DNA of 60,486 bases from contig JAIDQV010000032.1 of the NCBI GenBank assembly GCA_029062045.1, positions 1 through 60,486 of the forward strand. The letters are read 5' to 3'. The stretch is from Clostridia bacterium. Its GTDB lineage: Bacteria; Bacillota; Clostridia; Christensenellales; Borkfalkiaceae. A program made the translations under genes and the position numbers. The notes beneath the pieces were generated by a model, which was not told where the DNA came from, made no database searches, and worked only from the letters and a program-made list of their open reading frames with translations. Shown here one piece after another: positions 1-60,486 of the stretch; within the stretch, counting starts at the first letter, position 1; every line of letters starts with the position of its first letter.

Positions 1-166
1 CGCTATTCTGCGCGTAAAATATTTCGTGATTTTTAGGGGCTTCTCGCCCCTCGTGCCGCAATCTCTTGGGGCACACAAATATATAATTGCGGCACTTCAC
101 CCGCGCTGAGGTGGCGTAGCCACAAATTGGGTGCGCGGGCGCAAAAGCGTGGTTTTGCTTGCGCCG

Positions 167-2212
167 TTAATTATCTTCGTCAAACTTATAATAGTACACC
201 GCGCCCGACTGCTCGGGTAAAGTTACAAATAACCTGCCGTGCTTGACTTCGCTTTGCTCTTCATGCTCGGTAAAGCCCCAGTCGCCGCACGCAAATTTAA
301 GTTTCATTTTAGCGCCGGCGTGCGGAACGCCCAATTCCCATACGGGAACGGTCAAAGAAATTTCCCCGTCGTTGGTATTGATAATAACAACACAGCACTC
401 GTTTTCGTCAAACCTGCCGTAAGCGATATAACCGTTGCCCGCGTCCAGCCTTTTAATACTGCCCATTTTAAGACAAGGCACGCGCTTTCTCAAAGAAATA
501 GCCTTTTTGTGGAATTCGATAAGCTCGTGGTCTTCACTGCCCCACGGGTAAGTTCTGCGGCTGTCGGGGTCGGTCCAACCTACTTGCCCCGCCTCGTCCG
601 CGTAATAGACACCGGGCGAGCCTACCCAGGTCATCTGTATAAGCACCGCAAGCTGCATAATGCGCTTATCTACATTGTAACCAGCCTCGTGCGGACCTTT
701 GGTGCGGGTAGTTCCCACAGTCATATTCGTGCGCGTTAAAAAGCGCGAATGGTCGTGGTTTGAAAGTTGGTTTAAAGCCGAGTCCAACCCGGGGCGCGGG
801 AACTTAGACATAGCTTTGAACATACTGTCAAAGAACAGCTTACCGTCCCTCAGCTTGCCACCGTCAAAAGCCTCGCTGTGCTTTTCCATACCCGTTAAAA
901 ACCAAGTAACGGGTTCCATAAAGGCGTCGTAGTTCATAACCGAGTCCCACTCGTTTCCGCCCAACCAGCTTTCGGGCGAGCCGTAATGCTCTGCCAAAAT
1001 AAACGCTTCGGGGTTTGCCTGCCGCACGCGGCTTCTGAACTTCTGCCAGAATTTATGATTGTAAGCAGGGCTGTGCCCTAAGTCCGCCGCAACGTCAAGG
1101 CGCCAGCCGTCCACGTTATAGGGCGCGGAAACCCACTTTGCGCCCAAATTCAGAATGTACTCTTCAAGCTCGGGGCTCTTCTCGTAGTTGAGTTTTGGAA
1201 GGGTCTGAAAGTCCCACCAACCCTCGTAATCACTGTGCGCGTAGTTGGGCTTTTTAAATTTGAAATAACTTCTGTACGGGCTATTCACGGACTGGAAAGC
1301 CCCTTCTTCGTAGCCCTCTTTATTTAAATAAATCCCCTCTCTGTCCAGCCATTTATTGAATGAACCGCAATGGTTGAACACTCCGTCTATAACAACCTTC
1401 ATTCCGCGCGAGTGAATTTCTTTGACCAAATCCGCAAAATAAGCGTTGCTTTTTTCAAGATTTTTCTTCGACGTGGTGCGCGTAATGTATTTGGGAGCAT
1501 AACCGTTGTGCTTTTCCCAGTGTTGCATAGCGTGTTCAACGTCGTCCTCGATAACGGCAATGTGCGGGTCGATATAGTCGTAATCCTGCGTGTCGTACTT
1601 GTGGTTGGAAGGCGAAACGAATATTGGGTTGAAATAAATGGCTTCAACGCCGAGTTCCTGCAAATAGTCCAGTTTTGACCTAACGCCCTGCAAGTCGCCG
1701 CCGTAAAAACAGTTTACGTCAAGACTGTCGGGGAATTTATACCATTCGCGTATTCTTCGCGAGTGCCCTCCCGTGTAAAAATACTCGTTGTCCTCGACGT
1801 CGTTGTCGGGGTTGCCGTTGCAAAAACGGTCGGTAAAAATCTGATAAAATACCGTGCCCTTCGCCCAGTCGGGAACTTTGAAGTTGGGCGCGAAAGAAAA
1901 GTCGTACTCGGCCTGGATATTTTCAACGCAGCCCAAGCGGTTAAAATAAATTATATCGTCCTCGTCCACGGCGCAAAAGTGATAGCTTACCTCCCGTTGC
2001 GTGCATTTAAAGGAAAATTTATAATAGTCGAAATGCTCGTCGCTTTTAAATTTGGTCATCTTGTGCCTAATGCCGTTGATGACTGCAGATACTTGAAGCG
2101 CGTCGTTTGCAAGCGTTCTGAATTTAAGTGTAACCGTATCGCCGGCGACAGGCTCGTAAGGCGTTTTAAATTGTGCCGTTTCGTCAGCGAACAATGCGTT
2201 TCTGTTAATCAT
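167..2212 (-). CDS. Glycoside hydrolase family 13 (neopullulanase / cyclomaltodextrinase / maltogenic amylase-like)
   Basis: 681-aa ORF. GH13 conserved regions are readable: VIDGVFNHCG, DGWRLDVAADL (nucleophile Asp), FILAEHYG (acid/base Glu), LSNHDHSRF. It has an N-terminal beta-domain as in the intracellular neopullulanase subfamily. Confidence 0.9.
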   Translation of the reverse strand: MINRNALFADETAQFKTPYEPVAGDTVTLKFRTLANDALQVSAVINGIRHKMTKFKSDEHFDYYKFSFKCTQREVSYHFCAVDEDDIIYFNRLGCVENIQAEYDFSFAPNFKVPDWAKGTVFYQIFTDRFCNGNPDNDVEDNEYFYTGGHSRRIREWYKFPDSLDVNCFYGGDLQGVRSKLDYLQELGVEAIYFNPIFVSPSNHKYDTQDYDYIDPHIAVIEDDVEHAMQHWEKHNGYAPKYITRTTSKKNLEKSNAYFADLVKEIHSRGMKVVIDGVFNHCGSFNKWLDREGIYLNKEGYEEGAFQSVNSPYRSYFKFKKPNYAHSDYEGWWDFQTLPKLNYEKSPELEEYILNLGAKWVSAPYNVDGWRLDVAADLGHSPAYNHKFWQKFRSRVRQANPEAFILAEHYGSPESWLGGNEWDSVMNYDAFMEPVTWFLTGMEKHSEAFDGGKLRDGKLFFDSMFKAMSKFPRPGLDSALNQLSNHDHSRFLTRTNMTVGTTRTKGPHEAGYNVDKRIMQLAVLIQMTWVGSPGVYYADEAGQVGWTDPDSRRTYPWGSEDHELIEFHKKAISLRKRVPCLKMGSIKRLDAGNGYIAYGRFDENECCVVIINTNDGEISLTVPVWELGVPHAGAKMKLKFACGDWGFTEHEEQSEVKHGRLFVTLPEQSGAVYYYKFDEDN

Positions 2213-2357
2213 ATAAAGTCCCTATAATAAGCCGATACTTCAAGGGAAATTATACCATACGCAACCGTTAAAGTCAATAGCCGTCTTTTGCAAAATGCGC
2301 GGATGGATTTATATAAAATTTCCAAACTTTGTATTGCCTTTAAATCTCGATTTGATA

Positions 2358-2386
2358 TTGACTTTAAATCCCGGTTATGTTATATT
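2358..2386 (+). promoter_or_regulatory. Sigma-70-type promoter upstream of first YitT gene
   Basis: TTGACT (2358-2363), 17-nt spacer, TATATT (2381-2386), about 30 nt before the ATG at 2419. Confidence 0.5.
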
Positions 2387-2418
2387 TGATTTGCGAATAT
2401 ACTATAAGAAGGAAATAT

Positions 2419-3582
2419 ATGAACTTCAATAAAAAAGCGAAAAGCGGGAACGAAGTTCCCGCAGATATCACCGAAGAAGGCGCACCCGCACCCGTAGAGA
2501 ATACGGAAGCCGCGGAAAATGCCGAGGTTGCCGAAAACGCCGAAATTGCCGCGGCTGCGGCGGCAGGCGTGCTTGAAAACGGCGAGGAAGTCCCCGCCCC
2601 TGCACCTCAGGCGGCGGACGGCAAGCCCCCTGTTTACGGCGACAAGGTTTTAACCAAAGCCCAGCAAAGAAAGCGCTCGGTAATCAGGTGGGTTATCCTC
2701 ATATTCGGAATAGTAATGATGTCTTGCAGCGTCTACTTTTTCCAGACGCCCAACGACATTACCTTGGGCGGCATCGCGGGCGTCGCTGTAATTATTAACA
2801 GCTTCTTGCCCGACGCGGTTAAAGTCGTCTTAACCCAAGGCGTTATCATGGCGATAATCAACATCCTGTTGCTGATTTTAGGGCTTATTATTCTCGGTAA
2901 GCAATGCACCGTAAGAACAATTTTCTGTTCCCTCTTCTACACTGCGTTTATCTGGCTTTTCGAGTACTTCCACGTAATAGAGCATATAAACCAAGCCGTT
3001 GGCAATTTTACCGAAGCGGGCGAAGTGGCAACAACACTTACCAACCAACCCCTTTTGGAACTTGTTTACGCAATTTTGCTGTTCGGTATAGGCGGTGCGC
3101 TTGTATTCAACTGCGGAGCGTCCTCTGGCGGTACGGATATTATCGCGCTTATTTTAAAGAAGTTTACAAACATCAACGTAGGTATGGCGCTTATGATTAT
3201 CGATATGATAGTCGTATGCATTTCCTTCTATACTTTCAGCAGCGTTTCGGCAGGGCTTTTCTCGGTGCTGGGCTTGTTCACTAAATCCTTCCTTTTGGAC
3301 GGCGTAATCGAAAGTATGGGCAAAACCAAGTACCTTACCATCATCACGGAAAACCCCGAAAAGATTGCCGAATACATATTGAAGGTTATAAACCACGGCT
3401 ACACGATGTACGATGCGGAAGGCGGCTACACCCACAAGAAAAAGAAGGTTTTGGTTACCGTTTGCAAGCGCAGTGAAGCGTTGAAAATCAAAATGAAAAT
3501 TCATAATGAAGACCCTACCTCTTTCGTTATCATAACCGATGCAAACGAAATTTTAGGCAAGGGCTTCGGCGGAACTATATAA
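2419..3582 (+). CDS. YitT-family membrane protein (DUF161 TM domain + DUF2179 C-terminal domain) with Ala/Glu-rich N-terminal extension
   Basis: Motif GGTDIIALILKKF and C-terminal VLVTVCKRSEALKIKMKI...FVIITDANEILGKGF are typical of YitT. Start refined to the ATG at 2419, preceded by AAGAAGGAAA. The N-terminus carries the repeats ENAEVAENAEIA. Confidence 0.85.
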   Translation: MNFNKKAKSGNEVPADITEEGAPAPVENTEAAENAEVAENAEIAAAAAAGVLENGEEVPAPAPQAADGKPPVYGDKVLTKAQQRKRSVIRWVILIFGIVMMSCSVYFFQTPNDITLGGIAGVAVIINSFLPDAVKVVLTQGVIMAIINILLLILGLIILGKQCTVRTIFCSLFYTAFIWLFEYFHVIEHINQAVGNFTEAGEVATTLTNQPLLELVYAILLFGIGGALVFNCGASSGGTDIIALILKKFTNINVGMALMIIDMIVVCISFYTFSSVSAGLFSVLGLFTKSFLLDGVIESMGKTKYLTIITENPEKIAEYILKVINHGYTMYDAEGGYTHKKKKVLVTVCKRSEALKIKMKIHNEDPTSFVIITDANEILGKGFGGTI

Positions 3583-3608
3583 TTTACTTTTAAGATAAGC
3601 GGGAAAAA

Positions 3609-4544
3609 ATGAAAAAGCAAAAAGACAAAAGTGAATTGAATACCGCCGAAAGAAAGCAGAAAATCAAGGGCACCGCCTTTGAATGGATTATGATTAACGT
3701 CGGCGTTTTAATGCTTGCGTTCGGTGTATTCCTCTTCAAAGGTCCCAACAACTTTGCAACGGGCGGGGTAAGCGGTATTACCATTATTATCAGTAAATAC
3801 GTAACACCCCTTGTGCCCTTCCTCACGCAGTCCGTTTTAAACTTTATACTAAACGGCGTACTGCTTATTATCGGCTTTATCTTTTTGGGCAAGGGCTGTA
3901 CCTTTAAAACGGCTTATTGCAGTTTAATGTACACACTTGAAATGTACGCAATGCAATGGATATTCCAGGCTTGCGGAATTGAAATTTCGTCGGGGCACAC
4001 TTTAACGGACGAGAAGTTCCTCGAATTCGTCTACGCAATGCTTTTGACGGGTATAGGCAGTGCAATTTTATTCAACTGCCGCGCGTCGTCTGGCGGAACA
4101 GACATTATCGCGCTCATAATTAAAAAGTACGCTAAACTCGACATAGGCAAAGCAATGGTCGCAACCGACTTGCTTATCGCCTGCTCAACATTCTTTGTTT
4201 TCGACGTAACCACGGGGCTTTTCTCTATACTCGGTTTGTTCTTCAAATCCTTCCTCGTGGACGGCGTAATCGAAAGCATAGGCAAAAGCAAATTCGTAAC
4301 CATAATAACTTCCCACCCCGAACTTATAACTCCGTTTATAATCGAAGGCTTGCACAGAAGCTACACCTCCCACAAGGCAACGGGCGGCTACACTGGCGAA
4401 GAAAAGACCGTGCTTTTAACCGTTTGCAAACGCCGTGAAGCGTTGAAACTTAAACTTAAAATCAACGCCGCCGACCCCACGGCTTTCGTAATTTTAACCG
4501 ACACTAACGAAATTTTAGGCAAGGGCTTCCGCTCAGCTCTTTAA
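3609..4544 (+). CDS. YitT-family membrane protein (tandem paralog)
   Basis: 311-aa ORF colinear with the preceding gene (GGTDIIALIIKKY; LLTVCKRREALKLKLKI...FVILTDTNEILGKGF). Confidence 0.85.
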   Translation: MKKQKDKSELNTAERKQKIKGTAFEWIMINVGVLMLAFGVFLFKGPNNFATGGVSGITIIISKYVTPLVPFLTQSVLNFILNGVLLIIGFIFLGKGCTFKTAYCSLMYTLEMYAMQWIFQACGIEISSGHTLTDEKFLEFVYAMLLTGIGSAILFNCRASSGGTDIIALIIKKYAKLDIGKAMVATDLLIACSTFFVFDVTTGLFSILGLFFKSFLVDGVIESIGKSKFVTIITSHPELITPFIIEGLHRSYTSHKATGGYTGEEKTVLLTVCKRREALKLKLKINAADPTAFVILTDTNEILGKGFRSAL

Positions 4545-4562
4545 ACACAAAGCAAAATAACA

Positions 4563-4594
4563 AATCCCCGCGCTGTTCGTCGCGGGGATTTTCT
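4563..4594. terminator. Rho-independent terminator between convergent YitT and eda genes
   Basis: AATCCCCGCG-ctgttcgt-CGCGGGGATT followed by a T-run. Confidence 0.7.
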
Positions 4595-4604
4595 AATTTA
4601 ATAA

Positions 4605-5225
4605 TTAAACGTTTTTAACCAAATCAACTGCGGCTTTGGTCTTTGCCTCGATTTCTTCGGGCGTGCCGCTCATCATCCAGCTGCCGCCGCAAGCGATAAT
4701 TTTATCGTAAGCAAGGTATTCGAGGATATTGTCCGCCGAGATGCCGCCCGTAGGCATAATGTGCAGGTAAGGGAATGCCGCGCAAATAGCCTTGATGGTT
4801 TTAAGTCCGCCGTAGTTTGACGCGGGGAAGAACTTCAAAGTGGTAAGCCCGCAAGCAATTGCCGCCATAGCCTCGGTAGGGGTTACGATACCGGGAAGGT
4901 AAAGCATATGGTGCTTTTTGCAGCACTTTGCAACCTCTTCGGAAAAGCCGGGGGATACGATAAATTTAGAACCCGCCTTTATAGCCTTTTCGCACTGTTC
5001 CTTGTTGATAACCGTGCCCGCGCCTACAAGCATATCGGGATAGGTTTTAACGGTAAGAGCGATAGCTTCCGCCGCGCAAGGGGTACGGAAGGTAATCTCA
5101 GCGCAAGGCAACCCGCCGTTTACAAGCGCCTGCATCTTAGGCAAAGTTTCTTCGATTGAATTGAGTACCACTACGGGCACGATTTTGGTCTGTTTGATTT
5201 TTTCAAGAAGTTCTTGTTCGGTCAT
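4605..5225 (-). CDS. eda: 2-dehydro-3-deoxyphosphogluconate (KDPG) / 4-hydroxy-2-oxoglutarate aldolase
   Basis: Eda-family motifs: AEITFRT, VGAGTV, LKFFPA, MPTGGI. Start refined to the ATG at 5225 (MTEQELL), preceded by GGAGAA. Confidence 0.85.
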   Translation of the reverse strand: MTEQELLEKIKQTKIVPVVVLNSIEETLPKMQALVNGGLPCAEITFRTPCAAEAIALTVKTYPDMLVGAGTVINKEQCEKAIKAGSKFIVSPGFSEEVAKCCKKHHMLYLPGIVTPTEAMAAIACGLTTLKFFPASNYGGLKTIKAICAAFPYLHIMPTGGISADNILEYLAYDKIIACGGSWMMSGTPEEIEAKTKAAVDLVKNV

Positions 5226-5318
5226 AGTTTTCTCCAAAATAAATATTTTAACTTGCAAGATTTACTTGCTAAATAATTATATCACGCAATTTTGCGAAAA
5301 TCAATAGCGCAAAACAAA

Positions 5319-5927
5319 TTATTCGCCCTCATCCGTCCCTTCGGGCTTAATATCGTCGTCGTCAAGGTCAATTACGTTCCTTTCCGCATTGTCCTTTAAG
5401 TTTTTCACCAATCCCAACGCGCATAAATCCAAAACGCCCGCAAATATAAGTGCAATTCCCGCAAAAATCATAATAGAGCTTCCGAACGGGTCGAATACTA
5501 TTAAAATTCCCAGAACCAGCAAAATCACTGCAAACGCAAGCACAGCCCAGCGCGACTTTATTTTCGCCCTGTTCATTGCAACGAACTGTTGAAGTTTAAC
5601 CGCACCGTCCACAATAAGCGCTATGCCGAAAAGCACGGTTATAATTCCCGTGATAACCCACGGCTTTATAAACAGAATTAACGCAACCAGCACAAGCGTA
5701 AGTCCCAGCGCAAGGTCACCCGCGTTGCCGCGCACAAAGCCAGTGATAAAGAAGGTTAAAAGACACAGTACGCCCCACACCATTATAAGCGCACCCGCAA
5801 CGTAGCAAATTACGTTAAGCGACGTGTCGCGGAAAATTATAAACATAAGTCCTATTATAATCAGCGCAACTGCCGCCACGCTTGCCTGAATTTTAAGTTT
5901 TTTCAATGCGTTTTTCAATTTGTCCAT
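5319..5927 (-). CDS. DUF308 / HdeD-like multi-pass membrane protein
   Basis: 202 aa with six hydrophobic helices in repeated pairs and an acidic C-terminal tail. The family call rests on architecture only. Confidence 0.55.
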   Translation of the reverse strand: MDKLKNALKKLKIQASVAAVALIIIGLMFIIFRDTSLNVICYVAGALIMVWGVLCLLTFFITGFVRGNAGDLALGLTLVLVALILFIKPWVITGIITVLFGIALIVDGAVKLQQFVAMNRAKIKSRWAVLAFAVILLVLGILIVFDPFGSSIMIFAGIALIFAGVLDLCALGLVKNLKDNAERNVIDLDDDDIKPEGTDEGE

Positions 5928-5965
5928 TATGCACCTCTATACTAAATATAACACCTTTGCAACCA

Positions 5966-6000
5966 AATTAAACAGCCCGCCTTTCAATGAAGCGGGCTGT
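5966..6000 (-). terminator. Rho-independent terminator after GH4 gene
   Basis: ACAGCCCGC / GCGGGCTGT stem, followed on the minus strand by TTTAATTTGG. Confidence 0.6.
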
Positions 6001-6008
6001 AATTATAT

Positions 6009-7412
6009 TTACTTTTTGAAATATCCGTCCAAATCGAAATACTCGTCAAGATATGCGCGGGTGTTATAACACATTTCTTTAAACAGCTCGAAAGACTGTT
6101 CCATTGTAAGCGTATTGCAAAGCGCCTGGTTTGCAAAAGCCAAATAGATTTTGCCTAAGTCGCGCTCTTTAATTCCCTCGTAAGTAGTGTCGATATTTAC
6201 ACAGCTCCTGTAAACGAGGTTTGCAACCGCCGTAGGCAACGGCTTTGAAACTACGGGTTTAACCTGGTCGTTTGAGAATACGCAGTTTGTTTCCACGATA
6301 CTTCCAAGCGGCATTTGCGGCATCTGTCCCCTGTTCGGCATATTGACGTTGGAAACGAAAACTTCAAAGCCCATAATGGCTTGCATAATTTCAACCGCAA
6401 CCTCGGCGGATTTTACTACGGGGAATTCCTTTCTTCCCTCCGCCATTTCGATTGATTCGGCAATTTTCTTTGCCTGGTCCGCCTCTCTGTAATCTACGGT
6501 AGTTAAATTGAACAGCCAGTCCTTTACCGTCTTTTTGTCCTTTAAATACCAGGTGTTAGGCATAAATTCGGCAAGGTGCCTGTCCCCCGCCGCGGCAAGC
6601 ACGCCGTACTTGTTGTACAAATCCATTTTAACCTTATTGCCGTAAGCGAACGGGTCGGTTTTAAACGCGAACCGCGATTGCCCTTCTTGCTCGAAATATC
6701 CTTCCTCGTAAAACTTTTCTTCGAATTCGGGAATAAGCGCAAGCAAATCGATGTCGCCGTATTTGGCTTCGGTTATCCAAGTAAAATGGTTTACACCGCA
6801 AGCGTCGGTATAAATTTTACTGCGGTGTACGTCTATGCCTCGCGTCTCTTTAAGTACGCAGGTCAAAAATTCCTGCGCGTGGAAAACCTCGTGACAGCAG
6901 CCAAAGGCTTTGATTTCAGGGAAAATATCGTAAAGCACTTTTGTGCAAACGCTCATAGGGTTGGTAAAGTTTATAACCCAGGCGTCGGGGCAAACCGCCT
7001 TTATCTTTCTTGCAAATTCTTCGTAAATGGGAACTGTGCGCATAGCGCGGAGAACTCCGCCAGGGCCCGCCGTATCGCCTACGGATTGATAAATACCGTA
7101 TTTTTCGGGGGTGTGAACGTCGCTTCTCATTTCCTTGAAAGTGCCGGGAAGAATGGAAAGCACAACGAAGGAAGCGCCCTTTAAAGCGTCCTCTAATTTA
7201 TCGTAAACTTTATAATCGAACTTAGATTTTGTTTTGGGGTTTTTATTTATATAACCGCCGATTTTTGCGTTGCGGACTGCGGCTTCTTTGTCAATATCGT
7301 AAAGCGCAATTTCGCCGCCCAAATTTTCGGCAACCGCCAAATCCGCCATGAACACTCTTGCCCAAAGTTTACTGCCGCCGCCTATATATGCAATCTTAAT
7401 TGTTTTTTGCAT
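6009..7412 (-). CDS. Glycoside hydrolase family 4 (NAD+/Mn2+-dependent; LplD/alpha-galacturonidase-like)
   Basis: N-terminal Rossmann motif KIAYIGGGS, plus NFTNPM and the GCCHEV motif typical of GH4. Confidence 0.85.
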   Translation of the reverse strand: MQKTIKIAYIGGGSKLWARVFMADLAVAENLGGEIALYDIDKEAAVRNAKIGGYINKNPKTKSKFDYKVYDKLEDALKGASFVVLSILPGTFKEMRSDVHTPEKYGIYQSVGDTAGPGGVLRAMRTVPIYEEFARKIKAVCPDAWVINFTNPMSVCTKVLYDIFPEIKAFGCCHEVFHAQEFLTCVLKETRGIDVHRSKIYTDACGVNHFTWITEAKYGDIDLLALIPEFEEKFYEEGYFEQEGQSRFAFKTDPFAYGNKVKMDLYNKYGVLAAAGDRHLAEFMPNTWYLKDKKTVKDWLFNLTTVDYREADQAKKIAESIEMAEGRKEFPVVKSAEVAVEIMQAIMGFEVFVSNVNMPNRGQMPQMPLGSIVETNCVFSNDQVKPVVSKPLPTAVANLVYRSCVNIDTTYEGIKERDLGKIYLAFANQALCNTLTMEQSFELFKEMCYNTRAYLDEYFDLDGYFKK

Positions 7413-7445
7413 TTCTATATTCCTCCATCACATTTCGATATTCGG

Positions 7446-10400
7446 TTATTTTAAAATATCTTTCAAAGTATTCATAAGTTTTGCAATGTCTATCGGTTTA
7501 GAAGCAAAACCGTCCATACCTGCGTCCATTGCCGCCTTCCTGTCCTCGTCAAAAGCGTTTGCCGTCATCGCCACGATGGGGGTCGCCGCCTTCGCCTTGT
7601 CGTCAAGCGCGCGAATGGCTTTGGTCGCTTCGTAGCCGTTCATAATAGGCATCTGCACGTCCATAAGTATCAAATCGTAGGTGCCTGCGGGCTTCTCCTT
7701 CATACGCTCAACGGCTATACTGCCGTCGTCCGCCGTATCGATTATAAAACCGACGTCCTCCAAAATGGACTGCGCAATCTCTTGGTTAAGCTCGTTATCT
7801 TCAACAAGAAGAATTTTCTTCCCGTCGAAGCGCATCTCGCCTTTGTCCTCGCCTTCCCTTTCCTTGCTATTTGCCGCGGCGTTTTCCGCAACGCGGAAAC
7901 AGAAGGTTACGGTAAACTCAGACCCCTTTCCTTGCTCGCTCTCCACGGTGATAGTGCCGCCCATCATATCCACTAAATTTTTAGTGATGGCAAGTCCAAG
8001 GCCCGTTCCCTGAATACCGCTTACGGTTGCAGTCTGCTCGCGCTCGAAGGGCTCGAAAACGTGTTGCAAAAATTGCGGGCTCATACCTATGCCGGTATCT
8101 TTGACCTTGAATTCATAGTAAGCATAGCCCTTGGGCGCATTCGCTTTCTGAATAACGCGCACGCCGACCGTGCCGCCCGCCTTGGTGTATTTCACCGCGT
8201 TGCTGATAATATTCAAAAGTACCTGGTTAAGACGCAGTTTATCGCAAATTATGGTCTCGTTCGTTACATCGGTATCAATACCGAATTTCAGCTGTTTGGC
8301 TTTAACGTCGGCTTGAACGATGGTATTCAAATCGTGCATTATTTCGGGAAGGCTGGTTTCCTTCTCTTCGATTTTTACCTTGCCGCTCTCTATTCGGCTC
8401 ATGTCCAGCACGTCGTTTATGAGGCTTAAAAGGTGATTGCCCGAAGTCATAATCTTGCCCAGATAGTCGTGTATCTGCTCTTTGTCGTCAAGATGTTTTT
8501 CCGCCAAAGAAGTAAAACCTATTATCGCGTTCATGGGCGTACGGATGTCGTGGGACATACTGTTCAAGAAAGTTGTCTTGGACTTGTTTGCGTACTGTGC
8601 CTGCGCCAACGCCTCGGATAAAGCGTCCTTCTGCTCTTGCTCTTTACGGATTACCTCGTCAATGTTGCGGAACCCCGCAAGGATAAAGCCGCCGTGTTCG
8701 TGTTCTTTATCGACAATCTTTAAATAGGTATATTGTAAGTGATGTATCTCCCCGTTATCCTCTATGCGGTAACTGCCCTGATACTCGTTATCTACGCTCA
8801 GTTTTTCTTTTACGGTATCGAGGGAAAGCGCCTTTAAAAGTTCCTCTCTGTCGTCGGGATAAACGCGGGCGCGGATATAATTTTCAAGAATAACGCCGTA
8901 GTTGTACTCTTCCGCCGAGCCCTTTTTAAGTCCCTCGGCAACGTAGCCTTCGAGTTTAAGAATTTGTGCGGTTGCCTTTTCCTCGTCCACGGAATACACG
9001 TTCGTATATTCACGGCTGAGCGCTTCTACTATGGAAAGCTGTTCGCCCATTTTCTTGTTGGACTGCTCGGTTGCAAGCAACAGTTTTCTGTTCCACCGTC
9101 CGCGAAGCAACAGCACAAGGATAACGAATACTACAACGGCAAGCACAACGACGATTGCAATTATAATTGCGGGATTAGCCTGTATATACTGCCAAAAACT
9201 TACGTCGCCTATGGAATACGAAGTGTACTTTGCGGCAAGCTGGTTTAGCGCGTCGTCGGACATTTGCTTGATACATTTGTTGAGTATGGTGACAAGCTCG
9301 TGGTCGGTGTTTTCACTGACGTGCATGCTGAAACTCGTACTCATACCGTTCACAGAGCTGTAATACAAAGAATTTGTGTGGTCGTGATTTATAAACCACT
9401 GTGCGGTATATGCGTAGACGTAAGCCGCGTCCGCCTCGCGGCTTAGCACCGCGCGCAAGGCTTCGTCGCCAGTGTTGTAGCTTTTTACAATGCAACCTTC
9501 CAAAGTCTTTTGGTCTATAATATCTTCGCCCTGCGACTTTGCCACGGCTACAACCTTTATATCGCCTTTATGGTCCTGCCTTGTAACCCTTGCCATTCGC
9601 GCCGTCATATAGCTGTTGGTTTTGAAACAGCCTTTTACGACGTCCTCTATAACGTCGTCTTCGCCCGTGCTGTCAAGCGTTACGTTTGCCGTATCGTCGT
9701 CGGAAGCAACAAACCTGTAATTTTCTTTAAGTCCCGCAAGTTTCATAAGCTCGGCAAAATAATCGGGCATAATGCCTTTCAGTTCGCCCCCCTCGGTGTA
9801 AGAATAGGGTGCGCGGTCGCCGCTTGCGGTTACGGTGATAATCTTGCCTTCATGAACTAATTTATCGATATACGCTTTCTCACGCGCGCTGAACGACAGC
9901 TCGGAAGAATAACCCGGGCCGTAGTATTTATAAAACAGCGTGTTCTGCCAGTCGCCCTCGTCTATATCCATCTGTCTTATGGCGTCGTCGATTTGGGGAA
10001 GCAATCCTTTCGGGTCGCCCTTTTTTACGATAGCGTAGAAGTCGGCTTCCTTAATGACTTCCAGCTCCTTTTCGTTGGTGGCTTTTCTCAAATTGCTGGA
10101 AAGGATTGCGTCTATCTCGCCCTTTTGAAGCATTACGGCAAGCTCGTCGGCTTTGGCGGTGATTTCTTCACAGTCGAAGCCCTTTTCTTCCTTGAACGCT
10201 TTGAAGTCATCGTTCTGGCTGCTGCCCTCTACAAGACCTACCTTCATTCCGTTATAGGTATCGTATTCGCCGCGGCGGTGAGCCGTGTCGCCAACGCGGA
10301 TAGACAGAACGGTTTTTCTTCTGCCGATAGGAAGGGAAAAGTCAAACTTCTCTTCCCTGTCTTCCGTCTTGCTGGCGGAAGTAACAACGTCGATTTTGCC

Positions 10401-10739
10401 GTTTTCGAGCATGGGAAGCATATCGTCCCATTCTTTATCGTAACCGGTGTATTCGAAATTAATATCCGAATATTTGGATACGAGATTTAAAAATTCTATG
10501 CCGTAGCCCGAAAGGTTGCCGTTATCCGCCCTGTCGTGATAGCCCTCGAATTTGAAAACGCCGGCTTTGACGGTATTGCCGTCCCGCTCGCTATCGGCGA
10601 ACGCCGATTTGTAATTTGTAAAAACAAAAGCCGATAAAAAAAATATCAGGCATATTGAAAATGCCGATATTATTTTTAAGCACGTTTTAAAACGCAATTT
10701 AAAATGTGAAACGTTCCGCATACCGCGTCTCCTTGTCAT
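7446..10739 (-). CDS. Hybrid sensor histidine kinase / response regulator with two periplasmic solute-binding (SBP_bac_3-like) domains
   Basis: Signal anchor, two SBP-like segments and a TM segment (AIIIAIVVVLAVVVFVILVLLL). H-box FLNSMSHDIRTPMNAIIG; HATPase motifs DTGIGM and GTGLGLAI; C-terminal REC (ILLVEDNELNQ...LILMDVQMPIMNG). Confidence 0.9.
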   Translation of the reverse strand: MTRRRGMRNVSHFKLRFKTCLKIISAFSICLIFFLSAFVFTNYKSAFADSERDGNTVKAGVFKFEGYHDRADNGNLSGYGIEFLNLVSKYSDINFEYTGYDKEWDDMLPMLENGKIDVVTSASKTEDREEKFDFSLPIGRRKTVLSIRVGDTAHRRGEYDTYNGMKVGLVEGSSQNDDFKAFKEEKGFDCEEITAKADELAVMLQKGEIDAILSSNLRKATNEKELEVIKEADFYAIVKKGDPKGLLPQIDDAIRQMDIDEGDWQNTLFYKYYGPGYSSELSFSAREKAYIDKLVHEGKIITVTASGDRAPYSYTEGGELKGIMPDYFAELMKLAGLKENYRFVASDDDTANVTLDSTGEDDVIEDVVKGCFKTNSYMTARMARVTRQDHKGDIKVVAVAKSQGEDIIDQKTLEGCIVKSYNTGDEALRAVLSREADAAYVYAYTAQWFINHDHTNSLYYSSVNGMSTSFSMHVSENTDHELVTILNKCIKQMSDDALNQLAAKYTSYSIGDVSFWQYIQANPAIIIAIVVVLAVVVFVILVLLLRGRWNRKLLLATEQSNKKMGEQLSIVEALSREYTNVYSVDEEKATAQILKLEGYVAEGLKKGSAEEYNYGVILENYIRARVYPDDREELLKALSLDTVKEKLSVDNEYQGSYRIEDNGEIHHLQYTYLKIVDKEHEHGGFILAGFRNIDEVIRKEQEQKDALSEALAQAQYANKSKTTFLNSMSHDIRTPMNAIIGFTSLAEKHLDDKEQIHDYLGKIMTSGNHLLSLINDVLDMSRIESGKVKIEEKETSLPEIMHDLNTIVQADVKAKQLKFGIDTDVTNETIICDKLRLNQVLLNIISNAVKYTKAGGTVGVRVIQKANAPKGYAYYEFKVKDTGIGMSPQFLQHVFEPFEREQTATVSGIQGTGLGLAITKNLVDMMGGTITVESEQGKGSEFTVTFCFRVAENAAANSKEREGEDKGEMRFDGKKILLVEDNELNQEIAQSILEDVGFIIDTADDGSIAVERMKEKPAGTYDLILMDVQMPIMNGYEATKAIRALDDKAKAATPIVAMTANAFDEDRKAAMDAGMDGFASKPIDIAKLMNTLKDILK

Positions 10740-10745
10740 ATGTGC

Positions 10746-11090
10746 TTAATCAAGTGCTGAAATGCTTTCCACCGTCAAGTTGTAAACGCTTTCAAGCCCG
10801 GGCATAAGTGCGGCTACGTCAAGACTTCCGCCTCTCAAAACTTCGGTAACGGCGGAGGCCTTTTCGTACAGCGTGGTAAACCCTAAATTTTGCGCAACCC
10901 CTTTAAGCGTATGCGCGGCACGGAAGGCCTCTTCCTGCGCACCGCGTGCAAGCGCGTCTTTTAATAAGCTGAAACTGCCGTCCGCAGGGAATTTGCGCAC
11001 GAACTTAAGCACGCGCTCTTCCGTCATCAAACGGCTCATTGTATCGGCGTAATTTCCGCCTATTTTTTCGTAAAACTGCTCTGTGTTCAT
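10746..11090 (-). CDS. Hpt (histidine phosphotransfer) domain protein
   Basis: 114 aa. The AHTLKGVAQNLG motif matches the Hpt consensus HxxKG, and the gene lies between the hybrid kinase and a response regulator. Confidence 0.8.
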   Translation of the reverse strand: MNTEQFYEKIGGNYADTMSRLMTEERVLKFVRKFPADGSFSLLKDALARGAQEEAFRAAHTLKGVAQNLGFTTLYEKASAVTEVLRGGSLDVAALMPGLESVYNLTVESISALD

Positions 11091-11117
11091 ATCTGTTTCC
11101 TTCTTTACCCGCGCTAC

Positions 11118-12629
11118 TTAATTCACGATGAAAATCTTACCTATGGCGCTTTCAAATTCACATTCGTCCGAAGACGGGCTTTGGCTGTACTGCGCCATAA
11201 TAACTATACGGCATTTGCAAAGTTTGCCTTGAATTTTTACGTTACAATCCAGTCTGGCTTTGGGGTTTTCGCTCGTTGCCGTGTCAATCAAACCGAATAG
11301 CTTTTTCAGCGTTTCTTCGCCGAAGCAGTCAATCATTTTACTGTCGTTTACAGGGTCAGTTACGGTAGCGCCCACGCCGAGCTTTTCGCCGCCGTCGCCG
11401 AAGAACGAAATCATCGAAGGGTCGCAGTAAACCTCGAAAAGAATTTCACGGGACAGGGACGCGATAAACTGATATTTCTCACGCTCGCGGTCCAACAAGT
11501 CAAGCGTGCGCCTTGAAACGCTTAGCCCGCTGTTGGAAATAGCTTCGCGTGTGATGCGTTCCAAGTCTTTACGGCTGTTCACGCTTAAAGACCGCTCGCG
11601 CAAAGCGTTACGGATTCTTTCTGCGGAAAACTGTAAAACTTTCAAAAGAAGGGGATTGAACGAGCCGCATTTACCGCTTACAATGCTCTCGATAGCAATA
11701 TCGTGATGCATTTCTTTACGGTATGTCAGTTCGTCGTAAACGTCGGCAATCGCAACGACCTGCGCCGAAATGGGTATATCGTCCCCTTTCAGTCCTTCGG
11801 GATAGCCGCTTCCGTCGTACCGTTCGTGGTGGAAACGGCAAACTTCCCGCGCTACGCGAAGCAGCGGTTCGTTCTGATGGAAAGGAATTTCTTTAAGCAT
11901 TTGCTCGCCGTACTCGACGTGCTTTTTCAGCATTGCAACTTCTTTGGGCGTGAGCTTTTCGGTCTTGTTCAAAATATTGACGTCAACGGCGATTTTACCG
12001 ATATCGTGCAACGAGGACGCCGTAACTATAAGCGAAATTTCCTGCGGCGTCAAAGGATACTTATCGGTCATCTTCATTAAGTTTTGCAGCAATATTTCCG
12101 TAACGGTATGAACGTGGAAAACGTGCAAACCGCTTTCACCGTTTCTGTATTCAAGAATATGGCTTAAAATATTTATTAAAAGTGACTGCTCTTTCTGCGT
12201 TTCGTAAATCTGTTCTTCCACAAGCCCAATAAGATTTTTCTGTTGGGAGTGAAGCATAATCGCATTCTGTACGCGGCGGTGTACGACGGCCACGTCGAAG
12301 GGGCGTTGGATATAGTCGGTTGCGCCCAGCTCGTATGCCCTGCCTATGTACGAAGACGAGCTTTCGGCGGAAATCATAATGACGGGGATATTCTGAATCC
12401 ACTTGTAGCTGTTCATAATAGCAAGAACTTGCAGTCCGTCCATTTTGGGCATAACGATATCGAGAAGCACGAGGGAAATTTCCACGCTGTAACTGCGAAG
12501 TGTGTTGACAGCCTCTATACCGTCGCGCGCTTCCATAATTTCAAACTCTTCGCCCAGCATATCGGAAAGAATTTCGCGGTTCATCTCCGAATCGTCTACG
12601 ATTAAAATTTTCTGCTTTCTTTTGCTCAT
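11118..12629 (-). CDS. Response regulator with HD-GYP domain (predicted c-di-GMP phosphodiesterase) and extra C-terminal domain
   Basis: REC (ILIVDDSEMNRE...LLDIVMPKMDG), HD motif (LHDIGK) and HHERYDGSGYPEGL (HD-GYP signature). About 150 aa at the C-terminus are uncharacterised. Confidence 0.85.
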   Translation of the reverse strand: MSKRKQKILIVDDSEMNREILSDMLGEEFEIMEARDGIEAVNTLRSYSVEISLVLLDIVMPKMDGLQVLAIMNSYKWIQNIPVIMISAESSSSYIGRAYELGATDYIQRPFDVAVVHRRVQNAIMLHSQQKNLIGLVEEQIYETQKEQSLLINILSHILEYRNGESGLHVFHVHTVTEILLQNLMKMTDKYPLTPQEISLIVTASSLHDIGKIAVDVNILNKTEKLTPKEVAMLKKHVEYGEQMLKEIPFHQNEPLLRVAREVCRFHHERYDGSGYPEGLKGDDIPISAQVVAIADVYDELTYRKEMHHDIAIESIVSGKCGSFNPLLLKVLQFSAERIRNALRERSLSVNSRKDLERITREAISNSGLSVSRRTLDLLDREREKYQFIASLSREILFEVYCDPSMISFFGDGGEKLGVGATVTDPVNDSKMIDCFGEETLKKLFGLIDTATSENPKARLDCNVKIQGKLCKCRIVIMAQYSQSPSSDECEFESAIGKIFIVN

Positions 12630-12789
12630 ATCTTACCCCGTCTTTTGTATAAACCGAATAACCGTATTTTCATTTACAATTATATAATATAACTAGTCAA
12701 ATATATCATATCACTTGACGGGCGAAAAATCTAGTAGGAACCCGAAAAAAGTTTTCGGAAATTTTAGGAAAAACAGAATATCGTTTAAA

Positions 12790-12823
12790 GGGCGCGGGGG
12801 TTTAAGCCCTCCGCGCCCTTTTT
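12790..12823 (-). terminator. Terminator closing the Ter/ESCRT-like cluster
   Basis: GGGCGCGG (12790-12797) / CCGCGCCC (12811-12818) stem flanked by T/A runs, immediately downstream of the last gene (stop at 12840). Confidence 0.6.
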
Positions 12824-12839
12824 AACAATTTTTATTTAG

Positions 12840-14000
12840 TTACTTCATATCTTTTGTCAAAGGAATATCACATTCTTCGATAGTAATCATCTCTTCTTCT
12901 GTAATATTTCCTTTATCCATAAGCCGCTGCGCCTGATGCGTAACAACCGCCTGGAAAGTGTTTCTTGCGGTACGGCCGTTACCGAAGTCTTTATCCCTCT
13001 TTTCATACAGTTCGGTAAATCTGTCCGTCATAAGTTTTTCGGCAGCCGCCGTAAGTTTATAATTATTCTTTTTGCACAAGCCGAAGAATATTTTATAAAG
13101 CTCGTCGGGCGTGTAATCCTCAAAGTCGATAACGGTATTGAACCTTGACTTTAAACCCGAGTTGGTGGCAATTAAGTCCGCCATAGGCTGAGAGTACCCA
13201 GCCATTATAACTACTAACTCGTTACGGTGGTCTTCCATTGCTTTAAGCACTGTATCTATAGCTTCCTGCCCGAAGTCGTTGCCGCTACTGTTGCCTTTGA
13301 GCATATACGCTTCGTCTATAAACAGAACGCCGCCAAGGGCCTTGTCTATGACTTCACGGGTTTTAGGTGCCGTCTGTCCGACGTAACCTGCAACCAAATC
13401 ATTGCGTGCGGTTTCTACAAGCTGACCCTTTTGCAAAATGCCGAGCGACCTGTAAATTTGCGCCATAAGTCTTGCAACGGTTGTTTTACCTGTACCGGGG
13501 TTGCCCGTAAATACCATATGATAAGAGAAGCCGTCGGGAACGGGCAAACCTTTTTCCTGCCTCAGCTTGAAAAACTTTACCTGGTCGACCCATGACGAAA
13601 CTTTGGCTTTAACGCCCGAAAGTCCTATAAGTCCGTTCAGTCTTGCCAAAGCCTCCTCAACGGAAAGCTGTTCAACTTCCTGTTCTTCCGCCTTGGCTTT
13701 GCTTTCAACCGCCTTTTGCGTGTTTGCCGCACCGCCTCTTGCGGGTTGACCGCCAGAAGTCACGCTAGTGCCGTTGCTCTTATTTGTTACCGGGCGCACG
13801 CCGTTCTCGGCTTTTTGCTCGCACTCTTCGGCCAAAGCAATATACTCGTTCTTTTTAGCCGGAAATGCCGCTGCCGCCTGCCTGTACTGCTTTGCCGCCG
13901 CCTTGTAAGACTGCACGGCGACAGACATCCCGCAGCTTGCCTGCTTTTCGGCTTTGTCGAGCATGGTTTTTGCTGCTAATAAGTAATAATCGGCATTCAT
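12840..14000 (-). CDS. AAA+ ATPase, CbbX/SpoVK/EccA-type, with N-terminal MIT/TPR-like helical domain
   Basis: Walker A FTGNPGTGKTTVAR; Walker B GGVLFIDEAY; sensor region VVIMAGY...LKSRF, characteristic of the CbbX/SpoVK clade. The N-terminal ~70 aa form a three-helix, Ala/Lys/Gln-rich segment. Confidence 0.8.
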   Translation of the reverse strand: MNADYYLLAAKTMLDKAEKQASCGMSVAVQSYKAAAKQYRQAAAAFPAKKNEYIALAEECEQKAENGVRPVTNKSNGTSVTSGGQPARGGAANTQKAVESKAKAEEQEVEQLSVEEALARLNGLIGLSGVKAKVSSWVDQVKFFKLRQEKGLPVPDGFSYHMVFTGNPGTGKTTVARLMAQIYRSLGILQKGQLVETARNDLVAGYVGQTAPKTREVIDKALGGVLFIDEAYMLKGNSSGNDFGQEAIDTVLKAMEDHRNELVVIMAGYSQPMADLIATNSGLKSRFNTVIDFEDYTPDELYKIFFGLCKKNNYKLTAAAEKLMTDRFTELYEKRDKDFGNGRTARNTFQAVVTHQAQRLMDKGNITEEEMITIEECDIPLTKDMK

Positions 14001-14007
14001 ATATCAC

Positions 14008-15513
14008 CTATTGCTGAATAAGTCCGAGGTCTTTTTCCAACGATTCGTATTTTGCCTCGTCCTTTTCTTCATTCATATCGGTATATGCCGCAGCCGCGCC
14101 CGCGAAAGTATTCATATTGATTTCCTCGCTGTCCGCTACTGCGCCCGCTACGCCTATCTCATCCAACTGCTCGTTGCTCTTTGCAACGGCTTCTTTAAGA
14201 TAGGTGGCAAGTCCCTGATAATCGGCAAACCGTCCGCCCGTCATCTGGTTTATCTTCATATTGGTAGCTTCGAGGTCTTGCTGAGTAGAGAGCTTGTCTA
14301 TAAGCAACAACTGCTCCTGCAAGGTAGATAACGCATTTCTGTAACGGCGGATAGAATACTGCACGCCGTTACGCTTTGCATTGAGCTGGTCAATCTGTCC
14401 GTCAAGTATAAGACAGTCGGAAGGTGAAGCCGTTTTACGTTTAATAAGTAAAGGCTTTAACTGTGCGTTCAAATCGTTGAGTTCGTCCTGAACGTCGTCT
14501 ATTTTATCATTGTAAGTATCGATGCTCTGCTGTAATGCCTGACGCGTTCTGTTAATGTCGTTAGCCATTTCCGCAGTGCCCATAACGCCGCCGAGTGCGG
14601 TTGCGCCGCCCATTGTCTGCGAAGTCGCCGCCGTTCCCGCCGTAGTAGTGGCAAACGGGTCGCCGAACGCGCCGAAAGCGTCACCCTCGGCAAACGGGTC
14701 ACCCAAAGCACCGAACGCACTGCCTGCGCCCAAAGCCGCCATATCCGCGGCAACCTGGCTCTGTTCTTCGGCTCTGCGCTGATTTGTTTCGGCAATATTT
14801 TCTCTGTAAACCTGCATCTGGTCGTCGCTTACGGTACGCCCGTTGACAAGCTCTGCATTTGTATTGTAGGTTTCCTCGAAAATGGTCGTAGTCTTTTCGC
14901 GTTCAAGCTCGGCCTGTAATCCGTTGAGCTTGTTGACGGTATTGGTTATCTCCATTTTGCATACGTTTGCCTGCGAAATGATAGACCTGTCGGTAGGGTT
15001 TGCGGCGTGTCTTTCACGGAGTTTTTCAAACGCCTTGTTCAAATCGGCGAGCTTTGCATTCTCCTCGTCGATTCTGTCCTGCAATTCTTCCGCACGGGAC
15101 TTTTCGTATGCGATGCCCTGCTTAGCCATTTTGCCAAGCGTTTTTTGTGCCTGTTGCTCGCGCTTTAAATCCGCTTTGGTTTTCTGTCCGCCCATTATGC
15201 AATAGCTCTGTCTTTCGGCAACCGCCTTTTTGATTTTTTCGAGCTTGTTTACAGCCGCCGTGGACTGCTGCTTGCTTAAACATACGCTTACTTCCTGTAA
15301 AAGCGAAAGAATAAGCGCGTCTAACTTCATTACCTCTTCCGAAGATGAATTGCCCTGATTTTGCATTTCAAGCTGAATATCTTTTAAGTATGAAGCAATT
15401 TCTCCGCCGAGACGGTTGCTCATAGTAAGCGCTGTTACGGTGGAAATAATTTGATTTTTATTGTATGTATTTGTTTCCTCTATCTTCTTTTTCTTATTAC
15501 CGAATAATCCCAT
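14008..15513 (-). CDS. Long coiled-coil protein, ESCRT-III/PspA-superfamily-like (two helical halves joined by a Gly/Ala-rich GDPFA-repeat linker)
   Basis: The N-terminus MGLFGNKKKK mirrors eukaryotic CHMP N-termini. Two heptad-rich halves flank the linker AFGALGDPFAEGDAFGAFGDPFA. The C-terminus is acidic and ends in an amphipathic helix, EAKYESLEKDLGLIQQ. Confidence 0.5.
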   Translation of the reverse strand: MGLFGNKKKKIEETNTYNKNQIISTVTALTMSNRLGGEIASYLKDIQLEMQNQGNSSSEEVMKLDALILSLLQEVSVCLSKQQSTAAVNKLEKIKKAVAERQSYCIMGGQKTKADLKREQQAQKTLGKMAKQGIAYEKSRAEELQDRIDEENAKLADLNKAFEKLRERHAANPTDRSIISQANVCKMEITNTVNKLNGLQAELEREKTTTIFEETYNTNAELVNGRTVSDDQMQVYRENIAETNQRRAEEQSQVAADMAALGAGSAFGALGDPFAEGDAFGAFGDPFATTTAGTAATSQTMGGATALGGVMGTAEMANDINRTRQALQQSIDTYNDKIDDVQDELNDLNAQLKPLLIKRKTASPSDCLILDGQIDQLNAKRNGVQYSIRRYRNALSTLQEQLLLIDKLSTQQDLEATNMKINQMTGGRFADYQGLATYLKEAVAKSNEQLDEIGVAGAVADSEEINMNTFAGAAAAYTDMNEEKDEAKYESLEKDLGLIQQ

Positions 15514-15527
15514 AATTCAACTCCTTA

Positions 15528-16424
15528 TTAAGATAATTTCTTGCCGCATCCGGGGCAGAACTGAACTTGACTACTTAACTTTGCACCGCATCTGGGGCAA
15601 TACTGCACGGGCTGGTTGATACCTGCATTACCCGCGTTTTGATTAGCGTTTTGCGCGGGGGCCTCGGTTGAAGGCGCCGTAGGCATACCGCCTATAAGCG
15701 AATTGAGCGCGTCTATTTCCGCACGCTGGGCACGTTCCTTTTCACGCCTGTCCAATTTTTCTTCTTTTCTACGGTTTTGGTTATCGAAGTACTCGGTGCG
15801 CTTATTCTTGTACTCTTCGTTAAAGAAAATTTGCTTTAACGAGAAATCCTCAACGCCGACGCCGTAGTTTGAAAAGGCTTCTGACAAAATTTTTGTAAGC
15901 GCGGTCGATATAAGCGATAACTGGGTATTTACCGTCTGATAGTCGTACTTTTGTAAAACCTCAGCAAGCCTTGTGGTCATTACCTCGCAAGTTTTACTTC
16001 TTATGTACTCGTCTATATCGTCAACGGTAATATCCGTTTTACCCAAATTGGTATAAAGCGCCCAGGGCTGGTTTATTCTTATTCTGAGGTGTCCGTTCAA
16101 GCCGACTGCCGTTTCGCAATTCAGTTCAAAATCCTTGAAAGGAATACCGCCTACTCCGCAGGGTATATCGTAAGTTTTGTCGGCGTTTACACCGATAAGC
16201 TGTAAGCTGTACCCGAACTTTTCTTCTTCCTTGGATTTTACTATCCAGCGTCCGGGAGTGTTTACGGATTTAAGCCCGCCGTTTACTATGTAAATTCCGA
16301 GACAGCCGGGTGCGACTTCCAACGTGGTATCGCGTACGGCAGATGTTAAGTCAATATTCCACATAACGTATTTGTCGCTTGCGGAGATGATGATGTTTCT
16401 TAATTTTTCGCTTTTTCCGAACAT
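15528..16424 (-). CDS. SPFH/Band-7-like protein with C-terminal double zinc ribbon (B. subtilis YdjI / COG4260-like)
   Basis: The N-terminal ~200 aa have the YdjI-like beta/alpha domain layout. This is followed by a charged coiled coil (RRKEEKLDRREKERAQRAE), a low-complexity Q/N/A linker, and YCPRCGAKL...FCPGCGKKLS. Confidence 0.65.
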   Translation of the reverse strand: MFGKSEKLRNIIISASDKYVMWNIDLTSAVRDTTLEVAPGCLGIYIVNGGLKSVNTPGRWIVKSKEEEKFGYSLQLIGVNADKTYDIPCGVGGIPFKDFELNCETAVGLNGHLRIRINQPWALYTNLGKTDITVDDIDEYIRSKTCEVMTTRLAEVLQKYDYQTVNTQLSLISTALTKILSEAFSNYGVGVEDFSLKQIFFNEEYKNKRTEYFDNQNRRKEEKLDRREKERAQRAEIDALNSLIGGMPTAPSTEAPAQNANQNAGNAGINQPVQYCPRCGAKLSSQVQFCPGCGKKLS

Positions 16425-16436
16425 ATTTAAGCTCCT

Positions 16437-17606
16437 TTAATTATTTATTCTTTCAAGTACGTTTTTAATATAAATTGCGGGAACACACATCGCTATGCCG
16501 CCCTCGCTTTTTCCGGGATAAAAAGTTATGACGCCTATCACGTTATTTGCCGCGTCTAAAAGCGCGCCGCCCGAATTTCCGTGGTTTACCGTCATATCCG
16601 TCTGAATTACGAAATCTACGTTTTTAGGATAATCGGTTTTACGGTTGGGACTTGACACGACGCCCTTGGATACGCTTAAACCTATTCCTAGGGGATTGCC
16701 CACGGTATAGACTTCTTCACCGAACGTAACCCCTTCCGTTCTCAGCGAAAGCAATTTGCGGGAAGAAAGCGCTTCGCCGATATTCCCTGTGAAGCACAGA
16801 ACGGCGATGTCAAGTTCGGGCAAGATTGCAAGCGGCATAAGATTATACGTCCGTTTGTCTATACTCGGCTCAAAATTTGCCTCTATGCACTCGGGGGATT
16901 CCCCTACGACGTGCGCATTTGTAATAACGTAACCACCCTGCACCAAAAAGCCCGAACCTTTGCTCAGCATTTTGTTGCGCCCCGACTTAAATACGGCGTT
17001 TATCGAAAGTATGGAAGGCAAAACCTCTTTTACCCTTTCAACGAAACTTCCGCCCTCTGCGGGAAGCTGGATATTACGGTTTTCGCTTACAAAGTCGTTA
17101 TTTCTCTCTGCGTCGCGGGTGTTTATTTTCAAACTGTTATAATCGTAACCCGTACCGCTTGCGCCCACAGACAAGTTTTGCGGCGCATCACCGCCCCAGT
17201 TCTCCGTCTGTAACTTTATACGGCTTGCGGCGTGCCCTGCGTCTGCGGCGATTTTTAACCATTTATGTGCCGTAAGACGGTCGGGCGGGTTGCTGTTTAA
17301 GCAAATTTCGGCATATTTGTACATGCCGTCGGGGTATCCGCGGAAAGCAAGCACCCTGTAAATTTCTTCGACTTCGCCGGGTGCGGAGCTTACCAAGCCC
17401 TGTTCTTTACCTAATGCCACACGGTACAAAACGGCATTGTCCAAAAAGGACGAGTATTTCAAAAATACCGAACATCCGCCGTTTTTCGTATCCCCTGCCT
17501 CGATTTCCGTGTTTTGCGCGGCAACGGAGGTCAACTTTTCACCGCAATAACGGCAAAAGTTGTCTTCGTCGGGGGATTGCTTGTTACACTTTACACAAAT
17601 TTTCAT
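16437..17606 (-). CDS. Zn-ribbon + Sel1-like repeat + trypsin-like (S1C/HtrA-type) serine protease, no PDZ
   Basis: N-terminal CVKCNKQ...FCRYCGEKL. Sel1-like segment YKYAEICLNSNPPDRLTAHKWLKIAADAGHAAS. Catalytic triad context ITNAHVV / LDIAVL / GNSGGALLD. Confidence 0.8.
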   Translation of the reverse strand: MKICVKCNKQSPDEDNFCRYCGEKLTSVAAQNTEIEAGDTKNGGCSVFLKYSSFLDNAVLYRVALGKEQGLVSSAPGEVEEIYRVLAFRGYPDGMYKYAEICLNSNPPDRLTAHKWLKIAADAGHAASRIKLQTENWGGDAPQNLSVGASGTGYDYNSLKINTRDAERNNDFVSENRNIQLPAEGGSFVERVKEVLPSILSINAVFKSGRNKMLSKGSGFLVQGGYVITNAHVVGESPECIEANFEPSIDKRTYNLMPLAILPELDIAVLCFTGNIGEALSSRKLLSLRTEGVTFGEEVYTVGNPLGIGLSVSKGVVSSPNRKTDYPKNVDFVIQTDMTVNHGNSGGALLDAANNVIGVITFYPGKSEGGIAMCVPAIYIKNVLERINN

Positions 17607-17618
17607 AATTTACCTGCC

Positions 17619-18755
17619 TCAACGGTCGTTCTTTTGTGATTTTAACCGTTCGGATACGTATGCGGTGACAACGGAATTTAAGTCCGAACCGTCTTTTATG
17701 CCCGCTTTTACTCCGGCTACGTAATATTTAAAGTCGTCGCAAATATAAGTTATAGACCTTCCGCTAAGCCCGTCCGACATATCGGCTAAGTACTCGAAAT
17801 CCAGCTTTTCCTTATATTCGTCTTCAAGCTCCGCAAGTTTGGATTTGAAAAAGCTCAACCTCATATTTTTATCGGGAAGGGGTATGTGAATACGCTTTCT
17901 GAACCTGTCCAAAATGCCGACGTCAAGAAGCTCCATACAGTTTGTGTTGGCAAGTATTAGAAAGGACTTGTTCTGTTTAATGCCGTCCATATTTCTTAAA
18001 AGTGCGGGAACCGCCGAAGCCGAGGCTTTGTCGTCACTGCCGCGCTGTTTTGCTATTTCGTCGAATTCGTCGAAAAATACGGTCAGCCCGCATTTGTTTT
18101 TTTCGGAATAGGAACGGAGCGCAGCAAACACTTTATCGATATTTTTTGCGGTTTCACCAACGTAACAGTTTACAAGCGCGGCTACGTTTACAAGCACGAA
18201 GGGCTGGTTTATTTCCTTTGCAACAGCCTTTGCAAACGTTGTTTTACCCGTGCCCGGAGGGCCCTCTAAAAGAATAGCCTTGTTATCGTTGAATTTATAG
18301 TTGTAATAATCGCCGTAGCGCAAAGGATTAATTACGTATTCCGTAACAGACTCTTTTGCGCTTTCAAGACCTATTACGCCTTCAAAGCCCTGTTCGAGTT
18401 CGTCGGCTTTATAAAACGTAAAGTATTCTTCCATACCTTCGGTATCAACGTCCTGGCTTTCGGTAGCGCAATCGTCGTCTTTATGCTGTACGGTTGGAAC
18501 GGCGCTCTGTCTTACCGGGGTTTGGTTATTAGCCGTAACCGTTATAGCCGCCGCGATAGCTTTAAGCCTTTGGGCGCGGCTGTTCAGTTCGGCCGCTTCC
18601 GCCCCGCTTTTACGCATAGAAAACTGTTCGAGATAGAACGCCGCCTGTTCAAACTTTTTCTTTGCCGTCGCAAGGTTGCCGTACTGCTTTGCCTTTAAGG
18701 CTTCGTCATAGTTTGTTTTAAAATTACCGTATAAGTATTCGTCGGATAAAGCCAT
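17619..18755 (-). CDS. MIT-like domain + classical AAA+ ATPase (Vps4-like architecture)
   Basis: N-terminus YDEALKAKQYGNLATAKKKFEQAAFYLEQF...AELNSRAQRLKAIAAAI resembles the Vps4 MIT three-helix pattern. Walker A LEGPPGTGKTTFAKA; Walker B VFFDEFDE; SRH-like ANTNCMELLDVGILDRFRKRIHIPLPD. Confidence 0.65.
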   Translation of the reverse strand: MALSDEYLYGNFKTNYDEALKAKQYGNLATAKKKFEQAAFYLEQFSMRKSGAEAAELNSRAQRLKAIAAAITVTANNQTPVRQSAVPTVQHKDDDCATESQDVDTEGMEEYFTFYKADELEQGFEGVIGLESAKESVTEYVINPLRYGDYYNYKFNDNKAILLEGPPGTGKTTFAKAVAKEINQPFVLVNVAALVNCYVGETAKNIDKVFAALRSYSEKNKCGLTVFFDEFDEIAKQRGSDDKASASAVPALLRNMDGIKQNKSFLILANTNCMELLDVGILDRFRKRIHIPLPDKNMRLSFFKSKLAELEDEYKEKLDFEYLADMSDGLSGRSITYICDDFKYYVAGVKAGIKDGSDLNSVVTAYVSERLKSQKNDR

Positions 18756-18770
18756 TTCAGCCTCACTTGA

Positions 18771-20369
18771 TTATTTGTCGTTTTCACTCTTCCATTCGTT
18801 GAGTTTTATAATATCTTCGGCCTGTACAGACGAGTGAATGACTTGAAGCGCTTCTTCAAAATCCTCACCCGATATGTATTTTTCCTGCGTTTTTATTCCG
18901 CGGATTATGGATATTTCCTCTATCCTGTCAAGAAGGTTGGTTATATCCGAGCCGTTAAATCCGTTTGTCTTTTCAACGATTTCGCCCAGGTTTATATCGT
19001 CCCTTACCGCAACCACGCCTTTTTCCGTAATTTTTACAAGGCGCTTATTTATCATATACTCTCTTGCGGGTGCGTCGGGAAGTCCGACGTAAATTTTGGT
19101 GCCGAAGCGTCCCGGTCTTAAAAACGCACTGTCTATATCCCAAGGTTTGTTAGTTGCGGCAATCAAGAAAAGAATGTTGCCCGTATCTTTTTTATAACTG
19201 TCTATACCTTGCAACTGCGCCAAAAATTCCGAACGCAACTGTTTTGCATACTGCGACTTAGTCGACTTGGGCGAAATAGAATCCATTTCGTCAAAATATA
19301 TTACGGCGCAGGGGAACTCTCTTGCCTGTGCAAACAGCGCGCGTACTGCCTTTTCGGTATTGCCAGCGCCCTGGTGCAGTAGGTCGGACGGCTTAACCGA
19401 ACAGAATTTTGCGCCTATTTCGTTTGCTATTGCCGCGGCAATCATGGTTTTGCCCGTTCCGGGAGGGCCGTAAAGGCACAAACCGCCGCCGTTCTTCTTT
19501 TCGTAGCCCTCGAATGCCTGAGGGTTTTTTAGGGGAAGCAATACCTTCACTTCCACTACTTCTTTGACTTGTTCGAGGCCTGCAATATCCTCAAACCTAA
19601 TTGAGGGAAGGCTGTCCCAGTTGAATTTAAACTCGGAAGACGCCCCCGCATCCCCGTTAACAAATTTGTCCTCGGGCGTTTCTGCGGGCGTGTTCGGCTT
19701 ATTCTCGGGTTTGGGACGCACAGTCGTAGCGGGCACAGGTGCAGGTGCGGGCGTAACCCCCTCTACTTGGGGTTGGCGGGTTGGCGTTTCCACCTGCGGC
19801 TGAGCTGCGGCAAACTCTTTTTCGAGTGCGGCAAGGGTGTCGTCCATTTGCAAGCTGTCACGGGAAATCTCGTCGTTTAAAAGCTCGCGGACGTCATCGT
19901 CGCTTATATCGGACACCGAATCCACACTGCTTGAAAACGCACTGTTGTTATTTTTTAACGCCTGTTGAAGCTGAGCCGAAGTGATACTCTGCTGATACAG
20001 CGCCTTCATAAACATCTTTTCGCTGTTGCTTACGTGTATAGCCTTGCAGGTCTTATATACGTTTTCCATAACGCTGTCAAGCGAGTTGACAAACTTCTTG
20101 TTAAGGTGCTGCATTTCGCACAAATCCTTTGCAATAGTAAAGTTTGCAACCATATCTTCCGCCTGTGCAAGGTTAAACATTGCGTTTTTAAGTAAAGCAA
20201 CCATAGCTTTATACTGCGATTCGTTGCCCTTCTTTAATGCCTCTTTGGCCTTTTGCGCGTACTCGTCCCTCTTCCTGGTCAAGGTCACGATAGCACCGTT
20301 CAAAGCGCGCATCGTTTCTTCCTGCTCGCGTTTCAATTTTAACTGTTTCTTAAAATCACGAAATCCCAC
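18771..20369 (-). CDS. ESCRT-III/Snf7-like N-terminal domain fused via Pro-rich linker to classical AAA+ ATPase
   Basis: Residues 1-190 are paralogous to the 189-aa ORF upstream (IVTLTRKRDEYAQKAKEALKKG vs VVTLTKKRDAAFAMVLEARQKG). Pro-rich linker TPAPAPVPATTVRPKPENKPNTPAETP. AAA: LYGPPGTGKTMIA, VIYFDEMDS, SRH ATNKPWDIDSAFLRPGRFGTKIYVGLPD. Confidence 0.65.
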   Translation of the reverse strand: MGFRDFKKQLKLKREQEETMRALNGAIVTLTRKRDEYAQKAKEALKKGNESQYKAMVALLKNAMFNLAQAEDMVANFTIAKDLCEMQHLNKKFVNSLDSVMENVYKTCKAIHVSNSEKMFMKALYQQSITSAQLQQALKNNNSAFSSSVDSVSDISDDDVRELLNDEISRDSLQMDDTLAALEKEFAAAQPQVETPTRQPQVEGVTPAPAPVPATTVRPKPENKPNTPAETPEDKFVNGDAGASSEFKFNWDSLPSIRFEDIAGLEQVKEVVEVKVLLPLKNPQAFEGYEKKNGGGLCLYGPPGTGKTMIAAAIANEIGAKFCSVKPSDLLHQGAGNTEKAVRALFAQAREFPCAVIYFDEMDSISPKSTKSQYAKQLRSEFLAQLQGIDSYKKDTGNILFLIAATNKPWDIDSAFLRPGRFGTKIYVGLPDAPAREYMINKRLVKITEKGVVAVRDDINLGEIVEKTNGFNGSDITNLLDRIEEISIIRGIKTQEKYISGEDFEEALQVIHSSVQAEDIIKLNEWKSENDK

Positions 20370-20382
20370 GGTATTTCTCCCT

Positions 20383-20952
20383 TTAATTTTTCAGTTTGGT
20401 TCTGTCGCCCGTAGCCGAAGCAAACAGCGCAGCCTCGTCCAGCATAGAATCTATCTCGCTATCGAATTCACTGTAATCGTCCTGGCCTATCGACGCCGCG
20501 GCACTATATTCGCCTACCGATAACATTCTGTCGATATTCTCTTTCTGACGCTCGGTTTCGTACATAGCGTGCATGTACTTGTTTTCAACCTGCTTTATGT
20601 TTGCGGTGTGTCTGCTCGCGCTGATAATATCCTCGGAGAGTATACCTATGCTGTTTAAGAAGTTTTGGTTGAGCTCTGCCAAATCGCGTGACTGAACGGC
20701 AAGTTCCATTGTCATAAGCATTCCTTCGGCACGTTTGCAAGCCGCCATAGTCTGCTTTAACAGTCCGCGCGCCTGCTTTTCCTGGGCTTCAAGTCCCTTT
20801 TGGCGCGCCTCCAAAACCATTGCAAAAGCCGCGTCCCTCTTTTTGGTGAGGGTTACCACTTGCAACTTCAAGTCCTTCGTAACCTTCTCAATCCTTGCGC
20901 GGCGCTCGGTTTCTATTTCTTCCTTCGTCTTCTTGTTTTTTTTGCCGAACAT
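20383..20952 (-). CDS. ESCRT-III/Snf7-like (PspA-superfamily) small coiled-coil protein
   Basis: 189 aa. MFGKKNKK N-terminus, a basic N-terminal helical hairpin and an acidic C-terminal tail (DDYSEFDSEIDSMLDEAALFA). The residue pattern is colinear with yeast Snf7 alpha1-alpha3, from my recollection of that sequence. Confidence 0.6.
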   Translation of the reverse strand: MFGKKNKKTKEEIETERRARIEKVTKDLKLQVVTLTKKRDAAFAMVLEARQKGLEAQEKQARGLLKQTMAACKRAEGMLMTMELAVQSRDLAELNQNFLNSIGILSEDIISASRHTANIKQVENKYMHAMYETERQKENIDRMLSVGEYSAAASIGQDDYSEFDSEIDSMLDEAALFASATGDRTKLKN

Positions 20953-20955
20953 ATC

Positions 20956-21459
20956 TCAGTCCCCTTTTAAAATGGTATTTTCTGTCTCGCACATAAGCGC
21001 GTAAATTTTCTGTGTTTCACGGATGATATCCACCGTAACGGAGATATCCGAGCCTAAACCGTGCGCTATACTGTTGCGCATAGAAACAATGTTTCTAATG
21101 GATTTAAGCTGCTGCCCGTCTATAATTCCAAGTTCAAGCGCCCGCTTCCCCCAGCAAACGGCGTTGCCGTCCACAAGCGCTTTCGATTTTTCGTTGAGCG
21201 CGCTGACGTTATCCAAAAATATCAGCACGAGTTTGTCGTTTTCGGGTTCAACCGTTTTAGGTGCCTCCGGAATTTCGTTCCGAACGGGCGGGCTGTCAAG
21301 AACGGGGGCTGAAAAATCCTCTTGTTCTTTAACAGGTTTTTCGGGTTGTTTTTTGACGTCCTCACTCTTCACCGTTCGGCAATAGCGGCATACGGTTACG
21401 CCGTTAAGAAGAATAAAATCTTCACCTCCGCAATTCGGACATACTGATGTATTTTTCAT
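20956..21459 (-). CDS. Zn-ribbon protein with C-terminal HEPN-like (DUF4145-like) domain
   Basis: N-terminal CPNCGG...CRYCRT, an acidic/Pro linker, and a C-terminal helical domain with an Rx4H motif (MRNSIAHG). Overlaps the upstream HAD gene by 4 nt (ATGA). Confidence 0.5.
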   Translation of the reverse strand: MKNTSVCPNCGGEDFILLNGVTVCRYCRTVKSEDVKKQPEKPVKEQEDFSAPVLDSPPVRNEIPEAPKTVEPENDKLVLIFLDNVSALNEKSKALVDGNAVCWGKRALELGIIDGQQLKSIRNIVSMRNSIAHGLGSDISVTVDIIRETQKIYALMCETENTILKGD

Positions 21460-22220
21460 AATTTAACTTGACCTAAAATTTCCCCCACGCTTTTTATTAC
21501 GAACTGCGGAAAGTTTCCGCACCCGTAAAATACGGTTTTTAAATCTTCGGGAAAGTATTTTTTTAATCTTTCGTGCGCCACGGCATAATCGGCTTTACTA
21601 AGCATATTCACGTCGGCGTCGCTATCGCCCGCGGCGATTGTAATTTTATTGTTAAGTCTTGCCTTTATAAGCCGCACCGCCTCTCCTTTGTCCGCAACCT
21701 GCGGATAAAAATAAACTTTCTTGCCGGAGGCAACGCACGCCAAACTACCGTTTTGCCCAAAGTCGCAAACAAATTTTTGCGCGCCTTCGGCGGTTTTACA
21801 ATTTACCTGTATATATCTTTTATCAACTATCTTAACACTGTACTCGGTTTGGCTTAATAAGCGACCGTATAAAGCTAAAATTTCTTCGTTAAACGGCTTG
21901 TATATCCTATCGTAAATTTTCTCCCACTCTCCGTCTGCGGTGCCGTTTACCAAAAGGCGCGCGCCGTTTGCCACAAGCGCATAATTTATCTCAACGCCTT
22001 CCGCCCATTTTATCCGTTTGAACTGCTCTTCCGAGCGGGTGGTCAGCGGAATAAATTCCACCTTTCGGGAAAGCCCGCAAAGTCCGTTATACACTTCGGG
22101 CGGCATATAGCCGTGCTGCTTTCCGTCAATTATTTCAACGCAAACATCTCCCTCGTTTTTATGACGGAAAGAGTATAACAGCGTATCGTCCAAGTCGCAC
22201 AAAAACAGAATATCTTTCAT
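21456..22220 (-). CDS. HAD-superfamily phosphatase (Ter-cluster associated type)
   Basis: Motif I FLCDLDDTLL (DxDxT); late motif AAGDSDADVNM (GDxxxD). Confidence 0.8.
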   Translation of the reverse strand: MKDILFLCDLDDTLLYSFRHKNEGDVCVEIIDGKQHGYMPPEVYNGLCGLSRKVEFIPLTTRSEEQFKRIKWAEGVEINYALVANGARLLVNGTADGEWEKIYDRIYKPFNEEILALYGRLLSQTEYSVKIVDKRYIQVNCKTAEGAQKFVCDFGQNGSLACVASGKKVYFYPQVADKGEAVRLIKARLNNKITIAAGDSDADVNMLSKADYAVAHERLKKYFPEDLKTVFYGCGNFPQFVIKSVGEILGQVKL

Positions 22221-23270
22221 CTAAATATCCGAAATTTTTTGTATTATTCCGCATGCTTTATAATTTTTGAGTGGATACTCTTCTACCGTTACGCCCTTCT
22301 CTTCGGCAAGAGTGTATATGTGTCCGAGATGCGGAAAGTCGTCTAAACTATGCACAAGCATTTTCCCGGGCACTCTTCTAAGTAACACGCGGGTTGCCTC
22401 GCCAATGCTAGGCTTTACCAGGTTTACGTCGTCTATGCCAAAGTCTTTGCAAATGCGGCTAACCTCTTCCAAACCCGAAACACATTCGCACTTTTCTTCT
22501 TCACAGGGGGCGCCGAAATCAAAATACTTTTCAACGGTATCTATAAACCCGTACGTCCTGTCCTTGTCTTTAAGGTGCGAATAAAAAGCCGCGCCGTGAA
22601 AATCCTTTTCACCTATCAAATCGCTGCGCAATACCGTTCGGCTCAAAAGTCCGGACACCGTGCAGTTTAACAGCGAGCTTGCAATTAAAAAATCTTCGTG
22701 CGTGCCGCAAATCTCTGCCGCAAAGGCAGGGTCGGACAACACCGCAAGCCCAGCGTTTAAACCTTTATAACCGTTTACCGCCTTTTTAACCTCGCGTGCG
22801 ATTACGCCCTTGCCCGTCCAGCCGTCTACAAATCTTACGTCTTTTGCGCTATGTCTTTCTAGAATATAATCCAATGCGTTTTTATCTATTCCCCTGTCGC
22901 GGATAATGGAAATAGTGTAATGGGGTACGCATAAATTATATTTTTTATCTAAGTATCTCTTTAATAAAATGCCTATCGGCGTTCCCGCTCTTGCAAGGGA
23001 CACGAGAACGACGTTGTTTCCGTGGAATTTTAATATTTTTTCGGCAGCCGTTCCTACGGCTTGCGCGGTTATCGGGGCGTAACGTTTCAACGCTTCTTCA
23101 TACACTTTTACATACTGTGCGCTAGGTTCGTACTCCAAAGGCAAAGTTTCGGAATAGTGCAGTCCGCCCTGTATAAGCCGCTCTCTTTCATCCGTGCTGA
23201 GCGGTTTTAATTGTCCCGTAATATCTTTTAATAAGATATTAACGTCGTCCTTTTTATAGCTCGAAAACAT
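22221..23270 (-). CDS. PRTase-like protein of the Ter-associated 'StiP' family
   Basis: VVLVSLARAGTPIG and RFVDGWTGKGVI resemble a PRPP-binding loop. The gene is adjacent to a second PRTase, HAD and CitE-like genes, as in ter-linked biosynthetic modules. Confidence 0.6.
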   Translation of the reverse strand: MFSSYKKDDVNILLKDITGQLKPLSTDERERLIQGGLHYSETLPLEYEPSAQYVKVYEEALKRYAPITAQAVGTAAEKILKFHGNNVVLVSLARAGTPIGILLKRYLDKKYNLCVPHYTISIIRDRGIDKNALDYILERHSAKDVRFVDGWTGKGVIAREVKKAVNGYKGLNAGLAVLSDPAFAAEICGTHEDFLIASSLLNCTVSGLLSRTVLRSDLIGEKDFHGAAFYSHLKDKDRTYGFIDTVEKYFDFGAPCEEEKCECVSGLEEVSRICKDFGIDDVNLVKPSIGEATRVLLRRVPGKMLVHSLDDFPHLGHIYTLAEEKGVTVEEYPLKNYKACGIIQKISDI

Positions 23271-23271
23271 A

Positions 23272-24399
23272 TTATCCTTTTACCAAAACAAAGCGTTTTG
23301 TGCCGCAACTGCCGAAAATTTTAATTATATCTTTAAGCGCCGACTCTACATCGCTTTCGGAATCGGTAACTATTACGGCAACATCGTAATATTCGGGATT
23401 GTAGATAAACGTCGCCCTATGTTTGTCGTAAAACCCCGAAAGTCCGTATCCGCCAAATATCGGATAATCTTCTTTTTCGGAAACTGCGATGGGGCTTCTC
23501 GTCGTCGAATGGCTCTTTACACTTTTTAGGGGATAATTGCGCTCAATCTCCGCACCGAAAATTATTGCAGGATACATACATTCCTCGGTACCCAAAACGA
23601 GAATTTTTTCAGCCGAATTTAACTCTTTTGCAAGTTCGTCCAAAAGTCCTTCAGATATGTTTTTAAGCGTTTTTTCGTACTCTGAAGCCTCAACGCCCAG
23701 TCTGGGGTCGGGCAAGGGCCGGGGTGTGTTTATAATTTTGACGTCGGCGGCACATTCGGGCAATTCTGCCGCAATTTTCGGCGCAGTGGCCGAAACGCTT
23801 TCGACTTCCGAAGAATAATCGGAAAAAGGAAGTTTTAAAAGGCTTACGCATTCTATTCCTTTTTCGGCAAGGCGCGCCTCGTTTTCAGCCGAAATCCTGT
23901 CAATTACGCTTGCGGCGATTATCCTTTTCTTCGCCGCCGTAGGGAATTCTTTGATAAGTTTATCAATTATATTGATAAGCGTTTTACCCGTCGTGAACTC
24001 GTCGTCGACGAATATCAATTTGTCCGCGTTATCTATATACTTTGCAATATCTCTTTTTAAAAGTTTTTGTTCCACCGCGTGGCTATGCTCTTCGGAAAAG
24101 TCTAAAAAAGGCTCGCCCTCTTCGCGCTCGCGCGTGGTATGAATATAATCGCAACCGCACAGTACAGCTACTGCCGCCCCTATTGCCGTTGCCGTTTCGG
24201 CAAAGCCTATTACTAAACCGCCCTGCCCGTATTTGCTCTTGATTATTGCGCCAAACGCGTTCATCATATCAAGCGCTTTTAAAGGGCTTACGGGTATATG
24301 CTTTGCCTGCAAGGTGTTCACCAACAGATAGGTGCGTTTTGCGTTGTTGTATCTCTTTGCTATTCTCAAAAGAGTTTTCGCGGAATATTCTTCGTTCAT
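23272..24399 (-). CDS. Phosphoribosyltransferase-family protein with C-terminal Ter-associated (TRSP-like) domain
   Basis: PRPP-binding motif KLIFVDDEFTTGKTL, with a ~200-aa C-terminal extension. Confidence 0.75.
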   Translation of the reverse strand: MNEEYSAKTLLRIAKRYNNAKRTYLLVNTLQAKHIPVSPLKALDMMNAFGAIIKSKYGQGGLVIGFAETATAIGAAVAVLCGCDYIHTTREREEGEPFLDFSEEHSHAVEQKLLKRDIAKYIDNADKLIFVDDEFTTGKTLINIIDKLIKEFPTAAKKRIIAASVIDRISAENEARLAEKGIECVSLLKLPFSDYSSEVESVSATAPKIAAELPECAADVKIINTPRPLPDPRLGVEASEYEKTLKNISEGLLDELAKELNSAEKILVLGTEECMYPAIIFGAEIERNYPLKSVKSHSTTRSPIAVSEKEDYPIFGGYGLSGFYDKHRATFIYNPEYYDVAVIVTDSESDVESALKDIIKIFGSCGTKRFVLVKG

Positions 24400-24400
24400 T

Positions 24401-25360
24401 TCAATCTTTTATGCCGTAAATCTCGGACAGAATAAGTATCCGCTCCGCCCACTTATAATGGCACTTAACTTCGTTCATTCTGTCACCGGAGCTGCTTTTT
24501 TCCACTCCGAATCCGCCGCGGTCCCAGTTTAATATGCTCTTTGCATCGTTGAAATCTTCACGGCGCACTTTAAGACTTTCATAAATATATCTGAGCTGAC
24601 AGGGATGTATAGCCGTTTTACCGATAAAGCCGTTAAGCCTGTCCAATTCCAGCTCCCTTTCAAGCCCCTTTGCCCACGCGCCGTCATCTGCCCCGAAATA
24701 TTCCCATACCGGTCCGGAAATTATATATTTATCCGAAAATACGTTTATAATGTCGGACAGCACGCCGCTTAAAACGCAAACGTCGTACACGGTTTTGTCA
24801 ATCGGCCGTCTCAATCCGAAAATATTGCTGAAATCGTTTACGCCTACGCGTACGTTGAGGATATATTCGGACACGTCCGCCAATACCTCTTTAATTTTTA
24901 AAAGGCGTTCCCTGCGCGTCACTATGCCGGCAACCCCGGGACTTTCGATAATTGGCATAAAATATACCCGCAAGTCGGAATTGCTGTTGATGCTTAAAAT
25001 AATATTTTTATACTCGTCAGCGTCGGGAAAATCGAATTTAGGTAAAATATACCCCGTCAATATATCCGAAACGCCGTTCAAAAACGCGTGAACGTGTTGC
25101 AAGTGCCTAGGGCTTCTCACCCGCACGAAAAGCAGCACGTCTTTGCGGTTTAACCCTGCATTTTTTAACTCTGTTAAAGTACTTAAAAGCTGCTTCTCCG
25201 CCTCTTCGACAGCATCGTCCGCAATCGAATCTTCAAGGCAAAAACAAACAGAAGTCAACGCCTGTATTTCTTTGTTTATTATTTTTTTAGCAACTCCCTT
25301 TCTTAGGGCAGGCACATATAAAAGTCCTCCGACCTTGTAGGCAAGATAATCTTTATCCAC
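24401..25360 (-). CDS. HpcH/HpaI aldolase / citrate-lyase beta (CitE)-like C-C lyase
   Basis: GGLLYVPA...VCFCLEDSI matches the CitE N-terminal pattern (LFVPG...DLED). Other motifs: IESPGV, GVNDFS, AIHPCQ. Confidence 0.7.
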   Translation of the reverse strand: MDKDYLAYKVGGLLYVPALRKGVAKKIINKEIQALTSVCFCLEDSIADDAVEEAEKQLLSTLTELKNAGLNRKDVLLFVRVRSPRHLQHVHAFLNGVSDILTGYILPKFDFPDADEYKNIILSINSNSDLRVYFMPIIESPGVAGIVTRRERLLKIKEVLADVSEYILNVRVGVNDFSNIFGLRRPIDKTVYDVCVLSGVLSDIINVFSDKYIISGPVWEYFGADDGAWAKGLERELELDRLNGFIGKTAIHPCQLRYIYESLKVRREDFNDAKSILNWDRGGFGVEKSSSGDRMNEVKCHYKWAERILILSEIYGIKD

Positions 25361-25375
25361 TAACCTTTTCCCCTG

Positions 25376-27196
25376 TCAATCTTCTACTTCTATGCCATAA
25401 CCGTTGCTGATTTTTTCTATTCCGTCGTTTACGCCGAGTATTGTGAAATTAATTTTCCAGCTTCCCTTGTAACGGTAGAACTCAAACAATAAATTGCTAA
25501 CCGTAACGTCATACGACGACGGGTCGAATACATACAGAACTTCGCCCACCTGTAGCGTAAACTTTGCACTGTCGATTTTGGGAACAGCCCTCTTGCGGGA
25601 ATTTTCCAAACTCAATGCCGCAACTATAAATTTAATTCTGTCGGTTTCAAAATCCGTTTTGCTTAAATTTACAGTTATGTCCGAGTAATTTTCAAACTCG
25701 CGCAACTCGATTGATTTATCCAAAGAAACGTTGTTGCCTGCAAATACCAAATCTTTTTCCGACAGTACCTTCCCTTTTGTTGTAACAGGGAATATATAAA
25801 CCCCCGCCAACGCATCGGCCATATTGGCGCTGTATTCGATATGAATATATATCTTTTCGTCTTCGTTGTCTATAGGCGCCCGCTGACCGCGTGTAACAAT
25901 AACTTCTTTGGTCGCCTTTTTACGTTTGTTTTTGTTCTTAGGCGCCGGCGCGGGTGCAGGCTCGGGCTCAGGCTCGTAAGAATAATCGGGGGTATCATCC
26001 CACACGATAGTCCTTCTGTTGGTAGAACGTCTGCGAACAGGTTCGGGCTCGGGCTCGTAATCGGGTTCGGGCTCGTAATCACTCTCGATATCCTCGTCCA
26101 CGTCGGGAACGTTCTCTTCGGCTTGAACGGGTGCCTCTTGCTGTTCTTCGGCAGGTTGCTCTTCCTCGGGTTCCGCCACTTCGGGCTGCGCAGGCGCAAC
26201 CTCAACGGGTGCAGGCGCAGGTGCGGGTTCAAGCTCTTCATCCGAAACCATAAGCCTGTCAAACACCGTTTCGGGGTCGTAGCAATATTCAAGCCCCTCG
26301 AAAAACTTTTTAAAAGTACGCTCTATAGCGGCTTTGCCCGTATAGTTTTCAATTAAATACTCAACTTTCTGCTTCTTCTTTCCCGTCTTGCGCTCCATAT
26401 CCAAAACATAGCGCACCTCTTCCTTGGTGTCGCAAGCAACGCTTCGGGAATTTGTGGAAGATATGAACACAAACGCTTTGCAATTATCTATTGCTTTTTT
26501 TATCGACGTCCAATAATTTTGCGCAGCGTTACGGCCGTGTTGCAGGTTTCTTATTGCAACAAAGCAAGCAAGTCCGTTTTCTTCAAGGTAGTCCACAAGT
26601 TTTTGAACTGTTTCCATATCCTTGCTGGAATAACATATAAACGCGTCGCGCGGAAGCTCGGGGTCGTATACGCAGTCGTTTACCTTTTGCGACTCTTCAT
26701 CGTATTTGGTACGGTATGTAGAGTAAAGCTCAAGGTCTGTGTTTTTATACGCCCGCTCTATAAGATTGCATACAGACATCATATTGCGGCCGTTCAAAGA
26801 TTTCAGCGAAAAATCAAGCACGGTACTAATATCGTCCATATTGCTTTTGACGTCTATAGAATCGAGAAAACTTATTAACGCAGCGTCGTTCTCCTCATTT
26901 GCCGCTTCAAAAAAAGACGCGAAAAAATCTTGCGGAAGATAACCTTTTATCTCTCGGCACAGTCTTAGTATTTGCGCGCTGTCGGTATATTCGTCGCTTA
27001 TTTTTTTCCAAAGCTGCGTGCGCAAATTGGCAACTTTTTCCTGCTTTTCTTTATCGAGAAGTTCGGAAAGCGCCTCGGCTTGTTTTACGAGGGTATCCTC
27101 TTTAAACTGTGTACGGCAAAACTTGCAACGACAGCCGCTTTCGGTTTCTATAATTTCTCCGCCGCATTTAGGACAGGTAAGTTCAGTCAAGTTCAT
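25376..27196 (-). CDS. Zn-ribbon + helical domain + TIR domain + disordered Pro/Glu linker + degenerate TerD-like domain
   Basis: CPKCGG...CKFCRT. The TIR signature DAFICYSSKD...AFVFISSTNSRSVACDTKEEV includes a candidate catalytic Glu. The linker carries EPEP/APAP repeats. The C-terminal 175 aa are colinear with TerD (DLVFAGNN...FEFYRYKGSWKINF...GYGIEV) but lack the GDxxTG/GDDE Ca2+ clusters. Start refined to the ATG at 27196 (RBS AAAGGAAAT). Confidence 0.7.
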   Translation of the reverse strand: MNLTELTCPKCGGEIIETESGCRCKFCRTQFKEDTLVKQAEALSELLDKEKQEKVANLRTQLWKKISDEYTDSAQILRLCREIKGYLPQDFFASFFEAANEENDAALISFLDSIDVKSNMDDISTVLDFSLKSLNGRNMMSVCNLIERAYKNTDLELYSTYRTKYDEESQKVNDCVYDPELPRDAFICYSSKDMETVQKLVDYLEENGLACFVAIRNLQHGRNAAQNYWTSIKKAIDNCKAFVFISSTNSRSVACDTKEEVRYVLDMERKTGKKKQKVEYLIENYTGKAAIERTFKKFFEGLEYCYDPETVFDRLMVSDEELEPAPAPAPVEVAPAQPEVAEPEEEQPAEEQQEAPVQAEENVPDVDEDIESDYEPEPDYEPEPEPVRRRSTNRRTIVWDDTPDYSYEPEPEPAPAPAPKNKNKRKKATKEVIVTRGQRAPIDNEDEKIYIHIEYSANMADALAGVYIFPVTTKGKVLSEKDLVFAGNNVSLDKSIELREFENYSDITVNLSKTDFETDRIKFIVAALSLENSRKRAVPKIDSAKFTLQVGEVLYVFDPSSYDVTVSNLLFEFYRYKGSWKINFTILGVNDGIEKISNGYGIEVED

Positions 27197-27242
27197 ATCA
27201 TATTTCCTTTTCAGAAGAAATAAAAAGCATTCTTTATAAAAT

Positions 27243-27278
27243 GACAAAAATATAGGCAGCTATAATATGCCTATATTT
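27243..27278 (-). terminator. Intra-cluster hairpin + T-run (possible attenuator/partial terminator after the terD pair)
   Basis: On the minus strand: AATATAGGCA-tattatagc-TGCCTATATT followed by TTTTGTCATTTT, in the only long (~100 nt) gap of the cluster. Confidence 0.45.
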
Positions 27279-27298
27279 TGTCTTAGGATATAACTAAA

Positions 27299-27889
27299 TT
27301 AAACGTTAACTCCGTAACGACGGCAAAGAGCTTCAAGTCCGCCCTGATAGCCCGAACCTACGGCGTTGAACTTCCAACCGTCAGCGCTTCTGTAAATTTC
27401 GCATACTACTACTGCGGTTTCGGTAGAGAATTCTTCTCCAAGGTCAAATCTTACGGCTTCGGTGCCGTTTTCGTCGTTTTCGCTGTTTATTTTACATACT
27501 CTTACGTATGCGTTTGAAACCTGACCGAAGTTTTGACGTCTTGCTTTTCCATCGTAAATAGTTACGGTTATAACAATTCTGTCAACGTGTGAAGGTATTC
27601 TCGAGAAATTAATAATAATCTGCTCGTCGTCGCCGTCATCACTGTTACCGCCGGTGGTATCATCGCCAAGCGACCTTACCGCACCCGTATAATGCGCCTG
27701 ATTTCCGTAGAAGATAAAATCTTCGTCCGACGCAACTTTGCCGTTTGCACCGATAAGAAATGCGGAAGCATCCAAATCGAAGTCATAGCCGCCCGAATAG
27801 CGGTTAGGGTCCCAACCGAGCCCTACGAGAGCCAGTCTCATTTTTTTGTCTAAGCTAACTCTTTCACCTTTTTTTAAATTAACACCCAT
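27299..27889 (-). CDS. terD: TerD-family stress protein (Ca2+-binding)
   Basis: MGVNLKKGERVSL...GLGWD...DLDASAFL...GDDTTGGNSDDGDDEQI...EIYRSADGWKFNAVGSGY. This is the canonical TerD pattern, including both acidic Ca2+ motifs. Confidence 0.92.
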   Translation of the reverse strand: MGVNLKKGERVSLDKKMRLALVGLGWDPNRYSGGYDFDLDASAFLIGANGKVASDEDFIFYGNQAHYTGAVRSLGDDTTGGNSDDGDDEQIIINFSRIPSHVDRIVITVTIYDGKARRQNFGQVSNAYVRVCKINSENDENGTEAVRFDLGEEFSTETAVVVCEIYRSADGWKFNAVGSGYQGGLEALCRRYGVNV

Positions 27890-27917
27890 TTTTCTATCTC
27901 CTTTAATTTTTTACTTA

Positions 27918-28520
27918 TTACTGAAAGCGTGCAGCCATATCGATGATACTGTTATCGTTAGTAGGCTGACCTATGGCGTTAAATTTCCACTCGCCCTGGC
28001 TGCGGTACAGTTCGCCGACAACCATAGCCGTCTTGCCATAGTAATTTTCGGAAAGATTAAATTTGCAAAGCTCTCTTCCGTTTCTGCCGTCGCATACGCG
28101 GATGAATGCGTTTCTGATAAGTCCGAAGTGCTGTTTACGCTCGTACGCCTGATAAATAGTTACGACGAAAACAATTCTGTCGTATATCTGGGGTAATGCG
28201 TCGAGATTTACGAAAATCTGCTCGTCGTCGCCTTCGCCGGCACCCGTTAAGTTGTCGCCCTGGTGAACTACCGTTCCCGTATAGTGGCGCAGGTTATTAT
28301 AGAATACAAGGTCCTTCTTATCAACAAGTTTACCGTTCTGGCAAAGTATCGCACTTGCATCGCAGTCTATATCTGCGGGAGGTGCGGAAAACAACGAAGA
28401 GAAGAAACCTCTCTTTTGTTCAACTTCGTCCCAACCGAGTCCGACCATTACGTTTGTTAACGAATCGCCGCCCTCTTTGCGCAAATTGATTTTTTGCCCT
28501 TTTACTAAATTAACGCTCAT
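27918..28520 (-). CDS. terD: TerD-family stress protein (paralog)
   Basis: MSVNLVKGQKINL...GLGWD...DIDCDASAIL...GDNLTGAGEGDDEQI...ELYRSQGEWKFNAIGQ. Confidence 0.92.
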   Translation of the reverse strand: MSVNLVKGQKINLRKEGGDSLTNVMVGLGWDEVEQKRGFFSSLFSAPPADIDCDASAILCQNGKLVDKKDLVFYNNLRHYTGTVVHQGDNLTGAGEGDDEQIFVNLDALPQIYDRIVFVVTIYQAYERKQHFGLIRNAFIRVCDGRNGRELCKFNLSENYYGKTAMVVGELYRSQGEWKFNAIGQPTNDNSIIDMAARFQ

Positions 28521-28576
28521 ATTTTTCTCCTTTGTTTTATTAATTTATACGGATAAGAAATCCAATTTAATTAGAT

Positions 28577-31327
28577 TTAAGCTGCCTTGGACTCGTAATC
28601 GTCTTTGGTTTCAGAGTCCTCGGTTACGTTTGACGAAGTTACTACTTCGGCTACTTTTACGGTCTTCTTTTTGCTTATCGCTTTTACTATTGCCTTTCTC
28701 AACAAATCTACGGGAATAATGCTTATAGACATAACAAGCACTACCGCCCACTCTACAAGGTTGAGTCCGTAGCAGTTGAAAATTACGTTTCCGAGATAGG
28801 TCATAATAATCTGTACTGCCGCAATGACGCCGATAACGATAAGGAAGCCTTTGTTTTTGCTTATATTCTTAAATAAGTTGAATTCCTCTGTTCTTGCGTT
28901 GAACGCATTGAACACCGATGTGAAAATGAAGAATGCGAAATAACCGGTAAGTAAATATTTATCTGCGGGGTCATCCCTGAAGAAGTCTCTTACGAAGGGA
29001 ACGAAAAGAAGCACCATACTAAGTCCGAACGTCCACAGACAGCCCGTTATAATAGAGCTCCACATGTAGGGGCTTACGATAGCCTCGTCCCTGCGCTTGG
29101 GCTTTTCGTGCATATACTTTTTAAGTGCAGGTTCGCCGCCGAACGCAAGCGCCGCAAGCGTATCCATTACGAGGTTTACCCAAAGTATCTGGGTAATCGT
29201 CAACGGTGTTTCCACACTGAGAAGAGGACAAATGAACGAAATAAGCACCGCCGCTATGTTTATGGTAAGCTGGAAAATTATGAATTTTCTTATGCTGTTG
29301 AAAATCGTTCTTCCGTATAAAATAGCCTTTTGGATAGAGCTGAAATTATCGTCGAGAACAACTACTTCGCTGGCTTCCTTTGCTACTTCGGTACCGCCGC
29401 CCATAGCAAAGCCTACGTCCGCACTCTTCAACGCGGGTGAATCGTTTACGCCGTCGCCCGTCATACCTACTACAAGGTTAAGCTCCTGCGCAAGTTTTAC
29501 AAGCCTGCTCTTATCGGAAGGCAACGCTCTTGCAACCACGCGAATTTTGGGGATAATTGCCTTGACCTCTTCGTCGCTGAGTTGCGCAAGTTCCGCAGAG
29601 GTAAGCACCATGTCGTCTTCGTTCTTTAAAAGCCCTACTTCTTTTGCAATGGCAACCGCGGTATTTTTACCGTCGCCGGTAATCATAACTACCTGCACGC
29701 CTGCCGCATGCACCTCGGCAATCGCGGCAACGGATTCGGGTCTTACGTCGTCCTTTATCTCCGCCACGCCTACCAGCGTATAATCGCCTTCGGGCAAACA
29801 ATCGTCTTTAATAACGCCGTCGCAAGTTGCAAACGCCAACACTCTTATGGATTTATCCGCAAGCTCGTTTATTTTATCGTAGATTGCGGGGAGTTTGTCC
29901 TTTAAGAGTTTTTTACTGCCCGTTACGTCGTAATAATACTTGCACTTTTCAAGTATTTTCTCGGGCGCGCCCTTTAATAAAGTTCCGTTGTAATCGCCCT
30001 TTACACTGCAAGCCGAATATTTATTCAAACTTGTAAAAGGTATATTGCCTTCAACGCTTTCGTTTAATTGAATGTCACTGTCAAGCACGTATTGAAGAAG
30101 GGCTCTTTCGGTCATGTTTCCGCCGATAACCTTCCTGTGCTCGCCGCTGCCCGAAATTTCAGCCAAGGTATTATAACTGATTCCTACGGCTACGTGTTTT
30201 CTCAAATTTTCGGGAATTTCCGCAAGTGTTTTGGTTTCGTTACATTCACCGTCTATAAAACCTATTGTTTCAAGCTGACCTTTGGTTATAGTACCCGTCT
30301 TATCACTGAAAAGGATGTTTAAGCTGCCTGCCGTTTCGATACCGGACACCTTTCTTACAAGGACGTTGTCTTTGAGCATCTTGCCCATATTCTGAGCAGA
30401 CACAATGGCTATCATAAGAGGCAATCCTTCGGGAACCGCCATTACTATGATTATTACGGCGAGCATAACAGCCTCAACGGCGTCGTTTGCTATGTTCATC
30501 CAATTCGAGAAGTACTCTTGCAGTTGTGCAGCATCAAACGCGTTGTGAATAAGCACACGCTGGAAAAGGAACGCAACCGCAATGGCAACGCCGCCGATAT
30601 ATCCGAACATGCTTATCTGTTTTGCAAGTTTACCGAGCTTTAACTTTAACGGGGTTTCCCTGTCGTCCTCTTCCTGCAATTCGCTGGCAATTTTACCGTA
30701 AACGGTGCTATCGCCAACCGTAGTTACCTGCATTACAGCATTGCCGCCGCAAACGGCCGAGCCTCTGAATATTTTATGTAAATCACTGAAATCGGTATTG
30801 CCGTCGTCGGTATAGCCTTCGGGCACGCAGGTTTTGGTAAATTCTTTAGCCTCGCCGTTTAAAACCGACTGGTCCACCTGCAACGTACCGTCAACGATAT
30901 AACCGTCGGCAGGAACTTTATCTCCGCCTTGAAGCAACACGCAGTCGCCTACAACTATATCGTCTATGCTTATTTCGACGATTTCGCCGTTACGGTAAAC
31001 CTTGCATTTTATTTGCGACGCTTCGTCCTGCAATTTTTTGAATGCGTTTTCGTTCTTATATTCAGAAAACGTGGATACTAACGTAGCCAATAAAACCGCG
31101 GCAGCTATGCCGACAGATTCGTACCAGGCTACCTGTCCCAAAATGGCGAATACTACGTTGATAATCAATGCAACGCACAGTATTTTAATCATGGGGTCGT
31201 TAAAATTGCCCAATAATTTACGCCAAAACCCTTCACGCTTTTGTTCGGTCAACTGGTTTTTACCAAACTTTTCGCGCGATTGCTCAACCTCAGAATCGTT
31301 CAAACCGAATTTTTTCATACTACTCAC
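28577..31327 (-). CDS. P-type (P2) Ca2+-transporting ATPase
   Basis: DKTGTIT phosphorylation site, TM4 VPEGLP, hinge MTGDGVNDSPAL, and TGD/KGAPE-type motifs. 916 aa with 10 predicted TM helices. Confidence 0.88.
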   Translation of the reverse strand: MSSMKKFGLNDSEVEQSREKFGKNQLTEQKREGFWRKLLGNFNDPMIKILCVALIINVVFAILGQVAWYESVGIAAAVLLATLVSTFSEYKNENAFKKLQDEASQIKCKVYRNGEIVEISIDDIVVGDCVLLQGGDKVPADGYIVDGTLQVDQSVLNGEAKEFTKTCVPEGYTDDGNTDFSDLHKIFRGSAVCGGNAVMQVTTVGDSTVYGKIASELQEEDDRETPLKLKLGKLAKQISMFGYIGGVAIAVAFLFQRVLIHNAFDAAQLQEYFSNWMNIANDAVEAVMLAVIIIVMAVPEGLPLMIAIVSAQNMGKMLKDNVLVRKVSGIETAGSLNILFSDKTGTITKGQLETIGFIDGECNETKTLAEIPENLRKHVAVGISYNTLAEISGSGEHRKVIGGNMTERALLQYVLDSDIQLNESVEGNIPFTSLNKYSACSVKGDYNGTLLKGAPEKILEKCKYYYDVTGSKKLLKDKLPAIYDKINELADKSIRVLAFATCDGVIKDDCLPEGDYTLVGVAEIKDDVRPESVAAIAEVHAAGVQVVMITGDGKNTAVAIAKEVGLLKNEDDMVLTSAELAQLSDEEVKAIIPKIRVVARALPSDKSRLVKLAQELNLVVGMTGDGVNDSPALKSADVGFAMGGGTEVAKEASEVVVLDDNFSSIQKAILYGRTIFNSIRKFIIFQLTINIAAVLISFICPLLSVETPLTITQILWVNLVMDTLAALAFGGEPALKKYMHEKPKRRDEAIVSPYMWSSIITGCLWTFGLSMVLLFVPFVRDFFRDDPADKYLLTGYFAFFIFTSVFNAFNARTEEFNLFKNISKNKGFLIVIGVIAAVQIIMTYLGNVIFNCYGLNLVEWAVVLVMSISIIPVDLLRKAIVKAISKKKTVKVAEVVTSSNVTEDSETKDDYESKAA

Positions 31328-31370
31328 TCTCTAAATTTCATCTGTTAAGCAGATTATTTATCAATGTTAT

Positions 31371-31399
31371 ATTATAATACCAAGGCGGGGGCTTGTCAA
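31371..31399 (-). promoter_or_regulatory. Consensus sigma-70-type promoter for the Ca2+-ATPase/Ter/ESCRT-like cluster
   Basis: The minus strand reads TTGACA-agcccccgccttggtat(17 nt)-TATAAT, about 45 nt upstream of the ATG at 31327. Confidence 0.65.
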
Positions 31400-31442
31400 C
31401 CCTATTATAAAATATTTCGACAAAAATCGTTGCGTACGTTCA

Positions 31443-31471
31443 ATAAAAACGAGGCAGTAAAATTACCTGCC
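31443..31471 (-). terminator. Rho-independent terminator after sugar ABC ATPase gene
   Basis: Minus strand GGCAGG-taatttta-CTGCC followed by TCGTTTTTATT. It insulates the fructan locus from the Ter cluster. Confidence 0.65.
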
Positions 31472-31493
31472 CCGTTCTTTTATAATCTGTTGT

Positions 31494-32795
31494 TTATTTT
31501 TCCTCGGAAGGCTGTTCGTTGCCGTTGTCCGTCTTTTCTTCGGACGGCTTTTCGGCCTTCTTTTTCTTATTAACCAATCCCTTTACCGCGCCTACCGCTT
31601 TTGCAAAAAGTCCCTGCGGTTCCTGTTTTACGATTACCACGTTGTCATCATCCAATGACTTCGTCACTTCCACTTCCTCGTACTCGCAGTACTCGGGCGT
31701 AATGGCTTTCGTCGTGGTTTCGTTGAAGAAGCGCTCGTAAGAATGTTCGATGGCAACTTTGATGACGTCGTTTTCTTTAATGACGTACTTGTTAGGCATC
31801 TTGACAACGACTTCCGTTTCGCCTACCTTGCCGTGTACGTTGAGAATATCGCCGAGCAACTCTATAATGCCGACCTTAATTTCAAACGACGTTGCCTTGA
31901 ATCTTTCAAAACGCTCGTCCTGTTCGAAAATAAGATTTTCGGGACGGATACCGTATACAAGACCGTGTCCCTCGTAATTTTTAATAAGTTTCATCTGGTC
32001 GGGAAGAATTTTGATTTTCTGGTCCGAGCCGTTAATCTTGAATACGCCGTTCTCTAACTTTCCGTAAAGGAAATTCATAGCAGGCGTACCTACGAATCCT
32101 GCAACGAACATATTTGCGGGATGCTGATATACTTCGTTGGGCGAGCCTATCTGCTGAATAAATCCGTCCTTCATTACGACTATACGGGAAGCCATGGTCA
32201 TAGCCTCGATTTGGTCGTGCGTAACGTAGATAGTCGTTGCGCCGACTTCCTCGTGAATACGCACGATTTCGCTTCTCATCGCAACGCGGAGTTTTGCGTC
32301 GAGGTTGGACAAAGGTTCGTCCATCAAGAAGACCTTAGGTCTTCTGACTATCGACCTGCCGAGCGCCACACGCTGTCTTTGACCGCCCGAAAGAGCGCGG
32401 GGCTTTCTGTCAAGGTAGGGCGTAAGTTTCAAAATTGCCGCCGCCTCGCGTACCCTTTTGTCTATTTCCTCTTTGGGCACTTTACGAAGTTTAAGCGCAT
32501 AAGCCATATTGTTATAAACGGTCATCTGCGGATAGAGCGCATAGCTTTGGAAAACCATTGCAATGTCCCTGTCCTTAGGCGCGGCGCTGTTCATAATTTT
32601 ACCGTCAATCAGAAAATCACCGTAGGAAATTTCTTCAAGTCCCGCAATCATTCTAAGCGTTGTCGATTTACCGCAACCCGAAGGACCGACGAATACGATG
32701 AATTCTTTATCCTTGATATCGATTGAGAAATCGTGAACGGCGTGCACACCGCCGTCGTAAACTTTATTTACGTTAATAAGTTGAACAGAAGCCAT
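31494..32795 (-). CDS. Sugar ABC transporter ATP-binding protein (MsmK/UgpC/MalK-like) with Lys/Glu-rich C-terminal tail
   Basis: Walker A GPSGCGKST, signature LSGGQRQRV, Walker B VFLMDEPLS. About 60 extra C-terminal residues (KKKKAEKPSEEKTDNGNEQPSEEK). Confidence 0.9.
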   Translation of the reverse strand: MASVQLINVNKVYDGGVHAVHDFSIDIKDKEFIVFVGPSGCGKSTTLRMIAGLEEISYGDFLIDGKIMNSAAPKDRDIAMVFQSYALYPQMTVYNNMAYALKLRKVPKEEIDKRVREAAAILKLTPYLDRKPRALSGGQRQRVALGRSIVRRPKVFLMDEPLSNLDAKLRVAMRSEIVRIHEEVGATTIYVTHDQIEAMTMASRIVVMKDGFIQQIGSPNEVYQHPANMFVAGFVGTPAMNFLYGKLENGVFKINGSDQKIKILPDQMKLIKNYEGHGLVYGIRPENLIFEQDERFERFKATSFEIKVGIIELLGDILNVHGKVGETEVVVKMPNKYVIKENDVIKVAIEHSYERFFNETTTKAITPEYCEYEEVEVTKSLDDDNVVIVKQEPQGLFAKAVGAVKGLVNKKKKAEKPSEEKTDNGNEQPSEEK

Positions 32796-32797
32796 TT

Positions 32798-33757
32798 TTA
32801 TTTTACCGCCTTATCTATATTTTTTCTGTTTCCCATTGCGGGAATTGCTCCGTAGCCTGTGGTTGTGTACGCGCCGCACTTGCACGCAAAGTCAAGTATT
32901 TTTGCGTAGTCGGTTTTATTGTTTATAAGTCCGTCTACCGAAAGCCCCTCTTCCATTATCTGAGCTATCGCCCCGCCGAAGAAGCTGTCGCCCGCGCCCG
33001 TTGTGTCAACGGTTTTTACGCTGTACCCCGCGCACTTATATTCTCTACCGTCCGCAAGATACAATTTTGCGCCGTGCCCGCCGTCGGTAACGAAAAGAAG
33101 TTTCAGCTTACCTGTAAACAGCTTTTTAACCGCCTCTTGTTCGGGCATATCCGTTATGAATTCGAGTTCGTCTTTCCCGACTTTCATTACGTCGGCATAT
33201 TTTGAAAACTCATTCACTACGGATTTAAGCTCTTCACTGCTTTCCCAAAGATTAAATCTCAGATTAGGGTCGAAGCAAATTACCGCTTTCGCACTTTCGG
33301 CGTTATTTATAAGCCAACTGTGTACGTCTCTTGCCTGTCGGGTTTTAAGCGCCACGCTGCCGAATTCCAGAACGTCGCCCTCGTTGAATTTGACGCCCTT
33401 GAAATCTTCTACCGTAAAATGCAAATCCGCCGCCGCTTTTCTGTAAAAGCTGAACTCTCTTTCACCGTTTTGCTGAAAGCTGACAAACGCAAGCGAGGTG
33501 TCGTATTCGTCGCTTTTAGAGATAAACTCTGTGTCAATCCCTTCGGCTTTAAGAGTGTCGATTAAAAATTCGCCGAAGCCGTCGTTGCCGACCTTTGTAA
33601 GATACGCGGCTTTCTGACCGAGTTTAACTGCCTGAACGCACACGTTCGCAGGCGCACCGCCCGCATTTTTCACGAACTGCTTGGTTTCTTTAAGTCCGCC
33701 GTAGCCGACGGATTGAAAGTCTATCAAAAGCTCGCCTATCGAAAACAACTTACTCAT
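32798..33757 (-). CDS. PfkB-family fructokinase
   Basis: GGAPANV near the N-terminus and DTTGAGDSF (PfkB signature 2). Located next to GH32 genes. Confidence 0.85.
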   Translation of the reverse strand: MSKLFSIGELLIDFQSVGYGGLKETKQFVKNAGGAPANVCVQAVKLGQKAAYLTKVGNDGFGEFLIDTLKAEGIDTEFISKSDEYDTSLAFVSFQQNGEREFSFYRKAAADLHFTVEDFKGVKFNEGDVLEFGSVALKTRQARDVHSWLINNAESAKAVICFDPNLRFNLWESSEELKSVVNEFSKYADVMKVGKDELEFITDMPEQEAVKKLFTGKLKLLFVTDGGHGAKLYLADGREYKCAGYSVKTVDTTGAGDSFFGGAIAQIMEEGLSVDGLINNKTDYAKILDFACKCGAYTTTGYGAIPAMGNRKNIDKAVK

Positions 33758-35270
33758 AAAAAGTTATCCCCTCAATATTAACTTCAACGCCGTTTGAATA
33801 GAAAGCAAAGTTCTTTCTGCGCATATCGGGGAATCTTGCCGTGAGGCAAACCGTGCCGTCAAGATATACCGTTAAAATTTCACTGTCGATAATAATATCA
33901 ACGTCGTACGCTCTGCCTGCCGCATAAGCGAACGCCACGCTTGCAAGAGGATTGCCGTAGCGGACCCTGCTTGATATATCATTATAACAAGCGAGCTTGC
34001 TTCCCGCAGTGTCGAAGGCAACCGCGCACGTTCCCAGGCGGTTATTGTACTTGCCTTCGAGTCCGAAAGTCATTCCGAAGTCCCCGCCGTAATTTCCCAC
34101 GGAGAAGGTGAAACTTATACGCGTTACGTTCGTGGCTAATTTTTCAGCGCACTTCGCCGCAAAGTTTCCGTCAAACGCCGCACTCTCTATCTTGCCGCCG
34201 TCTATAAATTCATACTGTACCTGGGATGAAAACGCATTCTTCACGTCGGAAACCATTACCGCGCAAAGCTCGCCGCTAGACAGCTGTTTAAGTTCGTGTA
34301 CTACAAGGTTTCCGCCCCAGTCGAAGTCGCCCGTGCTTCCGCCCGTAAGATTAGCGCACCAGGCAAAGGCGTACAGCTTATCACCCGCCTTTTCAAGTCT
34401 GCCCGCATAGAAGCCGCTTGCGTCTATGCTGTCGCGCTCGAACTTTTTCCAGTCGCCGTCCTTTTCGGTTTTGTATCTGTAATGGGTAACGCGGTTGTCG
34501 CCCTGCTCGCTGTATGCAAGATAGTAAACGCCGTTATATTCTATATACGACGGACATTCCATGTTGTAGCTTCCGTCGTCGTTGTAGAAGAACACGCCCC
34601 TGTCCTGCCATTCACTGCTTTGCGCGTTAAGCGAAGCCGCCGAGTATCTCTTTATTACTCCCCCGCCTATGCGAGTGGTAACAAGCATATTATAAAGATT
34701 TTCGTCGGCGTCATAGTAAAGATAGGGGTCGCGGAAATCGTCCGAATTACCGTAAAGTTTGAAATCCTCAACCTTAGTCCACGTTTCCTGGTCCGGGCTT
34801 GTGGCGTGACGCACACATTCCTTATGAGGCAAACCTATATCTTTATCCGTACCGTTGTCGTTATGTCCGGTGTAGAAGAAGTGATACGTTCCGTTGTTGT
34901 CTTTAATAACCGACCCCGTACCTATCGACGCGTCCACCGACTTCGTATCTTCCACAAAGTCTATGGATATTCCGCAATCGGTATAATTTACAAAGTCCGA
35001 AGTAGTAAGCCTGGAAATGGGGTGATAGAACATACTCAAAGACCCCTTGCTGTTCTGCAGGTGGTAAATGTTCATAACCTCGCCGTCGTAAAAAGGCATT
35101 ACGTCGCCCATTGAATACGACGCCGAATCATCCGTCGATGAAATGGGAAAAACGGTCTTCCCGTCCTGCTCGACAGAATTCTTCTTCTGCGCACTGCATC
35201 CTGTTGCGCACGCACAAGTTAAAACTGCCGCCATACTTAACAGGGCTATTGCTTTAAAACTTTTTTTCAT
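33750..35270 (-). CDS. Secreted/lipoprotein GH32 beta-fructosidase (levanase/inulinase-like)
   Basis: Lipobox-like ATGCSA, FRDPYLYY (RDP motif), MECPSY (EC motif), and a C-terminal beta-sandwich domain. Confidence 0.8.
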   Translation of the reverse strand: MKKSFKAIALLSMAAVLTCACATGCSAQKKNSVEQDGKTVFPISSTDDSASYSMGDVMPFYDGEVMNIYHLQNSKGSLSMFYHPISRLTTSDFVNYTDCGISIDFVEDTKSVDASIGTGSVIKDNNGTYHFFYTGHNDNGTDKDIGLPHKECVRHATSPDQETWTKVEDFKLYGNSDDFRDPYLYYDADENLYNMLVTTRIGGGVIKRYSAASLNAQSSEWQDRGVFFYNDDGSYNMECPSYIEYNGVYYLAYSEQGDNRVTHYRYKTEKDGDWKKFERDSIDASGFYAGRLEKAGDKLYAFAWCANLTGGSTGDFDWGGNLVVHELKQLSSGELCAVMVSDVKNAFSSQVQYEFIDGGKIESAAFDGNFAAKCAEKLATNVTRISFTFSVGNYGGDFGMTFGLEGKYNNRLGTCAVAFDTAGSKLACYNDISSRVRYGNPLASVAFAYAAGRAYDVDIIIDSEILTVYLDGTVCLTARFPDMRRKNFAFYSNGVEVNIEGITFYE

Positions 35271-36625
35271 TGTTCTCCCCCTACGCCTTTAACTTTTAAA
35301 CAGCTTACCCCGCCAGAGGTTTTTATGCGGTAATCGCCGTCAATGTATATTCTGCTTGAAATTACTTCCTTTCCGCCGTCAACGAACACCTCTATGCCCG
35401 AAACGTCCAAAAGAATTTTTACGTCGCATTTGCCGTAATTTGAATTAGTGCGGCGGATACTTCCGAAAGAATTGTTCGTCATTCGGGTATCCAGGTACAC
35501 CCCGCCGTCGTTACCTATAATAACCTTGCCGTCCGCGCCCTCTACCGTAACCGAACCCTCGCCCGAAAAGCTGAATTCTATTACACTGCACTTCGGCACT
35601 TCGCCGTTTTGGGCGTCATAAAGATATTTGTCTAATTCGTGTACGGGCGTTTGTAAAATATCGCCGTCTTTATACTGCAATTCCCTTGGAATTGTAAACG
35701 CGCCTACCCAACCGTGTTTCATATCTCTCGTAGGATAGGGTTTGTTCCACATCTCGAACCAACCTATCATTATGGGTCTGTCCGCGCCCCTCACAAACTG
35801 CGGAGCATAGAAAGCGTCGCCCTTGTCTATCTCTTTTATAAAATCGATATCCATTTGCCCGCGCTCGAAGTTTATATTACCTACGATAAACACGCTTGAA
35901 TTTATATTTTTAAAATCGTTGTTTCTGCTATGAACGTGGCAGCCCGATACTACGAAAACGTCCTTGCCGCCTATTTTGAAATACGAAGGGCATTCCCCCA
36001 TATCGCCTAACTCATAGTAAGGTCCGATGTAAAATTTGTATTCGAGTTTTTCGGGAGATTTCCCGCCTAAAACCACGATGACCCCTCTGTTTGCCGCCCT
36101 GTCCTTGCCGCCGACAAATACGTAGTACGTATCGCCTACCTTTATAGGGCAGGGGTCGCGGAAGTCTATCACGGAAAGATTTTTAGGAAGGTTTGAATTA
36201 TCGAAAGCCTTTACGGGGTCTTTAAACTCTTTACCGTCAGCGGAAGTCGAGGTATACACTTCCTCGATTTTGCTTTCGCCCTCTTCGGTATGCAAAGTGT
36301 AGTAAATAGTGATACCGCCGTCCGTTTGAATAGCCCCGCCCGAAAACGCTTTTTCGTTTTCGTCTTCGTGCATAAGCGCGACGCCGCAGTCGGTATAGGA
36401 TATGAGGTCGTCGGAAACTACGTGTCCCCAACACATCTTGCCCGTATCCGTATCGTAAGGATTAAACTGATAATACAGGTGATATTTATCCCCGAAGCGT
36501 ATAAGACCGTTCGGGTCGTTCATCCACCCTACGGGCGGCATAACGTGATATTTAAGCCTGTATTTTCCGTTTACCGACTTTTTTGCCCTTGCGATATAGG
36601 CGTTAGCTTTCAAAAGTTCGTCCAT
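35267..36625 (-). CDS. Intracellular GH32 beta-fructofuranosidase (sucrose-6-P hydrolase/exo-inulinase-like)
   Basis: GWMNDPNGL (nucleophile Asp), FRDPCP, GECPSYF. Confidence 0.88.
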   Translation of the reverse strand: MDELLKANAYIARAKKSVNGKYRLKYHVMPPVGWMNDPNGLIRFGDKYHLYYQFNPYDTDTGKMCWGHVVSDDLISYTDCGVALMHEDENEKAFSGGAIQTDGGITIYYTLHTEEGESKIEEVYTSTSADGKEFKDPVKAFDNSNLPKNLSVIDFRDPCPIKVGDTYYVFVGGKDRAANRGVIVVLGGKSPEKLEYKFYIGPYYELGDMGECPSYFKIGGKDVFVVSGCHVHSRNNDFKNINSSVFIVGNINFERGQMDIDFIKEIDKGDAFYAPQFVRGADRPIMIGWFEMWNKPYPTRDMKHGWVGAFTIPRELQYKDGDILQTPVHELDKYLYDAQNGEVPKCSVIEFSFSGEGSVTVEGADGKVIIGNDGGVYLDTRMTNNSFGSIRRTNSNYGKCDVKILLDVSGIEVFVDGGKEVISSRIYIDGDYRIKTSGGVSCLKVKGVGGEQ

Positions 36626-36629
36626 AAAT

Positions 36630-38741
36630 TTACCTTTCCAAATCGCTCAAACAACAAATTTGGATATCGCTTATTTCAATAGTAACGTTGTGATACGCCG
36701 TGTTTTCGCCATAACCGAAGCGCCAAAGCAAAACGTAGTCGTCGTTTACCCCGACGTCGTTGCACCTTATTGCAAACGTCTGCTCCTCGGTTGTGAATTT
36801 CATCTCTTTCCACACAAGCGTCGGGTCCCATCCGGCGTTTACGTGCGGAGCAAACAGCAATTTAACGTTTTGCGATGCTTTCGCTTTAAACGTTATGATA
36901 TAGTTGCCCATCGCGGCGGATAAGTTGAACGCAGGGGATTCTAATTCATTGTCCTTCTCGCCGCCGCCGAAGCTCTCTACGTTATAAGTTATTTTGCCGT
37001 ACTCGCATTTGACGCTTCCGGCGCCGTCGCCGTTATGGCTTGCCTGCACCGCACCTATTGCGTAATGCTGGTATAAATAACCACTCTCATCTGCCTGAAC
37101 TTTTAAATTTTTTATTGTGATTTTGTTCGCGTGTGCGCCCGAAGCTACGTATATCCACAAGTCGCCGCTCGTGTCTGCGTTAGCGGTAAATTTAACTTCA
37201 TTATGACCTGTTTCAAAGGTCTTACCGATTTCTACTTCGTCCCATTGATTTTTCTGTAACTTCACTTCAAAAGCTTCATCTTTTTCGGCTTCGACGTCGT
37301 ACGAAACGGTATAAGGAATTCCTTCAACAAGTTTAAATCCCGTTTCCACAAACATACCACCGCGCCAGTTGTCGCCGGCACCAATAGTGGTCTTGGTTAT
37401 TTCGAGATAAGCGCCCACGCCTTCTTCTACAACACCTATATTTCCTTCAAGTTCAAATTGTCCTTTATCGTCGTCAAATCTGGTTTTAATTTTTCCGTTA
37501 AAGTTGAAATCAGTCAGCTTATCAGTGAGTTTGACCGCGCACTCTACTACTTGCAGGTTTGAAATGGTTATATTATTGACAGCTGTGCCCGACCTGATAA
37601 ATAACCATAATCCCTGACTACTCCAGTCGCTTGTTGCGTTTATGATTTGACCGCATTTCCCGTTAAGCGGCGTTTTTAATACTATTTTGGAATCCCATTG
37701 TCCATAATTTATACAAACGTCATACTCGTTACCGAGTTCGCTGACAATATCGAATGAAACGTAATACGTTTTGCCGTCCTCGAGAGTCACTCCCGTATTT
37801 ACGAACATTCCGGTTTTCCAATCATCACCGGCAGGAGCAAATACGTCTATTGTTGCGGAATTTCCCTTTTCCGTCACAGTCGCTCCGGACGCTCCCTCGG
37901 TTCTGTTTATGGTTTTTCCGGTGAAATCAAAGTTTGTCACATTATTTGTGTTTTCTATAACTTCTATTTCGGGGGCGTTATAATATACCGATTCGGCTTT
38001 GGTGAATTCCACTTCCAAATCACCTTCAAGTCCGCCCATCCAAAGCTCTATTTCAACCGTTTCAACCGTATCATTTTCGGTTTCGCCTTTCGCGGTATAA
38101 TTGAATTTTACTACGTTTTCGCCCTCGGTTACGTTAATATTGCCTTCCAAAGCCTTGCCGTCCGCAGCCAATTTAATTCTGCCCGCAATGTTGCTTTTAA
38201 AGTAATATTCAAAAGTATACATAACGTCGGTATTCAGCGTATATGTGCGGGTCAAGCGCACGTCCTCGGCTATTTCCTGCCCCTGTGTTTTAAAGGCAAA
38301 AACGTCGCCGTTCAAGCCGCTGTTCAATACCTTTACGCTGCCGCCCGTCTTTAAAGCAAAACCGTTCGTAAGCATGGTATCCATATATACTTCGCGCTCT
38401 TGCACGGTTGCGGCAACGGTAGTTCTTGCAAACTTGCCCCCACTGTCTTTAACCTCGTAGCAAACCTCGTAATCGCCCGCTTCGGGGAAAACCGCATAAC
38501 CGTTTTGTACCGCAACTTCGGGGGTTACGGTAATCTTCAAATCGGGCGTTATGTCGCCGTCCTCTTTATCGAGTGCGGAAACGCCGCTTAAAAGGTCAAC
38601 TACGGTATTTGCAAGACAAGTAATGTCGCTTGCCCCGCTAACTTCGGGCCCTTGATTAATTTCGGGCGAGCAAGCGGCAAACGTCGATACAGCCATAACC
38701 GCGGCAAGCGGTAACATTATTATTTTAGCTTTCTTCATCAT
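36630..38741 (-). CDS. Large surface lipoprotein with Ig-like (DUF5011-like) and repeated carbohydrate-binding-module-like domains
   Basis: Lipobox TFAACS. DKEDGDITPDLKITV is Ig-like. Internally repeated segments (ATIDVFAPAGDDWKTGMFVNTGVTLEDGKTYYVSFDI vs AYLEITKTTIGAGDNWRGGMFVETGFKLVEGIPYTVSYDV). Function is inferred from context. Confidence 0.5.
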   Translation of the reverse strand: MMKKAKIIMLPLAAVMAVSTFAACSPEINQGPEVSGASDITCLANTVVDLLSGVSALDKEDGDITPDLKITVTPEVAVQNGYAVFPEAGDYEVCYEVKDSGGKFARTTVAATVQEREVYMDTMLTNGFALKTGGSVKVLNSGLNGDVFAFKTQGQEIAEDVRLTRTYTLNTDVMYTFEYYFKSNIAGRIKLAADGKALEGNINVTEGENVVKFNYTAKGETENDTVETVEIELWMGGLEGDLEVEFTKAESVYYNAPEIEVIENTNNVTNFDFTGKTINRTEGASGATVTEKGNSATIDVFAPAGDDWKTGMFVNTGVTLEDGKTYYVSFDIVSELGNEYDVCINYGQWDSKIVLKTPLNGKCGQIINATSDWSSQGLWLFIRSGTAVNNITISNLQVVECAVKLTDKLTDFNFNGKIKTRFDDDKGQFELEGNIGVVEEGVGAYLEITKTTIGAGDNWRGGMFVETGFKLVEGIPYTVSYDVEAEKDEAFEVKLQKNQWDEVEIGKTFETGHNEVKFTANADTSGDLWIYVASGAHANKITIKNLKVQADESGYLYQHYAIGAVQASHNGDGAGSVKCEYGKITYNVESFGGGEKDNELESPAFNLSAAMGNYIITFKAKASQNVKLLFAPHVNAGWDPTLVWKEMKFTTEEQTFAIRCNDVGVNDDYVLLWRFGYGENTAYHNVTIEISDIQICCLSDLER

Positions 38742-39408
38742 TCTTCTCCAATTCGGGACGGATTACTTTACCGTTTTCGTCAAGATAGTCATCCGCCTTT
38801 TCCATCTTTTTTAGTTCAAACACGCTGACGTTCAGCGCCTTTGCTTTAAGTTTTAAAATATTTTCTTTCATTAACTTAGAGGTTATAAGCGGAACCGCGT
38901 ACAACGTCAACGGTACAAAATAGGGATAGAAAATTATCAATGCTACAACGCCCGCGACACAGGCGATTGAAATTATACTGCGCAAAAGTCCGCCGAATAC
39001 AAGCATAATTCCGTTGTATAAAAGCTGTCTGAATTTTACGTCCATATTTACTATGACGGTAGGCGCAGTCGTTAAATAGATAACCCCTACGACCAAAGCG
39101 ATACAGCTTACAGCCAAAACGAAATAGCTTGTATTTTCGGGATGCGTATTGAAAAAGTAAATATTGAGTACGGGAAAAACTATTATCACTAACTGAAAAA
39201 TTGTATAGAAAATAAGTATTTTCCAGTTGTGCCCTATCGTGGTGAAAATGTCTTTAAAGCGGCGCGTGTTGATATCCTCTTTAAAATATCCCGTAACGCC
39301 CGTCAACATAGGCACGAAAGGAATTATCAGCACGGCAGAGAGCGCGATTAATATGGTAATGACTAAAAATTCAAAAGCATAATCGCCTATTAGCCTGAAA
39401 CCTTTCAT
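38725..39408 (-). CDS. DUF624/YesL-family integral membrane protein
   Basis: 227 aa with about 5 TM helices. It sits between the SBP and glycosidase genes, as YesL-type genes do in Firmicutes sugar loci. Confidence 0.55.
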   Translation of the reverse strand: MKGFRLIGDYAFEFLVITILIALSAVLIIPFVPMLTGVTGYFKEDINTRRFKDIFTTIGHNWKILIFYTIFQLVIIVFPVLNIYFFNTHPENTSYFVLAVSCIALVVGVIYLTTAPTVIVNMDVKFRQLLYNGIMLVFGGLLRSIISIACVAGVVALIIFYPYFVPLTLYAVPLITSKLMKENILKLKAKALNVSVFELKKMEKADDYLDENGKVIRPELEKNDEES

Positions 39409-39425
39409 CCTCTGCCCCCGTTATC

Positions 39426-41036
39426 TTATTTCTCCGATGCTTTAAGATACCTGTCGTACGCGTCCTGATTGACTCTTTTAATTTCCGATATTGAGGTCGC
39501 GTTGGTTTTCAAAAAACTTTGCCAATCGCTTACGGTCGGCGTCGATTTAGAAGTTACTCTTGTAGTGAACCAGGAATTTATGTTTTTGCCCAACGAGTTT
39601 TCGTATCTGAACAGAATATCCAATTCCTCTTTGCTGTAATTGAGGTTGGGTATGGGCTGAACGTTTGTAAATTCGTTGTGTTCAAGATATTTTTCCAACC
39701 TGTCAAGTCTGAGCTGAGCGCGCGGCTCCATCTGCACTTCCTTGCCCCATATGTTTTTATCCAGATATACTACCCCGTACGGTGCGTTCTTCATACGGAA
39801 GTCGTCCGCACTCTGCGCGCCGTGGTCGCTGTTGTGAACAAGCATTTCACCTTCAACGTATTTTTCAAACGCGCCCGAATCTATCGAACCGTAGTTAAGC
39901 TGCGCCGAATATATGGGCTCGAAAAATTTATCGAAGTAAGACAAAAGTCCTGGTATATCTTTGCAGGTGCTTATAATAACGCATGCGCCCTTTTCTATTT
40001 CAAGCTCGTTGCTCGCGCCGACGTACTGTTTGCCCGTCGCGTCGTCAACAAGGGGTTGAAGCATAATGTAGTCGTTCTGCAAGTCTTTGGAAACTACCGT
40101 TTCCTTTTCCCACCAATAGAAGGCGCCGTATCTTCCGTCCTGTCCCTTTGCAAGGAATTCGTCCTGGGTCTGCGTAAACGCCGTCGAACGGATAAGCGAA
40201 GTGTTGTACCAGTCGTTCAGTTCTTTAACCGCATTAAACCATTGCTCGTATTCGACCGTGAATTCTATCTTGCCGTTTACTATGGTCTTGTGCTGGGTGT
40301 TTTCGGGAACGCCGAACGAAGATACCAAATCGCTTATGTTTCCCTGCCAGTTCGTGCTTACGAAGGACAAAGGAATTTCGTTGTCGCTCTTGCCGTCGCC
40401 GTCCATGTCTTTGCTGTTGAACTTCTTTAAAATTTCTTTAAATTGGTTTCTTGTAAGCGTAAGTCCGTCGACAAGGTCTTCTTCGGTTAATTCCAAACCT
40501 TCGGGAAGGTCGTTGGGAATAAGTTTTTTAACCCACTCTTTATTTATAAACAAAAGGTTGGGATATGCTTTAAGCCCCATTTCTTCCACGCGCGGAAGGG
40601 AATATATATTCCCGTCGGGGGATTTAAGCGCTTCGGCAATTTCGGGACGGTTTTCCAGAATTTTGCTGAAGTTAGGCATATACTTCAGATATTTGTCTAT
40701 CGAAACAATTCTTCCGCTTCTGCCGTAATTATAAAGCTGCAAGTTGGAAAAACCCGAGTGATAAATTGCGTCTATGCCGCTTATTCCTACGGGGTCGGTA
40801 TTGTTCGAGTACTGCGTTGACGTATTGTAAGTCCAATAAACGTCCTTACCCGTCGTCTTTGCAAGTGCCTTAAATACCGGCATAGTGTTATAATCTTTAA
40901 CCGTCTCTTCCTTTACGGTCAAAATTGTAAATTCGTGTCCGTCTTCGTCTTTGGGCGAAGTTGCTATTACCGTATAAGTTATTACTACCGCAAACCAAAG
41001 TACTGCTACAATCACGCCTGCTATAATTTTTTTCAT
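39426..41036 (-). CDS. Extracellular solute-binding protein (LplA-like, family 1) of sugar ABC transporter, TM-anchored
   Basis: 536 aa with an N-terminal hydrophobic anchor. Size and position upstream of the LplB/LplC-type permeases fit the call. Confidence 0.75.
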   Translation of the reverse strand: MKKIIAGVIVAVLWFAVVITYTVIATSPKDEDGHEFTILTVKEETVKDYNTMPVFKALAKTTGKDVYWTYNTSTQYSNNTDPVGISGIDAIYHSGFSNLQLYNYGRSGRIVSIDKYLKYMPNFSKILENRPEIAEALKSPDGNIYSLPRVEEMGLKAYPNLLFINKEWVKKLIPNDLPEGLELTEEDLVDGLTLTRNQFKEILKKFNSKDMDGDGKSDNEIPLSFVSTNWQGNISDLVSSFGVPENTQHKTIVNGKIEFTVEYEQWFNAVKELNDWYNTSLIRSTAFTQTQDEFLAKGQDGRYGAFYWWEKETVVSKDLQNDYIMLQPLVDDATGKQYVGASNELEIEKGACVIISTCKDIPGLLSYFDKFFEPIYSAQLNYGSIDSGAFEKYVEGEMLVHNSDHGAQSADDFRMKNAPYGVVYLDKNIWGKEVQMEPRAQLRLDRLEKYLEHNEFTNVQPIPNLNYSKEELDILFRYENSLGKNINSWFTTRVTSKSTPTVSDWQSFLKTNATSISEIKRVNQDAYDRYLKASEK

Positions 41037-41048
41037 TTTAATCCCCGC

Positions 41049-41954
41049 TTATTTAAATGAACCTACAAGCACACCTTGACCGAAGTGCTTTTCTATCATA
41101 GGGTAAAGTATAAGAATGGGTACCGTCGCCACTATAATAGAAGTAAATTTAATCTGCGTTGCAACACGCATCTGTTCAAGAACAACGTCGCCTTCGCCGC
41201 CTGCGGTCGCGTCCAGAAGTCCGTTTATTACCGCTTGCAACGGGTAGAAATCTTTGTCAATACTGAAGATGTACGCGTCGATATAATTGTTCCAATGTCC
41301 TACCGCATAGAAGAGAACCATTACGCTTATTATTGACTTTGCAAGGGGAAGAACAAGGTCGAAGAATGTCCTAATCTCTCCCGCGCCGTCAATTTGCGCC
41401 GCTTCCAAAACTTCTTTCGGCACATTCACCTGGAAAAACGACTTGCACATAAACACGTTGTAAACGCTGACGCCGCCGCCGATAATAAGTATTAACGGAT
41501 TTTGGTAAAGTCCCAAAGAACGGCATAAAATTACGTACGGAACAAGTCCGCCTCCGAAGAACATCGTAATTATTAAAAGTACGTTTATAAGTTTTCTGAA
41601 CGGCAAGTAATCGCGTGAAAGCGCCCAGCCTGCCGGTATAGTCAAAGCTATATTGAACACAGTTCCGAATATCGTGTATATAAGCGTATTGAAATATCCG
41701 CGCCAAACGTCGTCACGGTTGAAAAGCTGCGCATAGCCCGAAAAAGTTACTTTAACGGGATACAGCCACACGTCGCCCGTCATTACCGCGTCCGGGTCGG
41801 ATATAGAAGCAACGATTATATAGTAAAGAGGATATATTACGATAACCGCCAACAAGAAGAGTATAAAACCGCAAATTGCGTAATAGACGTAGTCTACCTT
41901 ACTCTCTTTTATTTTGTTTTTCTTTTTTAATGCTTTCAGTTCCTTAGCGTCCAT
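41049..41954 (-). CDS. Carbohydrate ABC transporter permease (LplC-like)
   Basis: Six TM helices and an EAA-loop-like motif (EAAQIDGAGEIRTFFDLVLPL). Confidence 0.88.
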   Translation of the reverse strand: MDAKELKALKKKNKIKESKVDYVYYAICGFILFLLAVIVIYPLYYIIVASISDPDAVMTGDVWLYPVKVTFSGYAQLFNRDDVWRGYFNTLIYTIFGTVFNIALTIPAGWALSRDYLPFRKLINVLLIITMFFGGGLVPYVILCRSLGLYQNPLILIIGGGVSVYNVFMCKSFFQVNVPKEVLEAAQIDGAGEIRTFFDLVLPLAKSIISVMVLFYAVGHWNNYIDAYIFSIDKDFYPLQAVINGLLDATAGGEGDVVLEQMRVATQIKFTSIIVATVPILILYPMIEKHFGQGVLVGSFK

Positions 41955-41969
41955 ATTCTTAACCCTCGC

Positions 41970-43019
41970 TTACCACATGCTCTGGTTAGCCAATTTCTTT
42001 GAAGTAAAGTTGGCTATTACCAGCAACACCACGTTAATTACCGAATTGAATAGACCGGAAGCGGTACTCAGTCCGTACTGTCCGCTCATCAGTCCGCCGT
42101 AAACGTAAGTAGAAATAATTTCGCTGGTGGAAATATTTCCGTCCGTCTGCATCAGAAGAACTTTCTCGTATCCGCAGCTCATTAAGTTGCCGACGGAAAG
42201 TATCATAAGCATTACTATCGTGGGAAGAATTGCAGGCAGGTCAACGCTGAAAATTCTTCTGAACCTCGAAGCGCCGTCAACCTTAGCCGCCTCGTGCAAC
42301 GCAGGGTCTACGCCCGAAAGCGCCGCCAGATAGATAATTGCCGACCAGCCGAAATCCTGCCAGTTACCGGAGAATATAAACAGCGGTCTGAACGCTTCTG
42401 CCTTTAAAAAGAGTTGCAGTCCGTTCGCGTCCCCTCCCATCTTTATGCTTAGCTGGTCCAAAAGTCCGTCCGAGCCGAATATAAGTTTCAACATTCCCAC
42501 AAGTACTACAAGGGATATGAAGTGAGGCGCATAATAGAGAATCTGCAACCCCTTCTTCACCTTTTTGGGTTTTACCGAGTTCAGTAAAAGCGCAACTATA
42601 ATGGGAAGCGGGAAGCCTACGATAAACCCTAATATGCAAAGTAAAAAGGTGTTTAAAAAGTAATTTCCGAAGTTCGGGTCCGAAAAGAAAGTTTTGAAGT
42701 TATCGAAACCTACCCACAGGGTATCCTTTCCTATAATATCATTGCCGGGAAGATAGTCCTGGAAAGCAACTAAAATACCGTACATAGGACCGTAACAGAA
42801 AATCAGAACGTAGATAAGCGCAGGCAGGATAAATACCAATATCCAACCCTTGCGCTTAAAGTTTTCTTTCCATTTCTGCCATTTCGTCGGGCTTTGATTG
42901 TTCACAATACCGTTGCTGGCTTTGGCAGGTCCGCCGGCCAATGCTTCGTACGCCTGCTCGACAAGCAATTCGTTGTCGTCCGTCTTCTCAGCGGTCAACA
43001 CTTCTGCGTTCTCACTCAT
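41970..43019 (-). CDS. Carbohydrate ABC transporter permease (LplB-like)
   Basis: EAA loop EAAKVDGASRFRRIFSVDLPAI. Start refined to the ATG at 43019 (MSENAEV), preceded by AGGGGTGA. Confidence 0.88.
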   Translation of the reverse strand: MSENAEVLTAEKTDDNELLVEQAYEALAGGPAKASNGIVNNQSPTKWQKWKENFKRKGWILVFILPALIYVLIFCYGPMYGILVAFQDYLPGNDIIGKDTLWVGFDNFKTFFSDPNFGNYFLNTFLLCILGFIVGFPLPIIVALLLNSVKPKKVKKGLQILYYAPHFISLVVLVGMLKLIFGSDGLLDQLSIKMGGDANGLQLFLKAEAFRPLFIFSGNWQDFGWSAIIYLAALSGVDPALHEAAKVDGASRFRRIFSVDLPAILPTIVMLMILSVGNLMSCGYEKVLLMQTDGNISTSEIISTYVYGGLMSGQYGLSTASGLFNSVINVVLLVIANFTSKKLANQSMW

Positions 43020-43023
43020 ACAA

Positions 43024-43758
43024 TCACCCCTTTTTATTTGCACTTAATTTTTTAACTGCGGTAAATCCCGCGTATCCCAATATCAAAGCGCCGAACACCG
43101 CTAAGTCCACCCACAGGAAGGTACGGTTCGCCGGCTGCTCTTCATCATCGATGTAATCGGGCAACCCCGAATATTTAAAAGTCGCCGTCGGTCTTCCCAG
43201 CGACGTGTACGCCTTTACCGTGTGGGTTCCGCCCGTCATATTTTTAAGTGTGTCTGCGGAAAGAGTTATTACGTCGCCGTCAATGTTATAGGCGTATTCG
43301 ATACCGTTTATTTCGATTTTGAAGACTTGTACGGATTCGCTTACTTTAAAGGAAATATCTTCCCCCCTCGTAAACCCGCTGTTATCGGATAACACGGGGG
43401 TTATAGTTGCCGCCTCAAAGTTTGTCTCTACAACGAAGTCCTCGTCGGCGGAAGCCGTAACCGCCCTGAAAGTGTACTTCGTGTCCGCTTCCAAAGTTTT
43501 CAGATAGGCTTCGCTTATCGTTACCTCGCCGTTCTCCTCGCTGTATTCGCCGTCCTTTAATCTGTAACTTCCGTCGGTTACGTTGACAACCTTCAACACG
43601 TCGCCGCTTACACTGCGCGTTGAATTCACCGCACTTGAAACCCCGTGTTTGTTATCAAGCGCGGCTTCGTCAGCCGTACGGCCGCAGGCAGTAAAGCAAA
43701 AAGGCGCCGCTACCGCCGTCAATGCCAAAGCAATAAAGGTGACTAACTTTTTTCTCAT
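43024..43758 (-). CDS. Lipoprotein with Ig-like repeats and C-terminal TM anchor, unknown function
   Basis: Signal peptide with lipobox CFTAC after the refined start MRKKLVTF (ATG at 43758, RBS GGGGGAAA). C-terminal hydrophobic helix followed by KKLSANKKG. Confidence 0.55.
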   Translation of the reverse strand: MRKKLVTFIALALTAVAAPFCFTACGRTADEAALDNKHGVSSAVNSTRSVSGDVLKVVNVTDGSYRLKDGEYSEENGEVTISEAYLKTLEADTKYTFRAVTASADEDFVVETNFEAATITPVLSDNSGFTRGEDISFKVSESVQVFKIEINGIEYAYNIDGDVITLSADTLKNMTGGTHTVKAYTSLGRPTATFKYSGLPDYIDDEEQPANRTFLWVDLAVFGALILGYAGFTAVKKLSANKKG

Positions 43759-43857
43759 AATTTCCCCCATACTTGAAATTTGATATAAAATCACACTAAT
43801 TGTTTATTTGTTACATAATACATATTATAAAATATTCTGTCAACACTAATAAAATAC

Positions 43858-43875
43858 ATTGTGCATTTGCACAAT
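43858..43875. promoter_or_regulatory. Perfect 8+2+8 palindrome, candidate LacI-family operator
   Basis: ATTGTGCA-tt-TGCACAAT in the divergent intergenic region. A half-site copy, TTGTGCATTT, recurs ~20 nt downstream. Confidence 0.45.
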
Positions 43876-43908
43876 TACATTTAATTGATTTTTGTGCATT
43901 TGAAAAGA

Positions 43909-43937
43909 TTGACTAATTTCGCCGTAAGCCTTATATT
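43909..43937 (+). promoter_or_regulatory. Promoter of LacI regulator; geometry suggests a leaderless mRNA
   Basis: TTGACT-17 nt-TATATT, with only 6 nt between the -10 box and the ATG at 43944 and no Shine-Dalgarno. Confidence 0.45.
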
Positions 43938-43943
43938 ATAAAT

Positions 43944-44972
43944 ATGAAAAAGGCAGTAACCATAAAAGAGATTGCGGAACAACTTAACTTATCGCGGAAT
44001 ACCGTTGCAAAAGCGCTGAACGGTCAATACGTCCCCGAAAAGACGCGCGAGCTGGTTTTGAAGAAAGCGCAGGAAATGAAGTACAAATCGCTAAATCTTC
44101 ACCGCATAGAAACGGGAAGTAAAAAATACCGTATACTTCTCCTTTCGGGCAAGCCGCTCAACAATATGAATTATTTTGTTACGCTTATCGAAGGTATTGA
44201 AAATTACTGCTTTGAAAACAATTACGAACTCTTTCAATACACCTATAACGATAATAAAATTCCCTTTCAAGAAGTTTCCAACTATATAAGCAATTTAAAA
44301 ATCGACGGGATTGTTGCCATTGAGTGTTTCAATAAAGACTTTATTTGCAAACTTTTGAATTTGGGCAAGCCTGTTTGTTTTAACGATTTTTCCGCCTCTG
44401 AAATTAAAACGGAAAAAAGCTACGATATAATAAGCGCAAACGACGCGCAGGCTATTAGTAGTATGGTACAAATTTTACATACTAAATATAAAATTACGCG
44501 ATTTTCCTTTGTGGGCGACAACAGGCATTGCCGTAGCTTTCACGACAGATATTACGGTATGCTTACCGGCGTACTTACCGTGGGCGCAGCGCATTCCAAA
44601 AGCGAAGATATACTTTGCAGCGATTTATCCTTTAACTACGGCAATCCGGACGCAATAAAGACGGAAATTCTCAAATTAAAGTACAGACCGGAATGTTTCA
44701 TTTGCTGTAACGACTTCGTCGCGCGCAGGGTATGTAACGCGCTGAAAGACCTGAACGTCAAAGTACCCGAAAACGCTATGGTAGTGGGTTTCGATAACGT
44801 TTCCGACGCAGTTGCGATGTCGCCCGGTATTACTACCTTTTCTATCGATAAAGAATTTTTAGGGCAGGAAACCATGCGCTTGCTTATTCAAAGGATAAAA
44901 ACCCCCTCTATTCCGTCCCGTATGGTTACCGTAAATACAACGTGTATTCCGCGCGATTCCACAAACAGATAA
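43944..44972 (+). CDS. LacI-family transcriptional regulator
   Basis: N-terminal HTH VTIKEIAEQLNLSRNTVAKALNG and a periplasmic-binding-protein-like C-terminal domain. Divergent from the fructan locus. Confidence 0.9.
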   Translation: MKKAVTIKEIAEQLNLSRNTVAKALNGQYVPEKTRELVLKKAQEMKYKSLNLHRIETGSKKYRILLLSGKPLNNMNYFVTLIEGIENYCFENNYELFQYTYNDNKIPFQEVSNYISNLKIDGIVAIECFNKDFICKLLNLGKPVCFNDFSASEIKTEKSYDIISANDAQAISSMVQILHTKYKITRFSFVGDNRHCRSFHDRYYGMLTGVLTVGAAHSKSEDILCSDLSFNYGNPDAIKTEILKLKYRPECFICCNDFVARRVCNALKDLNVKVPENAMVVGFDNVSDAVAMSPGITTFSIDKEFLGQETMRLLIQRIKTPSIPSRMVTVNTTCIPRDSTNR

Positions 44973-45106
44973 ACATCGTCTACCATATGTAAATTTTTAA
45001 CAAAAGTATCAAAATTCACATAAATTCTCTTATTTTTATACAAACAATCAAGACCTTGTGTTAAAAAATAACAGAAATTAAATTTGTAAAAATTTTTTTC
45101 ATGTTA

Positions 45107-45135
45107 TTGACTAACAAATTTTCATATGCTATACT
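45107..45135 (+). promoter_or_regulatory. Near-consensus promoter for a 34-codon ORF
   Basis: TTGACT-17 nt-TATACT. Confidence 0.5.
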
Positions 45136-45193
45136 GCTTGCGAAATCAAGAAAAACGCTTGGTTAAAACCATTTTTGAAAGGAGAGAAGCAAT

Positions 45194-45298
45194 ATGTACG
45201 ATTTTGAAAATCTTGACAACATCGAAATGATGGAACAGCAGAAAAAGAACAACATTTTCCTTGCAAAAGCAATTTTTGCTTCAATGTTAATGTTCTAA
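45194..45298 (+). CDS. Small ORF (34 aa) with hydrophobic C-terminus
   Basis: MYDFENLDNIEMMEQQKKNNIFLAKAIFASMLMF. Strong RBS (AAAGGAGAG), its own promoter, and a downstream terminator. Not in the supplied ORF track because it is below the size cutoff. Confidence 0.4.
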   Translation: MYDFENLDNIEMMEQQKKNNIFLAKAIFASMLMF

Positions 45299-45333
45299 AA
45301 AACGGCATAAATATAATAAGTTAAATAAACGTA

Positions 45334-45370
45334 AAAAAAAGCCCTTTTCTTATCGAAAAAGGGCTTTTTT
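45334..45370. terminator. Bidirectional rho-independent terminator
   Basis: AAAAAAGCCCTTTT-cttatcg-AAAAGGGCTTTTTT, between the small ORF (+) and the nitroreductase gene (-). Confidence 0.75.
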
Positions 45371-45408
45371 AATTGTAGTTCGGCGAAATAGAAGTGTCTG
45401 AAAATTCT

Positions 45409-46071
45409 TTACGCCCATTCAAAGTTCTCTTTGCCCGCGCCTATCTCGAAGTGGCACTTTACGATACCCGAATCGATTGTTGCACACACACCCGAAGCCG
45501 CATCCATTTTAACCTTGTTGCCTTCAAGCGAAAAGAAGAATTTTTGCTTGTTCATAGCTGTCGGCGCAAGCAAAGCGGCTTCTATTCCTTTAAGATACCA
45601 TTCGGGCGGATTGACCGCAGCCGAAACGTCTTCAAGCGTCTTACTGTTACGGCTCTTCCCCTGCGTTTCGCCGTATCCTACGGTTATGACAAGTCCTAAC
45701 TTTTCACCTTTATTAAGCACGTAAGCGTTTTTAACTTTTTTATAAGTGAGATAGACCCAACAGGTATTCAGTCCGAGCGTCTGTGCATAAAGAACGAGTT
45801 TTTCTCCGTAATAACCTATTTTCTCGTAGAAATCTTTACTGTCCTTCCCCACAAGCGCAATATAATTACTTGCATCCTTAAACTTGCCGTAGTGGGCGAG
45901 AAAACAGTCGAAGGCTTTGGGCTCGTCCGTAACAAGTTGTATATGCAAATCGCCTTCCCTATTGCATTCCTCAATCATAGCGTTCAGCTTTTCAAGCGTT
46001 TCACCCTCGATAGGTTTATCAATGTAGGAGCGCACCGAATGGCGGCTTAATATCGCTTCTTTCAAATCCAT
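45409..46071 (-). CDS. Nitroreductase-family oxidoreductase
   Basis: N-terminal AILSRHSVRSY motif; size and fold pattern fit FMN nitroreductases. Confidence 0.8.
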   Translation of the reverse strand: MDLKEAILSRHSVRSYIDKPIEGETLEKLNAMIEECNREGDLHIQLVTDEPKAFDCFLAHYGKFKDASNYIALVGKDSKDFYEKIGYYGEKLVLYAQTLGLNTCWVYLTYKKVKNAYVLNKGEKLGLVITVGYGETQGKSRNSKTLEDVSAAVNPPEWYLKGIEAALLAPTAMNKQKFFFSLEGNKVKMDAASGVCATIDSGIVKCHFEIGAGKENFEWA

Positions 46072-46089
46072 TTTAATATCCCCTTTAAA

Positions 46090-46935
46090 TTATTTTTCAC
46101 GAACCAACTCGACAATGCCCAGGCTTTCGAGAAGTTGCATATCGTCTTGCGAAATATCGAAATTCAGTTTGCAATTTTCTTCCATATGCAAAACGTTTGT
46201 GGTTTTTGGCAACGGCTGAGTTCCCAGCTGCAAATCGTATTTTATAGCAAGTTGCGGAACCGTTACTCCGTATTTTTTTGCAAGCCTGTTTACCGTTTCG
46301 TCCGACAATAATCTTCCCGTCGCGTTGGGGGAATAAGCCTGAATGATAATCCCCTGTTCCTTTGCAAAATTAATTGCTTTGCGCGGCGTATGCCCTATGT
46401 AACAGCGCACCTGGTTTACGGCAGGTTTTACCGAAGTATTTTCAATTATATTCAAAATATCGTGAATTTCAAAATTAGACACCCCTATGGCGCGTAATTT
46501 TCCGCTTTCGAGATATTTCTCCATTACCTTCCAAACTGCTACGTTTTCCTTTTCGTATCTGTGTGCAGGGCGGGGCTTCCTATAACAGATTTCGTCCCAA
46601 GGCATAGGCGCATGAATGAGCATTAAATCGATATAATCTGTATCCAACAGTCTAAGTGAAGTTTCAATTGCCTCGGCTGCGCCTTCTGCGGTCTTTATTT
46701 CGGCCTTTATTTTTGTGGTTATAAATATCTCTTCCCTCTTTATGCCGCTTCTCTTTATTCCGCGCCCTACGCCTGCCTCGTTGCCGTACACTGCGGCTGT
46801 GTCTATTTGTCTGTATCCGAGTTTTAACGCATTAAGCGTTGCCTCCTCCGCTTCGGTTTCCGACATTTGCCACGTTCCCAATCCCAGCTTAGGAATTTTT
46901 ACACCGTTGTTCAAAACATAATCTTCTTTTATCAT
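46090..46935 (-). CDS. Aldo/keto reductase (2,5-diketo-D-gluconate reductase-like)
   Basis: LGLGTWQ, YRQIDTAAVYGNE, LIHAP (LIHxP-type), and catalytic D/Y/K/H context. Confidence 0.88.
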   Translation of the reverse strand: MIKEDYVLNNGVKIPKLGLGTWQMSETEAEEATLNALKLGYRQIDTAAVYGNEAGVGRGIKRSGIKREEIFITTKIKAEIKTAEGAAEAIETSLRLLDTDYIDLMLIHAPMPWDEICYRKPRPAHRYEKENVAVWKVMEKYLESGKLRAIGVSNFEIHDILNIIENTSVKPAVNQVRCYIGHTPRKAINFAKEQGIIIQAYSPNATGRLLSDETVNRLAKKYGVTVPQLAIKYDLQLGTQPLPKTTNVLHMEENCKLNFDISQDDMQLLESLGIVELVREK

Positions 46936-46969
46936 AAATGCTCCGTTAAATTGAATTTTATCTGTTTAT

Positions 46970-47305
46970 TTATGTGGCATAATCTATTGATATAACTTCA
47001 ATTCTATCCCACATTTGTTTTAATGTAAACGTGCCGCTTCGTCCCATCTTGAACAATTTGCATTTTTCATCAAATTTATCAAGAAAACCAAAATGTCCAA
47101 AAATATGACCATATTCTCCTATATAATAGCTTTTTGTCAATCTAACATCAATGCGAACCACAGAATTGCCACTCGGCAAAACATCTATTATTCTTTCTAT
47201 GGAACAACATCTGTAATGAGCGTAATCCTTAACTTTAAATACTACTTTAATAATTGTCCCATTATTTATTCCATCTATGAATTGCTGATAAGATAAAGAC
47301 GTCAA
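46970..47305 (-). CDS. Hypothetical protein (111 aa), TTG start
   Basis: Open frame with GGAG 7 nt upstream of the TTG, and an extended -10 (TGcTACAAT) upstream. I recognise no motif. Confidence 0.45.
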   Translation of the reverse strand: MTSLSYQQFIDGINNGTIIKVVFKVKDYAHYRCCSIERIIDVLPSGNSVVRIDVRLTKSYYIGEYGHIFGHFGFLDKFDEKCKLFKMGRSGTFTLKQMWDRIEVISIDYAT

Positions 47306-47410
47306 TGAGTTACTCCGCTAAATTACTGTTTTTATCTGATACTTAGATTGTAGCATAAAAACTTAACAAATGGAAGCGTAAATATAAAATGAATTCCAAT
47401 CTATCATTTT

Positions 47411-47453
47411 AAACACAAAGAAGCACCCACATAATGTGAGTGCTTCTTTTTTT
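47411..47453. terminator. Bidirectional terminator
   Basis: AGAAGCACCCAC-ataat-GTGAGTGCTTCT flanked by T-runs on both strands. Confidence 0.6.
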
Positions 47454-47495
47454 GAAATCCGGCAACTACCTTATCTTGCAGGACGAAGTCGAACT

Positions 47496-47524
47496 TCTCA
47501 AAACAGTGGACACCCACTGTTTTG
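47496..47524 (-). terminator. Hairpin + T-run downstream of the 5S gene
   Basis: Minus strand AAAACAGTGG-gtgt-CCACTGTTTT. Confidence 0.5.
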
Positions 47525-47561
47525 CCGCCTGAGATAAGCGTTGCACATTATTCCGTGCAAC

Positions 47562-47688
47562 GCGATGACCGAGTACGGCGTTGCCCTTGCGCCGTGCGAG
47601 AAAAAACCCAACTACTTCTGGCGCAAGTGAGCTTAACTTCTGTGTTCGGTATGGGAACAGGTGGATCCTCACCGCCATCGTCACCGGA
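47562..47688 (-). rRNA. rrf: 5S rRNA (orphan copy; 3' domain divergent)
   Basis: The minus strand reads CCGGUGACGAUGGCGGUGAGGAUCCACCUGUUCCCAUACCGAACACAGAAGUUAAGCUCACUUGCGCC..., colinear with Bacillus/Clostridium 5S helices I-III. Compensatory changes preserve pairing (GGUGAG/CUCACU; CCUGU/ACAG). Helix I closes as CGGUGAC/GUCAUCG. The helix IV/V region does not match the usual ...UGAGAGUAGGAC... sequence. Confidence 0.7.
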
Positions 47689-47856
47689 ATGGCTCCGCTT
47701 GTAGGACTTGAAGCCATACCCTATGTGCATAAACCCTAAAAATATTGAATATTTGCCTGCATCTTAGCCGTTTTATTCAAAAATTTTGTGATTTTATACG
47801 TTATGTGCCAATCGTGTGCCAAAATTAAATGCATAAAGATTTCGACCAACTTAAAA

Positions 47857-47899
47857 GGCGGGAAGGTTTCAACCCCTCCCCGCCCTTTATTTTTTATTT
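47857..47899. terminator. Bidirectional terminator after the Shedu-like gene
   Basis: GGCGGGAAGG-tttcaacc-CCTCCCCGCC followed by TTTATTTTTTATTT (plus strand) or TTTTAAG (minus strand). Confidence 0.6.
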
Positions 47900-48003
47900 C
47901 TAAATTCTTGAAATCAGCAACTCCCAATTCTTCCCAAAATATTCCACAATTAACTTTTTTACGTAGATGTGTCATCTTCAAATAATAATCTATCTTGTCT
48001 CAT

Positions 48004-49182
48004 TTATGACAGCATTAAATTAATGTTTTTTAATCGTTGCAAAAGATCATCATAAGTCATAATATCAACAATATTTTTATGTTGTCGTTTAATTACTTCA
48101 AAATCAAATAGTTGATCAGATGCCATTTTATCACTTCGTCCCATTAACAACATACCTTGCGGATTATTTACAGTAACTGTAATTTGCTCTGGGAGCAGTG
48201 CCCCCAATTTACTATTTAAATCTTTTTCAAGTTTTTCTCCGCCATGATTTAAACAATAGATGTATTTTTCTATTTGAACTATAGCTCCAGAAAACTCTCT
48301 ATCTGCTATATAATTGTACCGATATTCGGTAGGAGTCATAGTATGTTGGCTTCCTGGTTTCTTAATTTCTAAAACATCTACGAACCCTGAAGAATCAATT
48401 AAAAGAAAGTCTGGTTTCTTTTTATGCCTACCATCAGAACCGATAAAAACTTCACGTTTCGCTAATATGTATTTGGGATACAAAAGTAATATAATTTCAA
48501 GGATTTTTTCTTGCCAATTACTTTCTATATATGCTTCTGGATTTTTAAGCATTTCTTTTAATTCTTCATATGCTTTTTTAAAGAAATCTCGTTTTAACTC
48601 ATTAATAATAATCTGTCTTGGGACAATATTCTTACCTCTTTTATTTAAGTAATTTTCGTAGTCCTCTTTAATATTACCCAAACCATCACAAAAATCTTTT
48701 AGTATATTAGCAATACGTACATTTGCATATTTTGTGAGTTCTGTTGTGTTTGGGAAAGTGGAAATCAAGCTTTTATATATTTGCAAAGGTATATAATTTC
48801 TTGGATTATTAACCAATTCTGAAGTAATATAAATGTCTGTGCTGATATTCTTATCTATATGTTCGATGATTGAAATATTCCGATAAGCGACAAAAAGTTT
48901 TTCATCAAATTTGATATCTTTAGAAAAATAGATATTATGAGTAATAGAGAACACATCATTATTTAACTTGATAAATTCACCTACAACTTTCCCAATCTCA
49001 AAAATATATTGGTCACCGATAAAATCTTCGTCAGTAAAATCTTTATGATACTGTTGAACAACCGTAAAAGTATTCTTAATAGTAAACGGTTCCTTTTGCT
49101 CCAATTTTTCTTCTATCCATTCATTTGTAAGCGGATAATAAATTAACAATAAAACTTCGTTCTCTATTTTAAAATTTATCAT
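48004..49182 (-). CDS. Shedu-like (DUF4263) PD-(D/E)xK nuclease
   Basis: 392 aa. The C-terminal motif KKPDFLLIDSSGFVDVLEIKKPGSQ (D-x13-E-x-K...Q) matches the Shedu SduA nuclease core as I remember it. The N-terminal domain is variable and AT-rich. Confidence 0.5.
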   Translation of the reverse strand: MINFKIENEVLLLIYYPLTNEWIEEKLEQKEPFTIKNTFTVVQQYHKDFTDEDFIGDQYIFEIGKVVGEFIKLNNDVFSITHNIYFSKDIKFDEKLFVAYRNISIIEHIDKNISTDIYITSELVNNPRNYIPLQIYKSLISTFPNTTELTKYANVRIANILKDFCDGLGNIKEDYENYLNKRGKNIVPRQIIINELKRDFFKKAYEELKEMLKNPEAYIESNWQEKILEIILLLYPKYILAKREVFIGSDGRHKKKPDFLLIDSSGFVDVLEIKKPGSQHTMTPTEYRYNYIADREFSGAIVQIEKYIYCLNHGGEKLEKDLNSKLGALLPEQITVTVNNPQGMLLMGRSDKMASDQLFDFEVIKRQHKNIVDIMTYDDLLQRLKNINLMLS

Positions 49183-49299
49183 AGTTTGACCCTCGTCTCA
49201 CCTATAAAACCAACTTACAATTTTTATAGCAAAATTGTTGCTAGTCATTTTTTATTTTATATTTCAATTACAATTATCTATGCAAGCCGTAGAAATTTC

Positions 49300-50859
49300 T
49301 TATATTTTTTTAATATTTTTCAACTGAAACTTATATCCCAAATTTATAATTTGCTGATAGGCGTATTTTATAGATACTTTACTAAAAAATGGGATATGCG
49401 GTCTTTCATTATGATATTTGTTGATTATACCTAATACAATAGTATAATCGCTGGCAGTAAATTCATCATCTAAAATATCATTGATGCCGTCGGCAACTAA
49501 TTTTACTTTAAAGCGATTTCTAAAGGCTGTGTCTTTTAATGCACTACAAGAATTTGTGGCTTGATTAAATAGGTGGCTGAGATAAGCAGACCCACCATTA
49601 TTTTTTATATGAATTAATGTTTTTTCAATAGCAACATCACAAGGTTCAATATTATTACCTCTTCCACCACCAATCGATATTTTATATTTGTGTATAAGAT
49701 GCGCATTAGGAATACTATTTACTAGTATTTGGTTGTAAGCATCCTCATCATTGTCGTTTGGACAATCAATAAATTCTATGTCAGATAGTGGTATTTTGTC
49801 ATAAGCATTGTTTATTTCTGCTGCAAAGTCAGAATTAATTCGATACCAGTTACCACCATTAATCGCATAAACTTGATCGTCAATTTCTATACTTCCAACA
49901 ATACATTTTGAAGCACTCCATTTTGCAATTTCAATGTTTTCATCCTCAGTAGACTTTGCGTATATATTTTTTGATTTTATCTGGTCAAAATCTTTTATTG
50001 TCGAGTTTTTAAAGCTGTCAACAAACACCTCGTTATCTATATCAACATATTCGGCTCTTTTATTTTGCTGCCCTGCGATATAAATACACTTAACATTTTC
50101 CCAATTTATTACTTCGGGTATTGCTAACCATATTTTACTAAAATCTTTATTATTCAATAACTCAACAACTTTGCTGTTTAGCTTATTTATCAAATATTTA
50201 TCTCTAACTAATTTAATATTGTCAAGCCATTCGAAATTGTCCTTATATGTTGTAAGGCTATATTTTTCATAACAATACAATAATAACTCATCAATATTTG
50301 TTACATTTTTTTCAATTACAAGATTAAACAAATCACCACCAGAAATTATAGCTTTTCCAAATTGCTCGTCCTCGCTTTTACCTGTAACGTATTTGATGAG
50401 ATCTCTATCGATATCAAACCCGAATTCACCGATATCACTTTCTCTTGGCATTTGTTCTTGACTTTGTTTATAGTTTTTACCTATATCTATTTTGGAAATT
50501 TTTCTAATTTTATTTCGTGCTATTGTGTTTAAGACAATTTTTAGACCAAATTGTTCCTCACAGACATTGTCTTTAAGTAAAGTTTTCCCATACCCAAACG
50601 TAATAGCAAAAATTCTTTCAACATTATTGGCTATGCTAATCTTTTTCAAAAATAACACTCGCGCATTCGCTGTTTTTAAGTGATCGTTAGTTAAATTAAA
50701 AAAATTTCTTAGCCATTCCGGTTCTCTAACATACGATGTATTATAGTAAGCAATGCTGTTTTCATCATAACTGTGTAAAACAGTTGCTTTCTCCACTATA
50801 TCATCAAAGGATGCAATATTTTCCTTAATTAAGTAAATAGAAAGGTTTAATTTAGACAT
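49300..50859 (-). CDS. Large hypothetical protein (519 aa), possibly of the sporadically distributed TIGR04141/DUF6119-type family
   Basis: Start refined to the ATG at 50859 (MSKLNLSIYLIKE), preceded by GGAGGAG. The family assignment comes only from recalled N-terminal pattern and length. Confidence 0.3.
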   Translation of the reverse strand: MSKLNLSIYLIKENIASFDDIVEKATVLHSYDENSIAYYNTSYVREPEWLRNFFNLTNDHLKTANARVLFLKKISIANNVERIFAITFGYGKTLLKDNVCEEQFGLKIVLNTIARNKIRKISKIDIGKNYKQSQEQMPRESDIGEFGFDIDRDLIKYVTGKSEDEQFGKAIISGGDLFNLVIEKNVTNIDELLLYCYEKYSLTTYKDNFEWLDNIKLVRDKYLINKLNSKVVELLNNKDFSKIWLAIPEVINWENVKCIYIAGQQNKRAEYVDIDNEVFVDSFKNSTIKDFDQIKSKNIYAKSTEDENIEIAKWSASKCIVGSIEIDDQVYAINGGNWYRINSDFAAEINNAYDKIPLSDIEFIDCPNDNDEDAYNQILVNSIPNAHLIHKYKISIGGGRGNNIEPCDVAIEKTLIHIKNNGGSAYLSHLFNQATNSCSALKDTAFRNRFKVKLVADGINDILDDEFTASDYTIVLGIINKYHNERPHIPFFSKVSIKYAYQQIINLGYKFQLKNIKKI

Positions 50860-50959
50860 ACAATCTCCTCCATTGTTCATTTTTTTAACAAGATAGAATT
50901 ATTATCTATTACGTTTCATGCTAAATCTCATTTCATTAATTTATTTTTTGCATACCAAT

Positions 50960-51622
50960 TTAATCAAACAATGTTTCATGATTTCCCATAAACTCCTTTA
51001 AAGAAGGCTCTACTTTTTCTTCCAATATCAAATAGACCTTTTTATACTCTTCTAAAAAGTACAAAGTTTCGGAGGAAATGTTTTGTGCATAATGAACGTA
51101 ATTTTGCTCATTGATTAGACAATCCGCTATAAAATTTTTAATATTCTGCAAAGCACTCATATTTTTATGCCCTGTTGTTAAATCTGCTACATAAGTGTCC
51201 TTACACTTATTTAATCGTACATATAGTTCATCTGATTCAAAACATAAATTCTCAATTGTGTCTATAAAGTCTTTTTTAGCCGATGTAACTTTTAACATAG
51301 TCGATAGAACAGATAAATTTGTGGTCATTTCATCCAGTTTATTTATTACATCTTCTATATTCAAGCTCCCTAAGCTACCGTCATTCCAAGTTTTGCTGAA
51401 ATAATTATATAAATCCACACCATATGAATTTACAATTTCAAAAACTTTTAACTTTATAGGCAATTCAGCAGATAACCTATTGCTTACCGATATGCTTTTT
51501 TGAACTTTACCATTGGTTTTTGCAATAATTACTGTAACAGCAATTAAAACCGCACTCATTACAGTACTAAATACAATTGAAATTATATTTGTTATCACTT
51601 GCGCATCGGCCGCTAATATCAT
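50960..51622 (-). CDS. Hypothetical membrane-anchored protein
   Basis: N-terminal TM helix (ITNIISIVFSTVMSAVLIAVTVIIA) followed by a helical soluble part. The second ATG (51622) has a GGAGGAAA RBS; the first ATG (51637) has none. Confidence 0.5.
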   Translation of the reverse strand: MILAADAQVITNIISIVFSTVMSAVLIAVTVIIAKTNGKVQKSISVSNRLSAELPIKLKVFEIVNSYGVDLYNYFSKTWNDGSLGSLNIEDVINKLDEMTTNLSVLSTMLKVTSAKKDFIDTIENLCFESDELYVRLNKCKDTYVADLTTGHKNMSALQNIKNFIADCLINEQNYVHYAQNISSETLYFLEEYKKVYLILEEKVEPSLKEFMGNHETLFD

Positions 51623-51774
51623 CAGTATTTCCTCCATGAAACTAAATCTATCTATTAATTATGACTTTTTAAATTTTACATTTTTTCGCATAAAATATAA
51701 TTTTTTGTCAAATTATTTAAACTTTTTAATCTCCGCTGCGGCCATCTTTGTTAAAGTGTCAACAATTTTTTAAA

Positions 51775-51809
51775 TATCAAAAGCGAGCGGCTAACCGCTC
51801 GCTTTTTTC
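51775..51809. terminator. Bidirectional terminator after the Type III R-M operon
   Basis: AGCGAGCGG-ctaa-CCGCTCGCT with flanking T-runs. Confidence 0.75.
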
Positions 51810-51897
51810 AATCCTCGTCCATCAAGTCGTAAAAATCTAATTCTTCTACCCAATCCCCATCTTCGTCTTCAGGACCGTAACTACAAATTTTCAACAT
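51808..51897 (-). CDS. Small acidic ORF (29 aa) at the 3' end of the R-M operon
   Basis: MLKICSYGPEDEDGDWVEELDFYDLMDED. GAGGTGG RBS. It lies between the res stop codon and the operon terminator. Confidence 0.3.
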   Translation of the reverse strand: MLKICSYGPEDEDGDWVEELDFYDLMDED

Positions 51898-51922
51898 AAC
51901 CACCTCGTTCAAACGCCTCTTT

Positions 51923-54900
51923 CTATTTTGACATAATATCCATTAAATGCTGATAAGTGTCTGCAACATCGTAACGAACTGCACCGCTACCGATTTTTTC
52001 AAACAGCTTTCTTGCACAACTGATTTTAGCAGTTTCGATTTTCCTTAATTGCAGACTTTCCATACTTCCCTTTGTTTCGGCAATAAAGTAAACATATTTT
52101 ACCGCTCCTTCGTTAAAAGCTATCGCCCAATCTGGCGAATAATCACCTACAGGCGTAGGAATTTTAAATGACCTCGGTAGCTTGGCATATACGCACACAT
52201 CGTCTTTATTGCTGTCCAAATCTACTGCAAACCTTTTTTCGGTATCGCTATCTACAACAACATAAGGCGTAATATGATTGTCTGCTTTAACAGCACTGTT
52301 AAAATCGATAACACCCTTGCCAGCAGTAAAAATATCGCTTGAATATGGCTCTTCTTCCGTCACATTATAAGTTATTTCATCCACTATCATAGTGGCTTTC
52401 TGCTCATTAATAATCCTAATAGCTTTCAGTATGAAATCTTCGGGATTGCGTTTAAACATTTCAAACGCTTCGCGTTTTATTCCCTGCAGAATTTTTACAA
52501 CGGTCTTACGAGTTAGCGCAGTTCCTTTGCAAATCTTACCCACCAAATCATAAGTAACGCCGGATACCCCTCCACTTTTTAAAGTTGTGGTTTTTGTTTT
52601 GCCCTCAGTAAAATCAAGCGATTCCCCTTGCGCACCTATCGTGCGCACATAAGTAAGTTCTGCAACATACATTCCGTCATTTATAGCGTCGATTGCCTTT
52701 TCAATAAGCTCATCGCTATCAAACGACACGGAGTAAGCATATTTATGATTAATTAATTTCCACAGCCTTTGAAATTCTTTTTTTGCAAAATTTTCGTTCA
52801 GTTCGTTTTGGGTTATTTTCGGCTTATTGGCAGGCGCAATTATTTCTTCCATTATCTTTTCGTCAAAGATGCCCTGAATCAACTTATGTATGCTCTCGCC
52901 CATTGGCTCAAGCTCGGAAGGCAGCGCAGCAAAATTACCTTGTTCTTGTGCAGCTCTGTAAACATCGGTAACACTCCCGTTACGGCTTACATACCCGTTG
53001 GCACGCAGATATACAAATATGTCCGTTGCATCGTCTTCTGTAAGCTCGTAAGTGCCGTTTGCCGTTTTAATAACTTTGCCAGTAAAAAATTCAATTGTAG
53101 CTTTAGTGGGTCTATCGTAAAGCGTGGATTTAATTTCTGCTTGCAATTCGCCTACGAACGATTTATAGCTATCGCTTGCAATAACGGTTAATACGTTTAT
53201 ATCGTGAACCTTAACGCCGTAAATGCTTCCGTCTATTCTGTCCCCCTCACGGTTTACGCATAGGCGCATACCGCGTCCCACTTCCTGCCGCTTGTTAATT
53301 TCGCTGTTGCTTTGCTTAAGCGTGCAAATCTGAAAAACGTTGGGGTTATCCCACCCCTCCCTTAAAGCTGAGTGAGAGAAAATAAAACGAGTAGGCTCGT
53401 CAAAAGACAACAACCTCTCCTTGTTCTTTAAAATCAAATCGTATGCAGAAATATCGTCGCAAACGCCCTTTTTCTCAACCGAGTTCACAATGCGGTTCGT
53501 CTTTTTGTCAATCGAAAAATATCCCTTGTGCGTGTCTTGCACGGCTATACTCTTTAAATATTTAATATAAGGTGTATCGGCATAATCAGCGTAATCTTTT
53601 AAAACGTCGTTATATTCTTGCTCGAACATAACCCCGAAGTCGCCTAAAATTTCGTTGCCGTTTTCGTCATATTGTCTGTAATGTGCAACCTCGTCAATGA
53701 AAAAAAGCGACAAGCATTTAACACCCATATTGAAAAGTTTTTCTTCCTTTTCAAAATGGGATAAAATTGTTTCCCTTATCTGAATACGACGCATATCGCG
53801 TTCTGAAATGTCCCCTTGCACCTCGCCTACTGCAAGAGTTATTCCGTTAAGAAAAGTAACTGAGTTGTTTATAGGATCAATTTCCTTAACAATAAACCCG
53901 TTTTTATACTGTTCAAGTGGAGGCATATTTTTGCCCGCCGACATCTTGTACAAGTTATCGTTTACTTCTACGATACGCTGTTCACGGTTAATTCCCTTGC
54001 TGTAATTGACCTCAAAAGTTATTCTTGCCCTAGGCGGCTTTTTTGGATCAAGCAGAATTTGCGAAAGATAAACAAACCCGTCCGTTCCGCGCAAGTTCCG
54101 AAGTTCAAATCCCTTCACTTCTATCTTTTTTACAAGCTTCTTCTGGTAAGCATCCAAAGCGTCAAGAACGTAAACAAGGTTATGCGTTTCACGGTGAGTT
54201 GCCGAATAATTAAGTGAAAACAACGGTTTAAATAGTTTTATGCTTGCTTGCGTTGCATCTCCACCAAGCTTCTGCGGCTCATCCAGAATCACAATAGGAC
54301 GGTTTGCGGCAATTACGTCAATTGGGCGGCGGCTGCCGAAGCTATCCTGCTTGCTGTAAATAATACGCGCCGCTTCGTTCTTTGCCCCCTCTTTCAAGGA
54401 CGAGGCAAAAGCCTGCGCATTTATTATCATAACGTAAATATCTTTGCTTGCCGAAAAATTATCAAGTTGATTTAGGTTTTTACTGTTGTATATAAAATAG
54501 CGCGCCTTTTTGCCATATTGCTCGAAGAAGTGGTCTTCCATTACCTCGAACGACTTTTTAACGCCCTCGCGGATAGCGATAGACGGAACTACAACTATAA
54601 ACTTGCTCCAGCCGTATTTTTTATTCAATTCGAAAATAGTTTTTATGTAGCAATATGTTTTTCCCGTGCCTGTCTCCATTTCTATATCGAGCGCACATCG
54701 ACACCCCACACCAAACGGTTTAGAAAGAGTAGCCGACTGCTTAATATTGTTGTCAAGCTGTAAAGTGCGGATATTGCTAAGTAGCGTGCCGTCGGTTAAG
54801 TTTATGGGTGCATTACCAAAACCGCTTCCGTAATCTTCATCAATATTATCAAGCGTTTGCTGAACGTTTTCAGTTTGATTTCCTAAATCACGCAAATAGG

Positions 54901-54994
54901 AAACGTGGTCATTGAAGGCTTGTCCCTCAAAAACCTTAACCACAGCGTTCACCGCCTCCGTCTGATAATCTTGTATTTTAAATTTGAATTTCAT
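51923..54994 (-). CDS. res: Type III restriction endonuclease, Res subunit
   Basis: SF2 helicase motif I METGTGKTY and motif II ILDEPQK. C-terminal PD-ExK-like YSPDWAIAF...YFIAETKG. 1023 aa, downstream of mod. Confidence 0.9.
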   Translation of the reverse strand: MKFKFKIQDYQTEAVNAVVKVFEGQAFNDHVSYLRDLGNQTENVQQTLDNIDEDYGSGFGNAPINLTDGTLLSNIRTLQLDNNIKQSATLSKPFGVGCRCALDIEMETGTGKTYCYIKTIFELNKKYGWSKFIVVVPSIAIREGVKKSFEVMEDHFFEQYGKKARYFIYNSKNLNQLDNFSASKDIYVMIINAQAFASSLKEGAKNEAARIIYSKQDSFGSRRPIDVIAANRPIVILDEPQKLGGDATQASIKLFKPLFSLNYSATHRETHNLVYVLDALDAYQKKLVKKIEVKGFELRNLRGTDGFVYLSQILLDPKKPPRARITFEVNYSKGINREQRIVEVNDNLYKMSAGKNMPPLEQYKNGFIVKEIDPINNSVTFLNGITLAVGEVQGDISERDMRRIQIRETILSHFEKEEKLFNMGVKCLSLFFIDEVAHYRQYDENGNEILGDFGVMFEQEYNDVLKDYADYADTPYIKYLKSIAVQDTHKGYFSIDKKTNRIVNSVEKKGVCDDISAYDLILKNKERLLSFDEPTRFIFSHSALREGWDNPNVFQICTLKQSNSEINKRQEVGRGMRLCVNREGDRIDGSIYGVKVHDINVLTVIASDSYKSFVGELQAEIKSTLYDRPTKATIEFFTGKVIKTANGTYELTEDDATDIFVYLRANGYVSRNGSVTDVYRAAQEQGNFAALPSELEPMGESIHKLIQGIFDEKIMEEIIAPANKPKITQNELNENFAKKEFQRLWKLINHKYAYSVSFDSDELIEKAIDAINDGMYVAELTYVRTIGAQGESLDFTEGKTKTTTLKSGGVSGVTYDLVGKICKGTALTRKTVVKILQGIKREAFEMFKRNPEDFILKAIRIINEQKATMIVDEITYNVTEEEPYSSDIFTAGKGVIDFNSAVKADNHITPYVVVDSDTEKRFAVDLDSNKDDVCVYAKLPRSFKIPTPVGDYSPDWAIAFNEGAVKYVYFIAETKGSMESLQLRKIETAKISCARKLFEKIGSGAVRYDVADTYQHLMDIMSK

Positions 54995-55755
54995 AAATCA
55001 AGCCACTTTTCCGTGAGAATATTTTCATACATAATATAATTAATATTTTTGCGAGCATAAATAGATATTTTTTGATAAAACTTGACCCCAGTATTTGTTT
55101 CTATTTCAAAGTATAGACAGCAATCAAACATATCTTCAGTAGTATCATTGTTTAATCTAATATAAAACTCGCATTCATTGTTATTTATCATTATATCCCA
55201 ATTGACTTTATAACTTTTGCAAATTGGTTTTATTAAATCAACCTTTACTATTTTAAGACTAACAATTTTAGCCCTACTATCGTTTATCAACTTTATAAAC
55301 AATGACAAAATTTTACTCTGTTTATTCTGATAATTATAAGCAAGGCTATACACAACTTCTTTAATTTCATTTTCTTGGATCACTCTGCAAAAATTCTTAG
55401 TTTCAGGAGAAAATAAGCAAGAATCATGTTGTTCAACTAATGTTTTAGCAACTTGAATCATAGGATAATTTTCTTGGTTTGCAATCATAAACTGTTTGTC
55501 GTTTATCTTTTGCAATTCTTTATTCTGCTCTATCAAATCTTCATTTTGTTTGTTTGCTTTTTCTGTTTGCCAAACAGCAACAATTGCTAACGCCGTAGTA
55601 CCGATAAACGATAATATTGAACAGCTCGCCTCAAGCCAATCAGAAACTGTTAAAATTGGTTTACTGCAAAATTTATCAACCAATCCTAAGACTAAAAGTG
55701 TAGCTATTGTCAAAGTACCCAATATTATAGTAATAATAAGTAAGTTCTTCTTCAT
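54991..55755 (-). CDS. Hypothetical two-TM membrane protein inserted between mod and res
   Basis: 254 aa with TM helices LLIITIILGTLTIATLLVLGLV and ILSFIGTTALAIVAVW. Its start overlaps the mod stop (TAATG) and its stop overlaps the res start (ATGA). It is much more AT-rich than its neighbours. Confidence 0.6.
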   Translation of the reverse strand: MKKNLLIITIILGTLTIATLLVLGLVDKFCSKPILTVSDWLEASCSILSFIGTTALAIVAVWQTEKANKQNEDLIEQNKELQKINDKQFMIANQENYPMIQVAKTLVEQHDSCLFSPETKNFCRVIQENEIKEVVYSLAYNYQNKQSKILSLFIKLINDSRAKIVSLKIVKVDLIKPICKSYKVNWDIMINNNECEFYIRLNNDTTEDMFDCCLYFEIETNTGVKFYQKISIYARKNINYIMYENILTEKWLDL

Positions 55756-57623
55756 TATAAAACTTTCCTCTTTGTGCTTGGTGAATAGGTTGCAAAAATT
55801 TGCTCAAAGTTCGCAGCAACTGAGTCCGAGGATAACCCGCTGTCACGGAACACTGCGTAAAGCGGTTTTACTTTTGCAATTTCCGTAACTATTTCTGCGG
55901 TTATGTTATCCTCGAAACACGCAATTAAGTCGCCGTCATCCACGTTGACCACGCTTTTGCCCGCAATCACCTTTTGCGTTATTTTAGCCGATAACGGCTT
56001 ACCCAATTCTAACATAACCTGAAACAACAAATCAAGTTCAGTACGGTCAGACTTTATGTTATCTTGCATATCACCAATCATTATTTGGTCGTATTCTTCG
56101 GGCTTGTAATATACGTCTTTCATATTTGAAGAATCGAGTTTAAGCACACGGAATCCAATATCAAGGTATTGTGCCTTTTCACCGTTCTCCTCTTTAATTT
56201 TCTTGCCCGCTCTGCGAATGCGCTCCTTACCGATTTCACAAATATTTTTATATCCGGCTTTATATGCTTCGGACTTTTCATCGCAAAGTTCGGGAAGCTG
56301 TACCATAATAAATTTGCGATTGCCGCCGTCTTCTGCGTTTAACTGCATAACTGCGTGAGCGGTAGTCGCCGAACCAGAGAAAAAGTCAAGAACTACACAT
56401 TCTTTGGTTGAATACAATTGTACACATCTTTTTATAAGATCTACAGATTTGGGATAATCGAAAAACGCCTTCCCATCAAATATTGCCATTAGTTTTTTTG
56501 CAGCATCTTGAGAGTGGCCAACTTCAGTATATTTCCAAATTGTCATTGGCGTCATTCCGTCTTTAACTTCACTTAAAAAACGTTTTGTTGCTGGAACATT
56601 GTTACCATCAGTACCAAACCATATTCTGTTATCCGCTAATAGCTCTTTAAATTTTTCTTCAGAAACGCGCCAGCATCTACCGGAAGGAGGATAAATACTA
56701 CGCCCACTAGGAGCAATAATTTCATAAACATTTTTTTCTACACGAGGGCCTACGCTCATATCACTTGATTTCCAAACACCGCGAGGATCATTATCTGGAT
56801 TGCTATATCTTTCATTAGCTTCACCACTGCGCGGCAAACCATTACATACGAGATTTTCAATATTTTTTGCATAACACAAAATATAGTCATGACATTCTGA
56901 AAAATGTTTTTTAAGATTGACCGGCGAGTAAGCCCTTTCCCAAATTACCTGTGCTAAAAAATTACTTTCTCCAAGAATCTCATCGCAAATCTTTTTTAAG
57001 TTTTCTTGTTCATTATCATCTATACTGATAAAAATAATTCCGTCATCTGTAAGTAAATCTTTTGCAAGTCGGAGACGGGGATAAATCATATTCAGCCAAT
57101 CCGTATGGAAACGCCCGTTGCTTTCGGTATTCTGAGCAAGGCGATTACCGTAATCGTCATACTGCCCACTGTTCTCCATATACTCGTCCGACGACTGCGC
57201 AAAGTCATCGTTATACACAAAATCATTGCCCGTGTTATAAGGCGGGTCTATATAAATCATTTTAATTTTGCCAAGATACGTCTCCTGCAAAAGTTTTAAA
57301 ACTTCTAAATTGTCCCCCTCTATATAAAGGTTTTGCGTATTATCAAAATCAACGCTTTCTTCCTTACACGGGCGAAGCGTTTTGTTAATAGGCGTATTTG
57401 CAAGCAATATGGACTTTTGCTTATCGGGCCAAGTAAATTGATAGCGTTGTTCCTTATCATCAATAAGTTCATTTGCAAGCTCTTGTTTCAACACTTCAAA
57501 ATCGACTTTAAGTTCAACCTTTCCGTTCCTCACAACTTCGGTTACGGCATTAGGAAACAGTGCCTTTATCTTTTCCACATTGCTTTGTACCTTATCCATT
57601 GACGTCATTTTCAACTTATCCAT
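55755..57623 (-). CDS. mod: Type III R-M DNA methyltransferase, Mod subunit (N6-adenine, beta class)
   Basis: Motif IV IYIDPPYNTGNDF precedes motif I VLDFFSGSATTAHA, with a central variable (TRD) region. Confidence 0.9.
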   Translation of the reverse strand: MDKLKMTSMDKVQSNVEKIKALFPNAVTEVVRNGKVELKVDFEVLKQELANELIDDKEQRYQFTWPDKQKSILLANTPINKTLRPCKEESVDFDNTQNLYIEGDNLEVLKLLQETYLGKIKMIYIDPPYNTGNDFVYNDDFAQSSDEYMENSGQYDDYGNRLAQNTESNGRFHTDWLNMIYPRLRLAKDLLTDDGIIFISIDDNEQENLKKICDEILGESNFLAQVIWERAYSPVNLKKHFSECHDYILCYAKNIENLVCNGLPRSGEANERYSNPDNDPRGVWKSSDMSVGPRVEKNVYEIIAPSGRSIYPPSGRCWRVSEEKFKELLADNRIWFGTDGNNVPATKRFLSEVKDGMTPMTIWKYTEVGHSQDAAKKLMAIFDGKAFFDYPKSVDLIKRCVQLYSTKECVVLDFFSGSATTAHAVMQLNAEDGGNRKFIMVQLPELCDEKSEAYKAGYKNICEIGKERIRRAGKKIKEENGEKAQYLDIGFRVLKLDSSNMKDVYYKPEEYDQIMIGDMQDNIKSDRTELDLLFQVMLELGKPLSAKITQKVIAGKSVVNVDDGDLIACFEDNITAEIVTEIAKVKPLYAVFRDSGLSSDSVAANFEQIFATYSPSTKRKVL

Positions 57624-57647
57624 AGCTTAACTCCGTATTGTGAATAG

Positions 57648-57709
57648 TTAGTCTTATACATTTAACATTATATCATTATAAAACTAACAAATCAACATTA
57701 TAAGACTAA
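57648..57709. promoter_or_regulatory. Inverted repeats in the mod / HTH divergent intergenic region (candidate controller operator)
   Basis: TTAGTCTTATA (57648-57658) and its exact reverse complement TATAAGACTAA (57699-57709). A related GTTAGACTA lies nearer the HTH gene. Confidence 0.4.
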
Positions 57710-57764
57710 TATCGACATCAAAAAACCGTTAGACTATTTGTATAACACTAACGGAGAACAAGAT

Positions 57765-58046
57765 ATGGATGTTGGAAAAAGATTAAGACAGTTAAGAGAT
57801 CAATGTGGATATTCGCAGAATAATTTAGCGGAGCGTGCAGGCGTAGCACAAACACATTTACGAAACGTAGAGCTTGGAAAAGCTGACATAACGGTCAGTC
57901 ATTTACGTCTTATTTGCGATGCCCTTGCAATCTCGTTAAAAGATTTTTTTAACGTGGATGACGAACAAGAAGAACTGTCTGCGGCAATATCAAGGCTTTC
58001 ACCAAAGCAAAAAAGAATATTACTCGACTTTTTAAAAACAATATAG
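57765..58046 (+). CDS. XRE-family helix-turn-helix regulator (possible R-M controller protein)
   Basis: GKRLRQLRDQCGYSQNNLAERAGVAQTHLRNVELGK. Start refined to the ATG at 57765 (RBS GGAGAA). Divergent from mod. Confidence 0.8.
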   Translation: MDVGKRLRQLRDQCGYSQNNLAERAGVAQTHLRNVELGKADITVSHLRLICDALAISLKDFFNVDDEQEELSAAISRLSPKQKRILLDFLKTI

Positions 58047-58081
58047 AAACAGCGGAGAGCTCAAGCTCTCCGCTTATGTAT

Positions 58082-58708
58082 TTATTTCTCTATTTCCTTA
58101 TTTGTTTCTTTTACCCACTTTGTATTCTCGCTTTCAAACAGATTAAACCAAAACACCACATTAGTACTTGGAACTTTATCATACTCAACAGCAATCCCCT
58201 TCAAATTACTTTTCATATGCAAATAGTTCGCCGCATTAATATGTTTCATAATAGCTTTGCGTTGATTTTCTTCTGCAATATAATCGGCAACACCTGTCAG
58301 CTTTTTAATTAAAGGAGAGTTTTGGGTTTTGCTATTTGACATTAGTTTTACCTTATCAAAGTGAGACAATATAATTTGCATTGTACACGGGTTGGCAAAT
58401 ATAATAAGCTTGTCCGCGGCATTGTTGCCATGAAAGCTGTTTATCGCTTCTCGTAATTTACAAAATTGCTCATAGGGTAAAATTTCAGTATCACATAAAA
58501 TTATAACCAAGTCATAATTACTATTCTGATATTCATTTTGATAAATTGCAATTATATTATCGATTGATTTTGCATTTCTTGGTTTTATGTTATAAGCTGA
58601 TGACCACACGCCACATTCTTTTAACTTGGTAATGTAATCATATTCTTCAAACCCTTCGCAAATTATCAATATTTTGCAACCGGTTTTTATTGAAGGGAGT
58701 TTTCTCAT
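58082..58708 (-). CDS. RloB-like (Toprim-like) protein, AbiLii-like
   Basis: N-terminal KILIICEGFEEYDYI resembles the RloB signature (iliicEGekTE.nYf). Overlaps the upstream ATPase gene by 1 nt. Confidence 0.55.
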   Translation of the reverse strand: MRKLPSIKTGCKILIICEGFEEYDYITKLKECGVWSSAYNIKPRNAKSIDNIIAIYQNEYQNSNYDLVIILCDTEILPYEQFCKLREAINSFHGNNAADKLIIFANPCTMQIILSHFDKVKLMSNSKTQNSPLIKKLTGVADYIAEENQRKAIMKHINAANYLHMKSNLKGIAVEYDKVPSTNVVFWFNLFESENTKWVKETNKEIEK

Positions 58709-59976
58709 TAAGCATCTTCTCCCTTCAACAAAAGTGAAATCAAATCAGGTTCAGGGACAGCACCAAGCACTCCTGCACTGTATTTCTCTAAAATATCTGA
58801 TTCGGAACGTATACCGTCATTTTGCGCAGTATAATCAGCTAAAGAATATAAATAAACCCCATCGTAATCTTTTGCAGCAAAACATATTTGATCTTTCCTA
58901 AACAACTTCTTGCAATCTAATAATGTTACATCATGCGCAGTAAATATCAACTGTGCATTTTTATTTAAATCATTATTGAACAAAGCGACTATTGCTCTAG
59001 TAAGTTTAAAATGTAAACTGCTGTCAAGTTCGTCTACAACAAGTATTTTCCCATTTGTTAAAGCTTCGATTATATAACTTGCAATCGCAATTATTTTTTT
59101 TGTACCAGTCGAATCAAACGAAAAGCTAGGAACAGGTTTTCCTCTATGAACAGAAGTCAGCCTAAACATATCGGTTATTGAAACTGCCGTCCTTAAAACC
59201 AGTTCCTGAGGAAGCGGAGTATTATTAGGCTGGCTCTTTTTATTTTCATCTTTTAAATAAAGATAATCGTCTATATCTAAATCGGCAAGTTTTATCAACT
59301 CTATTGTTTTTTCTTTTATTTTTTCATTTTCTTTCAATACTTTTATCGTTTTCTCTAATGGAATATCATCCATAGATAAAACTTCTATCTTGCTTGCAAA
59401 TTCTCTTAATATCTGTTTATATCTCTCAACAATAGGGTATTTAATCGTATTAATTGTGTATATTAGAATATTATCGGATGAAACCAACCCCAATACTTTG
59501 CTTAGTTCTTCATTTCCACTAAATCTGTACACATCATTATAAACATCTCTAATGAACAATTCTTTTTCACTGAGATTGTTGTGTTTATCTAAACTTAACT
59601 CTGAAAATTTTTCATAAATAAACCCTTTCTTTAATGCATTCTTCAGTGTTAAATCAAATTTGAAATCATAACTATATGCTCTACCATTATGCAAGAATGA
59701 GATACCGAAAGAGCATACATTATTACCAGTAAAAATATTAACGGGTACTTCTGCAACCATTCCAAGTAGAATATTTCGAATAGAATTAATAGCTCTTACA
59801 ATACACGTTTTGCCGGCATTGTTTGCTCCATATACACAAGCCGACTTTAAAACATTAAATCTGTTTTCGCTATAAACATTACAATTAAATTTTTTAATCC
59901 GCATATCAGCTTTTAAAGATAGTTCAACATCATTTGAATAAACTAAAAAGTTATCAACTCTAACACTCAGTATCAT
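58708..59976 (-). CDS. AAA_15/AAA_21-type (ABC-like) ATPase, AbiLi/RloA-like
   Basis: Walker A VYGANNAGKTCIV; Walker B/D-loop KILVVDELDSSLH; H-loop-like FTAHD. Confidence 0.7.
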   Translation of the reverse strand: MILSVRVDNFLVYSNDVELSLKADMRIKKFNCNVYSENRFNVLKSACVYGANNAGKTCIVRAINSIRNILLGMVAEVPVNIFTGNNVCSFGISFLHNGRAYSYDFKFDLTLKNALKKGFIYEKFSELSLDKHNNLSEKELFIRDVYNDVYRFSGNEELSKVLGLVSSDNILIYTINTIKYPIVERYKQILREFASKIEVLSMDDIPLEKTIKVLKENEKIKEKTIELIKLADLDIDDYLYLKDENKKSQPNNTPLPQELVLRTAVSITDMFRLTSVHRGKPVPSFSFDSTGTKKIIAIASYIIEALTNGKILVVDELDSSLHFKLTRAIVALFNNDLNKNAQLIFTAHDVTLLDCKKLFRKDQICFAAKDYDGVYLYSLADYTAQNDGIRSESDILEKYSAGVLGAVPEPDLISLLLKGEDA

Positions 59977-60115
59977 ATTTACGAACTCCTTGATATATAT
60001 AATATACCATATAAATATTTTTTGTGCAATAATTTAGCATAAAAAATATTTATATTTATTATAAGCCAATTGGACTACTTTTAATCATTTTGCTTTAACT
60101 ACTTTAGATTGTTCA

Positions 60116-60370
60116 TCACTTTTTATTCACAAATCTTTTCAGCGCCATAGTGGAAGCATTATTCTTTATCGATGGTTTAGGCTTTCCTTCAAATTCGGGG
60201 TACTGTTTGAGAAATTGCTTAAACCTTGCAAGAATGCGTTCCTTCCCGTGGGGAAATAATATCTTATCTCTGTATCGGCAACCGTCATACATTTGGCAGT
60301 TGACGCTTTTTGTACAGCTTTTATAAATCTTTACCTGCTTGCTGTGTAGTCCATAGTGATAAAAAAACAA
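60116..60370 (-). CDS. Hypothetical small basic Cys-containing protein
   Basis: An 84-aa open frame only; I recognise no motif. Confidence 0.25.
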   Translation of the reverse strand: MFFYHYGLHSKQVKIYKSCTKSVNCQMYDGCRYRDKILFPHGKERILARFKQFLKQYPEFEGKPKPSIKNNASTMALKRFVNKK

Positions 60371-60377
60371 GGAATCG

Positions 60378-60406
60378 TTGCTTTTACTTTCTGATTTTGC
60401 TATAAT
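60378..60406 (+). promoter_or_regulatory. Promoter with extended -10 near the window end
   Basis: TTGCTT-17 nt-TATAAT preceded by TGc. The downstream leader shares GATAAACAGTAATTTAGCGGAG with the leader of the 46970..47305 gene. Confidence 0.45.
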
Positions 60407-60446
60407 GACTGTGCGATAAACAGTAATTTAGCGGAGATAAAGAAAA

Positions 60447-60486
60447 ATGCTTGTTTTATGCTCAAATGGATTATCAAGTGAAAAAC
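60447..60486 (+). CDS. 5' end of a truncated ORF (MLVLCSNGLSSEK...)
   Basis: An ATG 10 nt after GGAG; only 13 codons fall within the window. Confidence 0.3.
   Translation, partial: MLVLCSNGLSSEK

Follow-up and report, generated by a model that had tools for sequence, protein, structure and literature searches.

To our knowledge, the pairing of ESCRT-III proteins with an AAA+ ATPase is held to be limited to archaea and eukaryotes. In bacteria, TerD binds Ca2+, and plasmid ter operons confer resistance to phages and to pore-forming colicins. TerD has also been discussed as a sensor for specialized nucleotide derivatives (PMC7159879). Partners that combine an SPFH domain with a Zn-ribbon are known for ESCRT-III-family proteins, both from the YdjI/PspA pair of B. 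subtilis and from the archaeal 'Meth_adaptin' loci (PMC10936438, PMC11237479).

The window analyzed here, a stretch of 60,486 nucleotides from a gut Clostridia bacterium (contig JAIDQV010000032.1), contains a cluster of 16 ORFs spanning 31327 to 12840. All of them, like the promoter and the terminal hairpin described below, are on the minus strand, as had been annotated. Judged from its sequence, the 18.5-kb cluster appears to be a single operon of two recurrently coupled modules: a set of Ter (calcium/tellurite-type stress) genes and a cassette which, like PspA/YdjI, pairs ESCRT-III-family proteins with an SPFH+Zn-ribbon partner (PMC10936438). No description of this cassette or of the Ter-coupled system was found in the searchable literature. 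The cassette is apparently undescribed, and the initial annotation likewise knew of no system joining the two modules.

Snf7/ESCRT-III-Family Proteins

The true unit is a conserved 7-8-gene cassette, with the order Snf7-like protein, Snf7-like::AAA+ fusion, AAA+ ATPase, Zn-ribbon trypsin-like protease, SPFH-Zn-ribbon protein, a coiled coil of ~500 aa and a CbbX/EccA-type AAA+ ATPase. The copy in the window (module 2, 21459-12840) additionally carries a Zn-ribbon-HEPN-like protein.

The stand-alone Snf7-like protein (189 aa, 20383..20952) has no direct Pfam match. Its relative P0152 (BLASTP, E = 9e-17) lies above the Pfam Snf7 threshold (29.1 vs. 27.3 bits), and the profile of the Snf7-like family matches CHMP2A over its full length at E = 6.2e-4, with CdvB2 at 0.013 and CdvB at 0.14. 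The AF2 model (pLDDT 79) is composed of four helices (residues 10-51, 55-112, 119-146 and 162-180), and the top Foldseek matches are CdvB (the best one, probability 0.98), CdvB2, CHMP2A/3 and Asgard ESCRT-III; both the helix layout and these matches agree with membership of the Snf7 family. The following protein (532 aa, 18771..20369) joins a Snf7-like N-domain (~residues 1-190) to a classical AAA+ domain. This N-domain is matched by the 189-aa protein in BLASTP (E = 2e-12), and the two are paralogues. The CHMP2A profile match and P0152 place both in the Snf7/ESCRT-III family, as divergent members, which bears out the initial annotation.

The wider Snf7-like family comprises 287 representative clusters; Pfam Snf7 is matched by 10 of the 95 short members and 3 of the 39 fused ones. 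Elsewhere, the domain is fused to RuvB-like, FtsK/SpoIIIE, NERD and TnsA-like domains.

AAA+ ATPases

All three AAA+ ATPases are supported by Pfam and contain a Walker A motif, and Walker B residues were read from their sequences; an aromatic pore loop is retained in the 378-aa protein alone. The AAA+ part of the 532-aa protein (Pfam AAA, 114 bits) ends in a Vps4_C-type C-terminal helix (22.6 vs. 21.3 bits), and of the 60 PDB sequence matches listed, katanin p60 alone has a single AAA domain. Pore loop 1 is devoid of aromatic residues, and its motif LLxQGxG is kept in orthologues; this loop is a point against the mechanism proposed below.

The second ATPase (378 aa, 17619..18755; Pfam AAA, 107.5 bits) has an N-terminal helical, MIT-like/TPR-like domain of ~75 aa and the pore loop NCYVGET. 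Vps4B is the sole single-AAA-domain protein among its 60 listed PDB sequence matches, and the two can be aligned along most of their length (residues 15-341 with Vps4B 26-347). The third (386 aa, 12840..14000), with an N-terminal helical domain followed by Pfam AAA and AAA_lid_6, is of the CbbX/EccA/SpoVK type: it matches CbbX (6e-55) and EccA1 (6e-54) in the PDB, as well as the NCBIfam models SpoVK (276 bits), EccA (263 bits) and CbbX (242 bits), none of which reaches its cut-off. The AAA+ assignments made earlier stand. The proposed Vps4-like identity is not supported, and neither ATPase with an N-terminus called MIT reaches any Vps4/CdvC family threshold. The MIT domains proposed for the 378-aa and CbbX-type proteins are only weakly suggested and were not confirmed; a Vps4-style MIT-MIM logic is therefore an analogy.

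Other Cassette Proteins

The Zn-ribbon + HEPN-like gene (167 aa, 20956..21459) belongs to the cassette side. The Pfam score behind the HEPN-like call is below threshold (HEPN_MAE_28990, 23.5 bits vs. a cut-off of 26.8), but the R-x4-H motif (RNSIAH) speaks for it: RNxIAHG is conserved in the HEPN-like homologues preceding Ter-less cassettes (L010-L013 and L033). The Zn-ribbon protease (389 aa, 16437..17606) is trypsin-like and of the HtrA class (Pfam Trypsin_2, 86 bits), with the motifs TNAHV, DIAVL and GNSGG read from the sequence; the Sel1 region once assigned to it is not confirmed (19.6 bits vs. a threshold of 30.7). It has neither a signal peptide nor a TM segment, which indicates a cytoplasmic protein. 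The SPFH/Band-7 protein with its C-terminal Zn-ribbon (298 aa, 15528..16424) was correctly recognized (Band_7, 43 bits; Zn_ribbon_3, 31.4 bits) and has no TM segment.

The next protein (501 aa, 14008..15513) is all-helical in its AF2 model (pLDDT 72). It consists of an MGLFGNKKKK N-terminus, a disordered linker of PFA repeats, a conserved C-terminal hairpin domain and a KDExKYxxLExxLGL tail. No Pfam family and no significant fold or profile match was found. Its earlier reading as a Snf7/PspA-like coiled coil is not confirmed; fold and profile searches detected no relationship to ESCRT-III or PspA. The family counts 37 clusters, and every fetched locus encoding a homologue also has the cassette. 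Basic and hydrophobic N-termini are common to four cassette proteins. No TM segment or signal peptide was found in any cassette protein; hence, membrane binding could only be peripheral.

Distribution of the Cassette

The cassette occurs in 16 of 185,579 species genomes, all of them gut Clostridia-like MAGs, and on metagenome contigs besides; every instance comes from MAGs or metagenomes. About 20 of the about 25 neighborhood types lack Ter genes: the cassette is an autonomous unit, mostly Ter-less. It is often accompanied by TIR or HEPN proteins, TIR proteins being present in at least eight neighborhood types, and accessory sensors (TerD, LRR, Sel1) are swapped among lineages. Next to the cassette, three loci (L001, L008 and L035) encode large LRR surface-type proteins. 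The neighbors are mostly housekeeping genes and not defense islands; moreover, PADLOC does not list the cassette as a system, and it was not found in IMG/VR viral contigs. These are observations against the conflict or damage-response system proposed below.

The Ter Module

Module 1 (31327-21456) would be a Ter-type input module. Its first gene encodes a PMCA-type Ca2+-translocating P-type ATPase, a Ca2+ export pump (28577..31327; 916 aa as listed, with the ATG at 31318 as the probable true start). The protein matches Pfam E1-E2_ATPase and Cation_ATPase_N/C, reaches 615 bits with NCBIfam TIGR01517 (cut-off 507) and has eight TM-like segments. Orthologues are found directly upstream of Ter/cassette genes in L002, L006, L038, L039 and L040. 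Two canonical TerD proteins follow (200 aa, 27918..28520, Pfam TerD 229 bits; 196 aa, 27299..27889, 235 bits), in which the alignment shows the acidic motifs to be retained (GDNLTG/GEGDDEQ and GDDTTG/DGDDEQ, respectively).

The fourth ORF (25376..27247; listed with 623 aa, an ATG 16 codons inside being its likely start) encodes a Zn-ribbon, a helical region, a TIR domain (TIR_2, 46.5 bits), an acidic linker and a divergent TerD domain (45.1 bits). Across 18 homologues, the CxxC pairs and one TIR Glu do not vary. In the alignment, the acidic motifs of the canonical paralogues are missing from the TerD part, which makes direct Ca2+ sensing by this protein doubtful. This architecture is known from 14 protein clusters, every one from Clostridia MAGs. 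The Ter 'metabolite' genes complete the module: a TIM-barrel C-C bond lyase, CitE/HpcH-like, of Ter clusters (24401..25360; PF15617, 332 bits), a PRTase_2 + TRSP phosphoribosyltransferase (23272..24399; PF15609, 147.5 bits; PF12500, 73.7 bits), a StiP + PELOTA_1 protein (22221..23270; PF11202, 343 bits; PF15608, 102 bits) and a HAD-family phosphatase (21456..22220; Hydrolase_3, 27.4 bits vs. a cut-off of 20.9). The initial calls for all eight genes are backed by Pfam/NCBIfam.

Operon Layout and Coupling of the Two Modules

Several features suggest a single operon: the genes share one strand, their junctions measure 0-15 nt, a lone perfect promoter precedes them and a hairpin follows the last. 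The first three gaps measure 56, 28 and 51 nt; downstream of the terD pair, recomputation gave 15, 1, 1, 0, -4, 3, 13, 15, 12, 12, 14 and 7 nt, identical to the values claimed before. The HAD and HEPN-like genes overlap by the 4 nt of this series, and the HEPN-like and Snf7-like genes are 3 nt apart. The sigma-70-type promoter TTGACA-17-TATAAT (31371..31399), also noted earlier, is the sole 12/12 match in a scan of 12000-31999. Immediately before it stands a hairpin that resembles a terminator of the upstream gene. Beyond the final stop codon (12840-12842), a GC-rich hairpin (~12787-12821) is a probable terminator (-30.9 kcal/mol, z = -5.3; 0 of 200 shuffles as good). The T-run attributed to it is weak, as only three T follow directly and a T5 run comes 12 nt further on; the terminator scan gave no call at this hairpin. 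Inside the cluster, promoter-like (40 vs. 29.1 ± 6.4) and terminator-like (31 vs. 28.0 ± 6.1) matches are about as frequent as expected by chance.

Ter genes and cassette occur together in five diverged lineages (the window, L002/L003/L014, L038, L039 and L028), where the cassette is joined to the Ca2+ pump, TerD genes and TIR-TerD. Two gene orders are found; in one, the cassette is nested among the Ter genes. With five lineages and two orders, the coupling is not due to chance, and the halves are not adjacent in this genome only. Between coupled lineages, the Zn-ribbon-TIR-TerD proteins are 39-53% identical where both genes are in reach, and both such seeds with sufficient flanking DNA led to the cassette. 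The component common to both halves is the Zn-ribbon-TIR protein: similar proteins also lie beside Ter-less cassettes (L023 and L029). In L006/L007, the Ca2+ ATPase is directly upstream of the cassette without any TerD.

Putative Function

The reading that we favor, at a probability of roughly 45%, is a polymer/ATPase system at the membrane that would serve in conflict or in the response to damage and, in the Ter-coupled versions, receive Ca2+ or a metabolite as input. The Snf7-like proteins would co-polymerize at the inner face of the membrane, with the SPFH-Zn-ribbon protein as polymer scaffold; the N-termini (MFGKK/MGLFGNKKKK) are similar to ESCRT-III N-terminal membrane motifs. AAA+ rings may grip the acidic tails at the C-termini, building the polymer up or stripping it down. 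The Zn-ribbon-tagged TIR (NADase-type), HEPN (RNase-type) and protease proteins would act as effectors or generate signals, and the scaffold would hold or release them; we infer this character from the recurrence of TIR, its invariant Glu, the conserved HEPN R-x4-H, the protease without a signal peptide and the domains to which the Snf7-like domain is fused elsewhere. Where Ter genes are coupled, TerD domains could sense the trigger, either Ca2+ entering the cell or a Ter-made ligand resembling a nucleoside, and the Ca2+ pump would reset it. Since most cassettes are Ter-less, neither Ca2+ nor a Ter metabolite is the general trigger.

A housekeeping-type machine for envelope repair or remodeling, with no immune role, is unlikely, though the first alternative to consider. 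Here, the Snf7-like polymer, SPFH scaffold and AAA+ remodelers would seal or shed damaged membrane, in the manner of PspA/YdjI or of Ca2+-triggered eukaryotic ESCRT-III, and TIR, HEPN and protease would be regulators, not toxic effectors. Snf7 family membership, the partner shared with the PspA/YdjI pair (PMC10936438), the four basic and hydrophobic N-termini, the Ca2+ pump and Ca2+-binding-type TerD proteins alongside, and the housekeeping neighborhoods are all in line with it. However, the very sparse, patchy distribution, the sensor swaps, the recurrent TIR, HEPN and cytoplasmic protease, and the nuclease and translocase fusions of the wider family characterize conflict systems rather than core envelope upkeep.

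A developmental or export-type membrane device (for engulfment or fission during sporulation, for releasing vesicles, or as a chaperone system tied to secretion, with the Ter/Ca2+ genes supplying a Ca2+ cue) is clearly less probable. It would account for the SpoVK and EccA scores of the last AAA+, the variants in which the Snf7-like domain or the CbbX-type AAA+ is fused to FtsK/SpoIIIE-type ATPases, and the adjacent LRR surface-type proteins. Those scores, however, are all under the family cut-offs, neither the window nor the loci showed further components of sporulation or type VII systems, the cassette proteins have no TM segment or signal peptide, and far too few spore-forming Clostridia carry the cassette. 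Finally, two unrelated neighboring operons connected by read-through, their halves not cooperating, are very improbable: the cassette is indeed Ter-less in the majority of lineages, the closest relatives L033 and L034 among them, but this reading is largely refuted by the synteny evidence above, to which the tight HAD/HEPN/Snf7-like junctions add.

The significance of the favored system lies in its core, a cassette of Snf7/ESCRT-III-family proteins and AAA+ ATPases in a bacterium, a pairing held to be limited to archaea and eukaryotes.

Organization of the Gene Cluster

The cluster consists of 16 consecutive ORFs running from 31327 to 12840, all on the minus strand. A first module (31327–21456) holds the Ter-type genes and a Ca2+ pump, and a second (21459–12840) forms an Snf7-like/AAA+ cassette. 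The gaps after the terD pair, recomputed from the coordinates, are 15, 1, 1, 0, −4, 3, 13, 15, 12, 12, 14 and 7 nt; the one-strand run and these junctions are identical to those of the initial annotation. The three gaps before them measure 56, 28 and 51 nt. The consensus promoter that had been proposed in front of the first gene is real in the sense that TTGACA-17-TATAAT (31399–31371) is the sole 12/12 match in a 20-kb scan; just ahead of it, the sugar-ABC gene that lies upstream ends in a terminator-like hairpin. At the other end, a GC hairpin with a T-run had been described. The hairpin, located past the last stop codon (~12787–12821), folds well (−30.9 kcal/mol, z = −5.3), and the T-run is weak: three T, then a T5 run 12 nt further. 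Inside the cluster, promoter-like and terminator-like matches occur at about chance level, and the Rfam and tRNA scans gave no match.

The cluster is flanked by fructan/sugar-uptake genes upstream and a two-component system downstream. The latter is a phosphorelay (7446–12629, minus strand) with a promoter-like region of its own; it comprises a 1097-aa hybrid histidine kinase whose sensor is SBP_bac_3, a 114-aa Hpt protein and a 503-aa response regulator carrying an HD_5 domain of the HD-GYP type. No linkage of a phosphorelay to the cluster was seen in the other loci. Within the fructan-utilization run, a 703-aa ORF (36630–38741, minus strand) receives no Pfam assignment at E ≤ 1e-5. A low-GC defense island (48004–59976, GC 0.29–0.40) lies ~17 kb from the cluster, with sugar-metabolism genes standing between the two. 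Its genes, all on the minus strand, encode a Shedu SduA_C protein (48004–49182), a DUF6119 protein (49300–50880), a type III restriction Res subunit with ResIII and RE_endonuc domains (51923–54994), a type III restriction methylase (55755–57623) and an AAA_21 AbiEii-type ATPase (58708–59976). The edge of the island carries a lone 5S rRNA gene (47573–47688, minus strand, 66 bits); no tRNA or other rRNA match was found in the window by the Rfam and tRNA scans.

Snf7-Like Proteins of the Cassette

Two cassette components had been labeled Snf7-like: the 189-aa protein (20383–20952) and the N-terminal domain of the 532-aa AAA+ protein (18771–20369). The two are paralogous, the 189-aa protein aligning with residues ~27–126 of the longer one (BLASTP, E = 2e-12). 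Neither the 189-aa protein nor its 33 close homologues match the Pfam Snf7 family (PF03357), even at E ≤ 10. A phmmer search of the 189-aa protein against PDB sequences returned nothing, and the close-family search against Pfam and PDB gave no Snf7: matches to this family were obtained only with a broadened 95-sequence profile and per-member scans. Searched against 1.84 billion proteins, the family profile gathers 287 representative clusters; some members are ~190 aa long, and in others the domain occupies the N-terminus of a longer protein. Thirteen members match Pfam Snf7 (10/95 short and 3/39 fused members). One homologue, P0152, exceeds the gathering score (29.1 vs. 27.3 bits, model positions 3–146 of 171) and aligns with the 189-aa protein of the window across 178 residues (E = 9e-17). 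The 95-sequence profile itself matches human CHMP2A (E = 6.2e-4, 5–152 vs. 2–145), CdvB2 (0.013) and CdvB (0.14).

The AF2 model of the 189-aa protein (pLDDT 79) has helices at residues 10–51, 55–112, 119–146 and 162–180, a layout of the ESCRT-III type: a long alpha1-alpha2/3 hairpin, alpha4, alpha5 and a C-terminal helix. The top Foldseek matches of this model are CdvB (probability 0.98), CdvB2, CHMP2A/3 and Asgard ESCRT-IIIB, with all E-values ≥0.07 and BAR domains mixed in. In Pfam, PspA_IM30 (PF04012) is matched neither by the window proteins nor by the family members, and a PspA-type identity was dropped because the profile matches fall on CHMP and CdvB. Judging from profiles and predicted structure, we conclude that the 189-aa protein and the 532-aa N-domain are divergent members of the Snf7 clade, not the PspA clade, of the ESCRT-III family; the P0152 link, the CHMP2A match and the modeled helix layout bear out their Snf7-like labels.

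The 39 members in which the Snf7-like domain is N-terminally fused carry, besides classical AAA domains (16), RuvB_N and RuvB_C (14 and 13) and FtsK/SpoIIIE domains (12); NERD, TnsA-like N and HerA domains are rarer (3 each). The fused relatives of the 532-aa protein come from the homologues P0127–P0230.

AAA+ ATPases

The 532-aa and 378-aa (17619–18755) proteins belong to the classical clade of AAA+ ATPases (Pfam AAA, 114 and 107.5 bits). In both, the Walker A motif GPPGTGKT was located, and the Walker B DE following a hydrophobic strand was read by eye. Among 60 listed PDB sequence matches each, the only single-AAA-domain protein is katanin p60 for the 532-aa protein and VPS4B for the 378-aa protein (15–341 vs. 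26–347). The NCBIfam CdvC model gives 163 and 132 bits, respectively, where its cut-off is 650; the scores of CDC48, PAN and IteA are similar. Vps4_C is matched by the 532-aa protein only, marginally (22.6 vs. 21.3 bits). The pore loop of the 378-aa protein reads NCYVGET, the Tyr being present in most orthologues and replaced by Leu in one group of loci (L004/L005/L009/L021). The corresponding loop of the 532-aa protein, LLHQGAG, has no aromatic residue, and this absence is conserved. Hence, of the earlier Vps4-like designation, the classical AAA+ core with its Walker motifs and the aromatic pore loop of the 378-aa protein stand, and assignment to the CdvC family does not. It is plausible that both ATPases work like Vps4; with Vps4/CdvC family scores far under the cut-off, they are no more than candidate Vps4 proteins.

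The 378-aa protein opens with a conserved helical stretch of ~75 residues, in which the consensus is RAERLKxIAD. For a MIT domain in the N-termini of this protein and of the 386-aa ATPase, phmmer, profile searches against PDB sequences and per-member Pfam scans gave no significant match (weak TPR). In hhalign, four Vps4/CdvC MIT sequences aligned in register (17–67 vs. 16–74, P = 0.008), likewise short of significance at a probability of 5%. The 386-aa protein (12840–14000), encoded last, combines AAA and AAA_lid_6 domains and matches CbbX and EccA1 at ~1e-55, as its CbbX-type label implied. In three other loci (L024/L025/L027), a CbbX-type AAA+ with a C-terminal FtsK-like ATPase is found.

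Protease, SPFH and 501-aa Proteins

The 389-aa protease (16437–17606) contains Trypsin_2 with an N-terminal Zn-ribbon and is trypsin/HtrA-like; the Sel1 repeats also ascribed to it stay below threshold. No transmembrane segment or signal peptide was detected in the cluster proteins other than the pump. Since the protease lacks both, a secreted role of the HtrA type was dropped. The SPFH protein (15528–16424) has both domains of its annotation above cut-off: Band_7 (43 vs. 23.6 bits) and a C-terminal Zn_ribbon_3 (31.4 vs. 27 bits).

The 501-aa protein (14008–15513) belongs to a family of 37 clusters, and every fetched locus with a homologue also has the cassette. Like the 189-aa protein, it has no Pfam family. 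In its AF2 model, the N-terminal part is helical, a disordered linker of PFA repeats follows, and the C-terminal part is a conserved hairpin domain. The initial annotation had called it Snf7/PspA-like, a label that was not confirmed: hhalign against the Snf7-like profile gives a probability of 0.4%, Foldseek finds nothing at E < 0.02 (F-BAR, CHMP, Snf7 and Vipp1 are mixed at low rank), and BLASTP was negative or ambiguous for a relation to ESCRT-III. The ESCRT-III-like traits of this protein are solely its N-terminal MGLFG motif and the hairpin-like C-terminal domain. The (D/N)PF(A/E) repeats in the disordered linker (residues ~261–312), also present in homologues, recall the DPF/NPF motifs of eukaryotic endocytic adaptors.

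Four cassette families start with a terminus of the M(G)(L)FGxKK type, which we take to resemble the membrane motifs at the N-termini of CHMP proteins. Both the Snf7-like proteins and the 501-aa protein have a conserved acidic amphipathic helix at the C-terminus, which the helical N-domains of the AAA+ proteins could grip as a MIM-like handle; the C-terminal tail sequences include EFDxEIDxML and, in the 501-aa protein, KDExKYxxLExxLGL.

Ter Module and Effector-Type Proteins

The content earlier read from the first module, a Ca2+ P-type ATPase, two TerD, a TIR-TerD protein and CitE-like, PRTase, StiP and HAD proteins, was recovered by Pfam and NCBIfam matches. The pump is of the PMCA type (TIGR01517, 615 bits vs. 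cut-off 507). Two TerD proteins are canonical (229 and 235 bits in Pfam). The fourth ORF (25376–27247), with an N-terminal Zn-ribbon, joins TIR_2 (46.5 bits) to a divergent TerD (45 bits) that, in the alignment, has lost the acidic motifs retained by the canonical paralogues; the TIR Glu is invariant in its homologues. All parts of the metabolite module but one are found in Pfam: the PF15617 C-C lyase, PRTase_2 with TRSP, StiP with PELOTA_1 and the HAD phosphatase. The exception, ATP-grasp_Ter, is missing from the cluster and occurs in two related loci, L002 and L038. TerC, TerB and TelA have no Pfam match among the 16 proteins.

The Zn-ribbon-TIR-TerD architecture occurs in 14 clusters. Elsewhere, the C-terminus that follows its Zn-ribbon/helical/TIR module is LRR, Sel1 or NINE, a sensor-swap pattern. 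The 167-aa protein (20956–21459) had been described as Zn-ribbon-HEPN-like. It has the Zn-ribbon; the HEPN match is sub-threshold, yet an R-x4-H motif (RNSIAH) is conserved in the homologues. Zn-ribbons are thus present on four proteins (TIR-TerD, HEPN-like, protease and SPFH), where they may be common docking tags.

Distribution and Coupling of the Two Modules

The 189-aa family comprises 47 clusters at 90% identity and occurs in 16 of 185,579 species genomes, all of them Clostridia-like MAGs, one labeled Bacilli and one "bacterium" only; samples from sheep colon, rabbit (Lapin) and Hadza human gut are among them. The metagenome scan yielded at least five loci, and no relative of the family was found in the IMG/VR viral contigs. 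The cassette order is conserved: Snf7-like; Snf7-like::AAA+; AAA+; Zn-ribbon-trypsin; SPFH-Zn-ribbon; ~500-aa; CbbX-type AAA+. Its second position is variable: the Snf7-like domain there is either unfused or joined to an AAA+, RuvB-like or FtsK-like ATPase. An HTH protein sometimes lies between AAA+ and Zn-ribbon-trypsin.

Most cassettes have no Ter genes, and this holds for L033 and L034, the closest relatives. Both modules are found together in five lineages and two gene orders, so the two halves co-occur beyond this genome. The cassette either follows the HAD gene (the window, L038 and L028) or is embedded between the TIR-TerD and C-C lyase genes (L002/L003/L014 and L039). Seeding from the Zn-ribbon-TIR-TerD protein led to the cassette in 2/2 cases with enough flanking DNA. 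In L006/L007, the Ca2+ pump directly precedes a TerD-less cassette, and HEPN-like homologues precede the cassette in L010–L013 and L033. TIR proteins stand beside the cassette in at least eight neighborhood types, among them ORF4-like (L023, L029) and TIR-LRR (L001, L035) proteins. Directly beside Ter-less cassettes lie large proteins of the TIR-LRR or LRR_5 (Flg_new-repeat) kind, one of them 3034 aa long (L001, 12746–16306; L035, 632–2602; L008, 18427–19431).

Comparison with Known Systems

The closest parallel is ESCRT-III/Vps4 (CdvB/CdvC in archaea; CHMP/Snf7 and VPS4). The cluster shares with it paralogous Snf7-family subunits of the same helix layout, with basic/hydrophobic N-termini and acidic C-terminal helices, and adjoining classical AAA+ proteins, one with a Vps4_C-type helix and the other with an aromatic pore loop and, at its N-terminus, a three-helix-like domain. 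It differs by its bacterial host, the lack of a direct Pfam Snf7 match and of a significant MIT match, and scores far from the CdvC/Vps4 cut-offs. Moreover, one Snf7-like domain forms a single protein with its AAA+; a CbbX-type AAA+, protease, TIR and HEPN are added, and ESCRT-I/II or CdvA are missing. ESCRT-III/Vps4 has been considered confined to archaea and eukaryotes (PMC10936438), and a Vps4-like partner appears absent from bacteria (review, PMC7619361).

With pspA-ydjGHI of B. subtilis, where PspA is encoded together with YdjI, an SPFH protein ending in a Zn-ribbon (PMC10936438, PMC11237479), the cluster has in common an ESCRT-III-superfamily protein and, by domain architecture, a YdjI-type protein; an envelope-stress context is presumed for both. 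Unlike PspA/Vipp1 systems, it has no PspA_IM30 match, and its profile matches are CHMP2A/CdvB. It also has three AAA+ proteins and enzymatic effectors, without YdjG/YdjH-type partners.

Ter clusters with TerD and a nucleoside-like-metabolite module were reportedly defined by Anantharaman, Iyer and Aravind in 2012. TerD paralogues, C-C lyase, PRTase_2/TRSP, StiP-PELOTA and HAD are shared with them, as is ATP-grasp_Ter in L002 and L038. On the contrary, TerC, TerB, TelA and TerY are not present here, and the leading PMCA-type pump, the Zn-ribbon-TIR-TerD fusion and the physical union with an Snf7/AAA+ cassette set the cluster apart.

By description, the archaeal "Meth_adaptin" loci also combine ESCRT-III, a Vps4-like ATPase and an SPFH protein with coiled-coil and Zn-ribbon; they have adaptin-like and ProX components (Makarova et al. 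2024, PMC10936438) and lack the protease, CbbX-type AAA+, TIR, HEPN and Ter genes of the cluster. More loosely, a classical AAA+ beside a serine protease resembles IetAS, and PADLOC IetA models match the AAA domains (E = 1e-43). These matches reflect generic AAA similarity: NCBIfam IteA reaches 138 bits against a cut-off of 510, and the protease is trypsin-like, not subtilisin-like. The likeness to Thoeris, equally loose, lies in a TIR with conserved Glu and weak ThsB matches (E = 1e-6), without a ThsA-type effector, SIR2, Macro or SLOG. PADLOC matched no system, only generic AAA, TIR and protease similarity.

As the initial annotation had supposed, no described system joining TerD to Snf7/ESCRT-III/Vps4 was found in the searchable literature; an earlier mention in the 2012 Ter-cluster study is possible. 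A survey of PSP/Snf7 systems records some bacterial Snf7 homologues and Vps4-like transfers with snf7 displaced, and neither it nor its supplement mentions trypsin, CbbX, FtsK or TerD or describes the cassette. A survey of TIR systems does not mention ESCRT, Snf7, TerD, SPFH or AAA.

Possible Function and Significance

The operon layout, the family memberships, the conservation of the cassette and its recurrent coupling to Ter genes are established by these analyses. As to mechanism, the preferred reading, with a probability of roughly 45%, is that the cluster acts at the membrane in conflict or in the response to damage. Polymerization of the Snf7 type, under regulation, would take place on an SPFH scaffold, with AAA+ rings driving or reversing it, and would control the effectors (TIR, HEPN and protease). 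An optional input would come from TerD/Ca2+ or a Ter metabolite, and the Ca2+ pump would act as the reset. Because most cassettes have no Ter genes, a Ca2+ trigger is unlikely as a general rule. Against a defense role speak the lack of a PADLOC system, the housekeeping neighbors and the absence of the cassette from phages. The main rival, a pure repair machine, is unlikely, if a serious contender. A role in sporulation or export is improbable, and chance juxtaposition of the two halves, largely refuted by their recurrent synteny, is very improbable.

A wider proposal can be made tentatively, with the odds against it: gut Clostridia may possess a genuine ESCRT-III machine of the Snf7 clade, served by AAA+ remodelers of its own, a bacterial counterpart of ESCRT-III/Vps4, whose Ter-coupled form would be triggered by Ca2+ entry or a Ter metabolite and deploy TIR, HEPN and protease effectors. 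By analogy, a Ca2+-triggered form would parallel the eukaryotic Ca2+-triggered ESCRT membrane repair.

To our knowledge, the mode of action of Ter clusters has been unclear for decades. Here, the Ter module is repeatedly wired, in two gene orders, to a defined machine via TIR-TerD and a Ca2+ pump, which makes the pathway testable; if the proposal is true, these long-unexplained systems would gain a concrete downstream mechanism. How ESCRT machinery arose, and how modular it is, are questions on which a conserved bacterial operon of Snf7-clade proteins, classical AAA+ (one of them fused) and an SPFH-Zn-ribbon protein bears directly. Finally, the RuvB-like, FtsK/SpoIIIE, NERD and TnsA-like fusions of the 287-cluster family point to an unexplored role of ESCRT-III-type scaffolds in bacterial conflict or DNA-handling systems.

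Follow-up and report, generated by a model that had tools for sequence, protein, structure and literature searches.

A Vps4/CdvC-like ATPase gene in an operon with candidate Snf7-type ESCRT-III genes in Clostridia

The gene at 17619..18755 of the window, the whole 60,486-nucleotide stretch of Clostridia DNA analysed here, probably supplies the Vps4/CdvC-like ATPase to an ATP-driven remodelling system of the ESCRT-III type in a bacterium, as judged by sequence and structure comparison. In this gut bacterium of the Clostridia, the operon pairs two Snf7-type proteins with an AAA+ ATPase carrying an MIT-like domain, a pairing that recent reviews call absent from bacteria.

The ATPase and its MIT-like domain

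The gene product was divided into three parts, at the following positions.

17619..18755, minus strand: 378-aa Vps4/CdvC-like type-I AAA+ ATPase, in which a linker joins an MIT-like domain to one classical AAA+ cassette
18546..18743, minus strand: MIT-like three-helix bundle, residues 5-70 (helices 5-24, 28-47 and 52-70)
18423..18545, minus strand: flexible, poorly conserved linker, residues ~71-111, where the consensus is 'x' throughout
17622..18422, minus strand: AAA+ module, residues 112-378, placed by an alignment of 60 sequences, the AlphaFold2 model and an alignment with VPS4B

The open reading frame was found on the minus strand with the length of 378 aa and the N-terminal sequence quoted in the preliminary description of this DNA. 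It starts with ATG, is preceded 6 nt upstream by the ribosome-binding site GTGAGG, and is separated from the preceding gene by 15 nt. More than 100 full-length homologs were found at 49-81% identity, and the gene is therefore real and conserved. All of the genomes that carry the system are uncultured MAGs. A scan for promoters and terminators returned counts close to the shuffled expectation.

The full-length protein was modelled with AlphaFold2 from the 60-sequence alignment (pLDDT 89.5). As had been described from the sequence, a linker is followed by a single AAA+ cassette: the linker was predicted to be disordered (pLDDT below 50 at residues 77-102) and one AAA+ module was modelled at residues 112-377, with no beta-domain in the model. 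Pfam AAA (PF00004) matched residues 161-293 (E 8.6e-31). The module carries the motifs GPPGTGKT (Walker A), D229-E230 (Walker B), Y198-V-G200 (pore loop 1) and N272 (sensor-1). Its SRH segment reads LDVGILDRFRKRIHIPLPD, and it has a helical lid as well as a helix at its C-terminal end (359-377). In the alignment of 60 homologs GPPGTGKT, D229-E230, Y198-x-G200, N272 and R284 are invariant. Judged by these motifs, namely the Walker pair, the aromatic residue of pore loop 1, sensor-1 and the Arg finger, the cassette is a single one of the classical clade and is predicted to be catalytically intact. Vps4_C (PF09336) did not match the C-terminal region; the model still places helix 359-377 after the lid.

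The closest relatives of the cassette were sought by sequence and by structure. The module falls in the classical clade and not with ClpX or Lon. Its best single-cassette sequence match in the PDB was CdvC/Vps4 (4lcb, 118 bits; p97 D2 alone, 108.5 bits), and the top Foldseek match for the AAA module was Vps4 of M. sedula. Human VPS4B aligned at 32% identity over 335 aa, a span that takes in both the MIT region and the AAA cassette. The SRH stretch ILDRFRKRIHIPLPD aligned with IRRRFEKRIYIPLPE of Vps4; it is of the RF.KRI.IPLP type and lacks the RPGR of Cdc48 and FtsH. Among NCBIfam models, the scores for IteA (138.4 bits), CdvC (132.4 bits) and PAN (130 bits) were inseparable and all far below cutoffs; the protein falls below the IteA equivalog cutoff of 510 and, its CdvC score being well under the equivalog cutoff of 650, does not rank as an ortholog of CdvC.

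The N-terminal domain modelled alone was again a three-helix bundle (pLDDT 90.9). When it was compared with 350,542 PDB chains, Foldseek ranks 1-3 all went to the MIT domain found in the Vps4-like ATPase of Sulfolobus (2w2u, 2v6y; TM 0.68-0.69). MIT domains, counted from entry descriptions, made up 19 of the top 50 matches and included those of Vps4 and VPS4A/B, spartin, MITD1 (TM 0.78-0.80), NRBF2 and chitin synthase. Every match had an E value of at least 0.1, as expected for a helical bundle of 75 residues. Pfam MIT was the commonest family among the N-termini of homologs (6 of 43, best E 0.0026, all below gathering cutoffs); MIT (PF04212) was not reached above its gathering score, and the window's own protein had no match to it. 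Alignment of the domain with a Vps4 MIT alignment by hhalign gave P 5.7e-4 and a probability of 29%, in the expected GN[YL]..A...Y..A register. As read from this alignment, the position equivalent to VPS4A Leu64, a MIM1-contacting residue, is not conserved. A profile of the domain gave weak matches in the PDB to chitin synthase MIT (E 0.13) and Vta1 (E 0.2), which are suggestive and non-significant, and a single-sequence search of the N-terminal 119 aa against Pfam and the PDB returned nothing relevant (apolipophorin and ATR HEAT, E >0.03). TPR families were also among the weak matches, and three-helix bundles are common.

Taken together, the model, the Foldseek ranks, the Pfam MIT matches and the hhalign result support the earlier proposal that the N-terminal ~75 aa form a Vps4-type three-helix MIT domain. 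The domain is best described as an MIT-like bundle, with no single MIT match statistically significant; the top structural ranks are MIT domains rather than TPR proteins or another fold devoid of MIT similarity.

Candidate Snf7-type partners and the operon

The genes around the ATPase gene were assigned as follows.

20383..20952, minus strand: 189-aa Snf7-type ESCRT-III-like protein, upstream in the operon (family profile against the PDB, Pfam Snf7)
18771..20369, minus strand: 532-aa fusion of an ESCRT-III-like N-domain (~1-190), a Pro-rich linker and a classical AAA+ cassette (BLASTP, Pfam)
16437..17606, minus strand: cytoplasmic protein in which a trypsin-like (S1) serine protease domain is accompanied by a zinc ribbon and a Sel1 repeat (Pfam Trypsin_2, E 5e-24; no TM segment)
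15528..16424, minus strand: soluble, YdjI-like protein of the SPFH/Band-7 type that carries a zinc ribbon at its C-terminus (Pfam Band_7, E 6e-11, Band_7_1 and Zn_ribbon_3; no TM segment)
14008..15513, minus strand: 501-aa coiled-coil protein with the conserved C-terminal motif KDE.KY..LE.[ED]LG[LIM]
12840..14000, minus strand: 386-aa protein with a second MIT-like N-domain (~1-65) and a SpoVK/CbbX/EccA-type AAA+ module with AAA_lid_6 (NCBIfam, hhalign)
20956..21459, minus strand: 167-aa zinc-ribbon and HEPN-like protein, directly upstream of the operon (Pfam HEPN_MAE_28990, E 7e-5, below cutoff)
25376..27247, minus strand: 623-aa protein with a zinc ribbon, TIR and TerD (Pfam TIR_2, E 6e-12; TerD, E 1e-11)

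On the strength of profile searches, the 189-aa protein and the N-domain of the 532-aa protein are assigned to the Snf7-type ESCRT-III family. A profile of the 189-aa family was compared with 177,635 PDB sequences and matched CHMP2A near full length (~146 positions, E 8.3e-5 and 7.2e-5). CdvB, CdvB2, CHMP1B and Vps24 were also recovered, and the matches covered six different ESCRT-III proteins; designed helical repeats were among them too. Pfam Snf7 was matched by 30 of the 79 members of the widened family (best E 9.6e-7). The window's own 189-aa protein did not match Pfam Snf7 and is linked to it through the family profile. Ten distant members were scanned singly, and none reached E 0.01 for Snf7 (single sequences fell below the gathering score), so the assignment rests on the profile and not on single sequences. 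It emerged only after an exhaustive profile search had widened the family: the close family gave no Snf7 signal in Pfam (top matches Phage_TAC_5 and DUF4890) and only CdvB2 in the PDB (E 0.18). Neither PspA_IM30 nor PspA or Vipp1 matched the 189-aa family in the Pfam scans or PDB profile searches.

The N-terminus of the 189-aa protein is basic (MFGKKNKKTKEE), and its C-terminal region has the conserved motif Y[ST]EFDDEIDxM[IL] followed by a basic-aromatic end. The N-domain of the 532-aa protein is paralogous to it (BLASTP E 4e-12), and the AAA+ module of the fusion has an RPGRF-type SRH and matches Pfam AAA, AAA_lid_3 and Vps4_C (22.6 bits against a cutoff of 21.3). In loci L017-L020 the ortholog of the 532-aa gene is a stand-alone 191-aa Snf7 paralog. 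Three neighbouring coiled-coil proteins had been described as ending in acidic helices. This stands for ORF 20383..20952, which carries ...EFDSEIDSMLDEAAL ~20 residues before its C-terminus, and for ORF 14008..15513, which ends in ...EAKYESLEKDLGLIQQ; both motifs are conserved across homologs. It does not apply to ORF 18771..20369, an ESCRT-III-like domain joined to its own AAA+ module, in which the conserved acidic helix MDDTLAALEKEF is internal and closes the N-domain. The conserved acidic helices of the Snf7-like proteins read EFDDEIDxM[IL] and DDIL..LEKEF, and DEEIDRL / DDEISALENKIK in the minimal cassette described below. That the neighbours' acidic helices could act as MIM-like ligands, as the preliminary description suggested, is indirectly favoured by the Snf7-type identity of proteins that bear them. 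The conserved C-terminal motifs nevertheless differ from the canonical MIM1 and MIM2 consensus sequences. The ESCRT-III kinship of the neighbours had gone unnoticed in the preliminary description.

Gene order was compared across loci. The order Snf7, Snf7 (alone or fused), MIT-AAA is kept in ~20 independent Clostridia loci, and a Snf7-domain gene lies directly upstream of MIT-AAA in every MIT-AAA locus except L016. Two loci hold a minimal three-gene Snf7-Snf7-MIT-AAA cassette between plsY and spoIVA, and L025 holds a dyad of Snf7 and MIT-AAA. Within the operon, intergenic gaps are 7-15 nt, and no operon protein has a TM segment. The trypsin-like protease gene is always directly upstream of the SPFH gene, and is missing in L004. 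The 501-aa coiled-coil gene always directly precedes the second AAA+ gene with an MIT-like domain. The N-domain profiles of the 386-aa protein and the Vps4-like ATPase were aligned by hhalign with a probability of 94% (E 1.3e-7). In other genomes the 386-aa type of N-domain is found on a classical AAA+ module, the domain being kept while the AAA module swaps clades. The NCBIfam scores of the 386-aa protein were 276 bits for spore_V_K and 263 bits for EccA, both below cutoff.

The 501-aa protein was considered as a third ESCRT-III protein and rejected (hhalign probability at most 12%; PDB matches confined to generic coiled coils, among them HA2, lamin and keratin). Operon membership of the 167-aa HEPN-like gene is possible and variable, with a homolog upstream in L005 and L006. 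The 623-aa TIR-TerD protein is loosely associated with the operon: its homologs lie beside or within it in L007, L016 and L026. No relative was found in IMG/VR viral contigs, and the only matches in phage genomes were to generic FtsH-like AAA sequences; a phage or viral origin was rejected. Assignment to a known defence system was likewise rejected, PADLOC returning only generic AAA, TIR and protease-domain matches.

Proposed function and alternative readings

In the preferred reading, the Snf7-like proteins would polymerise on the cytoplasmic face of the membrane, as suggested by the lack of TM segments in the operon proteins and by a short basic N-terminus like that of CHMP2/3. The MIT-like domain would dock on the C-terminal helices of the Snf7-like proteins, and the ATPase hexamer would thread subunits through its Tyr-Val-Gly pore loops, so that the polymer is disassembled or remodelled as by Vps4. 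The larger operon would hold a second, parallel pair, the 500-aa coiled-coil protein and the AAA+ protein with the homologous MIT-like domain, and would add a soluble SPFH protein, by analogy with YdjI recruiting PspA, and a trypsin-like protease. The elaborate form would then consist of two substrate-unfoldase pairs (the Snf7 proteins with MIT-AAA, the 500-aa coiled-coil protein with the second MIT-AAA) on an SPFH/protease platform. The most likely role of the system would be to repair or remodel membranes when the envelope is stressed. Its link to TerD, TIR and HEPN genes may tie this role to phage or toxin attack. Adjacency to spoIVA may tie it to sporulation, and the minimal form may serve a membrane fission or repair step of that process. 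With somewhat less than even confidence, we propose that Clostridia have a complete ESCRT-III/Vps4-type machine in which Snf7-type filaments are recycled by their cognate MIT-AAA+ protein; this would be the first bacterial Snf7/Vps4 pair working together.

The ATPase could instead belong to an anti-phage or toxin-antitoxin-like module of the IetAS type, in which the AAA+ protein restrains or activates a toxic serine protease, the helical proteins act as sensors or scaffolds, and the likeness to ESCRT-III is mechanistically irrelevant. This is considered unlikely. IetA and IteA are the best PADLOC and NCBIfam matches of the ATPase (E 1.5e-43 and 3.2e-40), but the IetA match is confined to the AAA core and the IteA score, far below the equivalog cutoff, is no better than those of CdvC and PAN. 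A serine protease gene follows the ATPase gene in most loci; it is however trypsin-like (Trypsin_2), and the IetS protease is subtilisin-like. The protease tracks the SPFH gene and not the ATPase, sits in the other half-operon in L003, and is missing from L004, L013, L016, L021, L024 and L025 while the Snf7/MIT-AAA pair stays. TIR-TerD, TIR+LRR and HEPN-like genes recur beside the operon, the flanking genes vary as in defence islands, and in L003 a SNF2 helicase gene lies two genes downstream of MIT-AAA, recalling ietHAS (PMC13069673). Against this, the minimal cassette is surrounded by housekeeping and sporulation genes, no PADLOC system was matched beyond generic domains, and nothing was found in viral contigs.

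A proteolytic function, which we regard as quite improbable, would make the ATPase an unfoldase or adaptor like that of the proteasome or FtsH. A TPR-like N-terminal bundle would recognise substrates, the Snf7-like proteins possibly among them, and the ring would feed these to the trypsin-like protease held on an SPFH scaffold, as in HflK/C-FtsH or stomatin-NfeD. Gene pairs of SPFH proteins and proteases are a known theme (HflKC-FtsH, stomatin-STOPP) and fit this reading, as do the PAN, Cdc48 and FtsH models, which score almost as well as CdvC, and the TPR families among the weak N-domain matches; the top Foldseek ranks are nevertheless MIT domains and not TPR proteins. Sulfolobus CdvB is described as degraded by the proteasome (PMC12909875), which also favours it. 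On the other side, the protease is dispensable in several loci that retain the ATPase, a non-rigorous look at the ATPase found no recognisable protease-docking motif, and the tightest gene linkage of the ATPase is to the Snf7 genes.

That the likeness is superficial, with a generic helical oligomerisation domain, unrelated coiled coils and a cluster of unrelated function, is very unlikely: each individual MIT match and single Snf7-like sequence match is weak and helical or coiled-coil proteins draw spurious profile matches (designed helical repeats were seen), but structure search, Pfam, hhalign register and AAA subfamily converge on MIT and Vps4/CdvC, the profile search gives statistical significance to the Snf7 link (E 7e-5 in 177,635 sequences, six ESCRT-III proteins recovered), and both families share one conserved operon in the exact archaeal/eukaryotic pairing.

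Relation to known systems

A recent review writes of a Vps4-like ATPase that it 'appears absent in bacteria' (PMC7619361), and a 2024 survey describes ESCRT components as identifiable in archaea 'but not in bacteria' (PMC10936438). The work that placed PspA and Vipp1 in the ESCRT-III superfamily asked whether an equivalent ATPase exists (PMC8281802); the conserved operon of Snf7 and MIT-AAA+ genes would make this question directly testable, including in its three-gene minimal form. In the literature searched, no report of a bacterial Snf7 protein paired with a Vps4-like ATPase was found, and the only bacterial MIT+Vps4-like proteins were those of Ravi et al. 2024 (PMC11237479), for example Opitutus ACB74714.1, described as 'MIT+Vps4-AAA'. 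The Vps4 architecture alone is therefore not unprecedented in bacteria. Compared by architecture and context alone, those proteins have no Snf7 partner, whereas the present ATPase is paired with Snf7-type genes, in Clostridia. The operon would also bear on when ATP-driven ESCRT-III remodelling arose. If the preferred reading is true, Vps4-driven ESCRT-III dynamics would be no archaeal-eukaryotic invention, or the whole module crossed domains by transfer, and a new membrane-remodelling or stress system would be opened in abundant gut Clostridia.

IetA/IteA of IetAS shares with the ATPase a single classical AAA+ cassette near a serine protease; it differs in a score far below cutoff, a match to the AAA core only and another protease family, and IetAS as described has no Snf7 partners. 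EccA is a CbbX-type AAA+ protein behind a small helical, TPR-like N-domain, and the 386-aa ATPase resembles EccA, SpoVK and CbbX in this architecture and in its AAA_lid_6. It differs in scoring below the equivalog cutoffs, in an N-domain homologous to the MIT-like domain and in lying in a Snf7 operon.

In B. subtilis, the SPFH protein YdjI brings PspA to the membrane when the envelope is stressed (PMC8581546). The pspA-ydjGHI operon is like the present one in encoding an ESCRT-III-superfamily polymer with a soluble SPFH protein (PMC8581546). PspA/Vipp1 systems differ in that the polymer here is Snf7-type and not PspA-type, no YdjG/H-like membrane anchors are present here, and PspA systems lack a Vps4-like ATPase (PMC7619361).

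Eukaryotic Vps4 (VPS4A/B and yeast Vps4p) resembles the ATPase from MIT through AAA, at the identity to VPS4B given above, and the partner profile matches CHMP2A, CHMP1B and Vps24. The partners also resemble CHMP/Snf7 proteins in the K[TS]PEEL stretch of their N-terminal region and in having acidic helices in the C-terminal part. The Clostridia operon differs in having no beta-domain, Vta1 system or upstream ESCRT-0/I/II, in the lack of conservation of MIM1-contact residues, in the fusion of one partner to its own AAA+ module, and in a single Arg (DRF) where the Vps4 SRH has RRR.

The archaeal Cdv system (Sulfolobales and other archaea) differs in several respects: the Clostridia operon has no CdvA or ESCRT-II wHTH partner, the C-terminal motifs of its partners are not canonical MIM2, its host is a bacterium that presumably divides by an FtsZ-based route, and its ATPase scores 132 bits against the CdvC cutoff of 650 and has no Vps4_C match. 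CdvC and the ATPase nevertheless share a layout in which an N-terminal MIT three-helix bundle is connected by a linker to a single classical AAA+ cassette; CdvC has no beta-domain, and neither does the ATPase. Both genes adjoin one or more Snf7-family genes, CdvB in the archaeal case. In structure, nothing matches the MIT-like domain better than CdvC (2w2u, 2v6y), which is also the best match in both sequence and structure for the AAA cassette (4lcb, 4d82).

ATPase gene and AAA+ cassette

The operon comprises seven genes, none of whose products contains a TM helix:
20383-20952, reverse strand: 189-aa Snf7-like protein
18771-20369, reverse: 532-aa Snf7-like/AAA+ fusion
17619-18755, reverse: MIT-AAA (MIT-like domain, linker, AAA+ cassette), 378 aa, ATG start
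16437-17606, reverse: protease
15528-16424, reverse: SPFH protein
14008-15513, reverse: 501-aa coiled-coil protein
12840-14000, reverse: second AAA+ protein

The MIT-AAA ORF has a GTGAGG ribosome-binding site 6 nt upstream and is separated from the preceding gene by 15 nt. Its translation reproduced the N-terminal sequence quoted in the preliminary description. More than 100 full-length homologs (49-81% identity) were found, all metagenome- or MAG-derived; the few named ones were labelled Clostridia or Clostridiales. Pfam placed a single AAA domain at residues 161-293 (E 8.6e-31). The AlphaFold2 model (60-sequence alignment, mean pLDDT 89.5) comprised three helices (5-24, 28-47 and 52-70), a disordered linker (pLDDT <50 at residues 77-102) and a single AAA+ module (112-377) closed by a C-terminal helix (359-377). 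The enzyme should be active, since Walker A GPPGTGKT, Walker B D229-E230, pore-loop Y198-x-G200, N272 and R284 are invariant in the alignment.

All PDB sequence matches of MIT-AAA were classical-clade proteins; the module does not group outside this clade, a placement raised in the preliminary description. Double-cassette p97/Cdc48 proteins headed the list (77.7 + 108.5 bits) only because the scores of two domains sum. When the AAA region alone was used as query, the first single-cassette protein was Acidianus CdvC/Vps4 (4lcb, 118.4 bits, E 3.8e-33). The best Foldseek match of the full model was M. sedula Vps4 (4d82, E 8.6e-15), with p97, PAN and Msp1 close behind. The BLASTP alignment with human VPS4B (32% identity, 335 residues) started within the MIT region and paired the second region of homology, LDVGILDRFRKRIHIPLPD, with LDSAIRRRFEKRIYIPLPE of Vps4; in contrast, the ATPase of the 532-aa neighbour carries 'RPGRF', the form typical of Cdc48/FtsH. 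NCBIfam scores (IteA 138 bits, CdvC 132, PAN 130) did not separate the families and all fell far under the cutoffs. Because its scores fall under these cutoffs and Vps4_C did not match the protein, MIT-AAA is classed by sequence as Vps4/CdvC-like, not as an ortholog-level Vps4/CdvC member.

MIT-like domains and candidate ligands

Pfam and PDB searches with the N-terminal domain as a single sequence matched nothing relevant, and a profile of 43 homolog N-termini gave only weak PDB matches, among them chitin-synthase MIT (E 0.13) and Vta1. The domain was modelled alone (pLDDT 90.9) and searched with Foldseek against 350,542 PDB chains. Ranks 1-3 were the MIT domain of a Sulfolobus Vps4-like ATPase (2w2u chains A and B, 2v6y; TM 0.67-0.69). 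MIT domains accounted for 19 of the best 50 matches, as counted from entry descriptions, and included Vps4p, VPS4A/B, SKD1, spartin, MITD1 (TM 0.78-0.80, rmsd 1.2), NRBF2 and chitin synthase. No Foldseek E-value was below 0.1, as expected for a 75-residue bundle. Pfam MIT matched 6 of the 43 homolog N-termini, more than any other family (best E 0.0026). With hhalign, the domain aligned to Vps4 MIT at P 5.7e-4 in the expected register (helix 2 GN[YL]..A...Y..A; helix 3 RA..LK); the Vps4 alignment consisted of matches to a VPS4B MIT query 100% identical to database VPS4B. On this convergent evidence, in which no single score is significant, we read the domain as a three-helix bundle of MIT-like type. 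The observation in the preliminary description holds: the MIT fold proposed there is supported by the Foldseek ranks, the Pfam counts and hhalign, and its reading of the protein as a Vps4 architecture is strengthened.

The last operon gene encodes a SpoVK/CbbX/EccA-type AAA+ protein. Over its N-terminal ~65 residues this protein shares homology with the MIT-like domain of MIT-AAA (hhalign probability 94%, E 1.3e-7, 65 columns) and aligns weakly with Vps4 MIT (P 7.4e-4). The last operon gene retains this second domain in all genomes; among the other loci compared (L001-L026), four carry a classical AAA+ behind it. Genes with the second MIT-like domain include:
window 12840-14000, reverse: SpoVK/CbbX/EccA-type AAA+
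L001 14921-16030; L003 4323-5498; L014 16987-18138; L015 16296-17480: classical AAA+

The motor (SpoVK/CbbX-type versus classical-clade AAA+) was apparently swapped behind a fixed MIT-like targeting domain. The second MIT-like/AAA+ gene is invariably found immediately after the gene for the coiled-coil protein, which suggests that the two products form a second substrate-ATPase pair.

Acidic C-terminal helices, noted in the preliminary description, are conserved in all three helical operon proteins; one of these neighbours, the 532-aa protein, proved to be a Snf7-like/AAA+ fusion and not simply a coiled coil. The motifs are:
189-aa family: Y[ST]EFDDEIDxM[IL] with a basic-aromatic terminus
second Snf7 paralog, end: DDIL..LEKEF (window form MDDTLAALEKEF)
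coiled-coil protein: KDE.KY..LE.[ED]LG[LIM]
minimal cassettes: DEEIDRL and DDEISALENKIK

These candidate MIT ligands resemble MIM1-type amphipathic helices, outside the canonical consensus. The 501-aa coiled-coil protein was also considered as an ESCRT-III protein and rejected, having no detectable ESCRT-III similarity. A separate motif, M(G)(L)FG[KN]KK, opens three unrelated operon proteins and their homologs: Snf7-like (20383-20952), coiled-coil (14008-15513) and SPFH (15528-16424), all reverse strand. It is similar to how CHMP2A and CHMP3 begin, and may serve all three proteins as a common signal for membrane binding or processing.

Snf7-like neighbours and gene order

The 189-aa protein had no Pfam match, and its close family gave no Snf7 signal there. 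An exhaustive profile search returned 225 representative relatives, mostly of ~190 aa, some forming the N-terminus of 430-940-aa proteins. Pfam Snf7 matched 30 of 79 members of the wider family (best E 9.6e-7; next family 4/79). Against the PDB, the 79-sequence profile matched CHMP2A (E 8.3e-5, positions 5-150), CdvB, CdvB2 and CHMP3; a 95-sequence profile matched CHMP2A (7.2e-5), then CdvB, CdvB2, CHMP1B (twice) and Vps24, with PspA and Vipp1 absent among its matches. The 189-aa protein is predicted to be a Snf7-type ESCRT-III protein, an assignment made at profile level only because single members score under the Pfam Snf7 gathering score.

In the 532-aa protein, a paralog of the 189-aa protein makes up the first ~190 residues (BLASTP E 4e-12), followed by a Pro-rich linker and a second classical AAA+ with AAA_lid_3; a Vps4_C match was slightly above cutoff. 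Several genomes have the second Snf7-like domain fused to an 800-920-aa protein instead of a Cdc48-like AAA+ (L001 7552-9987; L010, L012, L014, L015, L023 9001-11403; L026 2942-5701). Pfam identified RuvB_N, AAA, WHD_RuvB and TnsA-like or NERD nuclease-like domains in these fusions.

When one genome per species was scanned, 16 species carried the Snf7-like gene; each is a gut MAG, with the label Clostridia, Eubacteriales, Christensenellaceae, Subdoligranulum or 'Bacilli'. The 26 loci and the window were annotated with local HMMs. The recurring order was Snf7, Snf7, MIT-AAA, ZnR-Sel1-trypsin protease, SPFH-ZnR, ~500-aa coiled coil and second AAA+. The second Snf7 gene was stand-alone (a 191-aa paralog in L017-L020), AAA+-fused, or fused to a RuvB-like/NERD module. 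A Snf7-domain gene immediately preceded MIT-AAA in all loci holding the latter bar L016, where TIR genes are inserted. The operon halves are permuted in L003, the protease is missing from L004, and L025 holds the dyad Snf7-MIT-AAA. Two loci contain only Snf7(216)-Snf7(191)-MIT-AAA(355), flanked by plsY and spoIVA:
L021 9001-11290; L024 6001-8290: minimal three-gene cassette within the conserved yphA-der-plsY-spoIVA sporulation neighbourhood

Because these variants keep the ESCRT-III and Vps4-like pair, it is the operon core, with the other genes an accessory block. L026 also has two paired Snf7-like genes close to spoIVA, at a distance of ~2 kb.

Surroundings, function and known systems

The operon is flanked by:
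20956-21459, reverse: 167-aa protein directly upstream of the Snf7 gene, N-terminal zinc ribbon, sub-threshold HEPN match (MAE_28990-like)
21456-31327, reverse: Ter-associated module directly upstream of the operon, with TerD (27918-28520), a ZnR-TIR-TerD protein (25376-27247), a P-type cation ATPase (28577-31327), C-C_Bond_Lyase, PRTase_2+TRSP, StiP+PELOTA_1 and a HAD phosphatase
7446-12629, reverse, directly downstream of the operon: 1097-aa hybrid sensor kinase, 114-aa Hpt-like protein and 503-aa response regulator with HD-type output (judged by eye from translations)

The TIR-TerD protein has homologs beside or within the Snf7 operon at L007, L016 and L026; L007 again carries the C-C lyase. 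In L005 and L006 the place of the 167-aa protein is taken by a longer homolog. Very large LRR_5/Flg_new proteins, some with weak TIR_2 matches, recur beside the operon in different genomes (L004 12746-19151; L025 1-2209; L026 465-2162; L001 16047-21110; L003 15093-18467). Within the window, 48001-52000 and 58001-60000 have a GC of 0.29-0.31 against a background of ~0.45 and may have been horizontally acquired. The operon system was not found in viral collections.

A defence or TA-like system would fit the Ter-associated module and ZnR-HEPN-like gene upstream and the TIR-containing genes that recur near the operon elsewhere, although the minimal cassette sits among housekeeping and sporulation genes. 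The best PADLOC and NCBIfam matches of MIT-AAA are IetA-like, but its IteA score is far under cutoff; the protease gene adjoins MIT-AAA, yet it tracks the SPFH gene, not the ATPase, and is dispensable. An ESCRT-III/Vps4-like mechanism would be compatible with a role in defence or stress.

We consider it reasonably likely that MIT-AAA is the Vps4/CdvC-like ATPase of a bacterial system for membrane remodelling, in which it recycles Snf7-type polymers. In such a system the Snf7-like proteins would polymerise, the MIT-like domain would bind their tails and the ATPase would recycle the polymers.

No description of the operon was found in the literature searched, beyond which other papers could exist; that literature describes bacterial ESCRT-III proteins as lacking a Vps4-like partner (PMC10936438, PMC7619361, PMC8281802). 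Precedents for the SPFH link are the recruitment of PspA by the SPFH protein YdjI in B. subtilis (PMC8581546) and the SPFH and zinc-ribbon proteins of archaeal ESCRT loci (PMC10936438). MIT+Vps4-like proteins are known in several bacterial phyla, where a TPR+6TM gene takes the place of snf7 (PMC11237479); in contrast, the partners in the clostridial operon are Snf7-type genes. Among known systems, archaeal CdvB/CdvC comes closest, and the functional paradigm is eukaryotic Vps4/CHMP.

What the first reader, a model, noticed from the sequence alone, without database searches (positions are those of the whole stretch)
18771..20369. Covalent fusion of an ESCRT-III-like domain to a classical AAA+ ATPase
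Residues ~1-190 align by eye with the upstream 189-aa protein:
- IVTLTRKRDEYAQKAKEALKKG / VVTLTKKRDAAFAMVLEARQKG
- LLKNAMFNLAQAEDM / LLKQTMAACKRAEGM
- LNKKFVNSLDSVMENV / LNQNFLNSIGILSEDI

A Pro-rich linker (nt ~19665-19800) joins this domain to an AAA+ module with Walker A/B and a second region of homology (ATNKPWDIDSAFLRPGRFGTKIYVGLPD). In canonical systems, the polymer subunit (ESCRT-III) and its disassembly ATPase (Vps4) are separate proteins that meet through MIT-MIM contacts. A substrate::remodeller fusion would be an unusual wiring.
Basis: partly seen in the sequence, partly recalled or inferred. Interest (0 to 1): 0.8.

Follow-up and report, generated by a model that had tools for sequence, protein, structure and literature searches.

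The report
Bacterial ESCRT-III-like protein fused to AAA ATPase
A gut Clostridia operon encodes two distant relatives of the membrane-remodelling ESCRT-III proteins, one fused through a floppy linker to an AAA ATPase, next to a separate Vps4-like ATPase, a pairing that reviews describe as apparently absent from bacteria.

Summary
Window 18771-20369 (-) is one intact 532-aa ORF. It has a ~186-aa helical N-domain, a Pro-rich linker and a complete classic AAA module. The N-domain is a paralogue of the upstream 189-aa ORF (BLASTP E=9e-13).

The fusion is not a frameshift artefact. Full-length fused orthologues occur in four other species-level genomes and in metagenomes.

The N-domain family is a divergent ESCRT-III (Snf7-branch) family:
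- At least 259 cluster representatives belong to it.
- 16 of 110 members hit Pfam Snf7, and no other family recurs.
- The family profile's best solved-structure hits are CHMP2A, CdvB2 and CdvB.
- The AF2 model's top Foldseek hits are nearly all ESCRT-III superfamily proteins.

The "substrate::remodeller" reading is only partly supported, for three reasons:
- The gene sits in a conserved seven-gene cassette. That cassette already has a separate MIT-like::AAA protein with a canonical pore loop, which is the better Vps4 analogue.
- The fused AAA lacks the aromatic pore-loop residue.
- In sister loci the same ESCRT-III-like paralogue is fused to RuvB-nuclease or FtsK motors instead, or stands alone.

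Most likely the ESCRT-III-like domain tethers an exchangeable ring-ATPase effector to a membrane polymer. The mechanism is inferred, not shown.

The parts
18771..20369 (-). Whole 532-aa ORF ('B::AAA'): ESCRT-III-like domain, Pro-rich linker and classic AAA module
   Evidence: Fused orthologues.
19812..20369 (-). N-domain (residues 1-186). Divergent ESCRT-III/Snf7-like domain, paralogue 'B' of the upstream 189-aa protein.
   Evidence: Family HMM E=2.6e-55. AF2 model has pLDDT 77, with a hairpin of helices 3-47 and 50-102 plus helices 125-152 and 157-189. Foldseek top hits are CHMP2A/3, CHMP1B, Vipp1, Asgard ESCRT-IIIB, PspA, CdvB and Shrub. The family profile's best solved-structure hit is CHMP2A at E=5.6e-4. 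16 of 110 members hit Pfam Snf7.
19803..19847 (-). Conserved terminal helix of the B domain, MDDTLAALEKEFAAA (residues 175-189). Candidate MIM-like docking motif (inferred).
   Evidence: 'DDxLxxLEKEF' is conserved at the C-terminus of free B proteins and before the linker of fused ones. MIT binding was not tested.
19680..19802 (-). Pro/Ala/Thr-rich flexible linker (residues 190-230)
   Evidence: Composition. Length varies among orthologues: Walker A lies at residue 300 to 435.
19653..19679 (-). Conserved 'TPEDKFVNG' motif that opens the AAA module
   Evidence: A 'PE(D/E)xxL' motif precedes this AAA module in homologues of all four N-terminal types where the N-terminal stretch is visible.
18774..19661 (-). 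Classic AAA module. Walker A at nt 19446-19469, pore loop 1 (LLHQGAGNTEK, no aromatic) at 19350-19382, Walker B at 19281-19304, sensor 1 at 19140-19160, second region of homology at 19074-19139, C-terminal helix at 18774-18833.
20383..20952 (-). Free ESCRT-III-like paralogue 'A' (189 aa)
   Evidence: BLASTP against the N-domain E=9e-13. Family HMM E=1.4e-50. An orthologue lies immediately upstream of B in all 14 related loci. A-type proteins are never fused to an ATPase.
17619..18755 (-). MIT-like::classic AAA (378 aa), the Vps4-like candidate
   Evidence: The AF2 model of the N-terminus has pLDDT 85.7 and is a three-helix bundle. The Foldseek top hit is the Sulfolobus CdvC MIT domain 2w2u, followed by MIT domains of VPS4A, VPS4B, spartin and MITD1. 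4 of 35 members hit Pfam MIT. The pore loop is CYVG and the second region of homology is LDVGILDRFRKRIHIPLPD. VPS4B 2zam aligns over residues 15-341. An orthologue is present in every locus.
16437..17606 (-). Zn-ribbon + Sel1 + trypsin/HtrA-like serine protease (389 aa)
   Evidence: Conserved in the cassette.
15528..16424 (-). SPFH/Band-7 (Band_7 and Band_7_1) + C-terminal Zn-ribbon (298 aa)
   Evidence: Conserved in the cassette.
14008..15513 (-). 501-aa coiled-coil protein with an MGLFGNKKKK N-terminus and no family assignment
   Evidence: Conserved in the cassette. Not detected by the ESCRT-III-like family HMM.
12840..14000 (-). MIT-like::SpoVK/CbbX-type AAA (386 aa)
   Evidence: NCBIfam spore_V_K 276 bits, EccA and CbbX; Pfam AAA_lid_6. 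The N-terminus is related to the 378-aa protein's MIT-like domain (hhalign 95.9%, E=5e-9). In L011, L012 and L014 this protein carries a C-terminal FtsK motor.
20956..21459 (-). Zn-ribbon + HEPN-like protein (167 aa) directly upstream. Link to the cassette is uncertain.
   Evidence: Pfam HEPN_MAE_28990 E=7e-5, below the cut-off. Relatives lie upstream of the cassette in L004 and L006.

Best explanation
The 532-aa protein is subunit 'B' of a two-paralogue, ESCRT-III-like (Snf7-branch) polymer system of gut Clostridia.

Shown here:
- Its N-domain is a divergent ESCRT-III-type helical-hairpin domain, paralogous to the free 189-aa subunit 'A'.
- It is joined by a flexible linker of variable length to a catalytically complete classic AAA module.
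- The gene belongs to a conserved seven-gene cassette: A, B (with or without an ATPase), MIT-like::AAA, Zn-ribbon/Sel1/trypsin protease, SPFH/Zn-ribbon, a ~500-aa coiled-coil protein, and MIT-like::SpoVK-type AAA.
- The ATPase attached to B is exchangeable. It is a classic AAA here, RuvB plus a TnsA-like nuclease or FtsK in other lineages, and absent in others.

Inferred:
- A and B co-polymerise at the membrane, near the SPFH protein.
- The B domain acts as a tether. It concentrates its ATPase module on the polymer, so that ring assembly, and therefore ATPase activity, depends on polymerisation.
- The neighbouring MIT-like::AAA, which has a canonical pore loop, is the Vps4-like enzyme. It docks on the conserved C-terminal helices and recycles the polymer.
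- The fused AAA is therefore a polymer-displayed effector or co-factor rather than the primary disassembly enzyme.
For: Paralogy of A and B.

The fusion is intact and orthologously conserved:
- L004-L007 carry fused proteins of 545-667 aa.
- P0013 (587 aa), P0024 (575 aa) and P0154 are also fused.

ESCRT-III affinity:
- P0029's N-domain matches Pfam Snf7 over profile positions 4-151 of 171.
- 16 of 110 members hit Snf7, and no other family recurs.
- The family profile's top solved-structure hits are CHMP2A (E=5.6e-4, near full length), CdvB2 and CdvB.
- The AF2 model has an ESCRT-III-like helix layout, and the top 17 Foldseek hits are almost all ESCRT-III superfamily proteins.

Cassette: conserved across 11 GTDB species genomes plus metagenome contigs. 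Gaps between genes are 0-15 nt.

Payload pattern:
- In the 11 related loci long enough to show it, plus the window, each cassette carries one payload (the short contigs L001-L003 cannot show this). It is a classic AAA on B (window, L004-L007), RuvB-TnsA-like on B (L008-L010), or FtsK on the SpoVK-type AAA (seen in L011, L012 and L014; L013 ends before that gene).
- ATPase fusions occur only on B-type or unassignable N-domains, never on A-type ones.
- Payload types are interleaved along the N-domain tree.

A separate Vps4-like candidate exists, with an MIT-like fold and a canonical pore loop.

The fused AAA orthogroup lacks the pore-loop aromatic residue in 108 of 120 homologues; the other 12 did not match the search pattern.

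The linker length varies about three-fold.

Precedent for an SPFH link: B. subtilis YdjI is required to localise PspA (quoted in PMC10936438).
Against: - No step of polymerisation, membrane binding or MIT docking was tested.
- The ESCRT-III assignment rests on convergent but individually weak signals. Pfam hits are below the gathering score, the best Foldseek E-value is 0.014, and the window protein alone has no Snf7 hit.
- In 66 of the 120 closest homologues of the fused AAA module, the module carries an MIT-like N-domain.
- The activity of an AAA ring without an aromatic pore loop is unknown.
- The NJ tree of a short helical domain is weak evidence for payload swapping.
Confidence: 0.5

Rival explanations
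1. Self-remodelling subunit. The fused AAA is a Vps4 analogue whose MIT-MIM docking has been replaced by a covalent link. Once hexamerised on the polymer, it extracts or unfolds ESCRT-III-like subunits, either its own N-domain or neighbouring A and B subunits.
For: - The same AAA orthogroup usually has an MIT-like N-domain (66 of 120).
- In L017 and L018 such a gene follows a free ESCRT-III-like gene, overlapping or with a 1-nt gap.
- Pfam Vps4_C hits above its cut-off.
- The CdvC model scores 163 bits over nearly its full length.
- Walker A, Walker B, sensor 1 and the Arg fingers are all intact.
Against: - Pore loop 1 has no aromatic residue across the orthogroup: QGAG, QGVG or GGIG. From established knowledge of Vps4 (not tested here), ESCRT-III translocation uses an aromatic residue at this position.
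- The second region of homology is of the RPGRFG type seen in Cdc48, FtsH and PAN, not the RRRF type of Vps4.
- A canonical MIT-like::AAA is always encoded alongside.
- B is alternatively fused to DNA motors.
- The C-terminal helix also aligns with p97 D2.
Confidence: 0.25
2. Mixed or stacked ring. The fused AAA (non-aromatic, like p97 D1) and the 378-aa AAA (aromatic, like D2) assemble into one hetero-oligomeric or double-ring machine. The ESCRT-III-like domain of B anchors the composite machine to the polymer.
For: - At least two kinds of classic AAA co-occur in all 12 loci where this AAA orthogroup was seen: the window, L004-L007 and L015-L018.
- Natural SpoVK-AAA::AAA tandem fusions exist, for example P0160, P0161, P0166, P0169 and P0173.
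- The pore-loop dichotomy fits this arrangement.
Against: This is purely architectural inference; nothing on hetero-oligomerisation was computed. Loci where B is free or carries RuvB or FtsK still keep the 378-aa-type AAA, so that protein can work without this partner.
Confidence: 0.12
3. The N-domain is a generic coiled-coil oligomerisation domain, not a true ESCRT-III homologue, and the similarity is compositional.
For: - Neither the window's N-domain nor the 189-aa ORF has any Pfam, NCBIfam or PDB sequence hit.
- All Foldseek E-values exceed 0.01, and global RMSD is large.
- AF2 confidence is low for residues 101-127.
Against: - Snf7 is the only Pfam family hit by more than one member (16 of 110), and the alignments are near full length.
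- The three best PDB sequence hits of the family profile are all ESCRT-III proteins.
- ESCRT-III superfamily structures dominate the Foldseek ranking, with hairpin RMSD of 1.3-2.0 Å.
- The context contains MIT-like AAA and SPFH partners.
- The 501-aa coiled-coil protein in the same operon gives no such hits.
Confidence: 0.1
4. The fusion is a sequencing or assembly frameshift artefact that joins two genes.
For: One close relative (L002, Logan contig) has a 7-nt indel at the linker/AAA junction that breaks the frame. P0008 is similarly disrupted. L003 stops after the linker, at the contig end.
Against: The ORF is intact in the window and in at least seven independent assemblies: L004-L007, P0013, P0024 and P0154. 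The conserved PEDxxL junction motif is in frame in each.
Confidence: 0.02

Closest known systems
Archaeal Cdv / ESCRT-III + Vps4 (CdvB paralogues + CdvC)
   Same: - Several ESCRT-III-type paralogues are encoded next to an MIT::AAA ATPase.
- The family profile hits CdvB2 and CdvB.
- The best structural match of the 378-aa protein's N-terminus is the Sulfolobus CdvC MIT domain bound to ESCRT-III (2w2u).
   Different: - The host is bacterial (Clostridia).
- There is no CdvA and no ESCRT-II-like winged-helix protein.
- One ESCRT-III-like paralogue is covalently fused to a ring ATPase.
- The extra partners are SPFH, a trypsin protease, a coiled-coil protein and a SpoVK-type AAA.
- Sequence similarity is only at the remote-homology level.
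Eukaryotic ESCRT-III/MIT interaction network (Vps4, spastin, katanin-like and calpain-7 recruited to ESCRT-III tails; PMC9477494)
   Same: The logic is a polymer that serves as a platform to bring AAA ATPases and a protease to a membrane site. Several different MIT-like enzymes sit in one system.
   Different: Here recruitment is partly hard-wired by gene fusion. The payloads include the DNA motors RuvB and FtsK and nucleases, which has no eukaryotic counterpart that I know of.
Bacterial PspA/Vipp1/LiaH systems, including B. subtilis PspA-YdjGHI (SPFH- and Zn-ribbon-dependent)
   Same: These are bacterial members of the ESCRT-III superfamily with SPFH and Zn-ribbon partners. Vipp1 and PspA structures are among the Foldseek hits.
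   Different: No member hits Pfam PspA_IM30; the signal is to the Snf7 branch. PspA systems are reported to lack a Vps4-like ATPase (PMC7619361). The reported PspA fusions are to NlpC/P60 and PspAA, not to ATPases (PMC11237479).
FtsK/SpoIIIE architecture (localising N-domain, Pro/Gln-rich linker, hexameric motor)
   Same: The three-part layout is the same, and some family members carry a true FtsK α/β motor.
   Different: The localising module is a soluble ESCRT-III-like domain instead of transmembrane helices.
IetAS anti-phage system (AAA ATPase IetA + protease IetS)
   Same: PADLOC IetA models are the best defence-library hits for both classic AAAs, at 107.7 and 147.7 bits. A serine protease gene is adjacent.
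   Different: NCBIfam IteA scores are 96.6 and 138 bits, far below the 510-bit cut-off. The protease here is trypsin/HtrA-like. The cassette has five further conserved genes.
Ter-type (TerD / PRTase / StiP / HpcH) stress-response gene clusters
   Same: In the window the cassette is contiguous with TIR-TerD, two TerD genes, StiP-PELOTA, a PRTase, HpcH and HAD genes. The link partly recurs in L003 and L005.
   Different: Most related loci (L007-L014) show none of the window's Ter-type genes (HAD, StiP-PELOTA, PRTase, HpcH, TIR-TerD) within 10 kb, so the association is facultative.

Membership tests
ESCRT-III superfamily (Snf7/CHMP/CdvB branch) | Sequence-profile match to the Snf7 family (Pfam PF03357) | tested here: inconclusive
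   The window's N-domain and the 189-aa ORF give no hit. At family level, 16 of 110 members hit Snf7 at E<=0.01 (best 9.9e-7), and no other family recurs. P0029 scores 24.5 bits against a gathering score of 27.3, over profile positions 4-151 of 171.
ESCRT-III superfamily (Snf7/CHMP/CdvB branch) | Similarity to solved ESCRT-III proteins at sequence-profile level | tested here: met
   The A3 profile against PDB sequences gives CHMP2A 7zcg_B at E=5.6e-4 (profile 5-148 against chain 2-141), CdvB2 at E=0.04 and CdvB at E=0.37 as ranks 1, 2 and 4. A designed protein is rank 3.
ESCRT-III superfamily (Snf7/CHMP/CdvB branch) | Fold: long α1-α2 hairpin followed by shorter helices α3-α5 | tested here: met
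   The AF2 model has helices 3-47 and 50-102 (pLDDT above 90 for residues 1-70), then 125-152 and 157-189. The top 17 Foldseek hits are almost all ESCRT-III superfamily proteins. The hairpin superposes on Shrub and CHMP3 at 1.3-2.0 Å. No E-value is below 0.01.
ESCRT-III superfamily (Snf7/CHMP/CdvB branch) | Polymerisation on membranes | not testable with these tools
   Only inferred, from paralogue pairing, the SPFH neighbour and the basic MxFxxKK N-termini.
ESCRT-III superfamily (Snf7/CHMP/CdvB branch) | C-terminal MIM that binds an MIT domain | not testable with these tools
   A conserved terminal helix 'DDxLxxLEKEF' exists. MIT-like domains are encoded nearby. No complex prediction was available.
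Classic AAA clade | Walker A, Walker B, sensor-1 Asn, and second region of homology with Arg fingers | tested here: met
   GPPGTGKT, VIYFDEMD, AATNKPW and DSAFLRPGRFG are present. Pfam AAA E=6.5e-33. PDB hits to p97/VAT have E~1e-80, and katanin E=2e-43.
Classic AAA clade | Pore loop 1 with the aromatic-hydrophobic-Gly motif | tested here: not met
   The window has H-Q-G-A-G. The 120 closest homologues have QGVG, GGIG, QGAG and similar, with no aromatic in the 108 that matched the pattern. The neighbouring 378-aa AAA has CYVG.
Vps4 / meiotic-clade AAA | N-terminal MIT domain | tested here: not met
   In this protein the ESCRT-III-like domain occupies the N-terminus. 66 of the 120 closest AAA homologues carry a helical domain related to the MIT-like domain of the 378-aa protein (hhalign 90%, E=1.5e-6).
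Vps4 / meiotic-clade AAA | Vps4-type C-terminal helix (Pfam Vps4_C) | tested here: inconclusive
   Vps4_C scores 22.6 bits against a cut-off of 21.3 and is precomputed on many homologues. The same helix aligns equally well with p97 D2 and with katanin.
Vps4 / meiotic-clade AAA | Phylogenetic placement within the clade | not tested
   No reference sequence set was available. NCBIfam scores are nearly tied: CDC48 168.7, PAN 163.8, CdvC 163.3 and FtsH 153.4 bits, all far below their cut-offs. The RPGRFG motif resembles Cdc48, FtsH and PAN (own knowledge of those motifs).
IetAS defence system | IetA equivalog score | tested here: not met
   NCBIfam IteA_antiphage scores 96.6 bits for this protein and 138.4 bits for the 378-aa protein, against a cut-off of 510. 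The PADLOC hits are domain-level only.

The most novel reading that the evidence does not exclude
Gut Clostridia carry a true Snf7-branch ESCRT-III + MIT::AAA (Vps4-type) machine. On this reading the machine works as a membrane-sited deployment platform. Polymerisation of the A and B subunits at a damaged or invaded membrane patch would assemble and switch on B-tethered ring motors: an AAA, a RuvB-nuclease or an FtsK. These would act on incoming DNA or proteins. The whole would be a modular anti-phage or anti-conjugation (or envelope-stress) system, wired here to Ter/TIR-TerD nucleotide signalling. It would also mean that the ESCRT-III/Vps4 partnership is not restricted to archaea and eukaryotes.
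Probability: 0.25. Interest if true: 0.9.

Novelty: new variant of a known kind. Interest (0 to 1): 0.75.

Why it matters
A 2025 review states that a Vps4-like ATPase "appears absent in bacteria" (PMC7619361). A 2024 survey describes the Snf7 branch as predominantly archaeo-eukaryotic. It reports PspA/Snf7 fusions only to non-ATPase domains such as NlpC/P60, PspAA or an RND transporter (PMC11237479).

This locus belongs to a widespread cassette with at least 259 cluster representatives of the ESCRT-III-like family and at least 263 orthologues of the MIT-like AAA. It pairs Snf7-like proteins with MIT-like AAA ATPases in bacteria. It also shows a wiring I found nowhere in the searchable literature: an ESCRT-III-type subunit covalently carrying a ring ATPase, with AAA, RuvB-nuclease and FtsK as interchangeable payloads.

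If confirmed, it gives three things:
- A tractable bacterial model of how ESCRT-III and AAA ATPases are coupled.
- A natural experiment on tethered versus MIT-docked ATPases.
- A possible new class of membrane-associated stress or defence system in the human and animal gut microbiome.

Tried and rejected
1. Direct Pfam, NCBIfam and PADLOC scans of the N-domain and the 189-aa ORF gave no informative hit.
2. The first word-indexed homologue search found only 7 short proteins. That wrongly suggested a tiny family. The exhaustive representative search was needed.
3. The shallow profile A1 against PDB gave no ESCRT-III hit. Only the 110-sequence profile did.
4. The profile of the 378-aa protein's N-terminus against PDB sequences found no MIT domain. 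The MIT assignment rests on fold and 4 weak Pfam hits out of 35 members.
6. The frameshift-artefact hypothesis was rejected, although L002 and P0008 are disrupted at the junction.
7. I tested whether the 501-aa coiled-coil protein is a third ESCRT-III-like protein. The family HMM did not support it.
8. The cassette shows no mobile-element or phage origin. There were no matches in the phage records, the plasmid records or IMG/VR.
9. The class-iii N-terminal domain of related AAAs is not related to the MIT-like domain. The class-iv domain is not detectably related to the SpoVK-type AAA's N-terminus.
10. A true AAA phylogeny against Vps4, katanin, FtsH and Cdc48 was not done, because no reference sequences could be imported. 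HMM scores and motif comparison were used instead.
11. The 2012 paper on Ter-dependent systems (Anantharaman, Iyer and Aravind) could not be retrieved. A prior mention of this cassette there cannot be excluded.
Full report
**1. The observation**

The ORF at 18771..20369 on the minus strand is continuous and encodes 532 aa. It starts at GTG, 13 nt after the stop of the upstream 189-aa ORF, with AGGGAG about 8 nt upstream.

BLASTP of residues 1-204 against the 189-aa ORF aligns residues 27-154 with residues 32-172.

Residues 190-230 form a Pro/Ala/Thr-rich linker, as described. The C-terminal 290 residues are a complete classic AAA module:
- Pfam AAA E=6.5e-33, plus AAA_lid_3 and Vps4_C just above its cut-off.
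- Walker A and B, the sensor-1 Asn, and a second region of homology with both arginines are present.

**2. Is the fusion real?**

Yes. A scan of one genome per GTDB species returned 11 loci, all from gut Clostridia MAGs.
- In four of them (L004-L007) the orthologue is a single ORF of 545-667 aa with the same N-domain, linker and AAA order.
- Metagenome proteins P0013 (587 aa), P0024 (575 aa) and P0154 are also fused.
- The linker length varies about three-fold: Walker A lies at residue 300 to 435. That is what a flexible tether would show.
- One Logan contig (L002) has a 7-nt indel at the linker/AAA junction that breaks the frame. P0008 is similarly disrupted. These may be assembly errors or decay, and they are the minority.

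**3. What is the N-domain?**

The window protein and the 189-aa ORF have no Pfam, NCBIfam or PDB-sequence hit on their own. An exhaustive profile search found 259 cluster representatives at E<=1e-3. Four independent family-level signals point the same way:
- The N-domain of P0029 matches Pfam Snf7 over 148 of 171 profile positions, at 24.5 bits against a gathering score of 27.3.
- 16 of 110 members hit Snf7 at E<=0.01 (best 9.9e-7). Every other family is hit by at most one member.
- The 110-sequence profile searched against all PDB sequences ranks CHMP2A first (E=5.6e-4, near full length), CdvB2 second and CdvB fourth.
- The AF2 model (pLDDT 77) has a long α1-α2 hairpin followed by two further helices. 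Its top 17 Foldseek hits are almost exclusively ESCRT-III superfamily structures: CHMP2A/3, CHMP1B, Vipp1, Asgard ESCRT-IIIB, PspA, CdvB and Shrub. Hairpin RMSD is 1.3-2.0 Å, although no E-value is below 0.01.

I conclude that this is a divergent ESCRT-III family, closer to the Snf7/CHMP/CdvB branch than to PspA. No single test is individually strong.

**4. The surroundings**

The gene is the second of a conserved seven-gene cassette. The 11 related loci long enough to show it carry it in the same order and orientation; L013 ends within its fifth gene, L008 and L010 have a 378-aa-type AAA as the last gene, and the short contigs L001-L003 show only its first genes:
- A, a free ESCRT-III-like protein (189 aa here).
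- B, the ESCRT-III-like protein with or without an ATPase.
- An AAA of about 375 aa.
- A Zn-ribbon/Sel1/trypsin-like protease.
- An SPFH(Band_7)/Zn-ribbon protein.
- A coiled-coil protein of about 500 aa.
- A SpoVK/CbbX-type AAA.

In the window the genes from 12840 to 27247 are separated by 0-15 nt.

The 378-aa AAA is the better Vps4 analogue:
- Its N-terminus models confidently (pLDDT 85.7) as a three-helix bundle.
- The best structural match is the Sulfolobus CdvC MIT domain in complex with ESCRT-III (2w2u). MIT domains of VPS4A, VPS4B, spartin, MITD1 and NRBF2 follow.
- MIT is the only Pfam family hit by more than one member, 4 of 35.
- It has a canonical pore loop (C-Y-V-G) and a second region of homology, LDxGILDRFRKRIHIPLPD, that resembles Vps4.
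- phmmer aligns VPS4B colinearly from residue 15 to residue 341.

The SpoVK-type AAA carries a related MIT-like N-domain (hhalign 95.9%, E=5e-9). One caveat applies: alignment A6 contains one sequence of that type.

**5. The fused AAA module**

NCBIfam scores are nearly tied between CDC48 (168.7), PAN (163.8), CdvC (163.3) and FtsH (153.4). Two features stand out across its 120 closest homologues:
- Pore loop 1 has no aromatic residue (QGAG, QGVG or GGIG).
- The second region of homology is D(P/S)AFxRPGRFG. From my knowledge of those families, this is the Cdc48/FtsH/PAN type, not the RRRF type of Vps4.

The C-terminal helix that triggers the Vps4_C hit aligns equally well with katanin and with p97 D2. 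Clade membership is therefore unresolved.

The same AAA orthogroup (60-91% identity) occurs with four different N-terminal modules, all joined through a conserved PE(D/E)xxL motif:
- An MIT-like domain in 66 of 120 (hhalign against the 378-aa protein's domain 90%, E=1.5e-6).
- An unrelated helical domain in 27.
- A SpoVK-type AAA in 5.
- The ESCRT-III-like domain.

In L017 and L018 the MIT-like version directly follows a free ESCRT-III-like gene. This is the 'split' counterpart of the window's fusion, and it links this AAA functionally to ESCRT-III-like proteins.

**6. Exchangeable payloads**

Among the family representatives the ESCRT-III-like domain is N-terminally fused to three kinds of ring ATPase:
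- Classic AAA.
- RuvB-like (RuvB_N, lid and RuvB_C), with a TnsA-like endonuclease or a NERD domain.
- FtsK/SpoIIIE (α and β domains).

Fusions occur only on B-type or unassignable N-domains, never on A-type ones.

Each cassette long enough to judge carries one payload:
- AAA on B in the window and in L004-L007.
- RuvB-nuclease on B in L008-L010.
- FtsK fused to the SpoVK-type AAA where B is free (L011, L012 and L014; L013 ends before that gene).

Payload types are interleaved along an NJ tree of the N-domains (weak evidence).

DNA motors cannot be remodellers of their own N-domain. The common denominator is that the B domain, or an MIT-like domain, brings a ring motor to the same place.

**7. 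Mechanism**

Shown:
- The domain composition, the paralogy, the conservation of the fusion and the cassette, and the payload variability.
- The pore-loop contrast between the two classic AAAs.

Inferred:
- A and B co-polymerise on the membrane near the SPFH protein.
- B's linker displays its ATPase. Because AAA, RuvB and FtsK all need ring assembly, polymerisation would gate their activity.
- The 378-aa MIT-like AAA recycles the polymer through the conserved C-terminal helices, 'DDxLxxLEKEF' in B.
- The protease and the coiled-coil protein regulate or scaffold.

I give this 0.5. A mixed or stacked ring with the 378-aa AAA gets 0.12. 'Not ESCRT-III at all' gets 0.1, and an artefact gets 0.02.

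**8. Comparison with the known**

The closest systems are the archaeal Cdv/ESCRT-III-Vps4 system, the eukaryotic ESCRT-III/MIT network, and bacterial PspA with its SPFH partner YdjI.
- A 2025 review says a Vps4-like ATPase appears absent from bacteria.
- A 2024 survey reports horizontal transfers of Vps4-like ATPases into bacteria in which snf7 is displaced. It also reports occasional PspA or Snf7 operons with AAA+ proteins, but no ESCRT-III::ATPase fusion.
- Full-text searches found no description of this cassette.
- I could not read the 2012 Ter-systems paper.

In the window the cassette is contiguous with a Ter-type cluster: TIR-TerD, TerD x2, StiP-PELOTA, PRTase, HpcH and HAD. This link recurs only partly elsewhere. 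There are no relatives in the phage, plasmid or IMG/VR collections.

**9. Verdict**

The finding is real and unusual. It is best filed as a new variant of ESCRT-III/Vps4-type systems: bacterial, Snf7-like, and with a polymer subunit covalently carrying an exchangeable ring ATPase. The specific 'substrate fused to its remodeller' reading is possible but is not the best-supported one.

Noticed in passing
window 21456-31327 (- strand): A Ter-type stress or defence cluster lies directly upstream in the same orientation, with 0-56 nt gaps. It contains a HAD hydrolase, StiP cysteine protease + PELOTA, a PRTase, an HpcH-like aldolase, Zn-ribbon::TIR::TerD (623 aa), two TerD proteins and a P-type cation ATPase. 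It may be co-transcribed with the ESCRT-III-like cassette.
   Followed up: partly
window 48004-57623 (GC 0.29-0.40): A low-GC defence island holds a Shedu SduA_C protein (48004-49182), DUF6119 (49300-50880) and a Type III restriction Res subunit with an endonuclease domain (51923-54994). The adjacent ORFs were not examined.
   Followed up: partly
window 20922-20952, 20339-20369, 16395-16424, 15484-15513; orthologues in L004-L014: Four cassette proteins begin with a similar short basic motif: A with MFGKKNKK, B with MGFRDFKK, SPFH with MFGKSEK, and the coiled-coil protein with MGLFGNKKKK. The motif recurs in the A, SPFH and coiled-coil orthologues (MFGSKKNKK, MGIFSHKTK, MGLFGKNKN). It recalls the MGLFGK membrane-insertion N-terminus of CHMP proteins (own knowledge). 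It may be a shared membrane anchor or recognition tag.
   Followed up: partly
L011:15354-18071, L012:12226-14952, L014:8811-11531; P0160, P0161, P0166, P0169, P0173: Where B is unfused, the MIT-like::SpoVK-type AAA carries a C-terminal FtsK motor (~905 aa). In other genomes the SpoVK-type AAA is fused to the same classic AAA module as in the window. The payload therefore moves between carriers within the system.
   Followed up: partly
L002:1440-1580; P0008; L003:1050-1763: Several close relatives are interrupted exactly at the linker/AAA junction. L002 has a 7-nt indel, P0008 has a frameshift after 'FNWENLPS', and L003 has a stop after the linker. These could be assembly errors, pseudogenes or real on/off variation of the payload.
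   Followed up: partly
L016:4284-15314; L017:7381-19648; L015:78-8640: More distant Firmicute loci combine ESCRT-III-like genes with two or three classic AAAs, SPFH, trypsin proteases and very large TIR/LRR/Sel1 proteins (up to 2127 aa). This suggests a much broader and more varied superfamily of such systems.
   Followed up: partly
P0171-P0200 (N-terminal ~85 aa): A second N-terminal helical domain (consensus ...LEKLLxLLKxDYDxGINRExNGKAFNALLKVRKEL...) precedes the same AAA module in 27 of 120 homologues. It has no Pfam hit and no relation to the MIT-like domain.
   Followed up: partly
window 36630-41036 (- strand): Three consecutive large ORFs (703, 227 and 536 aa) have no Pfam hit at E<=1e-5. 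They sit between GH32/PfkB/ABC sugar-utilisation genes and ABC permeases.
   Followed up: no
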